A stretch of DNA of 24,809 bases from an uncultured Elusimicrobia bacterium (GTDB lineage Bacteria; Elusimicrobiota; Elusimicrobia; UBA1565), in the NCBI GenBank assembly GCA_964359165.1, contig CAYHRV010000017.1, positions 1-24,809 of the forward strand, written 5' to 3'. This document shows, one piece after another, positions 1-24,809 of the stretch. The notes below the pieces were generated by a model, which saw nothing but the letters and a program-made list of their open reading frames with translations, ran no database searches and was not told the DNA's origin. Numbering within the stretch: position 1 is the stretch's first letter; each line of letters starts with the position of its first letter. A program made the position numbers and the translations under genes.

Positions 1-153
1 AGCTCCGGCCGCGACCACGCACAGCCCCAGGCCCGGAAAGGATTCCACCGCGCCCCGGACCAGCATCTCACCGCCCACGAACCCGAGAGTGCCCGGAAAA
101 CCCGTGAGCGCCAGCCCGAGGATCAGGAAACAGGCCGCGAGGACGGGCATCCT
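1..153 (-). CDS. 5' end of a membrane protein gene that continues beyond the window start; function unknown
   Basis: ATG at 153..151 with GGAGG about 8 nt upstream. Translation is MPVLAACFLILGLALTGFPGTLGFVGGEMLVRGAVESFPGLGL..., hydrophobic throughout. The LxGxPxxxGFxGxE pattern recalls antiporter-like NuoL/M/N or Mrp subunits but is not diagnostic. In-frame stops (TGATGA) lie about 60 codons upstream. Confidence 0.3.
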
Positions 154-322
154 CTCACAGCCTCCATGGAAGCGGTCCAGGCTCAGGCGTCCGCGCCGCG
201 CCTCCAGCACCAGGACGCAGCGCGTCAATGCGGCGAGAGCCAGACCCGAGGACACCCAGAGGACGAGAGCGCCGACCAAGGCCTCCCGGCTGGGGATATC
301 GAGCTCTCCCGCCCGGCGGATT

Positions 323-1900
323 TCAGCTGGCGAGGATCTTCTCGGCCTCTTCCTTGTCGAGGTCCATCATCATCCGGATGCCGCTGATCTTGGAGGCTTC
401 CGGGGTGAGGGCGGCGATGTCATCGCGCTTGAAATGCTCCAGGGAGAACTTGCGCGCGCCGCACATCATCTGGCGCAAGCCCTGGGAGATCCTCTCGAGG
501 TAGGTGTAGACGCCCAGGGCCCCGGGCGGCACCTTCTCGAAGTCCTTACCCAGCTTCTCCTTGAGCTCCGAGGCGCAAACGAAGACCTCCTCGACCGAAT
601 TGCCGAAGCGCCCCACGAACACCGGCATGTCGCCGGAAGCGATGCGCTTGCCGATGGTCTTGGCCACCATGGCCGCGGTCAGCGGCGCGCGCGCCATCTC
701 GATGGCCTTGAAGTACGGGGCTCCCATGGCTAACCCTTTGAACATCTGGTCCTCGAAGGCGAAGCCCCCCGCGATGGCGATGTGCGGGACGAACTCGCCG
801 CGCTTGGCGAGCTTGTCGGCGTACTGATAGAGCAGGGAGAAGAGCTCCACCGGCGGCACGCCCCACTCGTTCATCATGCGCCAGGGGCTCATGCCCGTCC
901 CGCCTCCGGCGGCGTCGACGGTGAGCAGGTCGATCTTCCCCTTGGAGGAGAACTTGATGGCGCGCGCCAGGTCCGCCGGGCGATAGGCCCCGGTCTTGAG
1001 GAAGACGTGCTTGGCCCCGCAGTCGCGCAGTTCCTTGACGCGCTTGAGGAAGCCTTCCTCGCTGACCATCCCGACCCGGGAGTGCCTCTCGAACTCCTTG
1101 AAGGAGCCGCGGTCGAAGGCCTTGATGGTGCTCGGGGAGGCCGGGTCGGGGAGCACGATATAGCCGCGGTCCTTGAGTATCTGGGCCTTCTTGAGGCTCC
1201 CGATCTTCACCTCGCCGCCGATGTTCTTGGCACCCTGCCCCCACTTGAGCTCCACGGTGTCCACGCCCAGCTTGCTCACGGCGTACTCCTGCACGCCCAG
1301 GCGGCCGTCCTCCACGTTGGCCTGCACGACCACGGTCCCGTAGCCGTCCTGCCAGTCCTTGAAGAGCTTGACCCGGCGCGCGAGCTCCGGGGAGGAGACG
1401 ACGCGGCCCTTGACGATCTCGGCGTCCATGTCCATGCCGCAGACGTTCTCGCCGATGGTCAGGATGACGCCGGAGAGAGCCGCGCCCACCGCCAGCCCCT
1501 CCCAGTTCTTGGCCGCGATGTCGGTGGATCCCAGGCCGCCGAAGACCACGGGCAGGCGCACCTTCACCCCGGGGTTGTGCCCCAGGCGGGTCTCCAGCCG
1601 GACGTTGGGGAAGAGGGCCTTGTCGCTGTCGGCCTCGATGCCGTGCGCGCCCACGGCCCCGCCCATGATCTGGAAATGGGAGAGGTCCACGGGGTAGGAT
1701 TTCTCGGAGGCCGTGGTGATGATGCCGAAGGGTTGCGGGTAGATGACCTCGCTGCCGCGCAGGGCGGATTTGCCCACCTCGCACATGCCCACGCACCCGT
1801 CCACGCAGGTCACGCAGAGCCCGCTGTTGGGGGTGACGGACCCCACGGTCCGGTTCTTGGTCAAAGTCGCCGCCGTCGCGTTGTATTTGCTGTAGGCCAT
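323..1900 (-). CDS. FMN/Fe-S flavoprotein of the glutamate synthase large-subunit domain-2 (GltB FMN-binding) family
   Basis: 525 aa ORF. N-terminal Cys cluster CVTCVDGCVGMC. The central and C-terminal region (GGTGMSP, AIAGGF, Gly-rich stretches) matches the TIM-barrel FMN domain of glutamate synthase-related proteins. It is last in the co-directional array after the NuoEF-like genes. Confidence 0.75.
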   Translation of the reverse strand: MAYSKYNATAATLTKNRTVGSVTPNSGLCVTCVDGCVGMCEVGKSALRGSEVIYPQPFGIITTASEKSYPVDLSHFQIMGGAVGAHGIEADSDKALFPNVRLETRLGHNPGVKVRLPVVFGGLGSTDIAAKNWEGLAVGAALSGVILTIGENVCGMDMDAEIVKGRVVSSPELARRVKLFKDWQDGYGTVVVQANVEDGRLGVQEYAVSKLGVDTVELKWGQGAKNIGGEVKIGSLKKAQILKDRGYIVLPDPASPSTIKAFDRGSFKEFERHSRVGMVSEEGFLKRVKELRDCGAKHVFLKTGAYRPADLARAIKFSSKGKIDLLTVDAAGGGTGMSPWRMMNEWGVPPVELFSLLYQYADKLAKRGEFVPHIAIAGGFAFEDQMFKGLAMGAPYFKAIEMARAPLTAAMVAKTIGKRIASGDMPVFVGRFGNSVEEVFVCASELKEKLGKDFEKVPPGALGVYTYLERISQGLRQMMCGARKFSLEHFKRDDIAALTPEASKISGIRMMMDLDKEEAEKILAS

Positions 1901-1904
1901 GTCA

Positions 1905-1927
1905 GCATTCCCCCCGCGGGGGAATGC
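1905..1927 (-). promoter_or_regulatory. GC-clamped stem-loop (10-bp stem, 3-nt loop) ending 5 nt upstream of the GltB-like start codon
   Basis: Plus strand reads GCATTCCCCC-CGC-GGGGGAATGC, which can pair perfectly. It lies between the stop of the upstream gene (1997) and the ATG at 1900. Confidence 0.5.
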
Positions 1928-1996
1928 TCGTGGAGGGGCGTTGTTGCCGTTTCATAAGCCCCTTCCTTATTATTCCCTTTCCGCGATGTATTTTCT

Positions 1997-2668
1997 TCAT
2001 TTTCGTATGCAGGTTCCGCAACTGCCGGTCGTCCCCATGTAGCACATCAAGTCATCGTGCGGTTCCACGCAGGTCGGCTGGACGCTCATGCAGGAGCCGC
2101 AGATGTCCGTCGGCGGCTTGGGGCCGTGGCAGCGCAGGGTGCAGGCCGGGCAGACATACATGCAGCCTCCGCAGCGCCGGCAGCTCTGCGAGGGCTTGTC
2201 GAAAGGGGTGGTGATGCGCCGCTTGGCGCCGCGGCCCACGAAGTCGATGGCCCCGGCCATCATCTGCTCCTTGCACATGCGCACGCAGAGCCCGCAGAGC
2301 ACGCACTCCTCGTCGCGCGGAGGGAAGCGCTGGCGGCCGACGCCCATGAGCGCGGCCAGGTCCTGCAGGACCTTGGAGTTGGGGGCCGTGGAGAGCATGA
2401 GCTCCACGAGCATGCGCCGCGTCTTGAGCACCCGGCGCGAGCCCGTGCGCACGAAGAGCCCTTCCTCCGCCGGATAAGTGCAGGAGCTCACCAGGCGGCC
2501 CCGCTCCCCCTTGCCGATCTCGACTACGCAGAGGCGGCAGCCCCCGTAGGGCGTGAGGCCGTCCATGTGGCAGAGCGTGGGGATCTCCAGCCCCAGGAAG
2601 CGCGCGGCCTCCAGGACCGTGGTCCCGGGCTCCACCGACACATCCAACCCGTCTATTCGCAGATTCAT
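1997..2668 (-). CDS. 2Fe-2S plus two 4Fe-4S iron-sulfur protein resembling the N-terminal domains of NuoG/HndD/FdsA
   Basis: 223 aa. Plant-type 2Fe-2S pattern C-x10-C-x2-C-x13-C near the N-terminus, followed by CVLCGLCVRMC and CRRCGGCMYVCP 4Fe-4S motifs. No catalytic (molybdopterin or H-cluster) domain follows. Confidence 0.75.
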   Translation of the reverse strand: MNLRIDGLDVSVEPGTTVLEAARFLGLEIPTLCHMDGLTPYGGCRLCVVEIGKGERGRLVSSCTYPAEEGLFVRTGSRRVLKTRRMLVELMLSTAPNSKVLQDLAALMGVGRQRFPPRDEECVLCGLCVRMCKEQMMAGAIDFVGRGAKRRITTPFDKPSQSCRRCGGCMYVCPACTLRCHGPKPPTDICGSCMSVQPTCVEPHDDLMCYMGTTGSCGTCIRK

Positions 2669-2673
2669 ATCTC

Positions 2674-2698
2674 AGCGGCCCCCTCGCAGGGGGCTGCT
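2674..2698 (-). promoter_or_regulatory. Stem-loop (10 bp with one G-U pair, 5-nt loop) ending 6 nt upstream of the start codon at 2668
   Basis: Plus strand AGCGGCCCCC-TCGCA-GGGGGCTGCT, in the intercistronic gap between the NuoF-like stop and the NuoG-like start. Confidence 0.45.
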
Positions 2699-2739
2699 TC
2701 CTTCGGGGTGCGGGATCCGTTTCATCAGACGGTCCGTTT

Positions 2740-4656
2740 TCATATGACAAAAACCGCCTTGCTCTTGCAGACCTCCGCGCAGATGCCGCAGCGAATGCAA
2801 AGGGAATCGTCGACGCGGTGCGGCTTCTTCAACTCGCCGGAGATCGCCTTCTGCGGGCACTCCTTCTTGCAGAGCAGACAGCCGACGCAATGCTCCTCAT
2901 CGATGACGTAGCGGATGAGCGCCTTGCAGACCCCGGCGGTGCAGCGCTTGTCGCGGATGTGCGTCTCGTATTCCTTGCGGAAGTAGCGCAATGTGCTCAG
3001 CACCGGGTTGGCCGCGGTCTGTCCCAAGCCGCAGAGCGAGCTGTCCTTGACCACGGCCCCCAACTCCTCCAAGAGGGCGAGGTCCCCCTCCTTGCCCTTG
3101 CCCTCGCAGATGCGGTCGACGATCTCCCACATGCGCTGGGTGCCCTCGCGGCAGGGAAGGCATTTCCCGCAGGACTCCTCGCGCAGGAAGTTGAGGAAAT
3201 ACCGGGAGATGTCCACCATGCAGGTGGAATGGTCCATCACGATCATGCCGCCGGACCCCATGATGGAGCCGGCCTTGGCCAGGCTCTCGTAGTCCACCGG
3301 CAGGTCGAGGAGCTGCCGGGGCAGACAGCCTCCGCTGGGGCCGCCGGTCTGCACGGCCTTGAATTCCCCTTCGCCCCGGATGCCGCCGCCCACGCCGAAG
3401 ATGATGTCGCGCAGCGTGGTCCCTACGGGGACCTCGACGAGCCCGGTATTGACGACTTTCCCGACCAGCGAGAATATCTTGGTTCCGCCGCTCTCGGGCG
3501 TCCCGATCCGGCAAAACCAATGGCCGCCGCGCCGGATGATGAGGGGGATGTTGGCCCAGGTCTCCACGTTGTTGATGTTGGTGGGCTTGCCCCATAGTCC
3601 CCGCACCGCGGGGAAAGGCGGGCGCTGGCGCGGTTCGCCCCTGCGGCCTTCCAGCGAGGCGATGAGAGCCGTCTCCTCGCCGCACACGAAGGCGCCGGCT
3701 CCGCGCTCGATGTGGATGTCGAAATCGAACTTGGAGCCGAGGATGCCCTTGCCCAGCAGGCCGCGCTCGCGGGCCTGTTCCACAGCCAGGCGCACGTGCT
3801 TGACGGCGAGGGGATACTCGTAGCGCACATAGACGAAGCCCTCGGAGGCCCCGATGGCGTACGCGCCGATGATCATGCCCTCCAGAACAGAATGGGGGTT
3901 TCCCTCCAGCACGCTTCGGTCCATGTACGCGCCGGGGTCGCCCTCGTCCGCGTTGCAGACCACGTATTTGACCTCGCTCTTGGCCCTGCGGCAGAACTCC
4001 CATTTAAAGCCCGTCGGAAATCCCGCGCCGCCCCGTCCCCGGAGCTTGGCTTTCTTGACCTCACCGATGACGGCGTCCGGGGTCAGCTCATGCAGGGCCT
4101 TGGCCAAGGCCTGGTACCCACCCAGGGCGAGGTAACCCTCGATGTCGGAGGGGTCGACGAGGTCGTTGGCGCGCGTGATCTGCCTGCGCTGGAGCTTATA
4201 GAAAGGGATGTCGCTGGCGAAACGGACCGTCTGCCCGGTGTTGGGGTCCTTATAGAGGAGTTCCTCGATGACGTTGTTGCGCAGGATGGTCTCCGAGAGT
4301 ATCTCCTTGGCGTTCTCGGGCTTGACTCTCTGATACAGGATGCCGAGAGGGTCGACCTGGACGATGGGCTCTATGTCGCAGAAACCCTGGCAGCCCGTGG
4401 ACTGGATTAGGACGCGGCCCTCGAGTCCGAGGGCGGCGGCCTGCTCCTTGAGCGCGGAGGCGAGCTCCATGGCCCCTTTGGCCAAGCCGCAGGTGCCGCA
4501 CGAGACGGTCAGGGTGAAAGCGTAAGCTTCGCGCTCGCGCAGGATGCGCTCGCGCTCGCGGGAAAGCGCCTGCGGCCCGGAGAGCCTCTTCTCGGGTTTC
4601 TCCCCTCCGGGTCGGCGGCCGGCGCGGGCCTCAGTGCGCTTTAAAGAAAGTGCCAT
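2740..4656 (-). CDS. NuoF/HndC/HydB-type NAD(P)H-binding flavoprotein (51 kDa family) with an N-terminal thioredoxin-like 2Fe-2S domain and a C-terminal 2x[4Fe-4S] ferredoxin domain
   Basis: GGAGFPTGFKWEF NADH/FMN motifs, SCGKCLPCREG 4Fe-4S motif, and C-terminal CVGCLLCKKECP / CIRCGICAEVC. The track ORF extends to 4899, but the arginine-rich N-terminal extension is implausible. The in-frame ATG at 4656..4654 gives a NuoE-like N-domain (STGCQGFCDIEP) with the expected spacing, and overlaps the upstream gene by 26 nt. Confidence 0.85.
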   Translation of the reverse strand: MALSLKRTEARAGRRPGGEKPEKRLSGPQALSRERERILREREAYAFTLTVSCGTCGLAKGAMELASALKEQAAALGLEGRVLIQSTGCQGFCDIEPIVQVDPLGILYQRVKPENAKEILSETILRNNVIEELLYKDPNTGQTVRFASDIPFYKLQRRQITRANDLVDPSDIEGYLALGGYQALAKALHELTPDAVIGEVKKAKLRGRGGAGFPTGFKWEFCRRAKSEVKYVVCNADEGDPGAYMDRSVLEGNPHSVLEGMIIGAYAIGASEGFVYVRYEYPLAVKHVRLAVEQARERGLLGKGILGSKFDFDIHIERGAGAFVCGEETALIASLEGRRGEPRQRPPFPAVRGLWGKPTNINNVETWANIPLIIRRGGHWFCRIGTPESGGTKIFSLVGKVVNTGLVEVPVGTTLRDIIFGVGGGIRGEGEFKAVQTGGPSGGCLPRQLLDLPVDYESLAKAGSIMGSGGMIVMDHSTCMVDISRYFLNFLREESCGKCLPCREGTQRMWEIVDRICEGKGKEGDLALLEELGAVVKDSSLCGLGQTAANPVLSTLRYFRKEYETHIRDKRCTAGVCKALIRYVIDEEHCVGCLLCKKECPQKAISGELKKPHRVDDSLCIRCGICAEVCKSKAVFVI

Positions 4657-5038
4657 ACTTTTCGTAGAAGGTCTTGAGCTCCAGGTCCGGGTCCTCGAAT
4701 TCGATGAGGTGCTTCTTGCACCCCCGGCGTGAGCAGATCTGTATCGTCCCCCCCTCCGCCAAGGAGAACGCCACCATGGGCGCCTGGCAGATCTCGCAGT
4801 TCCTGGAGCTTTTGAGCCCTTCCTTGCAGTGGGGACAGAACAGGTCGCCGATCTTCCCGTCGGGGCAGACGATGTCCATCTCGACCTTGTAGCTCCCATA
4901 GAGCGAGCTCATGTGGAGCTTCCCCTTCTTCTTGCCGTAGCGGATCTCCACGGTGATGGCGGGGTGGTTGTCGATCTTGCGTTTGGAGTCCATCAAGGAC
5001 TCCGCGCACAGCGGGCACTTGAGTTCGACTTCGATCAT
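4631..5038 (-). CDS. Small Cys-rich (zinc-ribbon/rubredoxin-like) protein of unknown function
   Basis: 135 aa, 9 Cys arranged as CPLC..CPDG..CPHC..CEIC..CSRRGC. Lys-rich and noticeably lower GC than its neighbours. Its ATG overlaps the NuoE-like stop (ATGA), and its 3' end overlaps the NuoF-like start. Confidence 0.55.
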   Translation of the reverse strand: MIEVELKCPLCAESLMDSKRKIDNHPAITVEIRYGKKKGKLHMSSLYGSYKVEMDIVCPDGKIGDLFCPHCKEGLKSSRNCEICQAPMVAFSLAEGGTIQICSRRGCKKHLIEFEDPDLELKTFYEKYGTFFKAH

Positions 5039-5529
5039 TTCTTCGGCGCCTCCGATCTCTTGGCGAGCTTGCGCGCTCCCTGCGGGGTGACCTGGCCGTG
5101 ATATTTCCCGTCGGTGACGAGGACGGGGCCGATGGCGCAGCAGCCCAGGCAGTTGACGGTCTCCAGGGAGTATTCCCCGTCCCCCGTGGTCTCGCCGGGC
5201 CGGACGCCGAGCATTCGGCTGAGCTCGTCGACGACGCGGGTCACGCCGCGCACGTGGCAGGCCGTGCCGATGCAGGCGGTCAGAGTGTGGCGGCCCGGCT
5301 TGGTCAGACGGAACATCTTGTAGAAAGTGGCCACGCCATAGATCTCGGTGATCGGCGCGTCGAGGAACTGGGCCACCTGCCGCAGAGCCTCCTCCGGAAG
5401 ATAACCGAGCTCCTCCTGGATGTCCTGCAGGATGGAGATGAGCTCCCGCGAAAGGCCTTTATAGCGCCCCAGGATCGAATCGAGCTGTTTATCTCCCGAT
5501 TTAAACGGCTTTTTCAAGACAGTTTTCAT
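5035..5529 (-). CDS. NuoE/HoxE/HndA-type thioredoxin-like 2Fe-2S subunit (24 kDa family)
   Basis: 164 aa. CIGTACHVRG....CLGCCAIGP four-Cys pattern and overall NuoE-like sequence. Confidence 0.85.
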   Translation of the reverse strand: MKTVLKKPFKSGDKQLDSILGRYKGLSRELISILQDIQEELGYLPEEALRQVAQFLDAPITEIYGVATFYKMFRLTKPGRHTLTACIGTACHVRGVTRVVDELSRMLGVRPGETTGDGEYSLETVNCLGCCAIGPVLVTDGKYHGQVTPQGARKLAKRSEAPKK

Positions 5530-5587
5530 CGAACCATTAAGAAAGCAACAAAACCGCCAAACCCTCTCAGCAACGAGGTCTCTCCAT

Positions 5588-6943
5588 TCAGGCGATTATT
5601 TCTATTGGATGGCCCTTTCTTGAGACCTTTCCGGCGGACCTGGCCGCGAGGAGCGGATCATCAGACTCCATCCCCTCGCGCAGTTCCCAAACGGTAAGCA
5701 TCGGAAGGATGCGAGTGAAGAGCAGAAAGACCAAGAGGAATCCAGCGGCCCACCCCAGGGTGACGGACCATTCCACCCAGGAGGGGCTGTAATGGCCGGG
5801 CCCCCAGGGAAGGAAGGGCCTCGCGCCCGAAGGCACGATGATGGTGTATCTCTCCAACCACATCCCGAGATTCACGGAAAGACCGGCCCATAACAATCGG
5901 CTCTCCAGGGTGCCGATCCGGAAGGCCAGCAAAGGGAATGGGATGGCGAGGCAGAAGATGAGCATGCCCCAGAACCCCGGACCGAATTCTCCGCTCAGCT
6001 TGGCCTGGAACACTTCCATCTCCGCGGCATGCTGTCCATAGAAAGTGGTCAGGAGCTCCACGAAAGTGAAATATCCCCAGAAACAGCAGACCGCCAGGAA
6101 GAATTTTCGCAGGGCCTCGAATTCCGCCTCTCGGATGGCCCATTGGAAGCCGAACGATTTCCGCAGAAGCACCGCGATGGCGGCGAGTCCTCCGAGTCCC
6201 TGGAACGCGGCCCCGATGACGAAATAGGGGCCGATGGCGGCGGAATGCCAGCCGGGCTTGGTCGTCATGCCGAAGATGAATCCGACGTTGGTATGCACCG
6301 AGATGACGAGCGCGAGCAGAACGATGGAAAGGATGCTCATGAGCCGGTGATGGAGCCTCTCCTGGGCTTGGGTTCCCGTCCAGTCCAGGGCCGCCCAGCG
6401 GTAGAATCCACGCTGCCAGGCCGGGACGCCCTGGAGTCGGTCCCGGCAGAGAGCGAAGTCCGGGACGAGCGCGAGGTAGAAGTACAAACAGGACATGAGC
6501 AGATAGGTGGAGATGCACAGCACGTCCCATAGGATCGGCGAGGTCAGATGCGGATAGAGGATGACGTTCAGAAAACGGTCCGGCCGGCCCAGGTCGATGA
6601 TGACGCTGCTAGCCGCGAAGAATAGGCTGGCGATGGTGATGGTCTCCGCTATGCGGGTGAAAGGCCGCCTCCAGGCCGCGTCGGTGATGCGCAGGATGGC
6701 GGAGATGAGCGTGCCCGCGTGCGAGACCCCGATAAAGAAGACGAAGTTGACGATGTAGACTCCCCAGAACACGGGGACGCCGAGCCCGGTGACTTTCAGG
6801 CCGTTGAACACCTGCCAGAGCCAGGCGAGCGCCCCCCAGAGGAACAGGCCGCCCAAGACGGCGGCCGCGATAAGGAAACCCCCTCCCGGCTTGCTCGTCA
6901 GCGGCCGGAGCACCTCCGTCTCCATCTCGTGGATATCCATCAA
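5588..6943 (-). CDS. NrfD/PsrC-family polytopic membrane subunit (quinone-interacting anchor of CISM-type complexes)
   Basis: 451 aa, many hydrophobic helices, family-typical length and composition. The ATGA overlap with the preceding Fe-S subunit stop mirrors psrABC, qrcABCD and act operon layouts. Confidence 0.8.
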   Translation of the reverse strand: MMDIHEMETEVLRPLTSKPGGGFLIAAAVLGGLFLWGALAWLWQVFNGLKVTGLGVPVFWGVYIVNFVFFIGVSHAGTLISAILRITDAAWRRPFTRIAETITIASLFFAASSVIIDLGRPDRFLNVILYPHLTSPILWDVLCISTYLLMSCLYFYLALVPDFALCRDRLQGVPAWQRGFYRWAALDWTGTQAQERLHHRLMSILSIVLLALVISVHTNVGFIFGMTTKPGWHSAAIGPYFVIGAAFQGLGGLAAIAVLLRKSFGFQWAIREAEFEALRKFFLAVCCFWGYFTFVELLTTFYGQHAAEMEVFQAKLSGEFGPGFWGMLIFCLAIPFPLLAFRIGTLESRLLWAGLSVNLGMWLERYTIIVPSGARPFLPWGPGHYSPSWVEWSVTLGWAAGFLLVFLLFTRILPMLTVWELREGMESDDPLLAARSAGKVSRKGHPIEIIA

Positions 6944-7734
6944 CCCTCCCGCAGATAGATCACCTTCGGCTTGGTGCCGAGGTCTTCGAGCATTCGATAC
7001 GCCCGGTGGTCGAGCGAGGCGCGGGACACCTCGCTGCGCGGGTCATGGAGGTCCCCGAAGAGTATCGCCTGGGCCGGACAGGCCTCGACGCAGGCCGGCA
7101 CATAGTCCCCCGGCCGAAGGTCCCGGCCTTCGGAGCGGGTCTTGTCCCGAGCCCTCTGAAGCCGATGGTGGCAGAAGAGGCATTTCTCCACCACCCCTTT
7201 TTCCCGGAGCGAGACGTCCGGATTGGGCGCGAAACCGCCTTCTCCCGGCCATTGGGGGTCTCCCCAATTGAAGAACTTGCAGGTGTAGGGGCAGGCGTTG
7301 ACGCAATAACGGCAGCCGATACATCGGTCGTAGACCTGGCCTACGATGCCCTCCGGGCTGAGAAAGGTCGCCGAGGTGGGACACACCCGTGTGCAGGGCG
7401 GATTGTCGCACTGCTGGCAGGGCATGGGGATGAGACTGCGCCGCACCCGGTCGCCCTCCACCTCGGTGGTAGGGAGTATCTTCAGCCAGCGTATGACCCT
7501 GCCCAGCGCCGCCTCCCGAGGCCCCCCCGGCATCTGGTTGTTCTCGACCGCGCAGCTCACCATGCAGGCCCCGCACGCGGTGCACTTGTCGAGATCGATG
7601 ACCATGCCCCATCTATGGCCGGCCGCCTGGGCTCCATGTCCCGCGGGCGCTGAGTCGGCCGCGGAGAACAGGGAGGAGAAGGCCCGCAGCACCGTTCCCA
7701 AGAAGTTCCTGCGGCCAGCGGGTTCAGGCCGCAT
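6940..7734 (-). CDS. Tat-exported 4x[4Fe-4S] ferredoxin-type subunit (PsrB/NrfC/QrcC/ActB2-like)
   Basis: Twin-arginine motif GRRNFLGTVL. Multiple Fe-S motifs: CTACGACMVSC, CQQCDNPPCTRVCP, CIGCRYCVNACP, CLFCHHR...C. Confidence 0.85.
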   Translation of the reverse strand: MRPEPAGRRNFLGTVLRAFSSLFSAADSAPAGHGAQAAGHRWGMVIDLDKCTACGACMVSCAVENNQMPGGPREAALGRVIRWLKILPTTEVEGDRVRRSLIPMPCQQCDNPPCTRVCPTSATFLSPEGIVGQVYDRCIGCRYCVNACPYTCKFFNWGDPQWPGEGGFAPNPDVSLREKGVVEKCLFCHHRLQRARDKTRSEGRDLRPGDYVPACVEACPAQAILFGDLHDPRSEVSRASLDHRAYRMLEDLGTKPKVIYLREG

Positions 7735-9850
7735 ACACCCTTACCTTGGCCCGCCAAAGAGGCCGACCCGAAGGCTCGAAATTCCGTTTCACGAGCGCGG
7801 CGGGGTTGACGCCCACTCCCAGCGCGTAGCGCCCCATTGCCGTATGCCCCAGGCCCAGAGGCATGGCCACGGTGCTGGGATCGATGCCCGGGAAATACCG
7901 CGCCTTGGCCCGGACTCTTCCCGCGGGGGATTCCACCCAGACCTCCTTTCGGTCCTCGATGCCCAGTCTCTTGGCGGTGTCCGGATGTATCTCCAGCCAG
8001 CTTCCCCATTCCTCCCCCACGTGGATACCCGCCACGCTGTGCAGGTAGGGCAGGTGAGCCCCTTCTCCGAAGGAGAAGGCCAAGGGAACGAAGACTTGGA
8101 GGTCGAGCATATCATCGGAGGGCTCCGCGCGGACCGCGCGGTTGTTGAGCGCTTCGGCCGCGAAATGAAGGGCCGGGAAGGCGGCGCTGACGGTCGCGGC
8201 GGGCACGGCGGCGTAGCGCCGCCAGCCCCCTTCCCTCATCGCGGCCTCGGTCCCGGAACGGCCCGCCGCCTCCCCCAACGCCTCCACGAAATCCTTCCAG
8301 GGGAAAGCCTCGGCGATGCGCCGGTCCCCGAGGGAACGCGCCAGGCGCAGGATGAGGTCCCCGTGATCGCAGGTGTCGTGCATGGGAGCGATCACGGGCG
8401 GCGCGAAGCTCACCACCCCGTCGCCGTCGATGGTCCGGGTGAAGCCGTATTGCCACGCCTCCAGCCCGTGGTGTGGAGGGAGCACCAGGTCCGCCAGTTC
8501 CGAGGTCTCATCCAAAAAAGAAGAGAAGCTCACGATGAATGGGAGCGCACGCAGCGCCTGCCTCCACCGTTCCGGCTCCGGACTCAGGAAAACGGGGTTG
8601 ACCCGCTCGAGCCATAGAAGATCCAAACCGGAGCCCGAACCCAGGGATTCCGGCAGGCGGTGCGCGGAGTTTTCAAGGCGGGACTTAGGAGACGGCAAGC
8701 TCCCGCCGGGCAGCGACAGTTGGTGCCTCTCGGCCTCGCTCCACAGAACGCCTTGCCGCACTCCCACCGAGCCCAGCAGGACGTTGAGGCCATGGACGGC
8801 GACTTGGGTGAAAACCTCCCCGCGATTCGTGATCGCCAGGGCGGGGCGGATGTCGGCCATCTCCCGCGCGAGCTCGGCGATCTTGGCCCGCTCCACTCCC
8901 GTCTGCGCGGACACACTGTCGGGACCGTACTCCCGCAGCACCAGCTCGCGGTATTCCCGGAAGCCCCGAGTCCATCGCTTGACGAACGCCTCGTCATAGA
9001 GGCCTTCCGAAATCAGGATATGCGCCACCCCCAGAGCGAGCACGCCCTCGGTCCCGGGCCGGACCCGGACCCACTCATCGGCCTTGGAGGCCGTCACGGA
9101 TAGGCGCGGCTCGATCTGGACCATGCGGGTCCTGCGCTCCGCGCGCCCCCGCCGCAGGCGGCCGTAGGCCCGCTGGGCCTCGATGGGCGAAGGGAAGGCC
9201 TGAAGCCAGTCCCACCCGAAGGAGACGATGTGGTTGGCGTTGGTCAGGTCGTAGAAGAGCCCTTCCTCGGAGCCGTGCATGAGGCGAAAAGCGTCCGAAG
9301 GCCCCTCGCCCAGAGGCCAGTCCCATTCCCAATAATACGGGGTCCCGAGCGCCCGGGCGAAACGTTTCTGAAGTTCATGGCGGATGTCGCGGATAGGCGC
9401 CGCGAGCATGGCGAGGCGCTCGGGTTTATCGGCATCGAGCACTCCCGAGAGCCGCGTTCGCAGGATTCGCTCCGCTTCGTTCCAGGAGACCCTCTCCCAT
9501 CGCCCTTCCCCCCTCTCGCCCTTTCTCAGGATGGGGAAACGCAGGCGATCGGGATGATAGAGGTCCTGCAGGATGGCGCCGCCCTTGGGGCAGAGGGCTC
9601 CCCCGCTGACCGGATGGCCGGCCTTGCCGGAAACCCCCACCGGCTTGCCTTCCACCACTCGGATGTCCAGCATACAGAGGGCCGGACACAACTTGCAGAC
9701 CGCGGGGCGGCGGACATCGCTCTCCAAGAGCGCCGGCGGCCTTTCCCCCGGCGTAAGAACCCCCGCCCGCAGGGCCTGCGGCAGGGCGCTCGCCGCGCCC
9801 AGCAGCCCTCCCCACTTCAGGAAATTCCGTCTGGATATCTCGGGGTTCAT
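7724..9850 (-). CDS. Tat-exported molybdopterin-oxidoreductase-family large subunit (Psr/Phs/Qrc/ActB1-like)
   Basis: Start taken at ATG 9850 (MNPEISRRNFLKWGG, Tat motif), 5 nt after the cytochrome stop. FS0-type motif C-x2-C-x3-C...C-P-K-G is present. Length ~708 aa. No Cys was seen in the region where Cys/SeCys molybdenum ligands usually sit, so cofactor status is uncertain. Confidence 0.8.
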   Translation of the reverse strand: MNPEISRRNFLKWGGLLGAASALPQALRAGVLTPGERPPALLESDVRRPAVCKLCPALCMLDIRVVEGKPVGVSGKAGHPVSGGALCPKGGAILQDLYHPDRLRFPILRKGERGEGRWERVSWNEAERILRTRLSGVLDADKPERLAMLAAPIRDIRHELQKRFARALGTPYYWEWDWPLGEGPSDAFRLMHGSEEGLFYDLTNANHIVSFGWDWLQAFPSPIEAQRAYGRLRRGRAERRTRMVQIEPRLSVTASKADEWVRVRPGTEGVLALGVAHILISEGLYDEAFVKRWTRGFREYRELVLREYGPDSVSAQTGVERAKIAELAREMADIRPALAITNRGEVFTQVAVHGLNVLLGSVGVRQGVLWSEAERHQLSLPGGSLPSPKSRLENSAHRLPESLGSGSGLDLLWLERVNPVFLSPEPERWRQALRALPFIVSFSSFLDETSELADLVLPPHHGLEAWQYGFTRTIDGDGVVSFAPPVIAPMHDTCDHGDLILRLARSLGDRRIAEAFPWKDFVEALGEAAGRSGTEAAMREGGWRRYAAVPAATVSAAFPALHFAAEALNNRAVRAEPSDDMLDLQVFVPLAFSFGEGAHLPYLHSVAGIHVGEEWGSWLEIHPDTAKRLGIEDRKEVWVESPAGRVRAKARYFPGIDPSTVAMPLGLGHTAMGRYALGVGVNPAALVKRNFEPSGRPLWRAKVRVYAA

Positions 9851-9855
9851 GTCGG

Positions 9856-10362
9856 CTATCGGTGGCAGGCCAGGCAATCGGTGGTGACCCCCTCCTTCTT
9901 ATGGCAGTCCACGCAGGCGGACATGCTCAAGGGCGCCAGCCGGCGCGTCAGCGCGCGCTCCGTCGAAGCCACGTCCCCATGGCAGGCCTTGCAGTCGAGC
10001 TTTCCGTCCCCCGCGTGCCGCTTATGCGAGAAGAGGACATGGCTCGGCGTCCGATAGATCCGCCGCCAGGGGATCTCCTTGCGCTCGCGCAGGAACTCCG
10101 CCAAGTCCTCCGGGGTCCTCGGCGCGGCCTTGCCCGGGTCATGGCAGAGGGCGCAGATGCGCATCTCCGGGATGCCGGCGCGCGCGTCCTCCTTGGCTCC
10201 CGCATGGCACCCGGCGCATTCGATTCCGAAGTCCGCGTGCTTCTTATGGTTGAAGGAAATGGGCTGGGGAGTGCCCCAGGAGCTCCAAGCCCAGAAAAGA
10301 GTCCCGGCCGCGACCAGGGCGACGAAGAGCAGGGACCCCGCGGCCGACAATATCTCCCTCAT
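9856..10362 (-). CDS. Membrane-anchored multiheme cytochrome c (five CxxCH motifs)
   Basis: 168 aa. N-terminal TM helix LLFVALVAAGTLFWAW, then CAGCH, CALCH, CKACH, CVDCH, CLACH. Its position directly upstream of the large subunit resembles QrcA/ActA. Confidence 0.85.
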   Translation of the reverse strand: MREILSAAGSLLFVALVAAGTLFWAWSSWGTPQPISFNHKKHADFGIECAGCHAGAKEDARAGIPEMRICALCHDPGKAAPRTPEDLAEFLRERKEIPWRRIYRTPSHVLFSHKRHAGDGKLDCKACHGDVASTERALTRRLAPLSMSACVDCHKKEGVTTDCLACHR

Positions 10363-10391
10363 CGCGCCTCTTCCCCCGGACTCGGGCCCTC

Positions 10392-11276
10392 TTACCCCCC
10401 CGCCTCCGTTTTAGGCGGGCGGCCGAACTCCTTGGCCAGCGCCGTCAGCCCGGACATGGCTCCCAAGCCCATGGTCTCCACGGCGCTGGAGGGGACGACC
10501 ACGATGGTGGAATTCTGCCGCATGCCTTCCAAGAGTATGTTCATGGCCCGAAGGTGCAGGGCCACGGGGTTCTCGGCGTAGGACTGGGAGGCCTGCTTGA
10601 ACTTGCCCGCGATCTGGAGCTCCGAGTCTCCGAGGATGACGCGCGCCTGGCGTTCGCGCTCCGCCTGGGCCTGCATGGACATCGCGTCCTGCAGCGCTTC
10701 GGGGATCTTGACGTCGCGGATCTCCACCGACAGGGCCTGAATGCCCCAAGCCGCGGTCCTTTGCTCGATCATCTGCCGGAGCTTGACGTCTATCTCCTGG
10801 CGGCCGATGAGCATCTTGGCCAGGTCCGTCTCTCCGATCGCGTCGCGCAGAGCGGTCTGGGAGGCCCAGGCGATGGCCTGGCGGTAGTCCTCCACCTCCA
10901 GGGCCGCTTTGACGGGGTCTATGACGCGCCAAAACAGCACGGCGTCCACGTCCACCGGCACGCTGTCCTTGGTGAGGGTGCGCTCCGCGGCGAAAGGCGT
11001 GGTGACCGTCCTCATGTCGATCCAATAGGGGATGGTGTCCAGGCCGGGGGCGACGCCGAATATCCCGGGGCCGCGCAATCCGTGGAATTTGCCGAGCCTC
11101 AGGATGACGGCCTTCTGCCATTGCCGGGCCACGCGCAAGCCCAGGAGCACGAACGCCCCCGCGGCCAAGCCCACAAGAGCCGGCAGGGGGTGTCCCGTGC
11201 GGGCGCTCAAAGCCCCGCCCAGCCCCGCCAGCAATGCGAACAGCGTCAACGTCAATGGATGTATGCCCATCGTCAT
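10392..11276 (-). CDS. SPFH/band-7 (stomatin/prohibitin-like) membrane protein
   Basis: 294 aa. N-terminal TM segments followed by a typical SPFH domain (VILRLGKF...RTLTKD...DAVLFWRV...EIRDVKIP...). A TAGGAGG RBS overlaps the upstream stop. Confidence 0.85.
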   Translation of the reverse strand: MTMGIHPLTLTLFALLAGLGGALSARTGHPLPALVGLAAGAFVLLGLRVARQWQKAVILRLGKFHGLRGPGIFGVAPGLDTIPYWIDMRTVTTPFAAERTLTKDSVPVDVDAVLFWRVIDPVKAALEVEDYRQAIAWASQTALRDAIGETDLAKMLIGRQEIDVKLRQMIEQRTAAWGIQALSVEIRDVKIPEALQDAMSMQAQAERERQARVILGDSELQIAGKFKQASQSYAENPVALHLRAMNILLEGMRQNSTIVVVPSSAVETMGLGAMSGLTALAKEFGRPPKTEAGG

Positions 11277-11282
11277 CGCCTC

Positions 11283-11813
11283 CTAATCCGTCGTTCCCTC
11301 GTCCGCAGCGCCCTCCCCGCTCTTTCCGGGCGGCCCCTTGATGCTGAAGAGATATTTCGCCAAGTCCTCCGTCTCCTCGGCGGTCAGTATCTTCCGCCAG
11401 GACGGCATGTCCAGGGGTGGTTCGGGCTCGGCCTCGTCGAGTTTGGCCGGGTGCCCCCCCTTAAGAAGCTTGCCCTTTAGGTCGGCGCGGGTGAAGGCAT
11501 CGGCCAAGTCCTCGAGGTTAGGGACCATCCCCTCGGGGTCGGCGTTCGGGTTCTTGACCCCGCCCCGGCCCTGGGGGCCGTGGCAGACCCCGCAGCGCAA
11601 GGCCCGGTAGATGCGGCGTCCCCGGAGGATGTCCTTATCCCACGCGCTTTCGGACCCGGCCGGTTCCGCCGCGAATGCCTGGGTCGTGGGCGTTATGGCC
11701 CACCGGGGGCTCCATAACCGCGCCCGCCAGCCCAGGAAGCCGTAGAACCCGAAGATGCCGGCCCAGGCGCCCGCGACCAAAACGATCAGCCCGAGCGCTC
11801 CCGCGTCTTTCAT
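11283..11813 (-). CDS. Membrane-anchored monoheme class-I c-type cytochrome
   Basis: 176 aa. N-terminal hydrophobic anchor, single CGVCHG heme motif, downstream Met (DMPSW) as a candidate axial ligand. Confidence 0.75.
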   Translation of the reverse strand: MKDAGALGLIVLVAGAWAGIFGFYGFLGWRARLWSPRWAITPTTQAFAAEPAGSESAWDKDILRGRRIYRALRCGVCHGPQGRGGVKNPNADPEGMVPNLEDLADAFTRADLKGKLLKGGHPAKLDEAEPEPPLDMPSWRKILTAEETEDLAKYLFSIKGPPGKSGEGAADEGTTD

Positions 11814-11825
11814 CGCCGTCGGGGC

Positions 11826-12263
11826 CTACTTGCCCCCCGCTTCCTTTTCCTTGAGTTTCCTATCGATCAGCTCCTTCTTGCGGACCGAGGAATCGTAGAT
11901 CAGGAAGTCGATGATCTTCGTGGCGCTTTTCGCGTTGAGGCCGGAACGCTTCTTTTTCTGCATCTTCTTGACATAAGGGTCCCACTCCTCGGGCAAGGCA
12001 TAGGGCGAATTGACGGCTCGCGCCAAGGTGTGGCATTTGGAGCACCGCACGGCGAAAGTCTTGTAATTTTCCTGCTGTTCCTGGGGATATTTTGAGACGT
12101 CTATCTCAATGGGCCCCTTGTCCCAGGGGAACTCCTTTTCGCCGGCTTTCGCCGCCTCGTCCTTGGCGGTCTCTTTCTTGGCCTCGTTCTGAGCGATGGC
12201 GGCTGAAACAGCGAGTCCGAACACAAAGCACAGGCTCAAGAAGATTTCCCTATTCCCCCTCAT
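11826..12263 (-). CDS. Secreted monoheme c-type cytochrome (Lys-rich C-terminus)
   Basis: The track ORF extends to 12452, but the internal ATG at 12263 is preceded by a strong AAAGGAGG RBS and starts a signal peptide MRGNREIFLSLCFVFGLAVSAAIA. Single CSKCH motif. Confidence 0.7.
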   Translation of the reverse strand: MRGNREIFLSLCFVFGLAVSAAIAQNEAKKETAKDEAAKAGEKEFPWDKGPIEIDVSKYPQEQQENYKTFAVRCSKCHTLARAVNSPYALPEEWDPYVKKMQKKKRSGLNAKSATKIIDFLIYDSSVRKKELIDRKLKEKEAGGK

Positions 12264-12464
12264 ACAAAGCCTCCTTTGCGGCAAATCGGTGCGGCCGGCC
12301 CCGAACACGGAACGGGCTTCCCCGATGTCTCGGGATCGGGGCGCGCGCTCACGGAGGCCGGCAAGGGCTCTTGGGGGGCCCCGCCTGTTTCCACGCGCGC
12401 CGCGCCGGCCGGACCGCCGCGGGCGGACGCATTCTCGCCCGCGGCGGTCCAAGAGTCCGACGGC

Positions 12465-13742
12465 CTAGAAGCCCAACTCCACCTGCGCCGTCCAGCGGGT
12501 GTCCTTCGTCTGCTTGACGCCCGCCTTATTGTCCGAGAGTTCATCGTAATACTCCACGAAGGTCCGGACGTTCTCCATGGGGTAATAAGCCAAGCTGGCG
12601 ACGAGGTGGTTCTGCTTCCTGTCGAGGAACTTATCCTTGACGCTGTCGAAACGGACCAGGGGGACGATCCACGGGCGCTCATTCTTCTTGAAGGTATAGA
12701 ACGCCTCGCCGTATCCTCCCGTATTGTCCGCTTTCAGCACCCCGGTCGCGTCCGCCTCTTTCTTGGCGCTCATGAGCGCCGCTCGGATGCCGAAATCCTT
12801 GAACTCCGCCAGGGCGTCCACGGCGAAGGCCTGGATCTTGTTGATCGGCGTTCCCGTCTCGTTCTTGCTCGTCAGGTCATCCTTCCCATACTGGAAGTAG
12901 CCGCCCAAGGCCAGCCCCTTAAGCGTGTCGGCCACCAGCCTGACATTGTAGTTCGGCGGGCCGTAGCCCTCCTGGGCCTTGGTGCCGGCCGTCGCGGCGG
13001 CCGCTCCCCCTCCGACTCCGAACGCGTAGCCCAGGGCCCCTACCCCCTCCCGACTCAACTCACCCCGCAAGGCCAGGTACTGCTGGTCCAGCATGAGCAG
13101 GGTTCGAGCGTCGCTGGCCCGGCGCGTCCAGCCGCTGTGGGCAAGCGTTTGATACGGGTCGACGCGGTGCAGGAAGTCGCCGAAACCGGCTATCACATTG
13201 AAATACGGATTCGGGTGGTAGCCCAAGGAGAGGTCCGCGACCTCCATCTCGAACCCCGTCCCGGCGTCGTCCTCCGCTTCGATCTCCGTGAAGTAGGAGA
13301 AGTTCTTGGCCACGCTTCCGTCGGCCACGAACAGCTCCAGCTCATGAAGGGCCCTGTTCTGGATCTTCCGGGGAGTCCCGCTTGATTTTTGCTTGTCGAT
13401 CGGCCGCGCCTTGACCAGCCCCCCCCAGGGGAAATCTTTGGGGAGCATCATGTCGCTGGCCTCGATCCGGACTCCTTCTTCTTTCGCTCTCTCCCGGACA
13501 AAGCCGTTGTTCTTGAACTCACGGCCGTAGTCGTTGAGGAGCGGATAGGCAGCGTGGCACTGGGAACAGCTGATGCCGTATTTCCTGGAGAAGGCCGGCA
13601 CCGCCTGCGCCTGCGCCACCGCGCCCGGCCGCACCGGACACAAGCCCAATATCTTCTGGCTCAACGGCGGCAGCACCCAAGCCGCCGCCAGAACCGCCAG
13701 CGCGAATACCGCAGTGAACCGGCCCCTTCTTTGACTCATCAT
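12465..13742 (-). CDS. Cyc2-like fused cytochrome-porin: signal peptide, a single CxxCH heme motif, then an outer-membrane beta-barrel
   Basis: Start chosen at the ATGATG at 13742, with GGAGGG directly upstream. Signal peptide with AQAQA cleavage-type site. CSQCH lies within ~20 residues of the mature N-terminus. The next ~380 aa have alternating Gly/aromatic-rich beta-strand character and a C-terminal Phe (VELGF), typical of OM beta-barrels. Size (~425 aa) matches the Cyc2 family. Confidence 0.65.
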   Translation of the reverse strand: MMSQRRGRFTAVFALAVLAAAWVLPPLSQKILGLCPVRPGAVAQAQAVPAFSRKYGISCSQCHAAYPLLNDYGREFKNNGFVRERAKEEGVRIEASDMMLPKDFPWGGLVKARPIDKQKSSGTPRKIQNRALHELELFVADGSVAKNFSYFTEIEAEDDAGTGFEMEVADLSLGYHPNPYFNVIAGFGDFLHRVDPYQTLAHSGWTRRASDARTLLMLDQQYLALRGELSREGVGALGYAFGVGGGAAAATAGTKAQEGYGPPNYNVRLVADTLKGLALGGYFQYGKDDLTSKNETGTPINKIQAFAVDALAEFKDFGIRAALMSAKKEADATGVLKADNTGGYGEAFYTFKKNERPWIVPLVRFDSVKDKFLDRKQNHLVASLAYYPMENVRTFVEYYDELSDNKAGVKQTKDTRWTAQVELGF

Positions 13743-13764
13743 TCCCTCCATGGAACGGCTGACC

Positions 13765-13779
13765 GCACCCCGCGGGTGC
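13765..13779 (-). promoter_or_regulatory. Short GC hairpin (GCACCC-CGC-GGGTGC) in the predicted 5' UTR of the Cyc2-like gene
   Basis: Perfect 6-bp stem with 3-nt loop, between the candidate sigma-54 promoter and the RBS. Shares the CCC-GCG-GGG core with the other hairpins. Confidence 0.4.
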
Positions 13780-13800
13780 GAAAACATCCGGGAATACATG

Positions 13801-13818
13801 CGCAACGCCTTGGCCGGG
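13801..13818 (-). promoter_or_regulatory. Candidate sigma-54 (-24/-12) promoter for the Cyc2-like operon
   Basis: Minus strand reads cccGGCCAaggcgTTGCg. GG and GC have the canonical spacing of TGGCAC-N5-TTGCW. It lies ~60 nt upstream of the ATG at 13742, and a sigma-54 activator gene is adjacent. Confidence 0.45.
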
Positions 13819-13904
13819 AAGACCGCGCATTAAATAAGGATTAAACGCGGATGAAGCCCGCCGTTTTCAACCGGCTTGGAAACGGATTCAGGTCTATTGG
13901 AAGA

Positions 13905-15326
13905 TCAGCGGAAGGATTGGGGGCTTAGGGCGTGCTTCTTGAGATACCAATAGAAGTTGCTCAGCGGCAGACCGCAGTCCTCGGCCGCGGCCTTGGCGTT
14001 GCCGTGCCGGCGCCTGAGCGCGGCTTCGAGGAACTCCTTCTCGAAGGAGTCGAGATGCCTCTTTTTCATGGAGGCGAAACCTTCCTCCTTCGTGGAGGCT
14101 GGGTCTCCAGAAGCGGCCGCCTCCGCGGGACCCTCGCCTTCCGGCCGGGAAAGGGCGGCGGCCACCAGGAATTCCGGCAGGTCGGACGCGGCAAGGGTCT
14201 CCCCCTCGCAGAGCAGGACCGATTTCTTGAGCACATTGATCAGTTCGCGTATGTTCCCGGGCCAGGCATAGTGCGTGAGGATGTCGGCGGCGGGCTCCTC
14301 GATGCGCGACACGGCCCTGCCCATCTCGCGGCAGATGCGCGGAAGGTAATGGCGCGCGAGCAGGGGGATGTCCTCGCTCCGCTCCCTGAGCGAAGGCAGG
14401 CGCAGGGAGATCACGTTGAGGCGGTAATAGAGGTCATCGCGGAATCTGCCGGCCTTGACCTCCGCTTCCACGTCCCTATTGGTGGCCGCGATGATGCGCA
14501 AGTCCACGCCGCGCATCTCCCGGCCTCCCACCCGCCGGATCTGCCGTTCCTGCAGAGCGCGCAGGAGCTTGGCCTGCAGGGAGAGAGGAAGCTCGCAGAC
14601 CTCATCGAGGAAGAAGGTGCCGCGGTCGGCCAGCTCCATGAGCCCCGGCGAGGCCCGGGACGCGTCGGTGAAGGCTCCGCGTTCATGGCCGAAGAACTCG
14701 TTTTCCAGGAGATTCTCCGGGATGGCGCCGCAGTCCACCGGGACGAAGTGGCCGCTCCGATTGGACCGGGCGTGGAGCCGGCGGGCGATGAGCTCCTTCC
14801 CGGTGCCGGACTCTCCCAGGATGAACACGTCGGCGGGGGTGGCGGCGACCTTGTCGGCCAGCTCGACGACCTTGAGCAGGGAGGGAGCTTTTCCCACGAT
14901 CTCCACGGGGACGTATTCCCGCGCCACGTGCCTGGCCAGAAGGCGGTTCTCGTCCTTAAGGTGCCGCTCCTCGAGGGCGCGGCGGATGCGGGAGACGAGG
15001 TCGGCGGGATGAAAGGGCTTGAGCACGAAATCCATGGCCCCGGCCCGCAGGGCTTCCAGCGCCGAATCGAACTCCGGGAAGGCCGTGATCATGATGACGG
15101 GCAGGGACGGATCCGAGGATTTCGCGGCCTTGAGCAGTTCCAATCCGGTGAGGCCCGGCATCCTGATGTCGGCCACGAGGAGGTCGAAACTCTCTTCCTT
15201 GACGCGCTCCAGCGCCGCATCCCCCCGCTGTTCCGGGAAGACGCGCCAACCCTCGTGGGAGAGGGCCGCGCCGCAGGTCGAAAGCATGTCGGCTTCGTCG
15301 TCGACGAGCAGGATCTTGGCGCTCAT
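13905..15326 (-). CDS. Sigma-54-dependent response regulator (NtrC family: REC + AAA+ + Fis-type HTH)
   Basis: 473 aa. REC motifs (LLVDDE, DLLVADIRMPGLTG), Walker A GESGTGKE, ENEFFGHERGAFTDA (a variant of GAFTGA), arginine finger region, C-terminal HTH. Confidence 0.9.
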   Translation of the reverse strand: MSAKILLVDDEADMLSTCGAALSHEGWRVFPEQRGDAALERVKEESFDLLVADIRMPGLTGLELLKAAKSSDPSLPVIMITAFPEFDSALEALRAGAMDFVLKPFHPADLVSRIRRALEERHLKDENRLLARHVAREYVPVEIVGKAPSLLKVVELADKVAATPADVFILGESGTGKELIARRLHARSNRSGHFVPVDCGAIPENLLENEFFGHERGAFTDASRASPGLMELADRGTFFLDEVCELPLSLQAKLLRALQERQIRRVGGREMRGVDLRIIAATNRDVEAEVKAGRFRDDLYYRLNVISLRLPSLRERSEDIPLLARHYLPRICREMGRAVSRIEEPAADILTHYAWPGNIRELINVLKKSVLLCEGETLAASDLPEFLVAAALSRPEGEGPAEAAASGDPASTKEEGFASMKKRHLDSFEKEFLEAALRRRHGNAKAAAEDCGLPLSNFYWYLKKHALSPQSFR

Positions 15327-23607: not shown

Positions 23608-24638
23608 TTCAGACCTCCCAAAAGCTCCAGGAGCACGGCCTTGGCCGTATGCAGCCTGTTCTCCGCTTCGTCGAGGACCACCGACCCGGGGCCGTCCAAG
23701 ACCGCGTCGTCGATTTCGAGGTTGCGGCGCACGGGCAGGCAGTGCATGAGCAGGGCACCCTCGGTGCGGCGCATCTTCTCGGCGCTCACGCGCCAGCGGG
23801 CGCGGAAGGCGGCGTCTTGGGGAGGAAGCGTGCCGTAGCTCGAGAGCGCTCCCCAGGATTTGGCGTAGACCACATGGGCTCCCTCGTAGGCCTTTTCCGG
23901 ATCGTCGGTGACCTGGACCTTCGTGCCGCGCCGGGCGCTCTCCTCGTTGAGCCAGGCCATGACTTCCCCGTCGAGGTCATAGCCCTCGGGCCGGCAGAGG
24001 ACCAGGTCCATGCCGCCGAGCACCGCGGCTTGCGCCGCGGAATGCGGGACGGCCGAGGGCAGATGCTTGATATGCGGGGCCCAGGTCAGCAGGAATTTCT
24101 TGCGGCGGGGATCCATGCGCTCCTGGATGGTCATGAGGTCGGCCAATCCCTGGCAGGGATGGCCCAGCGAGGATTCCATGTTGATGACCGGCACCGTGGA
24201 GTAGCGCAGGAAAGGCGATAGCTGGGGCTCCTTTCTATCCTCCTCCCAGGTCTTCCCCGAGGGGAAGGCGCGCAGGGCCACCGCGTCGCAATAGCGACCG
24301 AGCACCGGGACCGCGTCCTTGAGATGCTCGGTGGCGGAGCCGTCCATGACCGCGCCGTCGCGGCTCTCCATGTTCCAAGTCCCCTGGCCGAAGAACAGCG
24401 TCACCGGATGGGCCCCCAGCGAGGCGGCCGCGACCTCGAAGGAGACCTGGGTGCGCAGGGAGGGGTTCATGAAGCAGAAGGCGAGGGACTTTCCCCGGAG
24501 CGGGAGGTCCTTGGGCGGCGCGGCCTTGAGTTTTCGGGCGAGGGCGACGAGCTTCTCCACGCCTTCCCGGCCCCAGTCCCGCAGATCGGCGAAATGCCGG
24601 AGTCCGGTCGATTTTCCAGAAATTACCGAGGTGGTCAT
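23604..24638 (-). CDS. Ornithine/acetylornithine carbamoyltransferase-family enzyme with atypical motifs (possible N-acyl-ornithine transcarbamylase, ArgF'-like)
   Basis: 344 aa from the ATG at 24638 (AGGAG RBS). HPCQ and HCLP motifs are present. The carbamoyl-phosphate motif reads SLRTQ instead of STRTR, and no DxxxSMG motif was found. It is co-operonic with an M20 deacetylase. Confidence 0.7.
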   Translation of the reverse strand: MTTSVISGKSTGLRHFADLRDWGREGVEKLVALARKLKAAPPKDLPLRGKSLAFCFMNPSLRTQVSFEVAAASLGAHPVTLFFGQGTWNMESRDGAVMDGSATEHLKDAVPVLGRYCDAVALRAFPSGKTWEEDRKEPQLSPFLRYSTVPVINMESSLGHPCQGLADLMTIQERMDPRRKKFLLTWAPHIKHLPSAVPHSAAQAAVLGGMDLVLCRPEGYDLDGEVMAWLNEESARRGTKVQVTDDPEKAYEGAHVVYAKSWGALSSYGTLPPQDAAFRARWRVSAEKMRRTEGALLMHCLPVRRNLEIDDAVLDGPGSVVLDEAENRLHTAKAVLLELLGGLK

Positions 24639-24703
24639 GATTTTTCTCCTAGAATCTCCAAGATCAAGCAACTGCGGGACTTAGCCCCCTCAGAACGCAC
24701 TCG

Positions 24704-24720
24704 CCTCCCCGCGGGGGAGG
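24704..24720 (-). promoter_or_regulatory. GC hairpin CCTCCCC-GCG-GGGGAGG between an upstream partial gene and the transcarbamylase gene
   Basis: Perfect 7-bp stem, 3-nt loop, same core as the other three hairpins. It lies 12 nt downstream of the upstream stop. Confidence 0.4.
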
Positions 24721-24731
24721 TAAGTGGGCGT

Positions 24732-24809
24732 TCATGGATATATCCCCGGGGCTTTGAGGCCCTCCGTCTCATCGAACCCCAGCATGAGGTTCATGTTCTG
24801 CACCGCCTG
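24732..24809 (-). CDS. 3' end of an unidentified gene (C-terminus ...QAVQNMNLMLGFDETEGLKAPGIYP)
   Basis: Open frame running in from the window edge to the TGA at 24734..24732, co-directional with the arg cluster. Too short to identify. Confidence 0.25.
   Translation of the reverse strand, partial: QAVQNMNLMLGFDETEGLKAPGIYP

Follow-up and report, generated by a model that had tools for sequence, protein, structure and literature searches.

The array of thirteen genes at positions 323 to ~13742 of the window, a stretch of 24,809 nucleotides from an uncultured Elusimicrobia bacterium, probably consists of two functional units that are neighbours in this single genome: a sigma-54-regulated, envelope-spanning unit (unit 1), with a Cyc2-like cytochrome-porin and a Qrc-like inner-membrane complex, and an unrelated, soluble unit of the Bfu type (unit 2, 323-5529). 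Unit 1, made up of a histidine kinase/response regulator pair and the eight genes at 5588-13742 (module 1), is an envelope-spanning electron-transfer cluster conserved in groundwater Elusimicrobia. At least seven Elusimicrobia loci have all eight genes, in most cases accompanied by this sigma-54 kinase/regulator pair and by a -24/-12 element that is conserved as well, whereas the last five genes (module 2) are never linked to them in any related locus. An earlier note on this DNA had described the whole array as a single mega-operon; the synteny found in related genomes bears this out for the first eight genes and not for a co-conserved unit of thirteen.

As the earlier note had observed, all thirteen genes are co-directional; they lie on the minus strand, as do all other features of the window for which coordinates are given below. 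From the Cyc2-like gene to that of the FMN TIM-barrel protein the intergenic gaps are, in operon order, 201, 12, 6, 29, -22, -11, -4, 58, -4, ~-25, 71 and 96 nt. The first gene starts at ~13742 and not at 13830 as had been proposed, the ATG at 13830 belonging to a spurious overlapping frame. Pfam and NCBIfam profiles confirm the domain assignments, with Cytochrom_C, Band_7, a five-CXXCH QrcA-like cytochrome, Tat-signal Molybdopterin, Fer4_11 FeS and NrfD in module 1, and 2Fe-2S_thioredx, Complex1_51K, Fer2_4 and Glu_synthase in module 2; corrections concern the location of one monoheme cytochrome and the label of the last protein (see below). Codon use is even along the whole contig, which is therefore not an assembly chimera.

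The first gene (12465..13742) yields no Pfam or NCBIfam match, and yet its 425 aa product can be assigned to the Cyc2 family of fused monoheme cytochrome-porins, as had been claimed. The published Cyc2 criteria place it there, as do its motif and length, and it shares with the iron oxidases A. ferrooxidans Cyc2, Leptospirillum Cyt572 and Mariprofundus Cyc2 PV-1 (Keffer et al. 2021, PMC8406198) a signal peptide, one CXXCH, the AxPxF[A/S]R[Q/K][T/Y] motif ahead of the heme-binding residues with PxL behind them, a length above 365 aa, a 16-stranded OprP-like barrel, which is also obtained in its model, and a C-terminal aromatic residue; it differs in reading FSR where the published motif has FAR. 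Its profile matches Cyc2-like ORFs from known iron-oxidiser lineages, and there is homology to the region in Elusimicrobia MAG 13 that holds its Cyc2-like gene. Unlike known Cyc2, it belongs to a distinct, Elusimicrobia-centred subfamily of ~160 clusters at 50% identity (E<1e-30), versus 4304 in the wider family, and good alignment with sequences from Zetaproteobacteria and Chlorobium is limited to the N-terminal 100-150 residues. Within the 201-nt gap that follows, 12 nt past the stop codon, lies a strong hairpin with a 17-bp G+C stem and no U-tract (12405..12452; -58.6 kcal/mol over 91 nt, z = -3.2). Orthologues also show a 150-200-nt gap at this place, and the hairpins there are weak.

Concerning the two monoheme cytochromes, both are present, although only one is freely periplasmic as the earlier note had it for the pair. 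CytA (11826..12263) is small and secreted, with a CSKCH site, a signal peptide and a weak SorB-like match, and is the most constant genomic partner of the Cyc2-like gene, which it adjoins in nearly all three Elusimicrobia clades. CytB (11283..11813; Pfam Cytochrom_C, Cytochrome_CBB3) is a class I cytochrome anchored in the membrane by an N-terminal hydrophobic helix, with orthologues 57-66% identical. The SPFH/Band 7 membrane protein that follows (10392..11276; stomatin/HflK-like, Pfam Band_7, 113 bits) is the best conserved of the cluster, with 74-85% identity; its gene is missing from locus L013 and from the clade 2 loci.

The next four genes encode the module of CISM type that had been proposed to follow Cyc2, and place it in the Qrc/ACIII family, QrcA, QrcB and QrcC being the best NCBIfam matches; it should be noted that all matches to QrcA-D are under the NCBI equivalog cutoffs. 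The membrane-anchored pentaheme cytochrome (9856..10362; five CXXCH, N-terminal helix, Pfam Cytochrome_C7) aligns with QrcA over its full length at 90 bits (cutoff 180). The Tat-exported molybdopterin-family subunit (7724..9877; Pfam TAT_signal, Molybdop_Fe4S4, Molybdopterin, Molydop_binding) has QrcB as its top match at 286 bits (cutoff 440). The four-cluster FeS subunit of QrcC/DsrO/NrfC type (6940..7734; Tat signal with RRNFL motif, Pfam Fer4_11) matches QrcC at 264 bits (cutoff 400) and DsrO at 196 bits (cutoff 200). The NrfD/PsrC-family integral membrane, quinone-interacting subunit (5588..6943; Pfam NrfD, 106 bits) has ~9-10 hydrophobic segments and weak matches to DsrP and QrcD.

This arrangement resembles the menaquinone reductase QrcABCD of sulfate-reducing Desulfobacterota, which has the same four subunits in matching order: a membrane-anchored multiheme cytochrome, a ligand-less Tat molybdopterin-like subunit, a four-cluster FeS protein and an NrfD-type protein. 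It differs in that the cytochrome has five hemes and not six, the FS0 cysteines are kept in the molybdopterin-like subunit, whereas QrcB is described as devoid of any redox cofactor, and the NrfD subunit scores higher against DsrP than against QrcD. Here the complex is accompanied by Cyc2 and class I cytochromes, the partners of Qrc being cytochrome c3, hydrogenase or formate dehydrogenase, and the organism, unlike Qrc hosts, is not a sulfate reducer. ACIII (ActABCDEF) likewise joins periplasmic cytochromes to the quinone pool through pentaheme cytochrome, molybdopterin-like, FeS and NrfD subunits, but in the window B1 and B2 are each encoded by a gene of their own, ActD, ActE and ActF are absent and the SPFH gene has no ACIII counterpart.

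From these memberships an electron path can be proposed. In the outer membrane, the Cyc2-like porin would exchange electrons with a soluble partner outside the cell, most likely Fe(II), and pass them to cytA. One branch would lead from cytA to cytB, presumably toward a terminal oxidase or reductase encoded elsewhere. The other would enter the Qrc-like complex, where the pentaheme cytochrome, a cofactor-less molybdopterin-like scaffold with one [4Fe-4S], the four-cluster FeS protein and NrfD would connect it to the menaquinone pool, uphill and with the assistance of the pmf if Fe(II) is the donor. The SPFH protein would probably act as a scaffold or stabiliser of the membrane complex. Against this path stand the uncertain function of Cyc2 homologues beyond Cluster 1 and the lack of terminal oxidase and carbon-fixation genes on the contig.

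The direction of flow cannot be read from the sequence; Qrc reduces menaquinone and ACIII oxidises quinol. We also considered an outward path, in which the Qrc/ACIII-like complex oxidises menaquinol and the cytochromes and Cyc2-like porin deliver the electrons to a soluble acceptor outside the cell, for instance humic quinones, Mn(III) or chelated Fe(III). ACIII, to which Qrc is most closely related, is a quinol:cytochrome c oxidoreductase, and an ACIII-like fused ActB lies beside the Cyc2-like gene and cytA in the second Elusimicrobia clade; multihemes of c3/c7 type, as matched here by Pfam, are typical of reductive extracellular electron transfer, and the authors of the Cyc2 study allow that Cyc2 may do more than iron oxidation (PMC8406198). 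However, all biochemically tested members of the family (A. ferrooxidans Cyc2, Cyt572 and Cyc2 PV-1) are Fe(II) oxidases (PMC8406198), and the best family matches of the complex are to Qrc, a quinone reductase, and not to ACIII. Moreover, the gene for an Fe(II) transporter, FeoB, after the cluster in locus L006 fits an Fe(II)-rich niche, and the related MAG 13 was abundant at 403 uM Fe(II) and low O2. The outward path is thus unlikely, and inward flow from Fe(II) is the direction we favour.

Regulation of unit 1 by an adjacent sigma-54 two-component system, as claimed earlier, agrees with the genes directly upstream. An NtrC-type response regulator (13905..15326; Pfam Response_reg, Sigma54_activat at 218 bits, HTH_8) pairs with a sensor histidine kinase (15323..16861; Pfam HisKA, HATPase_c and a weak 6TM_PilS) whose several hydrophobic segments form a PilS-like multi-pass membrane domain. 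Most orthologous loci keep the regulator ahead of their Cyc2-like gene, the cluster is preceded by kinase orthologues (52-66% identity) in L001, L003, L005 and L006, the last with an additional Sigma54_DBD gene between kinase and regulator, and MAG 13 has a sigma-54 regulator near its Cyc2-like gene. The putative promoter of module 1, CGGCCAAGGCGTTGCG (13800..13815), has a -24/-12-like element at 13802-13815 and lies ~60-75 nt upstream of the Cyc2-like start, and TGGCC(A/G)-N5-TTGC-like elements occur 58-160 nt upstream in L001, L005, L016, L019, L030 and L031. Sigma-54 control, as the earlier note had claimed it, is plausible and recurs in orthologous loci; that one such promoter drives all thirteen genes is unlikely. 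A further motif match, TGGCCAAGATGTTGCC (16877..16892), lies just upstream of the kinase gene, where position and orientation would fit autoregulation.

Unit 2 corresponds to a predicted soluble electron-bifurcating core of BfuABC type (HydBC-like) together with an FMN TIM-barrel protein. It contains a BfuC/NuoE/HoxE-like [2Fe-2S] thioredoxin-like subunit (5035..5529; Pfam 2Fe-2S_thioredx, 154 bits; NCBIfam HoxE and NuoE under cutoff); a small Cys-rich protein with CxxC pairs and no significant Pfam or NCBIfam match (4631..5038), probably a zinc ribbon and an optional member, present in L008, L170 and 11 of the 52 metagenome loci; a BfuB-type NuoF homologue (2740..4655); a short BfuA-like FeS subunit of NuoG N-terminal/HoxU type (1997..2668; Pfam Fer2_4, Fer4_7); and the FMN TIM-barrel protein (323..1900), of the 'FMN-binding glutamate synthase family'. 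By its Pfam architecture the BfuB-type protein starts with a thioredoxin-like [2Fe-2S] domain, continues with an FMN/NADH domain and ends in a 2x[4Fe-4S] ferredoxin domain. Among solved structures it is closest to BfuB from enzymes that bifurcate electrons (7t2r_B with 796 bits, followed by 8a6t_B, 9mqx_B and 9n5u_B), whereas complex I Nqo1 scores ~400 bits. The BfuA-like subunit resembles type 2 BfuA, the closest solved structure being WorA of WorABCSL (9mqx_A, E 4.5e-39). As in the BfuABC family (HydABC, NiFe-HydABCSL, NfnABC/Stn, WorABCSL; Schut et al. 2022, PMC9304861), a BfuB with additional N-terminal [2Fe-2S] and C-terminal 2x[4Fe-4S] is thus combined with BfuC, a WorA-like BfuA of type 2, which is short and has a Cys-rich tail, and an extra subunit for the third-substrate site; unlike in the types named in the main text of that work, the extra subunit is an FMN TIM-barrel/FeS protein. 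The latter had been called GltB-like; it does match Glu_synthase, but over part of PF01645 only, and with its invariant N-terminal CxxCxxxCxxxC motif it is structurally nearer to IDI-2, alpha-hydroxy-acid dehydrogenases and IMPDH than to GltB. It is presumably the third-substrate subunit, at which unit 2 would be expected to connect NAD(H) and ferredoxin with that substrate. A further difference from the known Bfu types is that many loci encode BfuB as a fusion with a GltD-like domain.

The earlier note had continued the path, within one sigma-54 operon of thirteen genes, from Cyc2 by way of the Qrc-like complex and then the quinone pool into these NuoEF/GltB-like proteins, ending in NAD(P)H or reduced ferredoxin. 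Genomic context makes this improbable. Bfu/GltB genes are found in none of the ~25 Cyc2-like loci with enough flank, where NrfD is followed by ResB/CcsA/HemA, a second NrfD and FeoB, MgtE or opposite-strand genes, and none of 82 GltB-like loci has any gene of module 1, Cyc2 and Qrc genes included. Unit 2 stands alone in 51 of the 52 metagenome loci, from many phyla, as well as in L008, L009 and L170, and in close Elusimicrobia relatives the five-gene module is likewise by itself, preceded by a divergent gene. No membrane segments are predicted in the proteins of unit 2, and it has no membrane or quinone-binding subunit, so that nothing ties this free-standing enzyme to the quinone pool. Tight co-directional spacing and uniform codon use agree with a single operon, and a ferredoxin-reducing Bfu-type enzyme might well serve a lithoautotroph; because no terminator is predicted in the 58-nt NrfD-NuoE gap, read-through co-expressing both units in this organism is possible. 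Yet the same gap holds a candidate promoter, TGGCGGTTTTGTTGCT (5544..5559), and in L170, where the flavoprotein module is by itself, TGGCTGTTCCGTTGCG precedes the NuoE-like gene by 57 nt. These matches no more than suggest a separate promoter for unit 2, as chance matches to such motifs are many in this G+C-rich DNA. A truncated antiporter-like gene past the GltB-like gene marks a rearrangement.

Returning to unit 1, alignment shows that the molybdopterin-like subunit has a Leu where ArrA and acetylene hydratase have a metal-ligand Cys, and orthologues keep both this Leu and the four FS0 Cys, so the subunit is probably without a Mo/W active site and retains the cysteines for FS0 [4Fe-4S]. That it is instead an active periplasmic reductase of Psr/Phs/Arr type (polysulfide, thiosulfate, arsenate), with the heme-porin a mere accessory channel for substrate or electrons, is very hard to sustain: PhsA (247 bits) and ArrA (178 bits) are also matched, ArrA is the closest solved relative, and the Pfam Molybdopterin and Molydop_binding domains, Tat signal and FS0 cysteines are in place, but the clade 2 proteins also lack the Cys, QrcB is the best and sole full-length NCBIfam match, and a pentaheme QrcA-like partner and Cyc2/cytochrome linkage are, to our knowledge, foreign to Psr, Phs and Arr operons.

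A final point is related to the novelty of unit 1, which the earlier note overstated because a partnership between Cyc2 and ACIII, a Qrc relative, had already been suggested for iron oxidisers. Contrary to its view that known partners are not ACIII-like, ACIII (Mob/ActB) was put forward in this role in Mariprofundus (PMC10654088), and in Sideroxydans ES-1 it is strongly induced by Fe(II) and proposed to operate in reverse (PMC8788666). For Sideroxydans ES-1, Gallionella and Zetaproteobacteria, proteobacterial iron oxidisers, the ACIII-Cyc2 link is deduced from expression and not from a shared cyc2 operon, and an operon that physically joins Cyc2 with Qrc/ACIII is not described in the literature searched. 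As far as that literature goes, the physical linkage of Cyc2 with Qrc/ACIII-type genes is new, as a variation on a known theme, and electrons would flow through it in the direction that we infer above.

Comparison with related loci showed that the thirteen-gene array, which the earlier note had read as one operon, splits into two independently conserved modules, both on the minus strand. The description of gene content and layout was accurate, the array domains being borne out by Pfam and NCBIfam, but the first gene starts at about 13742 and not at 13830. The first module comprises a heme-porin (425 aa, 12465-13742), the small secreted monoheme cytochrome cytA (11826-12263), the membrane-anchored class I monoheme cytochrome cytB (11283-11813), an SPFH/Band 7 protein (10392-11276), a membrane-anchored pentaheme cytochrome (9856-10362), a molybdopterin-family protein (7724-9877) and an FeS protein (6940-7734), both with a Tat signal, and an NrfD protein (5588-6943). 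The second runs from a NuoE-like gene to the gene of a 525-aa FMN protein. Gaps 3' of the heme-porin are, in operon order, 201, 12, 6, 29, -22, -11, -4, 58, -4, about -25, 71 and 96 nt.

The heme-porin has no match in Pfam or NCBIfam, hence its identity was tested by motif, structure model and profile searches. Cyc2 proteins as defined by Keffer et al. (PMC8406198) have a signal peptide, one CXXCH, the motif AxPxFAR[Q/K][T/Y] before the heme site and PxL after it, a length of 365 residues or more and an OprO/OprP-like barrel of 16 strands. In agreement with the signal peptide and single heme, the window protein shows a single N-terminal hydrophobic segment and a single CXXCH at residue 59, the latter invariant across 34 homologues. 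Its motif region reads AVPAFSRKY-GIS-CSQCH-AAY-PLL, which we count as the published AxPxFAR/PxL signature; FSR stands where most homologues have FAR, so that a strict PxFAR filter would skip this protein by one residue. Motif-to-heme spacing is the same as in ORFs of Zetaproteobacteria and Ignavibacteria, and the length and the modelled 16-stranded, OprO/OprP-like porin also fit the published description. A profile of the heme-porin family, used as a stand-in for the FeGenie Cyc2 cluster HMMs, matches single-heme ORFs of 400-490 aa with the same motif (E 1e-16 to 1e-29) in several lineages, among them Zetaproteobacteria, Chlorobium sp. N1, Nitrospirae and Ignavibacteria. A further match is the locus of MAG 13, an Elusimicrobia genome which provides the one prior mention of Cyc2 in this group, based on BLAST and tree analysis. 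Taken together, the published motif, length and barrel features and the profile matches support the proposal that the first gene encodes a predicted Cyc2-type cytochrome-porin. The word-indexed homologue search yielded 33 relatives, and the full HMMER scan showed a far larger family, with 4304 representative clusters at E<=1e-3 and 162 at E<=1e-30, from which we take the heme-porin to belong to a distinct subfamily of a large family (the genome scan used alignment A1, the broader alignment A2 being too diverse). The closest relatives belong to groundwater Elusimicrobia MAGs.

Synteny was assessed on contigs carrying heme-porin homologues and by tblastn of 15 window proteins (the 13 array genes, the adjacent kinase and the regulator) against 88 loci. 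The eight genes from heme-porin to NrfD keep their order in the relative loci L001/L002, L003, L005, L006, L007 and L013, with heme-porin identity down to 38%; the SPFH gene is missing in L013, and contig ends cut L005 and L014. The same kinase and regulator lie upstream in most of these loci. The genes from NuoE to the FMN protein were never found 3' of NrfD in them, this position being occupied by ResB/CcsA/HemA, a second NrfD plus FeoB, MgtE, or genes on the opposite strand. The most conserved product of the cluster is the SPFH/Band 7 protein (74-85% identity versus 38-73% for the heme-porin), and we know of no part played by SPFH genes in Qrc or ACIII operons. A second Elusimicrobia clade (L015, L017 and L030-L033) combines a Cyc2-like gene, cytA and a multiheme cytochrome with a more divergent complex, which in L030 can be described as ACIII-like, since a fused 1008-aa ActB-like subunit is followed there by a poly-cytochrome c; this clade has no SPFH gene. 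A third clade, including MAG 13, keeps only the Cyc2-like gene and cytA, with a sigma-54 activator nearby. In the literature searched, no Cyc2 gene was found to share a cluster with a complex of the Qrc-like or ACIII-like kind, cytochromes of its own, SPFH and a sigma-54 two-component system. As far as this literature goes, the Cyc2 plus Qrc-like cluster is hence new as a linkage, whereas Cyc2 in Elusimicrobia has been noted before and ACIII has already been proposed as a Cyc2 partner.

Some individual loci show further features. L006 carries ResB/CcsA immediately 5' of its Cyc2-like gene and, after the cluster, the second NrfD gene and the FeoB Fe(II) transporter (18200-21242). The nearest relative, L001, has a second molybdopterin/FeS/NrfD (522 aa)/multiheme cluster at 1-5508, about 5 kb upstream of the kinase, and thus these genomes carry several NrfD-type complexes.

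Concerning the membrane complex of the first module, its subunit order (multiheme cytochrome, molybdopterin-like, FeS and NrfD, from 10362 to 5588, with overlapping stop/start codons) is that of QrcABCD, and the best NCBIfam matches, aligned over the full length, are QrcA, QrcB and QrcC. The CISM-type module suspected downstream of the heme-porin is therefore borne out, as a Qrc-like one. All scores lie below the equivalog cutoffs (90 bits against 180 for QrcA, 286 against 440 for QrcB, 264 against 400 for QrcC and 35 against 570 for QrcD), hence the complex should be called Qrc-like and not a Qrc orthologue; the NrfD subunit scores higher with DsrP than with QrcD. In the alignment, the Cys that binds Mo or W in ArrA and acetylene hydratase corresponds to a Leu in the molybdopterin-family subunit, consistent with absence of either metal, and this Leu is kept in the orthologues together with the four FS0 [4Fe-4S] cysteines and the twin-arginine motif. 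The Leu at the metal-ligand position suggests that the subunit most likely has a scaffold role without catalysis, as in QrcB or ActB1, and the four conserved FS0 cysteines that it probably retains one FeS cluster. QrcB is different in the latter respect, being described as free of any redox cofactor, with neither Mo/W-pterin nor FeS cluster. An active reductase of the Psr/Phs/Arr type was rejected because of the absent metal-ligand Cys. The window also departs from ACIII, having separate genes for the molybdopterin-like and FeS proteins instead of a fused ActB (B1+B2), and a single NrfD subunit with neither ActD nor ActF, where ACIII has two NrfD-type subunits (ActC and ActF), ActD and the monoheme ActE; the solved ActB chains 6f0k_B and 6btm_B match the window subunit only weakly. 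It should be noted that ACIII is already an established hypothesis as a partner of Cyc2, so the earlier note was incorrect in holding that the known Cyc2 partners exclude ACIII-like complexes.

The second module encodes a NuoE-like protein (BfuC, 5035-5529), a 135-aa Cys-rich protein (4631-5038), a NuoF-like protein (BfuB, 2740-4655), a 223-aa HoxU/NuoG-N-like protein (BfuA, 1997-2668) and the 525-aa protein (323-1900). The last has thousands of relatives with 68-87% identity, spread over Elusimicrobia, Aminicenantes, WOR-3, KSB1, Acetothermia, Aerophobetes, Theionarchaea and other phyla. Among 52 metagenome loci with enough upstream sequence, a NuoE-like gene lies 5' of it in 51, a HoxU-like gene directly upstream also in 51, and a NuoF-like gene between these two in at least 40; in many loci BfuB carries a fused GltD-like domain. 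Genes of the Cyc2/Qrc-like module are absent from all 82 loci checked for them, and the Elusimicrobia contig L170, with 80% identity, has this set of five genes on its own, preceded by a divergent gene. In Pfam, the NuoF-like protein has a thioredoxin-like [2Fe-2S] domain at its N-terminus, followed by an FMN/NADH domain and, at the C-terminus, a 2x[4Fe-4S] domain, and it aligns in full length with the solved BfuB chains 7t2r_B, 8a6t_B, 9mqx_B and 9n5u_B at 700-800 bits, versus about 400 bits for Nqo1 of complex I. The window has both a BfuB-type protein and a BfuC subunit, as in the BfuABC family. BfuA, the subunit that connects to a third-substrate module, is also represented: the nearest match of the HoxU-like protein, which ends in a Cys-rich tail, is WorA, a short BfuA of type 2 from WorABCSL (9mqx_A, E 4.5e-39 over residues 3-181).

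The label GltB-like for the last gene reflects a partial Glu_synthase match, but the protein does not show the domain set of a glutamate synthase large subunit (amidotransferase, central, FMN/3Fe-4S and GXGXG domains), and its fold is closer to IDI-2, the alpha-hydroxy-acid dehydrogenases and IMPDH than to GltB. The Bfu survey of Schut et al. (2022, PMC9304861) mentions no FMN TIM-barrel/FeS partner of this kind in its main text, and the literature search for an enzyme joining NuoEF with a GltB-like protein returned nothing relevant. The module looks like an uncharacterised class of Bfu-family enzyme, encoded by a very widespread and highly conserved operon, also represented by loci L008, L009 and L089-L170, and expected to couple NAD(H), ferredoxin and a third substrate in the cytoplasm. 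No credible membrane segment was found in any of its five proteins, and it contains nothing able to react with the membrane. The single 'complete electron path' through all thirteen genes is thus not supported, as the genes of the second module were never found beside Cyc2 or Qrc-like genes in the other loci examined and their products lack membrane segments.

Right after the stop codon of the FMN protein gene, a minus-strand ORF (1-322) corresponds to a NuoM/NuoN/MnhD-type antiporter subunit over its C-terminal third alone, covering Proton_antipo_M profile positions 198-285 of 294 before it leaves the contig end. This truncated gene abutting the second module points to a local rearrangement with a breakpoint near 300-325. 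A chimeric contig or a recent foreign origin of the Bfu block was rejected in view of uniform GC3 and RSCU along the contig. At the other side, 16963-24671 holds housekeeping genes, with a TlyA/FtsJ-like S4 methyltransferase, an EVE-domain protein and a LigT 2'-5' RNA ligase on the plus strand, and a hemolysin-III family protein, argH, an M20 peptidase (argE-like), argB and argF on the minus strand. Rfam and tRNA scans of the window gave no match.

Regulation may depend on the genes upstream of the array, which encode a histidine kinase (15323-16861, minus) and an NtrC-type sigma-54 activator (13905-15326, minus). Upstream of the heme-porin start, at a distance of 60-75 nt, there is a -24/-12-like element (CGGCCAAGGCGTTGCG), and six orthologous loci have related TGGCC(A/G)-N5-TTGC elements similarly placed. 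Another sigma-54-like -24/-12 element (16877-16892, minus), about 16 nt 5' of the start of the kinase gene, suggests autoregulation, with the two-component system under sigma-54 control as well. The simple sigma-54 pattern is no more frequent in the whole window than by chance (5 observed versus 3 expected), and matches scoring 8 of 11 are numerous in this G+C-rich DNA; the promoter calls therefore rest on position, orientation, conservation and the adjacent sigma-54 activator. Sigma-54 control, as originally proposed, is in this way made plausible by a predicted element and an adjacent activator kept in orthologues, and not by the motif count. In L006 a Sigma54_DBD (rpoN-like) gene lies between kinase and regulator (4166-5308). 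The 58-nt gap before the NuoE-like gene contains TGGCGGTTTTGTTGCT, and in L170 a similar element precedes the NuoE-like gene by 57 nt, suggesting a possible separate promoter for the second module. No terminator was predicted in this NrfD/NuoE gap, so read-through between the modules is possible.

Other intergenic gaps contain hairpins. A perfect 17-bp G+C hairpin without U-tract (12405-12452, minus) lies 12 nt after the Cyc2-like stop, in the 201-nt gap; orthologous loci have a gap of 150-200 nt at the same place, with weak hairpins. A conserved terminator or attenuator was accordingly rejected, since the strong structure of the window has no significant counterpart in the orthologues. In the window, it may act as an mRNA-stabilising or attenuating element that sets the porin-to-complex stoichiometry. 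The gaps before the HoxU-like (2669-2739, minus) and FMN protein (1901-1996, minus) genes hold one perfect G+C hairpin each; the two hairpins are GCAUUCCCCC-GCG-GGGGGAAUGC and GCAGCCCCCU-GCG-AGGGGGCCGC, both folding more stably than shuffled controls (z -2.6 and -2.3).

In the best-supported model, the first module connects the menaquinone pool with a soluble redox species outside the cell. The steps from Fe(II) to menaquinone are inferred by analogy with the three biochemically tested members of the Cyc2 family, all of which are Fe(II) oxidases (PMC8406198). Fe(II) would reduce the porin-bound heme, cytA, the most constant partner gene product, would ferry electrons over the periplasm, cytB may supply a terminal oxidase whose genes lie elsewhere, and menaquinone would receive electrons at the NrfD subunit through the pentaheme cytochrome and FeS chain. 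If Fe(II) is the donor, this last step would be uphill and need pmf, as proposed for a reverse-running ACIII in Sideroxydans (PMC8788666). The opposite flow, from quinol out through the first module to an extracellular acceptor, would be thermodynamically easier, and Qrc and ACIII illustrate that one architecture can serve opposite reactions; we nevertheless consider this direction unlikely. A bolder reading, in which the neighbouring Bfu enzyme is co-expressed in this one lineage and turns the captured reducing power into reduced ferredoxin, has little backing from the synteny data. Returning to inward flow, we tentatively propose, as a possible rather than a probable assignment, that the eight-gene cluster is a self-contained, envelope-spanning oxidoreductase between Fe(II) (or another soluble metal) and menaquinone, with dedicated cytochromes, a possible SPFH scaffold and a new Qrc-like complex.

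The route from Cyc2 to the quinone pool, the uphill branch that serves NADH and carbon fixation, is an open point in neutrophilic iron oxidation, and a role of ACIII with Cyc2 has so far been suspected from expression data only. The repeated clustering of a Cyc2-family gene with a Qrc-like complex, and with an ACIII-like one in a sister clade, both accompanied by dedicated cytochromes and a sigma-54 two-component system, provides independent, synteny-based support for this suspected link, and the compact set of about 8 kb could be expressed heterologously, which makes it testable. At the same time, the 'mega-operon' is removed as a false lead and a widespread Bfu-type enzyme with an uncharacterised FMN subunit is brought out. 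To our knowledge, the Elusimicrobia are a phylum with no cultured iron oxidiser; our results add support to the idea that some of its groundwater members perform extracellular iron redox chemistry, for which a report on one MAG was the previous basis. If the model is true, these Elusimicrobia would hold the first case of Cyc2 and a quinone-reactive NrfD-type complex fixed in one operon.

Follow-up and report, generated by a model that had tools for sequence, protein, structure and literature searches.

A widespread Bfu-type gene module with a glutamate synthase-like flavoprotein, a candidate for electron-bifurcating glutamate formation

Five co-oriented genes on the minus strand of DNA from an uncultured Elusimicrobia bacterium very likely encode a Bfu-type complex whose third module is a protein resembling the FMN domain of glutamate synthase (GltB-like protein). 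The genes lie at positions 323 to 5529 of the 24,809-nucleotide stretch of DNA that was analyzed, referred to here as the window. We observed Bfu domain content and sequence signatures, conserved synteny, glutamate-linked neighbors, and conserved sites of the glutamate synthase (GltS) type. The best overall explanation, which sequence comparison favors with moderate confidence, is a Type 2 Bfu enzyme that would couple NADH and ferredoxin to the reductive amination of 2-oxoglutarate. No description of the module was found in the searchable literature.

Profile searches and the list of open reading frames (ORFs) recovered, on the minus strand and at the same coordinates, all of the genes that an earlier note on this DNA had named. 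The genes and the gap that precedes them are as follows.

5530..5587, minus strand: gap of 58 bp between the Qrc-like NrfD gene and nuoE, with a sigma-54-like -24/-12 element inside
5035..5529, minus strand: BfuC, NuoE-like subunit, thioredoxin-like [2Fe-2S] (cluster C1), 164 aa (Pfam and NCBIfam)
4631..5038, minus strand: small Cys-rich protein, 135 aa (translated ORF)
2740..4656, minus strand: BfuB, HydB-type NuoF subunit, 638 aa as called (Pfam and structure match)
1997..2668, minus strand: BfuA, truncated NuoG-like subunit, 223 aa (Pfam Fer2_4 and Fer4_7)
323..1900, minus strand: GltB-FMN-domain-like flavoprotein, presumed catalytic subunit, 525 aa (Pfam Glu_synthase)

The earlier note had spoken of a five-gene set; its fifth member is the 135-aa Cys-rich ORF, whose first 4 nt overlap the end of the NuoE gene. 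The NuoF-like ORF extends from 2740 to 4899 but is too long by ~81 codons at its 5' end, where it runs over the small gene in a different frame. The start at 4656, which gives 638 aa, was taken from the gene call on an identical public contig (L001). Current gene annotations are piecemeal ('NADH-quinone oxidoreductase subunit E/F', '2Fe-2S binding protein', 'FMN-binding glutamate synthase family protein'), and pathway reconstructions are therefore likely to overlook or misassign the module.

Pfam profiles divide BfuB into an N-terminal thioredoxin-like 2Fe-2S domain, Complex1_51K (E 4.8e-47), SLBB, NADH_4Fe-4S (E 7.7e-34), and a C-terminal 2x[4Fe-4S] domain with Fer4 dicluster matches. This is in agreement with the extra N-terminal and C-terminal cluster domains described in the earlier note, the 2Fe-2S_thioredx match lying right at the cut-off (24.8 bits). 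The note's assignment of this architecture to the HydB/HndC type was borne out by the structure match to NiFe-HydB of Acetomicrobium mobile (7t2r_B; 796 bits, full length, query 49-635 against chain 8-594) and by conservation of the B2 ligands and of the Bfu-specific Ala and Met. The runner-up structures, each above 700 bits, were T. kivui HydB, A. woodii HydB, WorB, and NfnB, and complex I NuoF reached only ~400 bits. In A. mobile numbering, the B2 site comprises Cys438, Cys476 (or Thr), His525, Cys531, and Cys536, and its His is missing from nonbifurcating homologues (PMC9304861). All five ligands (C438, C476, H525, C531, and C536) align to identical residues in BfuB of the window. Among 71 family members, BfuB C479, H566, C572, and C577 are 100% conserved, and Cys517 is retained in just 10% of the family, matching the Thr-type majority of BfuB. 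The cluster B1 cysteines (Cys496, 499, 502, and 542) are likewise 100% conserved in the family. Residues A202, M204, and F182 are specific to the NADH/FMN pocket of Bfu enzymes (PMC9304861); equivalents of A202 and M204 are present (GDPGAYMD in the window versus GDPGAFMD in 7t2r_B), and the placement of F182 is ambiguous. Eight of eight C-terminal cysteines (B3 and B4) are present, and for the N-terminal [2Fe-2S] cluster (B5) two of the four cysteines fall at positions that vary across the family.

BfuC matches the Pfam 2Fe-2S_thioredx profile (E 2.9e-45) and the NCBIfam HoxE/NuoE models, and across 68 members of the family conservation of its Cys86, 91, 127, and 131 is no lower than 99%. In BfuA, Pfam recognizes Fer2_4 and a 4Fe-4S dicluster domain ([2Fe-2S] and 2x[4Fe-4S]) with no catalytic domain, just as the earlier note had read this protein as the N-terminal part of NuoG only. 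Its twelve cluster cysteines are 100% conserved across the family. A C-terminal tail, absent from that description, contributes seven more conserved cysteines (C176, 180, 190, and 193 at least 95%; C200, 209, and 217 at 87-97%). The best solved relative of BfuA is WorA (9mqx_A; 137.7 bits), and BfuA has no His-ligated cluster, with 'LMLSTAPNSKVLQDL' standing at the position of the HxxxCxxC motif. The short BfuA, its [2Fe-2S] and two [4Fe-4S] clusters, and the separate catalytic gene alongside are the defining features of Type 2 Bfu enzymes, in which BfuA has no A3 or A5 cluster. The small Cys-rich protein has four conserved Cys pairs (8/11, 68/71, 81/84, and 102/107) and no significant Pfam family; it is encoded by a separate gene in related loci or, in many, fused to the NuoE C terminus. 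It is probably an accessory subunit with two zinc-ribbon or rubredoxin-like sites.

The same gene set was found in anaerobic bacteria and archaea from more than 20 phyla, in a total of at least 597 species genomes. Carriers include Elusimicrobia, Aminicenantes, Zixibacteria, Dehalococcoidia, Planctomycetota, ANME-1, Methanoperedens, Theionarchaea, Acetothermia, and Ignavibacteria. The co-occurrence search that the earlier note had recommended showed the gene order to be repeated in almost every one of the 80 best loci from these genomes. Where the flank is long enough, essentially all loci keep the order NuoE-[CysS]-NuoF-NuoGN-GltBL, and the arrangement is therefore not due to chance. Related loci contain NuoGN (77/82), NuoF (76/82), and NuoE (67/82), the GltB-like gene follows the short BfuA gene in 77/82, and the four-gene linkage of the GltB-like gene with NuoE/F/G-like genes holds across more than 20 phyla. 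There is no hydrogenase or formate dehydrogenase catalytic subunit in the window, where the sole molybdopterin protein (7724-9877) is QrcB/PhsA-like and TAT-exported and belongs to the neighboring Qrc-like cluster. The absence of such a partner, as originally noted, extends to the 80 related loci, among which the only formate dehydrogenase-like gene belongs to a divergently transcribed cluster (L003).

Genes for glutamate dehydrogenase (GDH) adjoin the module in 18 loci and are its most frequent metabolic neighbor. NtrC-family sigma-54 regulators are near the module in 21 loci and GlnA genes in 5-6, and one locus has the order 2-oxoacid:ferredoxin oxidoreductase-GlnA-GltBL. GDH beside a glutamate-forming enzyme is an ambiguous neighbor; a catabolic role fits equally.

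Judged from its sequence, the GltB-like protein is an FMN barrel remotely related to the FMN domain of glutamate synthase, with similarity too low for detection by phmmer. Its sole Pfam match is Glu_synthase (PF01645; 50.8 bits versus a cut-off of 20.4), a partial match whose best stretch covers profile positions 185-308 of 369, and the profile matches 17/19 diverse family members. With 67-84% identity across more than 20 phyla, it is the most conserved member of the module. Pairwise alignment pairs its VELKWGQGAK with IQIKVAQGAK of E. coli GltB and its DAAGGGTGMSP with GYDGGTGASP. The GltS site motifs QGAK, Arg+20 (R245, 20 residues past the QGAK Lys), GGTGxSP, and GG...G.D..KA..LGA are all present and are invariant in 30 orthologues. 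We take Lys972 and Arg992 of GltS to be residues of the 2-oxoglutarate site, roles that reportedly go back to the glutamate synthase structures of Binda 2000 and van den Heuvel 2002-3. The active-site check for 2-oxoglutarate binding suggested in the earlier note thus found the QGAK and Arg motifs conserved. The [3Fe-4S] motif CX5CX4CP is not present, with LGCKYLRICHLNNC in E. coli GltB versus the Cys-free MARAPLTAAMVAKT in the GltB-like protein, and the N terminus carries a CxxCxxxCxxxC motif. An AF2 model gives a TIM barrel (pTM 0.80) and is poor (pLDDT <50) around the N-terminal cysteines and in the QGAK and GGGTG loops.

The Ntn glutamine amidotransferase, central, and C-terminal GXGXG domains of glutamate synthase are absent from the GltB-like protein itself. 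Amidotransferase and GXGXG domains were likewise not found in the window, in the 87 loci searched, or in Pfam-annotated gene lists, and tblastn detected no GltD, amidotransferase, GXGXG, or GDH homologues in the whole 24.8-kb window. The picture of a stand-alone GltB-like FMN protein beside a truncated NuoG stands, and the module is conserved in this form. The earlier note had left the substrate as unknown, a position narrowed by the QGAK and Arg motifs and by the GDH, glutamine synthetase (GlnA), and sigma-54 regulator genes that recur near the module. These neighbors point to 2-oxoglutarate/glutamate, which we regard as the probable substrate, with moderate confidence.

We infer from sequence a single complex of the five proteins, its substrate, its direction, and bifurcation itself. 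The complex would be a cytoplasmic iron-sulfur flavoprotein of the Bfu (HydABC-like) electron-bifurcating family, in which BfuC and BfuB form the NAD(H)- and ferredoxin-reactive core and the WorA-like truncated BfuA acts as an Fe-S cluster wire. The GltB-like FMN protein would be the third-substrate module, replacing hydrogenase, formate dehydrogenase, or a tungsten enzyme, and its N-terminal four-Cys cluster may provide the electron link to the Cys-rich tail of BfuA. At its FMN, 2-oxoglutarate and free ammonia would yield 2-iminoglutarate and then L-glutamate, a reaction in which an amidotransferase domain would take no part. The 2-oxoglutarate+NH4+/glutamate couple, at ~-120 mV, is well above NAD+/NADH, which is why NADH at the BfuB flavin is proposed as the bifurcated donor. 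The downhill branch would lead from the BfuB flavin through B1 and BfuA to the GltB-like FMN, and the uphill branch would reach ferredoxin by way of the B2/C1 site and the two C-terminal [4Fe-4S] clusters. The overall reaction, presumably reversible, would be 2 NADH + 2-oxoglutarate + NH4+ + 2 Fd(ox) -> 2 NAD+ + glutamate + 2 Fd(red). NADH-bifurcating glutamate formation according to this equation is a tentative proposal; that the module links glutamate formation to energy conservation is probable. In characterized Bfu enzymes the potential of the third substrate lies between those of NAD and ferredoxin, and a third substrate of high potential is so far only a prediction, made for Nuo-Bfu and Rub-Bfu and there as simple confurcation (PMC9304861).

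The statement in the earlier note that GltD is absent is correct for the window but not for the wider family, in which 43 of about 82 related loci have a GltD-like domain, either fused with NuoF or adjacent. These domains are 34-37% identical to E. coli GltD, and in long-form relatives they are located at the BfuB C terminus, replacing the ferredoxin-type clusters. The short form, as in the window, is also found in Dethiobacter alkaliphilus (L020). Because a GltD-like FAD domain replaces the ferredoxin-binding domain in these sister loci, NADP(H) would be expected to take the place of ferredoxin. The note had held that pairing with a distant gltD and function as an ordinary glutamate synthase would speak against its reading. 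The 43 loci bear out half of this; even so, the GltD-like domains of relatives do not make the enzyme an ordinary glutamate synthase.

The earlier note had also suggested that the upstream cytochrome chain might have its cytoplasmic endpoint in the module. The Qrc-like cluster is on the same strand, with only the 58-bp gap between its NrfD-like gene and the module, and a sigma-54 two-component system stands upstream of the whole block, similar regulators directly preceding the module elsewhere. However, such an endpoint is highly improbable. Qrc-like genes (QrcA-D) adjoin the module in none of the other loci searched, regulators occupy the Qrc-like position in the closest relative (L008/L091; 84% identity), and the response regulator in the window is just 37-41% identical to module-linked regulators of other loci. 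Qrc-type complexes are directed toward the periplasm and the quinone pool of the membrane, and none is known to have a cytoplasmic subunit or electron exit; with no cytoplasmic electron-donating subunit, the endpoint reading is unsupported. The sigma-54-like element in the gap (TGGCGGTTTTGTTGCT at 5544-5559; two mismatches to the consensus) is only suggestive as a promoter element of the module because the window should contain 8.4 equal matches by chance. It is also unlikely that a genuine Bfu core serves a GltB-like barrel acting on another 2-oxo, imino, or hydroxy acid or in a nonredox reaction, for which the PF01645 subunit of N-methylglutamate synthase is a precedent. The hydroxy-acid oxidase family has a catalytic His-Arg pair in an NHGGRQ motif, which the GltS-type GGGTGMSP replaces here, and the invariant QGAK and Arg+20 and the GltD, GDH, and GlnA neighbors all indicate glutamate. 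N-methylglutamate synthase itself (MgsABC) requires MgsA (GATase-like) and MgsB (GXGXG) subunits; it was rejected as a candidate, no homologue of either subunit being found in any locus searched. A GltB-like protein working apart from the Bfu subunits, in the manner of the split archaeal glutamate synthases, is highly improbable in view of the four-gene linkage across phyla, the fusion of GltD, where present, to NuoF itself, and the lack of any linked GATase or GXGXG gene in the loci searched.

If glutamate is the product, NADH and reduced ferredoxin might both feed 2-oxoglutarate amination with no energy conservation, the large driving force permitting high-affinity, ATP-free ammonia assimilation. 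Schut et al. read Nuo-Bfu and Rub-Bfu, with their high-potential acceptors, as plain confurcation of this kind (PMC9304861), and the GlnA and NtrC-type regulators adjoining the module suggest control by nitrogen status. However, low-potential ferredoxin would be wasted in energy-limited anaerobes, and the strict conservation of Bfu-specific gating features is not expected if there is no energetic coupling, making this improbable. The same complex could instead run catabolically, as the thermodynamic reverse of the favored reaction, oxidizing glutamate and reduced ferredoxin together to yield 2 NADH. Ferredoxin would then drive the uphill transfer from glutamate to NAD+, as might serve amino-acid-fermenting anaerobes, in a manner resembling the lactate dehydrogenase/Etf confurcating system. 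Aminicenantes, Zixibacteria, Theionarchaea, Acetothermia, and Ignavibacteria, all among the carriers, are generally seen as peptide or amino acid degraders, and GDH, the most frequent metabolic neighbor, is catabolic in such organisms. Yet GDH already oxidizes glutamate, so that a costlier second route would need a rationale, and GlnA and the 2-oxoacid:ferredoxin oxidoreductase-GlnA-GltBL order point toward synthesis; a catabolic role is decidedly unlikely.

Most cellular nitrogen flows through glutamate formation, the large free energy of which is dissipated by glutamate dehydrogenase and GS-GOGAT. If NADH-bifurcating glutamate formation is true, the main nitrogen assimilation step would be energy conserving in energy-starved anaerobic bacteria and archaea, with the short form found in this window yielding reduced ferredoxin and the long form with a fused GltD-like domain yielding NADPH. 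Such coupling would alter how energy and redox are budgeted in metabolic models of anaerobes from the subsurface and from sediments. The complex would be the first Bfu enzyme with NADH at the BfuB flavin as the bifurcated donor and would define a new class of Bfu third substrate, a high-potential organic couple. It would also offer a clean test for the bifurcation site in the BfuBC core, a question left by the structural papers of 2022-2025. Speculatively, it might represent a fifth glutamate synthase class that is amidotransferase-less, ammonia-using, and electron-bifurcating, conserving as reduced ferredoxin or NADPH the ~35 kJ/mol that NADH-driven reductive amination of 2-oxoglutarate sets free.

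Among known systems, the module shares the NuoE-like BfuC with NiFe-HydABCSL and FeFe-HydABC (PDB 7T2R, 8A6T, 7Q4V, and 7P5H), and its BfuB has cofactor-binding residues identical to those of NiFe-HydB, the B2 site included. Unlike the HydABC hydrogenases, it has no hydrogenase subunit or H-cluster domain, and its BfuA is truncated. The BfuBC core and short BfuA are common to WorABCSL of A. mobile (Type 2 Bfu; PDB 9MQX), whose WorB scores 725 bits against BfuB. WorA, a 247-aa protein with no His-ligated cluster, serves as the wire between the BfuBC core and a separate catalytic module, which docks onto its Cys-rich C-terminal element (PMC12318220). The catalytic module of WorABCSL is a tungstopterin aldehyde oxidoreductase with a polyferredoxin 'nanowire' acting on a low-potential substrate (aldehyde/acid), whereas here it is a single glutamate synthase-family FMN barrel with a presumably high-potential substrate. 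NfnABC/Stn (Nfn-Bfu; PMC9304861, PMC10482914, PDB 9N5U) combine a Bfu core with a GltD/NfnB-like FAD domain, like the long-form relatives. In Nfn-Bfu, however, BfuA carries this domain as a fusion, and the third substrate is bound by the domain itself, whereas in the relatives of the module it is at the BfuB C terminus and a GltB-like subunit is also present; the version in the window has no GltD-like domain.

The FMN (beta/alpha)8 domain with QGAK, Arg+20, and GGTGxSP is shared with GltBD of E. coli and A. brasilense (PDB 1EA0, 2VDC, and 6S6X). GltBD has the [3Fe-4S] motif CX5CX4C in place of the N-terminal four-Cys motif, and the module differs from it in its predicted electron input, a Bfu core. 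Archaeal glutamate synthases are split into separate domain proteins. F420-dependent variants of glutamate synthase have also been cited (PMC9012536). Both are precedents for a separate GltS FMN polypeptide with an exchangeable electron-input module, which is of the FrhB type or a ferredoxin domain in those systems and NuoEF/Bfu here; they retain separate amidotransferase and GXGXG proteins, whereas the module has neither. The lactate dehydrogenase/EtfAB and Bcd/EtfAB systems pair a high-potential organic couple with NADH and ferredoxin. The energetic logic proposed for the module is the same, although the proteins are unrelated and bifurcation in those systems takes place at the Etf FAD.

The window sequence was identical to a contig from a Hainich groundwater metagenome (ENA ERZ1292621), and among the matches listed its nearest named relatives were Elusimicrobia MAGs. 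The window is GC-rich (61 to 70%); the GC fraction was 0.61 to 0.63 at 4001-7000, spanning nuoE, the small gene, and the NrfD region, versus 0.66 to 0.70 on both sides. The gene set that the earlier note had recognized at 323-5529 was borne out, with a small Cys-rich open reading frame (ORF) as its fifth gene. The five genes of this module are tightly packed on one strand:

5035-5529, minus strand, NuoE-like protein (BfuC), 164 aa; 2Fe-2S_thioredx match, E 2.9e-45
4631-5038, minus strand, Cys-rich ORF, 135 aa; its start overlaps the NuoE stop by 4 nt
2740-4656, minus strand, NuoF-like protein of the HydB/BfuB type (BfuB), 638 aa
1997-2668, minus strand, NuoG-N-like protein (NuoGN, or BfuA), 223 aa; Fer2_4 plus 4Fe-4S dicluster
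323-1900, minus strand, GltB-like protein (GltBL), 525 aa; Pfam Glu_synthase, 50.8 bits

The longest NuoF ORF (2740-4899) is 719 aa long; its first ~81 codons overlap the 135-aa gene in another frame, and this 5' excess is an Arg/Ser/Pro-rich stretch. The 638-aa form is the gene call on the identical public contig, and the 719-aa ORF is an over-extension. ORF-based annotation would over-extend NuoF and hide the 135-aa Cys-rich gene. Directly 3' of the GltB-like gene, a 102-aa ORF (1-279, minus strand), with a counterpart at 1729-2037 in the related locus L002, resembled no more than a fragment of an antiporter subunit of the NuoL/M/N type (with a weak match to Proton_antipo_M) and is probably a gene remnant.

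As judged from its residues, the NuoEF part of the module is a genuine core of the Bfu family of HydABC-like electron-bifurcating enzymes. BfuB aligned end to end (796 bits; query 49-635, chain 8-594) with 7t2r_B, the B subunit of the structurally characterized electron-bifurcating NiFe-hydrogenase of Acetomicrobium mobile. The next matches were HydB of T. kivui and A. woodii, WorB, NfnB, and T. maritima HydB (676 to 745 bits), whereas complex I NuoF proteins, which are without both terminal domains, scored ~310 to 400 bits. Schut et al. (PMC9304861) defined the Bfu family by an invariant BfuBC core, marked by the B2-site ligands C438, C476 (Thr in two-thirds of members), H525, C531, and C536, by the pocket residues A202 and M204, which are absent from non-bifurcating homologues, and by the terminal cluster domains B3 to B5. 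In the alignment to 7t2r_B, the B2-site ligands and A202/M204 were all identical in the window BfuB. H566, C479, C572, C577, and the four B1 cysteines were 100% conserved in 71 family members from related loci; the BfuC cysteines were at least 99% conserved in 68 members.

The truncated NuoG-like protein resembles WorA. The best solved match of the 223-aa BfuA was 9mqx_A (137.7 bits), the 247-aa WorA of WorABCSL. WorABCSL is a Type 2 Bfu enzyme, in which a short BfuA without the His-ligated cluster carries electrons from a separately encoded catalytic module, and contact between WorA and that module is made by a Cys-rich C-terminal element (PMC12318220). Like WorA, the window BfuA is without the His/Cys motif. 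Its 12 cysteines for one [2Fe-2S] and two [4Fe-4S] clusters were 100% conserved in 79 sequences; in its C-terminal tail, C176, C180, C190, and C193 were at least 95% conserved and C200, C209, and C217 were 87 to 97% conserved.

The GltB-like FMN protein was well above the Glu_synthase cut-off (50.8 versus 20.4 bits), with its best stretch at profile positions 185 to 308 of 369, but it had no match among NCBIfam models. Its best 120 database matches, which were 69 to 87% identical over the full length, came from Elusimicrobia, Aminicenantes, WOR-3, Aerophobetes, Acetothermia, KSB1, Acidobacteriota, Theionarchaea, and Thermoplasmatales. Only 172 relatives were found at E 1e-30, and 1050 at E 1e-3, among 1.84 billion 50%-identity representatives. 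In sequence space, the family is compact and well apart from canonical GltB. A phmmer search found no relative among solved structures, profile searches reached glutamate synthase (GltS) only at E ~0.09, with designed TIM barrels as top matches, and in an hhalign comparison the family profile matched E. coli GltB weakly and only locally, in the GGTG region. The AF2 model is a (beta/alpha)8 barrel (pTM 0.80, mean pLDDT 75.5) with low confidence at residues 1 to 100 and in two active-site loops. Pfam assigned Glu_synthase to 17 of 19 diverse members, FMN_dh to 4, and IMPDH to 3. The active-site residues, which the earlier note had proposed to check, decide in favor of placing GltBL in the GltS family: the QGAK, Arg+20, and GGTG-type motifs of E. 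coli GltB are kept, and the GltS-type motif residues were invariant in 30 orthologues.

Motifs of the window GltBL and of E. coli GltB
Row 1: window, VELKWGQGAK-NIGGE; E. coli GltB, IQIKVAQGAKPGEGG
Row 2: window, LKDR(245)GY, with the Arg 20 residues past the Lys; E. coli GltB, AKLR-Y
Row 3: window, DLLTVDAAGGGTGMSPW; E. coli GltB, DLITIAGYDGGTGASPL
Row 4: window, IAGGFAFEDQMFKGLAMGA; E. coli GltB, VDGGLKTGVDIIKAAILGA

In GltS structures, the QGAK lysine and the arginine 20 residues on reportedly contact 2-oxoglutarate in front of the FMN. Unlike GltS, GltBL is missing the CX5CX4C [3Fe-4S] motif and has instead an invariant N-terminal C29-x2-C32-x3-C36-x3-C40. Assignments of GltBL as an alpha-hydroxy-acid dehydrogenase (catalytic motif absent) or as N-methylglutamate synthase (partner subunits absent from the loci searched) were rejected.

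Second GltBL copies with 49 to 59% identity adjoin the module in several related loci (L020, 3129-4712; L021, 11183-12781; L042, 4015-5604; L074, 1997-3643). The second copy in Methanoperedens adjoins riboflavin kinase and DHBP synthase, and that in Dethiobacter lies between IclR regulators. The QGAK motif is lost in more distant paralogues, which suggests other substrates for them.

A scan of one genome per species confirmed at least 597 GltBL relatives. The loci compared, in which ORFs were called and matched to the window proteins, were the best 80 of these (>20 bacterial and archaeal phyla), and therefore the frequencies describe the closest relatives. NuoGN was directly upstream of the GltBL gene in 77 of 82 loci; NuoF was present in 76 and NuoE in 67. 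Loci without one of these genes were mostly contig ends. Thus, the co-occurrence that the earlier note proposed to look for recurs among these best 80 of at least 597. Identity to the window proteins was highest for GltBL (67 to 84%), lower and similar for NuoF (51 to 67%) and NuoGN (48 to 71%), and lowest for NuoE (42 to 65%). The one clear exception to the linkage was Candidatus Hakubella, in which a 2-oxoacid:ferredoxin oxidoreductase beta subunit and a type I glutamine synthetase precede the GltBL gene.

The module has two main forms. A short NuoF (~620 aa) with C-terminal 2x[4Fe-4S] was found in 36 loci, including the window. A long NuoF (~1055 aa) was found in 33, including L008, the closest named relative among the matches listed; it has Fer4_20 plus Pyr_redox_2, a GltD/NfnB-type module with 34 to 37% identity to E. 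coli GltD, in place of the C-terminal ferredoxin domain. The absence of GltD reported in the earlier note therefore stands for the 24.8-kb window, in which tblastn found no match to GltD, to the amidotransferase, central, or GXGXG parts of GltB (E. coli), or to a glutamate dehydrogenase, but it does not extend to the relatives, 43 of which have a GltD-like module fused or adjacent. The small Cys-rich protein is encoded separately in some loci and joined to the NuoE C-terminus in others, with four Cys pairs conserved. Recurrent neighbors were glutamate dehydrogenase (18 loci), GlnA (5 to 6 loci), and NtrC-family sigma-54 response regulators with kinases (21 loci); if a genome has one or two such genes, chance adjacency is roughly 1%, an estimate rather than a computed value. 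Neither the loci searched nor the Pfam-annotated contexts contained amidotransferase or GXGXG homologues. The possibility that a hydrogenase or formate dehydrogenase partner is merely missing in the window was rejected, as such a partner was not seen in the relatives compared. In one theionarchaeal locus (L003, 1-2675), the module is immediately preceded by a second NuoE/NuoF/NuoG-molybdopterin (formate-dehydrogenase-like) cluster, which is transcribed divergently; it is the only neighbor of this type in the loci compared.

Upstream of the module in the window is a Qrc-like cluster:

9856-10362, minus strand, multiheme cytochrome c
7724-9877, minus strand, TAT-signal molybdopterin-family subunit; PhsA 247 bits, QrcB 286 bits; Molybdop_Fe4S4 match
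6940-7734, minus strand, Fe-S subunit
5588-6943, minus strand, NrfD-type membrane subunit

All four were under the QrcABCD equivalog cut-offs. The large subunit may be catalytically active, as a Psr/Phs-like reductase, instead of a QrcB without cofactor, because its PhsA score is near that for QrcB and Molybdop_Fe4S4 is kept. The earlier note had suggested that the module is the cytoplasmic endpoint of this cytochrome chain. The cluster ends 58 bp from nuoE, so that read-through transcription into the module is possible. However, Qrc-like genes were in none of the other loci searched, and a quinone-linked complex that faces the periplasm has no way of passing electrons to a soluble NADH/ferredoxin enzyme. 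We consider such an endpoint highly improbable and reject Qrc coupling of the module because the adjacency is not conserved in those loci. Farther upstream on the minus strand are two small c-type cytochromes, one with a Pfam Cytochrom_C match (11283-11813) and one with a CSKCH motif and no family (11826-12452). Adjoining them is the gene at 12465-13805, whose 446-aa product has a signal-like N-terminus, a single CSQCH heme motif, a C-terminus (...VELGF) typical of outer-membrane barrels, and no family match in Pfam or NCBIfam. This set could include a porin-cytochrome-type component.

An NtrC-family sigma-54-dependent response regulator and histidine kinase (13905-16861, minus strand) are upstream of the cytochrome/Qrc/Bfu block. 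Similar regulators are directly upstream of the module in 21 other loci; the window regulator is only 37 to 41% identical to these, and the window kinase only 30 to 37% identical to the module-linked kinases. The cytochrome genes may have been inserted between regulator and module. A sigma-54-type -24/-12 element, TGGCGGTTTTGTTGCT, lies in the 58-bp gap (5544-5559, minus strand), 15 nt upstream of the nuoE ATG. The window site alone is not significant, and sites with at most 2 mismatches upstream of nuoE were only weakly enriched (5 of 63 related loci versus 3.1% of control windows). Use of this element would leave the transcript with almost no leader; nuoE in the window has no evident Shine-Dalgarno sequence.

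The module very probably encodes a Type 2 Bfu enzyme whose third-substrate part is a minimal GltS-type FMN subunit, and we infer that its five proteins would form one assembled complex. The third couple is, on balance, probably 2-oxoglutarate plus NH3/glutamate, as proposed from the conserved site motifs, the GltD fusion in half of the family, and the glutamate dehydrogenase, GlnA, and 2-oxoacid oxidoreductase neighbors. None of the loci searched has a linked glutaminase, so that nitrogen would come from ammonia rather than from glutamine. The potentials are about -120 mV for the third couple, -320 mV for NAD, and about -450 mV for ferredoxin. NADH is proposed as the bifurcated donor because this is the only energy-conserving arrangement at these textbook potentials. 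NADH would be bifurcated at the Bfu core, its electrons going downhill to the amination and uphill to ferredoxin; in the long forms, the uphill electrons would instead reduce NADP+ through the GltD-like FAD. We offer NADH-bifurcating glutamate formation by the module tentatively, as a possible rather than a probable activity.

Plain confurcation, with NADH and reduced ferredoxin both feeding glutamate formation, would match the published reading of Nuo-Bfu and Rub-Bfu (PMC9304861) and is unlikely here. We give the same low likelihood to a Bfu core with GltBL acting on a different substrate, a possibility that arises because the relation of GltBL to GltS is so remote. The bifurcating reaction would be near equilibrium and therefore reversible, so that the catabolic direction, glutamate + Fd(red) -> 2 NADH, would be the same enzyme running backwards; this direction seems slightly less likely still. 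About 14 kb from the module is a glutamate-consuming pathway, an arginine biosynthesis cluster (20214-24671, minus strand) with argH (above cut-off), an ArgE/DapE-type deacylase, argB, and N-acetylornithine carbamoyltransferase (387 bits versus a cut-off of 288). Its link with the module may be coincidental.

A glutamate-synthase-like partner is not mentioned in PMC9304861, in its supplement, or in structural papers from 2023 to 2025, and no description of a Bfu/NuoEF module with a GltB-like subunit was found in the open-access literature, within which the Bfu-GltB module appears to be undescribed. The Bfu types listed by Schut et al. are FeFe, NiFe, Nfn, Fdh, F420, Wor, Bam, Codh, Por, Mbh, Nuo, and Rub, and 18 of the 57 Bfu clades are uncharacterized (PMC9304861). 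The module has its Bfu core in common with these known systems. Its catalytic partner is new, as are the likely class of substrate and the direction of bifurcation that is implied.

Follow-up and report, generated by a model that had tools for sequence, protein, structure and literature searches.

A small cysteine-rich gene, here called X, most plausibly encodes an optional accessory subunit of the NuoE (BfuC)-like subunit in a soluble NuoE-NuoF-HoxU oxidoreductase of the Bfu/HydABC-like type, with a glutamate-synthase-like (GltS-like) FMN output module. We put the probability of this reading at about 0.6. X lies in a 24,809-nucleotide stretch of DNA from an uncultured Elusimicrobia bacterium; this whole stretch is the window referred to below. 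X is a gene, its family and gene order are conserved, natural fusions to NuoE exist, X is optional, and it has no known homologue. In our best reading of the sequences and models, the protein would be a two-metal accessory domain of the double zinc-ribbon type, joined to the BfuC-like NuoE by a flexible tether. The features discussed are listed in Table 1.

Table 1 Features of the X locus in the window.
Feature	Position	Strand	Basis and remarks
NuoE/HoxE/BfuC-like thioredoxin-like [2Fe-2S] subunit, 164 aa	5035..5529	minus	PF01257, E 2.9e-45; fused to X in other lineages
Translational coupling signals	5035..5053	minus	GGAGG 5053-5049, 10-nt spacer, ATGA 5038-5035; from the sequence
Gene X	4631..5038	minus	135 aa, 15.3 kDa, pI 8.0, Cys-rich and Lys-rich; ORF with ATG start
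Knuckle 1, C8-P-L-C11, CPxCG-type in the family	5006..5017	minus	C8 and C11 in at least 90% of sequences; all architectures
Motif (L/M)SSLYGSY	4889..4912	minus	Y47, G48 and S49 invariant in alignment A1
Knuckle 2, C68-P-H-C71	4826..4837	minus	Invariant in alignments A1 and A3
Knuckle 3, C81-E-I-C84	4787..4798	minus	Invariant in family alignments
Knuckle 4 and basic motif, C102-SRRG-C107-KKHLIEFE	4694..4735	minus	Alignments of the family and of architectures
C-terminal amphipathic helix, residues 117-131, FY motif	4646..4690	minus	AF2 secondary structure; candidate docking element
Overlap of X 3' end and NuoF-like start, 26 nt	4631..4656	minus	Sole usable NuoF start
NuoF/BfuB-like subunit, 638 aa	2740..4656	minus	Complex1_51K, NADH_4Fe-4S, N- and C-terminal Fe-S domains
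HoxU/NuoG-N-terminal-like (BfuA-like) Fe-S subunit, 223 aa	1997..2668	minus	Profile matches
Glutamate-synthase FMN-domain-like (GltS-like) protein, 525 aa	323..1900	minus	PF01645, E 1.9e-13; presumed catalytic module

Gene X and its family

The original prediction described a Lys-rich ORF of 135 residues that overlaps both of its neighbours, and these points held up. Lysine makes up 11.8% of the residues. The ATG of X (5038-5036) shares an ATGA with the TGA of the NuoE-like gene, and at the other end the final nucleotides of X run into the NuoF-like start. Position 4656 is the only in-frame ATG, GTG or TTG upstream of the conserved part of NuoF, and an overlap of the same length occurs in a 96%-identical relative (L009). 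Translation of X would be coupled to that of NuoE and NuoF. A promoter and terminator scan around the cluster gave nothing exceeding chance.

We found 172 homologues of the same length, with identities of 46-94%, and the dN/dS of X against L009 was 0.10 (0.12 for NuoE). X is therefore a true gene under purifying selection. Its relatives are present in 225 species genomes and form 372 representative clusters at 50% identity. The family is previously undescribed and without a Pfam, NCBIfam or PDB match, leaving a family-sized gap in these three resources. In the literature, including the Bfu classification paper (PMC9304861), we found no description of X or of a NuoEF-glutamate-synthase-like complex.

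Some homologues of X are named 'methionyl-tRNA synthetase' or 'class I tRNA ligase family protein' in public records. The best Pfam match of X is to PF09334 (profile positions 106-173), at a sub-threshold 17 bits against a cut-off of 20.1; some homologues exceed the cut-off (P0140, 25.5 bits). The connective-peptide zinc knuckles of MetRS (PF09334, positions ~106-227) have nested Cys knuckles with the C-x2-C-x9-C-x2-C spacing that is also present in X. However, X has neither a class I Rossmann catalytic core with HIGH/KMSKS motifs nor an anticodon-binding domain, and MetRS was absent from the PDB sequence search with X. The methionyl-tRNA synthetase label is an over-call.

Cysteine knuckles and predicted fold

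X has nine cysteines (positions 8, 11, 58, 68, 71, 81, 84, 102 and 107). Their number is as first described, but their grouping differs from the four CxxC-type pairs plus CSRRGC of the original prediction. X has three CxxC pairs (8/11, 68/71 and 81/84), one Cx4C pair (102/107, which is CSRRGC itself) and a lone Cys58. The eight knuckle cysteines are kept across separate, fused, tandem and CBS-fused forms of X, non-redox contexts included, whereas Cys58 is not. Among the free-standing forms, C102, R104, G106, C107, K109 and H110 are invariant. Judged by these patterns, the four knuckles most likely build two Cys4 metal sites. Knuckles 2 and 3, with their zinc-ribbon-type spacing, would pair as a classical zinc ribbon, and knuckles 1 and 4 would close the N- and C-terminal parts. 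The metal is most likely structural Zn2+, in predicted Zn(Cys)4 sites.

The AF2 model of X (pLDDT 90.3, pTM 0.81) is all-beta with one helix, and suggests a new all-beta domain held by the four Cys knuckles. Foldseek retrieved no match to this model below E 0.2 in the PDB, and a PDB profile search returned only spurious C2H2 and ankyrin matches. Against Pfam and NCBIfam, X had no matches other than zinc-ribbon and MetRS-knuckle ones, all of them sub-threshold. The stretch from knuckle 2 to knuckle 3 accounts for the matches to DZR (PF12773), Zn_ribbon_6/YfgJ (PF07191) and the MetRS zinc-knuckle region, the first two covering ~25-40 of the 135 residues. The DZR cut-off is 27.3 bits; X itself reaches 14.4 bits, and two of its homologues, P0138 (35.5 bits) and P0121 (31.1 bits), exceed it. 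In contrast to the zinc-ribbon families, X has an N-terminal beta-meander, the LSSLYGSY and CSRRGCKKH motifs and the C-terminal helix. The proposed likeness to rubredoxin found no direct support: X has no Pfam or NCBIfam rubredoxin match and no structural match; it does not fit the profile or fold of PF00301 (~50 aa, two CxxCG knuckles).

Recurrence, fusions and the host enzyme

The original prediction proposed looking for homologues between nuoE and nuoF in other genomes. They occupy the same slot in at least seven phyla (Elusimicrobia, Zixibacteria, Ignavibacteria, Edwardsbacteria, Cloacimonadota, Armatimonadota and Gemmatimonadota), in the order NuoE-X-NuoF-HoxU-GltS-like. HoxU and GltS are present in every NuoE-X-NuoF locus that reaches far enough, with the GltS-like gene after HoxU in all of them. 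Among NuoEF systems, X is specific to this GltS-type cluster.

Natural NuoE~X fusions make up 19 of the 150 best representatives, and in one further representative X is fused to a NuoF-type N-terminal domain. The NuoE~X fusions are diverse (31-45% identity) and continuous, and their genes are located in NuoF::GltD-HoxU-GltS clusters. In these lineages X is attached to the C-terminus of the NuoE [2Fe-2S] thioredoxin-like domain through a flexible linker of ~15-20 residues. When a natural fusion was modelled with AF2 from a shallow 12-sequence alignment, both domains had pLDDT >90 and the linker <50 (pTM 0.50), with no confident NuoE-X interface. In an alignment of architectures, free-standing X has the C-terminal helix and the fusions lack it; in the free-standing form this helix probably replaces the covalent tether as the docking element. 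The conserved Cys knuckles, the recurring slot and the fusions together agree with the initial description of X as a small zinc-ribbon-type protein linked to NuoE and NuoF. Neither a lack of conservation nor membership in an unrelated family with no NuoEF link was found.

NuoE and NuoF genes were said to be normally adjacent, and this is true of 39 of the 51 GltS-type clusters, in which NuoE-NuoF-HoxU-GltS is found and X is absent for 10 kb in both directions. X being obligatory for the GltS-type enzyme is ruled out, as most clusters lack it. In three of the 51 (L108, L125 and L144), the slot between NuoE and NuoF holds an HndB-like protein. The NuoF::GltD variant was seen in 7 of 9 clusters with X and in 17 of the 39 with adjacent NuoE and NuoF, a difference that is not significant.

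HndB-type subunits, thioredoxin-like [2Fe-2S] proteins encoded between the NuoE-like hndA and NuoF-like hndC of Hnd/HydABC-type enzymes, offer the closest comparison by position, and both HndB and X are small, accessory and optional. Unlike HndB, X has no PF01257 match or thioredoxin-like similarity, is modelled as all-beta with four Cys knuckles and has no structural match. It probably binds mononuclear metal, whereas HndB carries a 2Fe-2S cluster. HndB was not mentioned in one review.

The host has the features of the Bfu family: a BfuC-like NuoE, a BfuB-like NuoF and a BfuA-like HoxU feeding a third-substrate module, here the GltS-like protein. The NuoF-like subunit contains 2Fe-2S_thioredx (residues 50-122), Complex1_51K (the FMN/NADH module), NADH_4Fe-4S and Fer4 (2x[4Fe-4S], ferredoxin-like, residues 583-634). 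The GltS-like protein has an invariant N-terminal CxxCxxxCxxxC motif and is 66-80% identical across phyla. PF01645 is the only domain found in its 525 residues, matched over profile positions 185-308 of 369; the glutamine amidotransferase, central and GXGXG domains of GltB were not detected, and the protein has no NCBIfam family and no PDB sequence relative. The published Bfu classes do not include a glutamate-synthase type (PMC9304861). X marks this widespread class of NuoEF-HoxU with a GltS-like protein, which that classification does not contain and which may connect the pools of NADH and ferredoxin with nitrogen assimilation.

Placement of X and alternative readings

The structure of archaeal NfnABC shows ferredoxin bound between the BfuC C-terminal domain and the BfuB ferredoxin-like domain, and BfuB also contains structural Zn sites (PMC12018979). 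By analogy with solved Bfu enzymes, X would be placed where ferredoxin binds, beside the mobile domain of NuoE and the C-terminal, ferredoxin-like domain of NuoF. It is most plausibly non-catalytic and may act as a docking, gating or oligomerisation module. The BfuB Zn sites B2 and B5 of HydABC and NfnABC are Cys-ligated and redox-inert, and sit at hinges or linkers beside the mobile BfuBC domains (PMC12018979), much as X would sit on a mobile BfuC-type domain. These sites are internal to BfuB. X, by contrast, has its two predicted sites in a 135-aa domain or subunit of its own, which no solved Bfu structure contains. Complex I carries on its N-module a small Cys-rich, Zn-binding, non-catalytic subunit of the NDUFS6/zf-CHCC type. 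X resembles this subunit in concept, with no sequence, profile or structural similarity, and its host is a soluble Bfu-like enzyme rather than complex I.

Enzymes of the Bfu/HydABC type are under intense structural study, and their mechanism hinges on a swinging NuoE-like [2Fe-2S] domain and a nearby ferredoxin site. A domain that is conserved yet optional, and either fused or separate, is a natural perturbation of this gating or docking step. In a further-reaching version of the accessory-subunit reading, which we offer only tentatively, X would be the first member of a new type of metal-binding fold and would serve the swinging NuoE (BfuC) [2Fe-2S] domain as a mobile module for docking or pairing. 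The host would then be an unrecognised and extremely conserved Bfu-type enzyme that couples NuoEF-HoxU to a GltS-like FMN subunit. If this is true, the host could be a bifurcating enzyme that aminates 2-oxoglutarate and is coupled to NADH and ferredoxin, with X tuning how ferredoxin binds, gating BfuC domain movement or linking protomers.

X is also found outside the NuoEF locus. X-X tandems lie directly upstream of NfnA/NfnB-like flavo-Fe-S genes, and both the tandems and X'-NuoE-X arrangements have one canonical and one divergent copy each, which suggests that the domain works as a pair. In other contexts, X is joined to a regulatory CBS pair (X-CBS fusions), or occurs as an X-X protein in a glycosidase/peptidase context (one case). 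A large Elusimicrobiales clade has a stand-alone X, flanked by a MacB-type transporter on one side and an unknown-Dus-MutS block on the other. We found no functional link for this stand-alone X, whose downstream neighbour is a membrane-anchored protein of ~250 aa with no family match, followed by Dus and MutS. These unrelated contexts indicate that the domain is not strictly tied to NuoE. The MAG JACQYT has both the stand-alone and the cluster type (L059 and L083).

It is unlikely, though worth weighing, that X is a redox-active electron-transfer module, with rubredoxin-type iron or Fe-S in its Cys4 sites providing an extra electron entry or exit at the NuoE/NuoF core, for example as a built-in replacement of soluble ferredoxin or rubredoxin, or as an adaptor to these carriers. 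In Bfu enzymes, Zn sites and Fe-S sites are interchangeable, and a Bfu class of the rubrerythrin type has been proposed (PMC12018979, PMC9304861), which speaks for this possibility, as do the four CxxC/Cx4C knuckles (the first of CPxCG type) and the location of the X gene between, or fused to, two [2Fe-2S] thioredoxin-like domains. The tandems upstream of NfnA/NfnB-like genes, a slot that can house a redox-active HndB-like 2Fe-2S protein and a flexible tether that would fit a swinging carrier domain point the same way. However, X matches no rubredoxin or ferredoxin family and no redox protein structure, and most clusters of the same type do without it. Its eight cysteines also persist in X-CBS proteins and in stand-alone X with no redox neighbours, which is better explained by fold-stabilising Zn. 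In addition, a rubredoxin-type centre would have too high a potential for the low-potential branch.

Less probable again is an autonomous small zinc-ribbon protein, with a regulatory, nucleic-acid-binding or adaptor function, that is co-regulated with the enzyme rather than part of it. The stand-alone Elusimicrobiales clade with its conserved but unrelated synteny, the CBS fusions, the glycosidase/peptidase context, the optional presence of X in GltS-type clusters and the conserved basic SRRGCKKH patch (pI ~8) are all consistent with such a protein. Yet the NuoE~X fusions and the single X~NuoF-N-terminal fusion are hard to explain without physical association. The coupling at both ends of X and its specificity to the GltS-type cluster among NuoEF systems also argue against independence, and no DNA- or RNA-binding family was matched.

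We give little weight to a maturation or assembly factor that remains outside the mature enzyme, delivering for example metal or Fe-S to NuoE/NuoF. Small Cys-rich proteins inside redox operons are often maturation factors, X is optional, and some homologues show a faint HypA-type zinc-ribbon similarity; these HypA matches are far below threshold, however, and involve only the generic zinc-ribbon part. A permanent fusion to NuoE would be unusual for a transient chaperone. The assembly role raised in the original prediction is thus less likely than that of a permanent subunit, because covalent NuoE fusions occur in many lineages.

The GC content of X is below that of the flanking genes, as had been noted (0.578, against 0.628 for NuoE, 0.651 for NuoF and 0.655 for the window). 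Its GC3 of 0.882 is within the range of the neighbours (0.83-0.95), so the low overall GC reflects the Lys-rich amino-acid composition. A recent foreign insertion, also raised at the outset, or a spurious ORF is already refuted, even with the lower GC and the many chance overlapping ORFs of a GC-rich window, by conservation (homologues in the hundreds and an old gene order common to several phyla), codon-position composition and the selection signal, to which the confident AF2 model adds; for foreign insertion, the rejection rests on GC3 and dN/dS.

A conserved gene between the nuoE-like and nuoF-like genes

The nine-cysteine protein (X) is encoded between a NuoE-like and a NuoF-like gene, exactly at the position originally predicted, on the minus strand. 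The overlaps claimed for both sides were also found. The NuoE-like gene upstream ends in a TGA that overlaps the start ATG of X (ATGA); this ATG is preceded by GGAGG 10 nt upstream. The last 26 nt of X overlap the NuoF-like gene, because position 4656 is the only possible start upstream of the conserved sequence in that frame. The overlap geometry is identical in L009, a contig of an uncultured Elusimicrobia bacterium that encodes a 96%-identical relative. The part of the NuoF-like protein encoded in the overlap belongs to an N-terminal extension that is basic and rich in Arg/Glu, about 20-45 residues long (within residues 1-45, before the thioredoxin-like domain). Relatives match this extension poorly, if at all (homology from residues 19-49).

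Features of the window and their coordinates
Feature	Coordinates	Strand	Description
Host cluster	323-5529	minus	five genes
NuoE/HoxE-like	5035..5529	minus	164 aa
X	4631..5038	minus	ATG start, 135 aa
NuoF-like (BfuB-like)	2740-4656	minus	638 aa; N-terminal thioredoxin-like 2Fe-2S, C-terminal 2x[4Fe-4S]
HoxU / NuoG-N-terminal-like Fe-S protein		minus	223 aa, after NuoF-like
GltS-like		minus	525 aa, glutamate-synthase FMN-domain match, last of five genes
NtrC-like sigma-54 response regulator and histidine kinase	13905-16861
Lyase_1 ORF	20214-22463		749 aa; argininosuccinate/fumarate lyase-type match only at residues 345-600
Ornithine/aspartate carbamoyltransferase	23604-24671

Lys makes up 11.8% of X residues. 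The GC content of X is indeed lower (0.578 vs 0.63-0.65 in the flanking genes), but this does not hint at foreign DNA. The third-position GC of X (0.88) falls within the range of its neighbours (0.83-0.95), so the AT-richness is an effect of amino acid composition. Relative to L009, dN/dS is 0.10 for X and 0.12 for NuoE. The gene for X is conserved and evolves under purifying selection.

L009, the closest relative contig, is colinear with window 494-5559 and resumes at 17042-19354. The ~11.5-kb segment between them (5560-17041) is therefore absent from L009, as an indel or island. It encodes NrfD, a 4Fe-4S protein, a TAT molybdopterin oxidoreductase, cytochrome c7, an SPFH protein, a cytochrome c and two unknown genes, together with the sigma-54 response regulator and its histidine kinase. 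This regulatory pair and the last two genes of the table are nitrogen-related neighbours.

An undescribed family with a predicted new fold

A word-indexed search returned 172 homologous proteins, nearly all 131-135 aa long and 46-94% identical to X. Elusimicrobia, Zixibacteria and related uncultured phyla supplied most of them. Relatives occur in 225 genomes in a scan of one genome per species, and an HMM search through the full set of 1.8 billion representatives gave 372 clusters. No Pfam or NCBIfam model matched X at threshold, the best being the methionyl-tRNA synthetase (MetRS) zinc-knuckle region and generic zinc ribbons, and the PDB held no sequence match. The resemblance to generic double zinc ribbons and MetRS zinc knuckles, the nearest in sequence, covers only the central ~25-40 residues and is sub-threshold for the window's X. 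Homologues in public records are labelled hypothetical or wrongly named; P0010, P0013, P0020, P0041, P0100 and others carry the labels 'methionyl-tRNA synthetase' or 'class I tRNA ligase family protein'. We consider these labels over-annotation, caused by weak similarity to the MetRS zinc-knuckle insert. Membership of the rubredoxin, HndB/PF01257 and MetRS families was rejected. The X family is undescribed.

The nine cysteines of X are at positions 8, 11, 58, 68, 71, 81, 84, 102 and 107. Their number was as predicted, but instead of four CxxC pairs plus CSRRGC there are three CxxC pairs, a single Cx4C pair (CSRRGC) and an isolated Cys58. In the family alignment Cys58 is not conserved and the other eight are invariant or nearly so. 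LSSLYGSY, CSRRGCKKHLIEFE and an FY near the C-terminus are also conserved as motifs. Separate and fused forms keep all eight cysteines, as do CBS-fused forms and both halves of the tandems. The C-terminal amphipathic helix and FY motif are found in all free-standing forms and are absent from fusions to NuoE, which end just past the fourth knuckle.

AlphaFold2 modelling from a 52-sequence alignment (pLDDT 90.3, pTM 0.81) predicted a new fold with four Cys knuckles (C8/C11, C68/C71, C81/C84 and C102/C107), nine short beta-strands and one C-terminal helix (residues 117-131). The knuckles would form two Cys4 sites. In one, knuckles 2 and 3 would make up a classical C-x2-C-x9-C-x2-C ribbon; in the other, the domain would be closed by knuckles 1 and 4. 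A model of P0179, a natural fusion of NuoE and X, has two domains, each with pLDDT above 90, joined by a linker (residues 173-178) with pLDDT below 50. Its pTM is 0.50. The model suggests that NuoE and X are flexibly tethered, and it predicts no fixed interface between them with confidence; given its shallow 12-sequence alignment, it is weak evidence either way.

Fusions, the host cluster and the NuoE/NuoF slot

X recurs between nuoE-like and nuoF-like genes elsewhere: the same five-gene order is present in Elusimicrobia, Zixibacteria, Ignavibacteria, Edwardsbacteria, Cloacimonadota, Armatimonadota and Gemmatimonadota, and in one bin labelled Euryarchaeota. The HoxU-like and GltS-like genes are likewise present in all NuoE-X-NuoF loci of sufficient length. 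Among the best 150 of the 372 representative clusters, 114 have a single X domain, in some cases accompanied by a further region (for example a CBS pair), and in 19 one polypeptide carries NuoE (PF01257) and then X. Another 16 have two X matches per protein (mostly X-X tandems of 245-297 aa, with a few short fragments), and one has X followed by a NuoF-type N-terminal 2Fe-2S domain. The NuoE-X fusions are continuous and diverse (mutual identity 31-45%) and are thus not assembly artefacts. Those with available context lie within NuoF::GltD-HoxU-GltS clusters, one of them behind an NtrBC-like sigma-54 two-component pair. These Rosetta-stone fusions and the translational coupling are our main reason to see X as physically associated with NuoE/NuoF. 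Gene order, coupling and fusion link X specifically and repeatedly to the NuoE-like subunits of the NuoEF-HoxU-GltS-like cluster.

X domains were also observed in other arrangements. In two of three cases looked at, 2 nt separate an X-X tandem from NfnA-like and NfnB/GltD-like genes downstream of it. In L096 (7705-11307) and L181 (1068-2772), a ~290-aa X-X protein with a divergent second half is followed, 2 nt apart, by an NfnA/PyrK-like gene (DHODB_Fe-S_bind) and then a 615-aa NfnB/GltD-like gene, a second flavo-Fe-S context for the domain. L089-L091 (6001-6798) encode a 265-aa protein of X and a C-terminal CBS pair, monocistronic amid divergently oriented unrelated genes. L015 (6663-7055) and L030 (6837-7235) have a divergent second X upstream of NuoE besides the canonical X between NuoE and NuoF; the L015 copy retains all Cys and has a degenerate YGSY motif. 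L083 has a single X, upstream of NuoE.

The host cluster itself is widespread, with at least 586 metagenome matches (L001, L006, L095, L099-L178). By sequence it has the Bfu architecture, namely BfuC, a BfuB with both terminal domains, and a BfuA-like protein; the accessible part of the published Bfu classification (PMC9304861) does not contain this type. The GltS-like protein is 66-80% identical across phyla (mean column identity 81%), has an invariant N-terminal motif, C29xxC32xxxC36xxxC40, and has no NCBIfam family or PDB sequence relative. In many phyla a GltD-like module replaces the ferredoxin-like domain at the NuoF C-terminus, giving NuoF-GltD/NfnB-like proteins (Fer4_20 and Pyr_redox_2) of about 1056-1084 aa (L006 8465-11635, L095 8147-11401 and many other loci). 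Both this variant and the 2x[4Fe-4S] variant of the window are found in clusters that have X and in clusters that lack it. In some loci (L006, L095), a glutamate dehydrogenase or NtrBC-like regulators adjoin the cluster.

We searched metagenome contigs with the GltS-like protein and obtained 51 loci with NuoE and NuoF upstream. X was present in nine, in one open frame with NuoE in seven and as a separate gene in two. In 39, NuoE was directly beside NuoF (gap <=207 nt) and HMM searches detected no X within 10 kb on either side. The remaining three (L108 1256-1705, L125 5557-6129 and L144 5570-5953) have, in place of X, a thioredoxin-like 2Fe-2S protein of the HndB kind, which duplicates the NuoF N-terminal domain. 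The junction is therefore a slot that takes alternative accessory modules, and X is dispensable for the GltS-type cluster.

In a large contiguous Elusimicrobiales clade, X stands alone between a TolC-MFP-MacB block and a block of an unknown gene, Dus and MutS. L003 and about 50 other loci have this order, the unknown protein being membrane-anchored and ~250 aa long; no functional link was found in this synteny. A neighbour-joining tree has three groups: fused forms, the multi-phylum separate NuoE-X-NuoF forms (including the window's X) and the stand-alone clade. The tree is consistent with one relocation event. One MAG (L059, L083) has both stand-alone-type and cluster-type copies.

Proposed role of X and its alternatives

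We interpret X as an accessory subunit or domain of the NuoE/NuoF module with a structural-Zn, non-redox docking or pairing role (probability roughly 0.6). Membership of the module is very probable; the structural-Zn docking or pairing role, taken by itself, is tentative, a little short of even odds. HndB is the closest functional analogue and shares the slot with X, but differs in fold and cofactor. Small Zn-binding accessory subunits of complex I and the structural Zn sites in BfuB are the closest conceptual analogues.

X would be attached at the C-terminus of the NuoE thioredoxin-like domain. In free-standing X, the C-terminal helix may be a docking element that stands in for the covalent tether. 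In solved Bfu enzymes, this BfuC-type domain swings from the FMN site to BfuB's ferredoxin-like domain and back. In archaeal NfnABC, ferredoxin is bound between these two domains (PMC12018979). Attached to the swinging NuoE domain, with the ferredoxin site beside it in NfnABC, X would occupy the ferredoxin-binding region. The most plausible roles involve no catalysis: X may offer a docking surface, modulate the swinging domain or pair protomers. Pairing is suggested by the X-X tandems and by the paired separate copies, each combining one canonical and one divergent X. X would be a structurally novel, putative metal-binding accessory domain of the NuoE-like subunit in an unclassified, highly conserved NuoEF-glutamate-synthase-like enzyme. 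We limit the claim for X because X is optional.

Zn is the likeliest metal in the predicted sites, since X proteins in non-redox contexts retain these cysteines and profile similarity is to zinc ribbons alone. A redox-active Fe(Cys)4 or Fe-S carrier is unlikely, even though a 2Fe-2S protein can occupy the slot and, in Bfu enzymes, Zn and Fe-S sites replace one another (PMC12018979). The stand-alone and CBS-fused forms would suit an autonomous adaptor or regulator; the fusions of X argue against this, and we regard it as improbable. A maturation factor is more doubtful still, being hard to reconcile with a permanent NuoE-X fusion. A recent insertion, as originally considered, or a spurious ORF is refuted by the neighbour-like third-position GC, the low dN/dS and the arrangement in many phyla.

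What the first reader, a model, noticed from the sequence alone, without database searches (positions are those of the whole stretch)
5588..10362. Four-gene cytochrome / molybdopterin-like / Fe-S / NrfD module whose catalytic subunit has FS0 but no obvious Cys molybdenum ligand
The gene order (multiheme cytochrome c, molybdopterin-family subunit, 4Fe-4S subunit, NrfD) matches QrcABCD and resembles PsrABC or ACIII. The large subunit keeps a complete FS0 motif (C-x2-C-x3-C...CPKG) and a Tat signal. I found no Cys in the ~100-residue stretch downstream where Cys/SeCys molybdenum ligands normally lie; the only other Cys is far C-terminal (DTCDHGD). It could be a Ser/Asp-ligated enzyme. It could also be a cofactor-less quinone:cytochrome oxidoreductase like QrcB or ActB. 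Placed after Cyc2, the second option would suit a cytochrome-c:quinone electron shuttle in either direction.
Basis: partly seen in the sequence, partly recalled or inferred. Interest (0 to 1): 0.65.

Follow-up and report, generated by a model that had tools for sequence, protein, structure and literature searches.

The report
Minimal ACIII-like complex in cyc2 operon
The four genes encode a stripped-down relative of the bacterial "alternative complex III"/Qrc respiratory complexes, whose large subunit looks like a molybdenum enzyme but has lost the metal-binding residue; in a group of uncultured Elusimicrobiota it shares a conserved gene cluster with the iron-oxidising outer-membrane cytochrome Cyc2, which supports a proposed but untested electron route from iron to the quinone pool.

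Summary
On the minus strand lie a pentahaem cytochrome (A), a Tat-exported molybdopterin-fold protein (B, 708 aa), a four-cluster Fe-S protein (C) and an NrfD-type membrane protein (D). B has five Cys: four form FS0 (CX2CX3CX27C) and one lies in DTCDHGD. The metal-ligand Cys/Sec of three solved enzymes aligns to Leu180/Gly181. No Ser or Asp is conserved there.

A, C and D are closest to ActA, ActB2 and ActC of solved alternative complex III. All four subunits score below NCBI's Qrc cut-offs. In 65 related loci, none of 6 with the canonical HxS[ILV]C ligand motif has the pentahaem gene, against 46 of 59 without it.

I read it as a molybdenum-free cytochrome c:quinone module. It is neither canonical Qrc nor canonical ACIII: it keeps FS0 and all 16 cluster Cys, has Asp/Asp/Ile where ActC has His139/Asp169/Asp253, and lacks ActD/E/F.

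The upstream 424-aa gene meets the published Cyc2 criteria I could check. The order cyc2, two monohaem cytochromes, SPFH, ABCD recurs in Elusimicrobia contigs. cyc2 also precedes a canonical ACIII on two other contigs.

Direction of electron flow and absence of pterin are inferred, not shown. This is a new variant of a known kind, of moderate interest.

The parts
15323..16861 (-). Membrane sensor histidine kinase. With the next gene it is syntenic with the cluster in relatives.
   Evidence: Pfam HisKA and HATPase_c. Homologues lie in the same position in L001, L002 and L004 at 51-65% identity.
13905..15326 (-). NtrC-type sigma-54-dependent response regulator.
   Evidence: Pfam Response_reg, Sigma54_activat and AAA_lid_14. 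Conserved upstream of the cluster in L001, L002 and L004.
13863..13883 (-). Imperfect palindrome GTTTCCAAGCCGGTTGAAAAC, a candidate enhancer-binding site.
   Evidence: Read. L001 has two copies of TTCCAAGCGATTGGAA at the equivalent place. The function is inferred only.
13801..13816 (-). Sigma-54-like -24/-12 element CGGCCAAGGCGTTGCG (GG-N10-GC spacing) upstream of cyc2.
   Evidence: L001 has CGGCCGAAACGTTGCC in the same position. A strict consensus scan with up to 2 mismatches gave nothing above chance, so the evidence is weak.
12465..13739 (-). Cyc2-type fused monohaem cytochrome-porin (424 aa).
   Evidence: It has a single CSQCH, AVPAFSRKY upstream of it and PLL 4 aa downstream. These compare with the criteria AXPXFAR[Q/K][T/Y], PXL and >=365 aa (PMC8406198). 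The AF2 model has pLDDT 83.6 and shows an N-terminal helix (consistent with a signal peptide), a small helical domain and 16 strands. Foldseek hits are 16-strand porins including OprP and OprO.
11826..12263 (-). Small monohaem cytochrome c with an N-terminal hydrophobic segment that looks like a signal peptide (mono1, about 145 aa), a likely soluble periplasmic carrier.
   Evidence: CSKCH and a weak SorB-family hit. Homologues are 55-68% identical in L001, L002, L004 and L005. A 68%-identical homologue lies next to cyc2 in L084.
11283..11813 (-). Membrane-anchored class I monohaem cytochrome c (mono2, 176 aa), a possible functional stand-in for ActE.
   Evidence: Pfam Cytochrom_C 1.5e-9 and weak similarity to CcoP haem domains. 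It is fused in frame to the pentahaem A subunit in L005 (364 aa, 6 CXXCH).
10392..11276 (-). SPFH/Band-7 (stomatin/HflK-like) membrane protein, a possible scaffold.
   Evidence: Pfam Band_7 2.1e-32. It is the most conserved gene of the cluster, 84% identical to L001.
9856..10362 (-). Subunit A: ActA/QrcA-like pentahaem cytochrome c with an N-terminal TM anchor.
   Evidence: 5 CXXCH. phmmer against ActA chains 6btm_A 1.2e-20, 6lod_A 2.8e-18, 8k9e_A 9.9e-18 and 6f0k_A 4.1e-16. NCBIfam QrcA scores 90 bits against a cut-off of 180.
7724..9850 (-). Subunit B: Tat-exported Mo-bisPGD-fold protein with FS0 but no metal ligand (ActB1/QrcB-like).
   Evidence: NCBIfam QrcB scores 286 bits (cut-off 440) and PhsA 247. 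Foldseek TM to the query is 0.81-0.83 for ArrA, 0.78 for PsrA and 0.69-0.70 for ActB.
9590..9697 (-). FS0 [4Fe-4S] motif C52-x2-C55-x3-C59-x27-C87-P-K-G (708-aa numbering).
   Evidence: All four Cys are kept in nearly all 70 aligned orthologues.
9302..9325 (-). Loop WDWPLGEG, which replaces the HSS(V/I)C metal-ligand motif.
   Evidence: ArrA and acetylene hydratase Cys align to Leu180, and the Fdh ligand residue (X) aligns to Gly181. FWEW-x-W is conserved in the Elusimicrobia clade and no Cys/Ser/Asp is conserved there.
6940..7734 (-). Subunit C: four-cluster ferredoxin-type protein (ActB2/QrcC/DsrO-like) with its own RRNFL twin-arginine motif. The start codon is uncertain.
   Evidence: phmmer against the ActB B2 domain: 6f0k_B 1.3e-59 and 6lod_B 8.6e-51. 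NCBIfam QrcC scores 264 (cut-off 400) and DsrO 196 (cut-off 200). It has 17 Cys, 16 of them in four cluster motifs. The 264-aa product is not the public gene call.
7291..7323 (-). Third Cys group, C138-IG-C141-RY-C144-VNA-C148. The second Cys is kept, so the quinone-proximal cluster is predicted to be [4Fe-4S].
   Evidence: R. marinus ActB has CIGTRYC at this place. ActB is reported to carry one [3Fe-4S] and three [4Fe-4S] clusters (PMC5928083); the HDD-type loci have Thr here and the window clade has Cys.
5588..6940 (-). Subunit D: ActC-like NrfD-family membrane subunit that would hold the quinone site and a proton path.
   Evidence: phmmer against ActC 8k9e_C 6.7e-61, 6f0k_C 1.5e-57, 6lod_C 7.8e-57 and 6btm_C 1.5e-51, aligned over residues 22-430. 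The QrcD model scores only 35 bits and DsrP 96.

Best explanation
The four genes encode a membrane-bound, molybdenum-free cytochrome c:quinone oxidoreductase of the ACIII/Qrc type, in a minimal ActA-ActB1-ActB2-ActC form.

Proposed layout (inferred from homology to solved ACIII):
- D holds a quinone pocket on the periplasmic side, next to the proximal Fe-S cluster of C.
- The five haems of A form a wire from that cluster to periplasmic cytochromes.
- B is a Psr/Arr-derived cap with no catalytic metal site. It probably still binds the FS0 cluster at the far end of the Fe-S chain.
- D keeps nearly all residues of both ActC proton half-channels, so quinone chemistry is probably coupled to the proton-motive force.

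In this organism the module sits in one conserved gene cluster with a Cyc2 porin-cytochrome, a likely soluble monohaem cytochrome, a membrane-anchored monohaem cytochrome and an SPFH protein. A weak sigma-54-like promoter lies upstream of cyc2.

The most likely job is to carry electrons taken from Fe(II) by Cyc2 through the cytochromes into the quinone pool, with help from the proton-motive force where needed.

Shown here: gene content, missing ligand residue, homology of each subunit, conserved synteny and Cyc2 features.
Inferred: absence of pterin, the order of electron carriers, the direction of flow and the proton coupling.
For: 1. No ligand. B has only the four FS0 Cys plus one distant Cys. 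The ligand residues of ArrA, acetylene hydratase and an F420 formate dehydrogenase align to Leu180/Gly181. In 18 close homologues the segment reads FWEW-x-W-x-[LF] with no conserved Cys/Ser/Asp.
2. Family-wide pattern. 0 of 6 loci with a canonical HxS[ILV]C motif have an upstream ActA-like gene, against 46 of 59 loci without it (Fisher p = 3e-4).
3. Subunit homology to solved ACIII. D matches ActC at 1e-51 to 7e-61, C matches ActB2 at 1e-44 to 1e-59, and A matches ActA at 1e-16 to 1e-20.
4. Proton path. D keeps 14 of 14 cytoplasmic-side and 5 of 6 periplasmic-side half-channel residues of R. marinus ActC, including Arg395, and keeps Asp169 of the quinol site (residue list from PMC5928083).
5. 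Precedent. The QrcB and ActB1 homologues are experimentally cofactor-less (PMC6303296 and PMC5928083).
6. Link to Cyc2. The Cyc2 criteria I could check are met. The order cyc2 - cytochromes - SPFH - ABCD recurs in L001, L002 and L004. Locus tags and matching contig lengths suggest it on at least five more Elusimicrobia contigs. cyc2 plus a mono1 homologue also sits directly upstream of a canonical fused-ActB ACIII on L084 and L085.
7. Carrier contact. mono2 is fused to A in L005, which argues that the two proteins touch.
8. Selection. B is 58-65% identical across the clade, similar to its neighbours. It is therefore a maintained protein and not a decaying gene.
Against: - B is far less degenerate than ActB1. 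Its model is closer to ArrA and PsrA (TM 0.78-0.83) than to ActB (0.69-0.70). It keeps 59 of 77 positions shared by Cys-ligand relatives and solved Mo/W enzymes, and it keeps the CPKG lysine. Sequence cannot rule out a bound pterin or a metal site without a protein ligand.
- Two of the three polar residues of the ActC quinol site differ (His139 to Asp, Asp253 to Ile). The quinone chemistry may therefore differ from ACIII.
- ActD, ActE and ActF are absent from the cluster.
- Nothing in the sequence fixes the direction of electron flow.
- The quinone type and the terminal oxidases of the organism are unknown.
- The ligand/pentahaem correlation is not corrected for phylogeny. Two loci (L021, L071) combine a pentahaem gene with a Cys at or next to the ligand column.
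Confidence: 0.55

Rival explanations
1. This is the same molybdenum-free complex running in the ACIII direction. It oxidises quinol and reduces the monohaem cytochromes. These then feed a terminal oxidase, or feed Cyc2 for reduction of an extracellular or periplasmic acceptor.
For: A, C and D are closest to ACIII, which is a quinol:cytochrome c oxidoreductase (PMC5928083). Both proton half-channels proposed for pumping in ActC are conserved. Qrc and ACIII are reported to catalyse opposite reactions on the same scaffold, and Qrc is reversible in vivo (PMC6303296).
Against: No oxidase genes lie in the cluster here or in L001, L002 or L004. The Cyc2 that has been tested oxidises Fe(II) (PMC8406198). 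The quinone-proximal cluster is predicted to be [4Fe-4S], not the +140 mV [3Fe-4S] of ACIII. The His/Asp/Asp quinol triad of ActC is replaced by Asp/Asp/Ile.
Confidence: 0.27
2. B is a working Mo/W-bisPGD enzyme, a terminal reductase or oxidase of the Psr/Phs/Arr group. The metal would be held by a non-Cys residue, or by no protein side chain as in arsenite oxidase. FS0 and the C clusters would link it to quinone through D.
For: FS0, the CPKG lysine, the Tat signal and most family-conserved positions are intact. The fold is closest to ArrA and PsrA. C keeps four full [4Fe-4S] motifs as in PsrB-type subunits. Arsenite oxidase shows that a protein ligand is not strictly required; this point comes from my own knowledge and was not tested here.
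Against: No Cys, Ser or Asp is conserved at or beside the ligand column. The segment differs completely between subclades (WDWPLG, NQFQWEG, NPARGSEG, YQPFDEAV), which does not fit an active site. The canonical ligand motif and the pentahaem gene are mutually exclusive in the sampled loci. The best curated-model match is the cofactor-less QrcB. The Elusimicrobia clade has lost 18 positions that the Cys-ligand relatives share with solved enzymes.
Confidence: 0.08
3. The module is a general periplasmic cytochrome:quinone hub with no link to iron, as suggested by the homologous four-gene modules of Thermodesulfobacteriota and Acidobacteriota that sit among multihaem cytochromes. The Cyc2-like porin-cytochrome would handle some other small redox-active solute.
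For: Homologous ABCD modules in other phyla have no cyc2 nearby and often neighbour tetra- or decahaem cytochromes. Many Cyc2 homologues occur in organisms not known to oxidise iron (PMC4643136). L005, a close relative, has no cyc2 within 10 kb.
Against: The Cyc2-specific motif is present. The cyc2 linkage recurs with two different ACIII architectures. An Elusimicrobiota MAG carrying Cyc2 was reported from the Fe(II)-rich emergence of an acid mine drainage site (PMC8357290).
Confidence: 0.1

Closest known systems
Alternative complex III (ActABCDEF; Rhodothermus marinus 6F0K, Flavobacterium johnsoniae 6BTM, Roseiflexus 6LOD, Chloroflexus 8K9E)
   Same: Both have a pentahaem ActA-like cytochrome with an N-terminal anchor, a Mo-bisPGD-like domain without a metal ligand, a four-cluster Fe-S module and an ActC-type NrfD subunit. 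19 of the 20 proposed proton-channel residues are conserved.
   Different: B1 and B2 are separate genes, and each has its own twin-arginine motif. B1 keeps the FS0 Cys motif, whereas R. marinus B1 has no prosthetic group. The proximal cluster is predicted to be [4Fe-4S], not [3Fe-4S]. The quinol-site triad is Asp/Asp/Ile instead of His/Asp/Asp. There is no ActD, ActE or ActF. In a neighbour-joining tree D falls in the sister clade of canonical ActC.
QrcABCD menaquinone reductase of sulfate-reducing Desulfobacterota
   Same: Both have four genes in the same order and a multihaem cytochrome. The Mo-bisPGD homologue with no ligand gives the best curated-model hits for A, B and C. The proposed role, cytochrome c to quinone, matches.
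   Different: Every subunit is below NCBIfam's Qrc cut-off: 90/180, 286/440, 264/400 and 35/570. D is ActC-like, not QrcD-like. QrcB is described as having no redox cofactors and QrcC as having a proximal [3Fe-4S] cluster. Here FS0 and all 16 cluster Cys are present. The host is Elusimicrobiota and the gene context is cyc2, not a sulfate reducer with cytochrome c3.
ACIII-like act clusters of neutrophilic iron oxidisers (actAB1B2CDEF of Gallionellaceae and Zetaproteobacteria; Kato et al. 2015, PMC4643136)
   Same: Both have a split actB1/actB2, with the same CX2CX3CX27C motif in actB1. Both occur in organisms that carry cyc2, and both have the proposed role of passing electrons from cytochromes to quinone.
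   Different: Those clusters have seven genes including actDEF. By the locus tags in that paper, they are not adjacent to cyc2. Here only four genes are present and they share a conserved gene cluster with cyc2. I could not retrieve their sequences, so no direct comparison was made.
Polysulfide/thiosulfate/arsenate reductases (PsrABC 2VPW, PhsABC, ArrAB 6CZ7)
   Same: B has the Tat signal, FS0 and an overall fold with TM 0.78-0.83 to these enzymes. C has four [4Fe-4S] motifs. D is an NrfD-family subunit.
   Different: Leu replaces the Cys ligand. A pentahaem cytochrome gene is added. Relatives that keep HSSIC lack that cytochrome.

Membership tests
QrcABCD | Each subunit reaches the curated NCBIfam equivalog cut-off (QrcA 180, QrcB 440, QrcC 400, QrcD 570 bits). 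| tested here: not met
   Scores are 90, 286, 264 and 35 bits. None of 64 homologues of B appears to reach the QrcB cut-off. The best E-value is 1.9e-110, which I estimate at about 370 bits.
QrcABCD | QrcB has no redox cofactor (PMC13059093, PMC6303296). | tested here: not met
   The complete FS0 motif C-x2-C-x3-C-x27-C-P-K-G is present and conserved. Cluster occupancy itself cannot be tested from sequence.
QrcABCD | The quinone-proximal cluster in QrcC is [3Fe-4S] (PMC6303296). | tested here: not met
   The third Cys group keeps its second Cys (CIGCRYC). This is a prediction from sequence.
QrcABCD | The membrane subunit belongs to the QrcD clade. | tested here: not met
   The QrcD model scores 35 bits, whereas ActC chains score 179-210 bits.
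Alternative complex III | A pentahaem ActA with an N-terminal transmembrane helix. | tested here: met
   5 CXXCH. phmmer gives 4e-16 to 1e-20 against four solved ActA chains, aligned over residues 5-160.
Alternative complex III | An ActC-type 10-helix NrfD subunit with conserved proton half-channels. | tested here: met
   E-values of 1.5e-51 to 6.7e-61 against four ActC chains, aligned end to end. 14 of 14 and 5 of 6 channel residues are kept.
Alternative complex III | The quinol-site triad His139/Asp169/Asp253 of ActC. | tested here: not met
   The window has Asp117/Asp140/Ile223. The whole clade reads D-D-[IV], whereas canonical-type loci read H-D-D.
Alternative complex III | The B1 domain has no prosthetic group, and B2 has one [3Fe-4S] plus three [4Fe-4S] clusters (PMC5928083). 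| tested here: not met
   The FS0 Cys motif is present in B, and all 16 cluster Cys are present in C.
Alternative complex III | ActD, ActE and ActF are present (six subunits conserved across species). | tested here: not met
   There is no gene between D and the NuoE-like gene (58-nt gap). No second NrfD or ActD is present in the window cluster. mono2 may stand in for ActE but has no detectable similarity to it.
Psr/Phs/Arr-type Mo-bisPGD reductases | A Cys or Sec molybdenum ligand in the HSS(V/I)C segment. | tested here: not met
   Leu180/Gly181 align to the ligand residues of 6cz7_A, 2e7z_A and 9t1s_L. There is no Cys between residues 88 and 493 (708-aa numbering).
Psr/Phs/Arr-type Mo-bisPGD reductases | Bound bis-MGD cofactor with Mo or W. 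| not testable with these tools
   59 of 77 family-conserved positions are kept and 18 are lost. This needs ICP-MS or a structure.
Psr/Phs/Arr-type Mo-bisPGD reductases | Tat signal, FS0 motif and the four-domain fold. | tested here: met
   Pfam TAT_signal and Molybdop_Fe4S4. AF2 model pLDDT 88, with TM 0.81-0.83 to ArrA and 0.78 to PsrA.
Cyc2 fused cytochrome-porin (upstream gene) | Signal peptide, a single CXXCH, the AXPXFAR[Q/K][T/Y] motif upstream, PXL 4 aa downstream, and length >=365 aa (PMC8406198). | tested here: met
   The sequence reads AVPAFSRKY-GIS-CSQCH-AAY-PLL. It has one substitution (FSR for FAR), and the family consensus is AVPAFARKY. The protein is 424 aa. The gap between the motif and CXXCH is 3 residues by my count, against '5 amino acids upstream' in the paper. 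No signal-peptide predictor was run; the AF2 model shows an N-terminal helix.
Cyc2 fused cytochrome-porin (upstream gene) | A 16-stranded porin with structural similarity to OprO/OprP. | tested here: met
   The AF2 model has 16 strands. Foldseek gives OprP 2o4v TMq 0.55 and OprO 4rjx TMq 0.56, among 16-strand porins.
Cyc2 fused cytochrome-porin (upstream gene) | A match to a FeGenie Cyc2 cluster HMM, or Fe(II) oxidase activity. | not tested
   The HMMs are not available here. Profile searches returned only unnamed metagenomic proteins.

The most novel reading that the evidence does not exclude
The conserved Elusimicrobiota cluster (cyc2, a likely soluble cytochrome, an anchored cytochrome, an SPFH scaffold and ABCD, possibly under sigma-54 control) encodes a complete, self-contained Fe(II):quinone oxidoreductase pathway reaching from the outer membrane to the quinone pool. 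Its ABCD core would be a surviving intermediate between Psr-type molybdoenzymes and ACIII/Qrc. It keeps FS0, four [4Fe-4S] clusters, an Arr/Psr-like fold and the ancestral Asp/Asp/Ile quinone site. It has already lost the metal ligand and gained the ActA haem wire. FS0 in B could then be a working second electron entry or exit, rather than a relic.
Probability: 0.25. Interest if true: 0.75.

Novelty: new variant of a known kind. Interest (0 to 1): 0.5.

Why it matters
How neutrophilic iron oxidisers move electrons from the outer-membrane oxidase Cyc2 to the quinone pool is unresolved. That step is needed to make NADH by reverse electron flow. ACIII has been proposed for it, and its placement was called "highly speculative" (PMC4643136).

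Here cyc2, two candidate carrier cytochromes and an ACIII-like complex sit in one tightly spaced, conserved gene cluster. cyc2 is also linked to a canonical ACIII on two other contigs. This is guilt-by-association evidence for the proposed route, and it defines a compact gene set that could be expressed and tested.

The module also documents a widespread subfamily with only four genes. It combines Psr-like features (FS0, all-[4Fe-4S], near-intact fold) with ACIII-like ones (ActA, ActC). That combination bears on how cofactor-less "pseudo-molybdoenzyme" respiratory complexes arose.

The module extends a predicted iron-linked respiratory trait to Elusimicrobiota, a phylum first known from fermenters.

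Tried and rejected
- NCBIfam alone suggested Qrc. I rejected this as a family assignment after PDB searches showed that A, C and D are nearer to ACIII and that all Qrc cut-offs are missed.
- The Ser/Asp-ligated enzyme idea found no conserved candidate residue.
- I tried to link the Cyc2-like protein to named Cyc2 of known iron oxidisers by sequence, profile and full-HMMER searches and by cluster look-ups. These returned only unnamed metagenomic or Elusimicrobia proteins. Membership therefore rests on published motif and structure criteria.
- The afdb50 fold library was not available.
- The original Qrc paper (PMC2906268) is not held. Qrc properties are taken from later papers of the same laboratory.
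- A strict sigma-54 consensus scan gave no more hits than chance. Only a relaxed GG-N10-GC search found a site, which is shared with L001, so I treat it as weak evidence.
- I considered the downstream HoxE/F/U-like genes as part of the system and dropped them, because they are absent downstream of D in L001, L002 and L004.
- mono2 shows no sequence similarity to ActE.
- Rfam found nothing in the window.
- I could not obtain reference QrcB, ActB1 from iron oxidisers, or Cyc2 sequences. No reference phylogeny of B was built.

Full report
**1. The observation.** The window is GC-rich (about 65%), and the finding's genes lie on the minus strand.
- A is 10362..9856: 168 aa, five CXXCH motifs and an N-terminal hydrophobic helix.
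- B is 9850..7724, 708 aa from ATG.
- C is 7734..6940, 264 aa.
- D is 6940..5588, 450 aa.

Spacing is tight: a 5-nt gap between A and B, an 11-nt overlap between B and C, and a TGATG stop/start overlap between C and D. The public gene calls for this same 24,809-nt contig give exactly the 168-, 708- and 450-aa products.

Pfam assigns cytochrome c7/c3 families to A. It assigns TAT_signal, Molybdop_Fe4S4, Molybdopterin and Molydop_binding to B, 4Fe-4S families to C and NrfD to D.

B has five Cys only. In the 717-aa numbering they are 61, 64, 68 and 96, which form C-x2-C-x3-C-x27-C-P-K-G, and 503 in DTCDHGD.

**2. What each subunit resembles.** Against NCBIfam the best models are QrcA (90 bits, cut-off 180), QrcB (286, cut-off 440; PhsA is next at 247) and QrcC (264, cut-off 400; DsrO 196, cut-off 200). 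For D the best are DsrP (96) and QrcD (35, cut-off 570). No curated cut-off is reached.

Against solved structures the picture shifts towards alternative complex III.
- D matches the four solved ActC chains at 1.5e-51 to 6.7e-61, aligned over residues 22-430.
- C matches the B2 half of ActB at 6e-44 to 1.3e-59.
- A matches ActA at 4e-16 to 1.2e-20.
- B is nearer to true molybdoenzymes: ArrA 1.8e-52, acetylene hydratase 1.8e-35 and PsrA 1.4e-29, against ActB at 2.9e-17.
- An AlphaFold model of B (pLDDT 88) superposes best on ArrA (TM 0.81-0.83) and PsrA (0.78), and less well on ActB (0.69-0.70).

**3. The metal ligand.** In the HMMER alignments the Cys of ArrA's HSSVC segment and the Cys of acetylene hydratase's MYMCIG segment both fall on Leu180 of B (708-aa numbering). 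The residue printed as X in the F420-dependent formate dehydrogenase falls on the adjacent Gly181. That these residues are the metal ligands is established knowledge of those enzymes and was not tested here.

The local sequence is WEWDWPLGEG. In the 17 closest homologues (56-65% identity, all those with names from Elusimicrobia MAGs) it reads FWEW-x-W-x-[LF]-x. The flanking Asp and Glu of the window are not conserved. I find no candidate Cys, Sec, Ser or Asp ligand.

B is not a wreck, however. Among 77 alignment columns shared by eight Cys-ligand relatives and the solved-enzyme fragments, it keeps 59. The FS0 Cys and the lysine after the fourth Cys are retained. Sequence alone therefore cannot prove that pterin is absent.

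**4. Family-wide comparison.** A scan of species-representative genomes returned 80 loci. I extracted the A/B/C/D orthologues from them.

None of the six loci whose B carries a canonical HxS[ILV]C motif, and which have enough upstream sequence to judge, has an ActA-like gene. Of the 59 loci without the motif, 46 have one (Fisher p = 3e-4). This test is not corrected for phylogeny. L021 and L071 are exceptions, with a Cys at or next to the column in a non-canonical context.

The loci that carry the pentahaem gene fall into two kinds.
- **Canonical-like.** This kind is seen mainly in Acidobacteriaceae. D has His/Asp/Asp at the positions of R. marinus ActC His139/Asp169/Asp253. C has Thr in place of the second Cys of the third cluster group, as in R. 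marinus CIGTRYC, which predicts a [3Fe-4S] cluster. ActD/ActE-like genes follow D.
- **Four-gene type.** This kind includes the window and many modules from Thermodesulfobacteriota, Acidobacteriota, Gemmatimonadota, Methylomirabilota and Armatimonadota. D has Asp/Asp/[Ile/Val]. C usually keeps all 16 cluster Cys. It stops after four genes.

Both kinds keep the FS0 Cys in B.

In a neighbour-joining tree of D, without bootstrap, the His/Asp/Asp sequences group with the solved ActC chains. The Asp/Asp/[Ile/Val/Leu] sequences form the sister clade. That clade also holds some Anaerolineae three-gene modules that lack A.

Mapped onto R. marinus ActC (33% identity), the window's D keeps all 14 residues of the proposed cytoplasmic half-channel. 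It keeps 5 of 6 residues of the periplasmic one, including the Arg395 equivalent, and the hydrophobic pocket residues Trp82, Ile86 and Phe89. His139 becomes Asp117 and Asp253 becomes Ile223 (residue lists from PMC5928083).

**5. Surroundings.** Upstream on the same strand, reading in the direction of transcription, lie:
- a sensor kinase and an NtrC-type sigma-54 activator;
- a 424-aa protein with a single haem motif;
- a small monohaem cytochrome with an N-terminal hydrophobic segment (mono1);
- a membrane-anchored class I monohaem cytochrome (mono2);
- an SPFH/Band-7 protein;
- then A-D.

*The 424-aa protein meets the published Cyc2 criteria I could check* (PMC8406198). It has a single CXXCH, and AVPAFSRKY upstream of it. 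The family consensus is AVPAFARKY and the published motif is AXPXFAR[Q/K][T/Y]. It has PLL four residues downstream and is longer than 365 aa. Its model shows an N-terminal helix consistent with a signal peptide; no signal-peptide predictor was run. The model has pLDDT 83.6 and 16 β-strands. It matches 16-strand porins, including OprP and OprO.

*Synteny.* The same order (kinase, regulator, cyc2, mono1, mono2, SPFH, A, B, C, D) is found in L001, L002 and L004. Locus tags (A3G41_00320 for B and A3G41_00345 for Cyc2) and matching contig lengths of hits indicate it on at least five more Elusimicrobia contigs.

*Supporting details.*
- In L005, mono2 and A are one 364-aa, six-haem protein.
- On two unassigned metagenome contigs (L084, L085), a Cyc2 homologue (33-35% identical) and, on L084, a mono1 homologue (68% identical) sit directly upstream of a canonical-type ACIII. 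That complex has a monohaem-ActA fusion, a 969-974-aa fused ActB that still has the FS0 Cys pattern, an ActC with His/Asp/Asp, an ActD (PF11821) and a seven-haem cytochrome.
- ABCD modules of other phyla have no cyc2 within 10 kb.
- A sigma-54-like GG-N10-GC element (CGGCCAAGGCGTTGCG) and an upstream palindrome precede cyc2 in the window. They have counterparts in L001. This is weak evidence, because a strict consensus scan was not above chance.

*Downstream genes.* The HoxE/F/U-like genes downstream of D are not separated from it by a recognisable terminator. They are absent from that position in relatives.

*Host.* All named close homologues come from Elusimicrobia MAGs, and proteins at least 90% identical to the window's NuoE-like gene are named Elusimicrobiota.

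**6. How it most likely works.** By homology to solved ACIII, D would bind quinone at the periplasmic side, next to the proximal cluster of C. The haem wire of A branches from that cluster towards periplasmic cytochromes. B caps the Fe-S chain.

I infer the chain Cyc2, then mono1, then mono2, then A, then the proximal Fe-S cluster, then quinone in D. The conserved ActC-type half-channels would handle the protons. This direction is the one proposed for ACIII in iron oxidisers (PMC4643136).

It also fits three observations: the tested Cyc2 oxidises Fe(II), no oxidase gene lies in the cluster, and the predicted low-potential-type [4Fe-4S] proximal cluster replaces the +140 mV [3Fe-4S] of ACIII. 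None of this fixes the direction. Qrc and ACIII run opposite reactions on the same scaffold, and Qrc is reversible.

That the second Cys of the third Cys group decides between [3Fe-4S] and [4Fe-4S] at the quinone-proximal site is established for DmsB and NarH. This comes from my own knowledge; the relevant Rothery and Weiner paper appears in the reference list seen.

**7. Comparison and membership.** The module works like Qrc/ACIII but is a member of neither as currently defined.
- Against Qrc, it misses all curated cut-offs, has an ActC-type membrane subunit, and keeps FS0 and a fourth Cys where Qrc has no cofactor and a [3Fe-4S] cluster.
- Against ACIII, it lacks ActD/E/F, the His/Asp/Asp site and the [3Fe-4S] motif, and it has split B subunits, each with its own twin-arginine motif.
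- The nearest described relatives in concept are the actAB1B2CDEF clusters of Gallionellaceae and Zetaproteobacteria. Their actB1 has the same CX2CX3CX27C motif. I could not retrieve their sequences to compare.
- Cyc2 in an Elusimicrobiota MAG (PMC8357290) and ACIII in groundwater Elusimicrobia (bioRxiv 10.1101/765248) have each been reported. The papers I read do not describe the two as one gene cluster.

**8. Verdict.** The subunit without a ligand is not surprising in itself, because QrcB and ActB1 are known precedents. Three things are new:
- a four-gene subfamily with mixed Psr-like and ACIII-like characters;
- its conserved placement in a cyc2 gene cluster in Elusimicrobiota;
- the recurrence of the cyc2-ACIII linkage with a second architecture.

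I rate it a new variant of a known kind, with interest 0.5. The main uncertainties are whether B binds pterin or only FS0, the direction of electron flow, and whether iron is the physiological substrate.

Noticed in passing
window 10392-11276 (-): An SPFH/Band-7 (stomatin/HflK-like) gene sits between the monohaem cytochromes and the pentahaem subunit. It is the most conserved gene of the cluster (84% identical to L001, 75-76% to L002 and L004). SPFH genes also lie near ABCD modules in L058 (55%) and L033 (37%). It may act as a membrane scaffold for the complex.
   Followed up: partly
window 323-5529 (-): Directly downstream of D there is a HoxE/NuoE-like gene, a NuoF-like gene, a HoxU-like 2Fe-2S/4Fe-4S protein and a 525-aa protein with a glutamate-synthase FMN domain. 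Together they resemble a soluble NAD(P)H diaphorase module. No terminator was found between D and this block, but the block is not found downstream of D in L001, L002 or L004.
   Followed up: partly
window 4631-5038 (-): A 135-aa Cys-rich ORF (several CxxC pairs, zinc-ribbon-like) lies between the NuoE-like and NuoF-like genes. It matches no Pfam or NCBIfam family.
   Followed up: no
L005:8816-9910 (+): The membrane-anchored monohaem cytochrome and the pentahaem subunit are fused into one 364-aa, six-haem protein. In this locus the SPFH gene has moved downstream of D and no cyc2 lies within 10 kb.
   Followed up: partly
L004:12942-16133 (+): This Elusimicrobia relative has two tandem NrfD paralogues (444 and 438 aa) after C, followed by a 173-aa monohaem cytochrome. 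The arrangement recalls the ActC/ActF pair plus ActE.
   Followed up: no
L084:9001-19395 and L085:9001-19266 (+): On these unassigned metagenome contigs a Cyc2 homologue with a perfect AVPAFARKY motif directly precedes a canonical-type ACIII. That complex has a monohaem-ActA fusion, a fused 969-974-aa ActB with the FS0 Cys pattern, ActC, ActD and a 782-aa seven-haem cytochrome. L084 also has a mono1 homologue after cyc2.
   Followed up: partly
window 6940-7734 (-), Cys152 of C: The C subunit of the Elusimicrobia clade has a 17th Cys, four residues after the third cluster motif. Every other clade has Val, Ile, Arg or Ala there. C also has its own RRNFL twin-arginine motif in addition to the one in B.
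   Followed up: no
L009, L028, L030, L039, L042, L048, L054, L064 (B orthologues): Related three-gene B-C-D modules, mostly from Chloroflexota, keep an H(S/N/G)SIC ligand motif and lack the pentahaem gene. They are presumably working Psr/Phs-like enzymes. The D subunits of some fall in the same clade as the window's D.
   Followed up: partly
window 20214-24671 (-): Arginine-biosynthesis genes lie here: a 749-aa ORF (possibly over-extended) whose C-terminal part (residues 313-688) matches argininosuccinate lyase, an acetylglutamate kinase, and an N-acetylornithine carbamoyltransferase.
   Followed up: no
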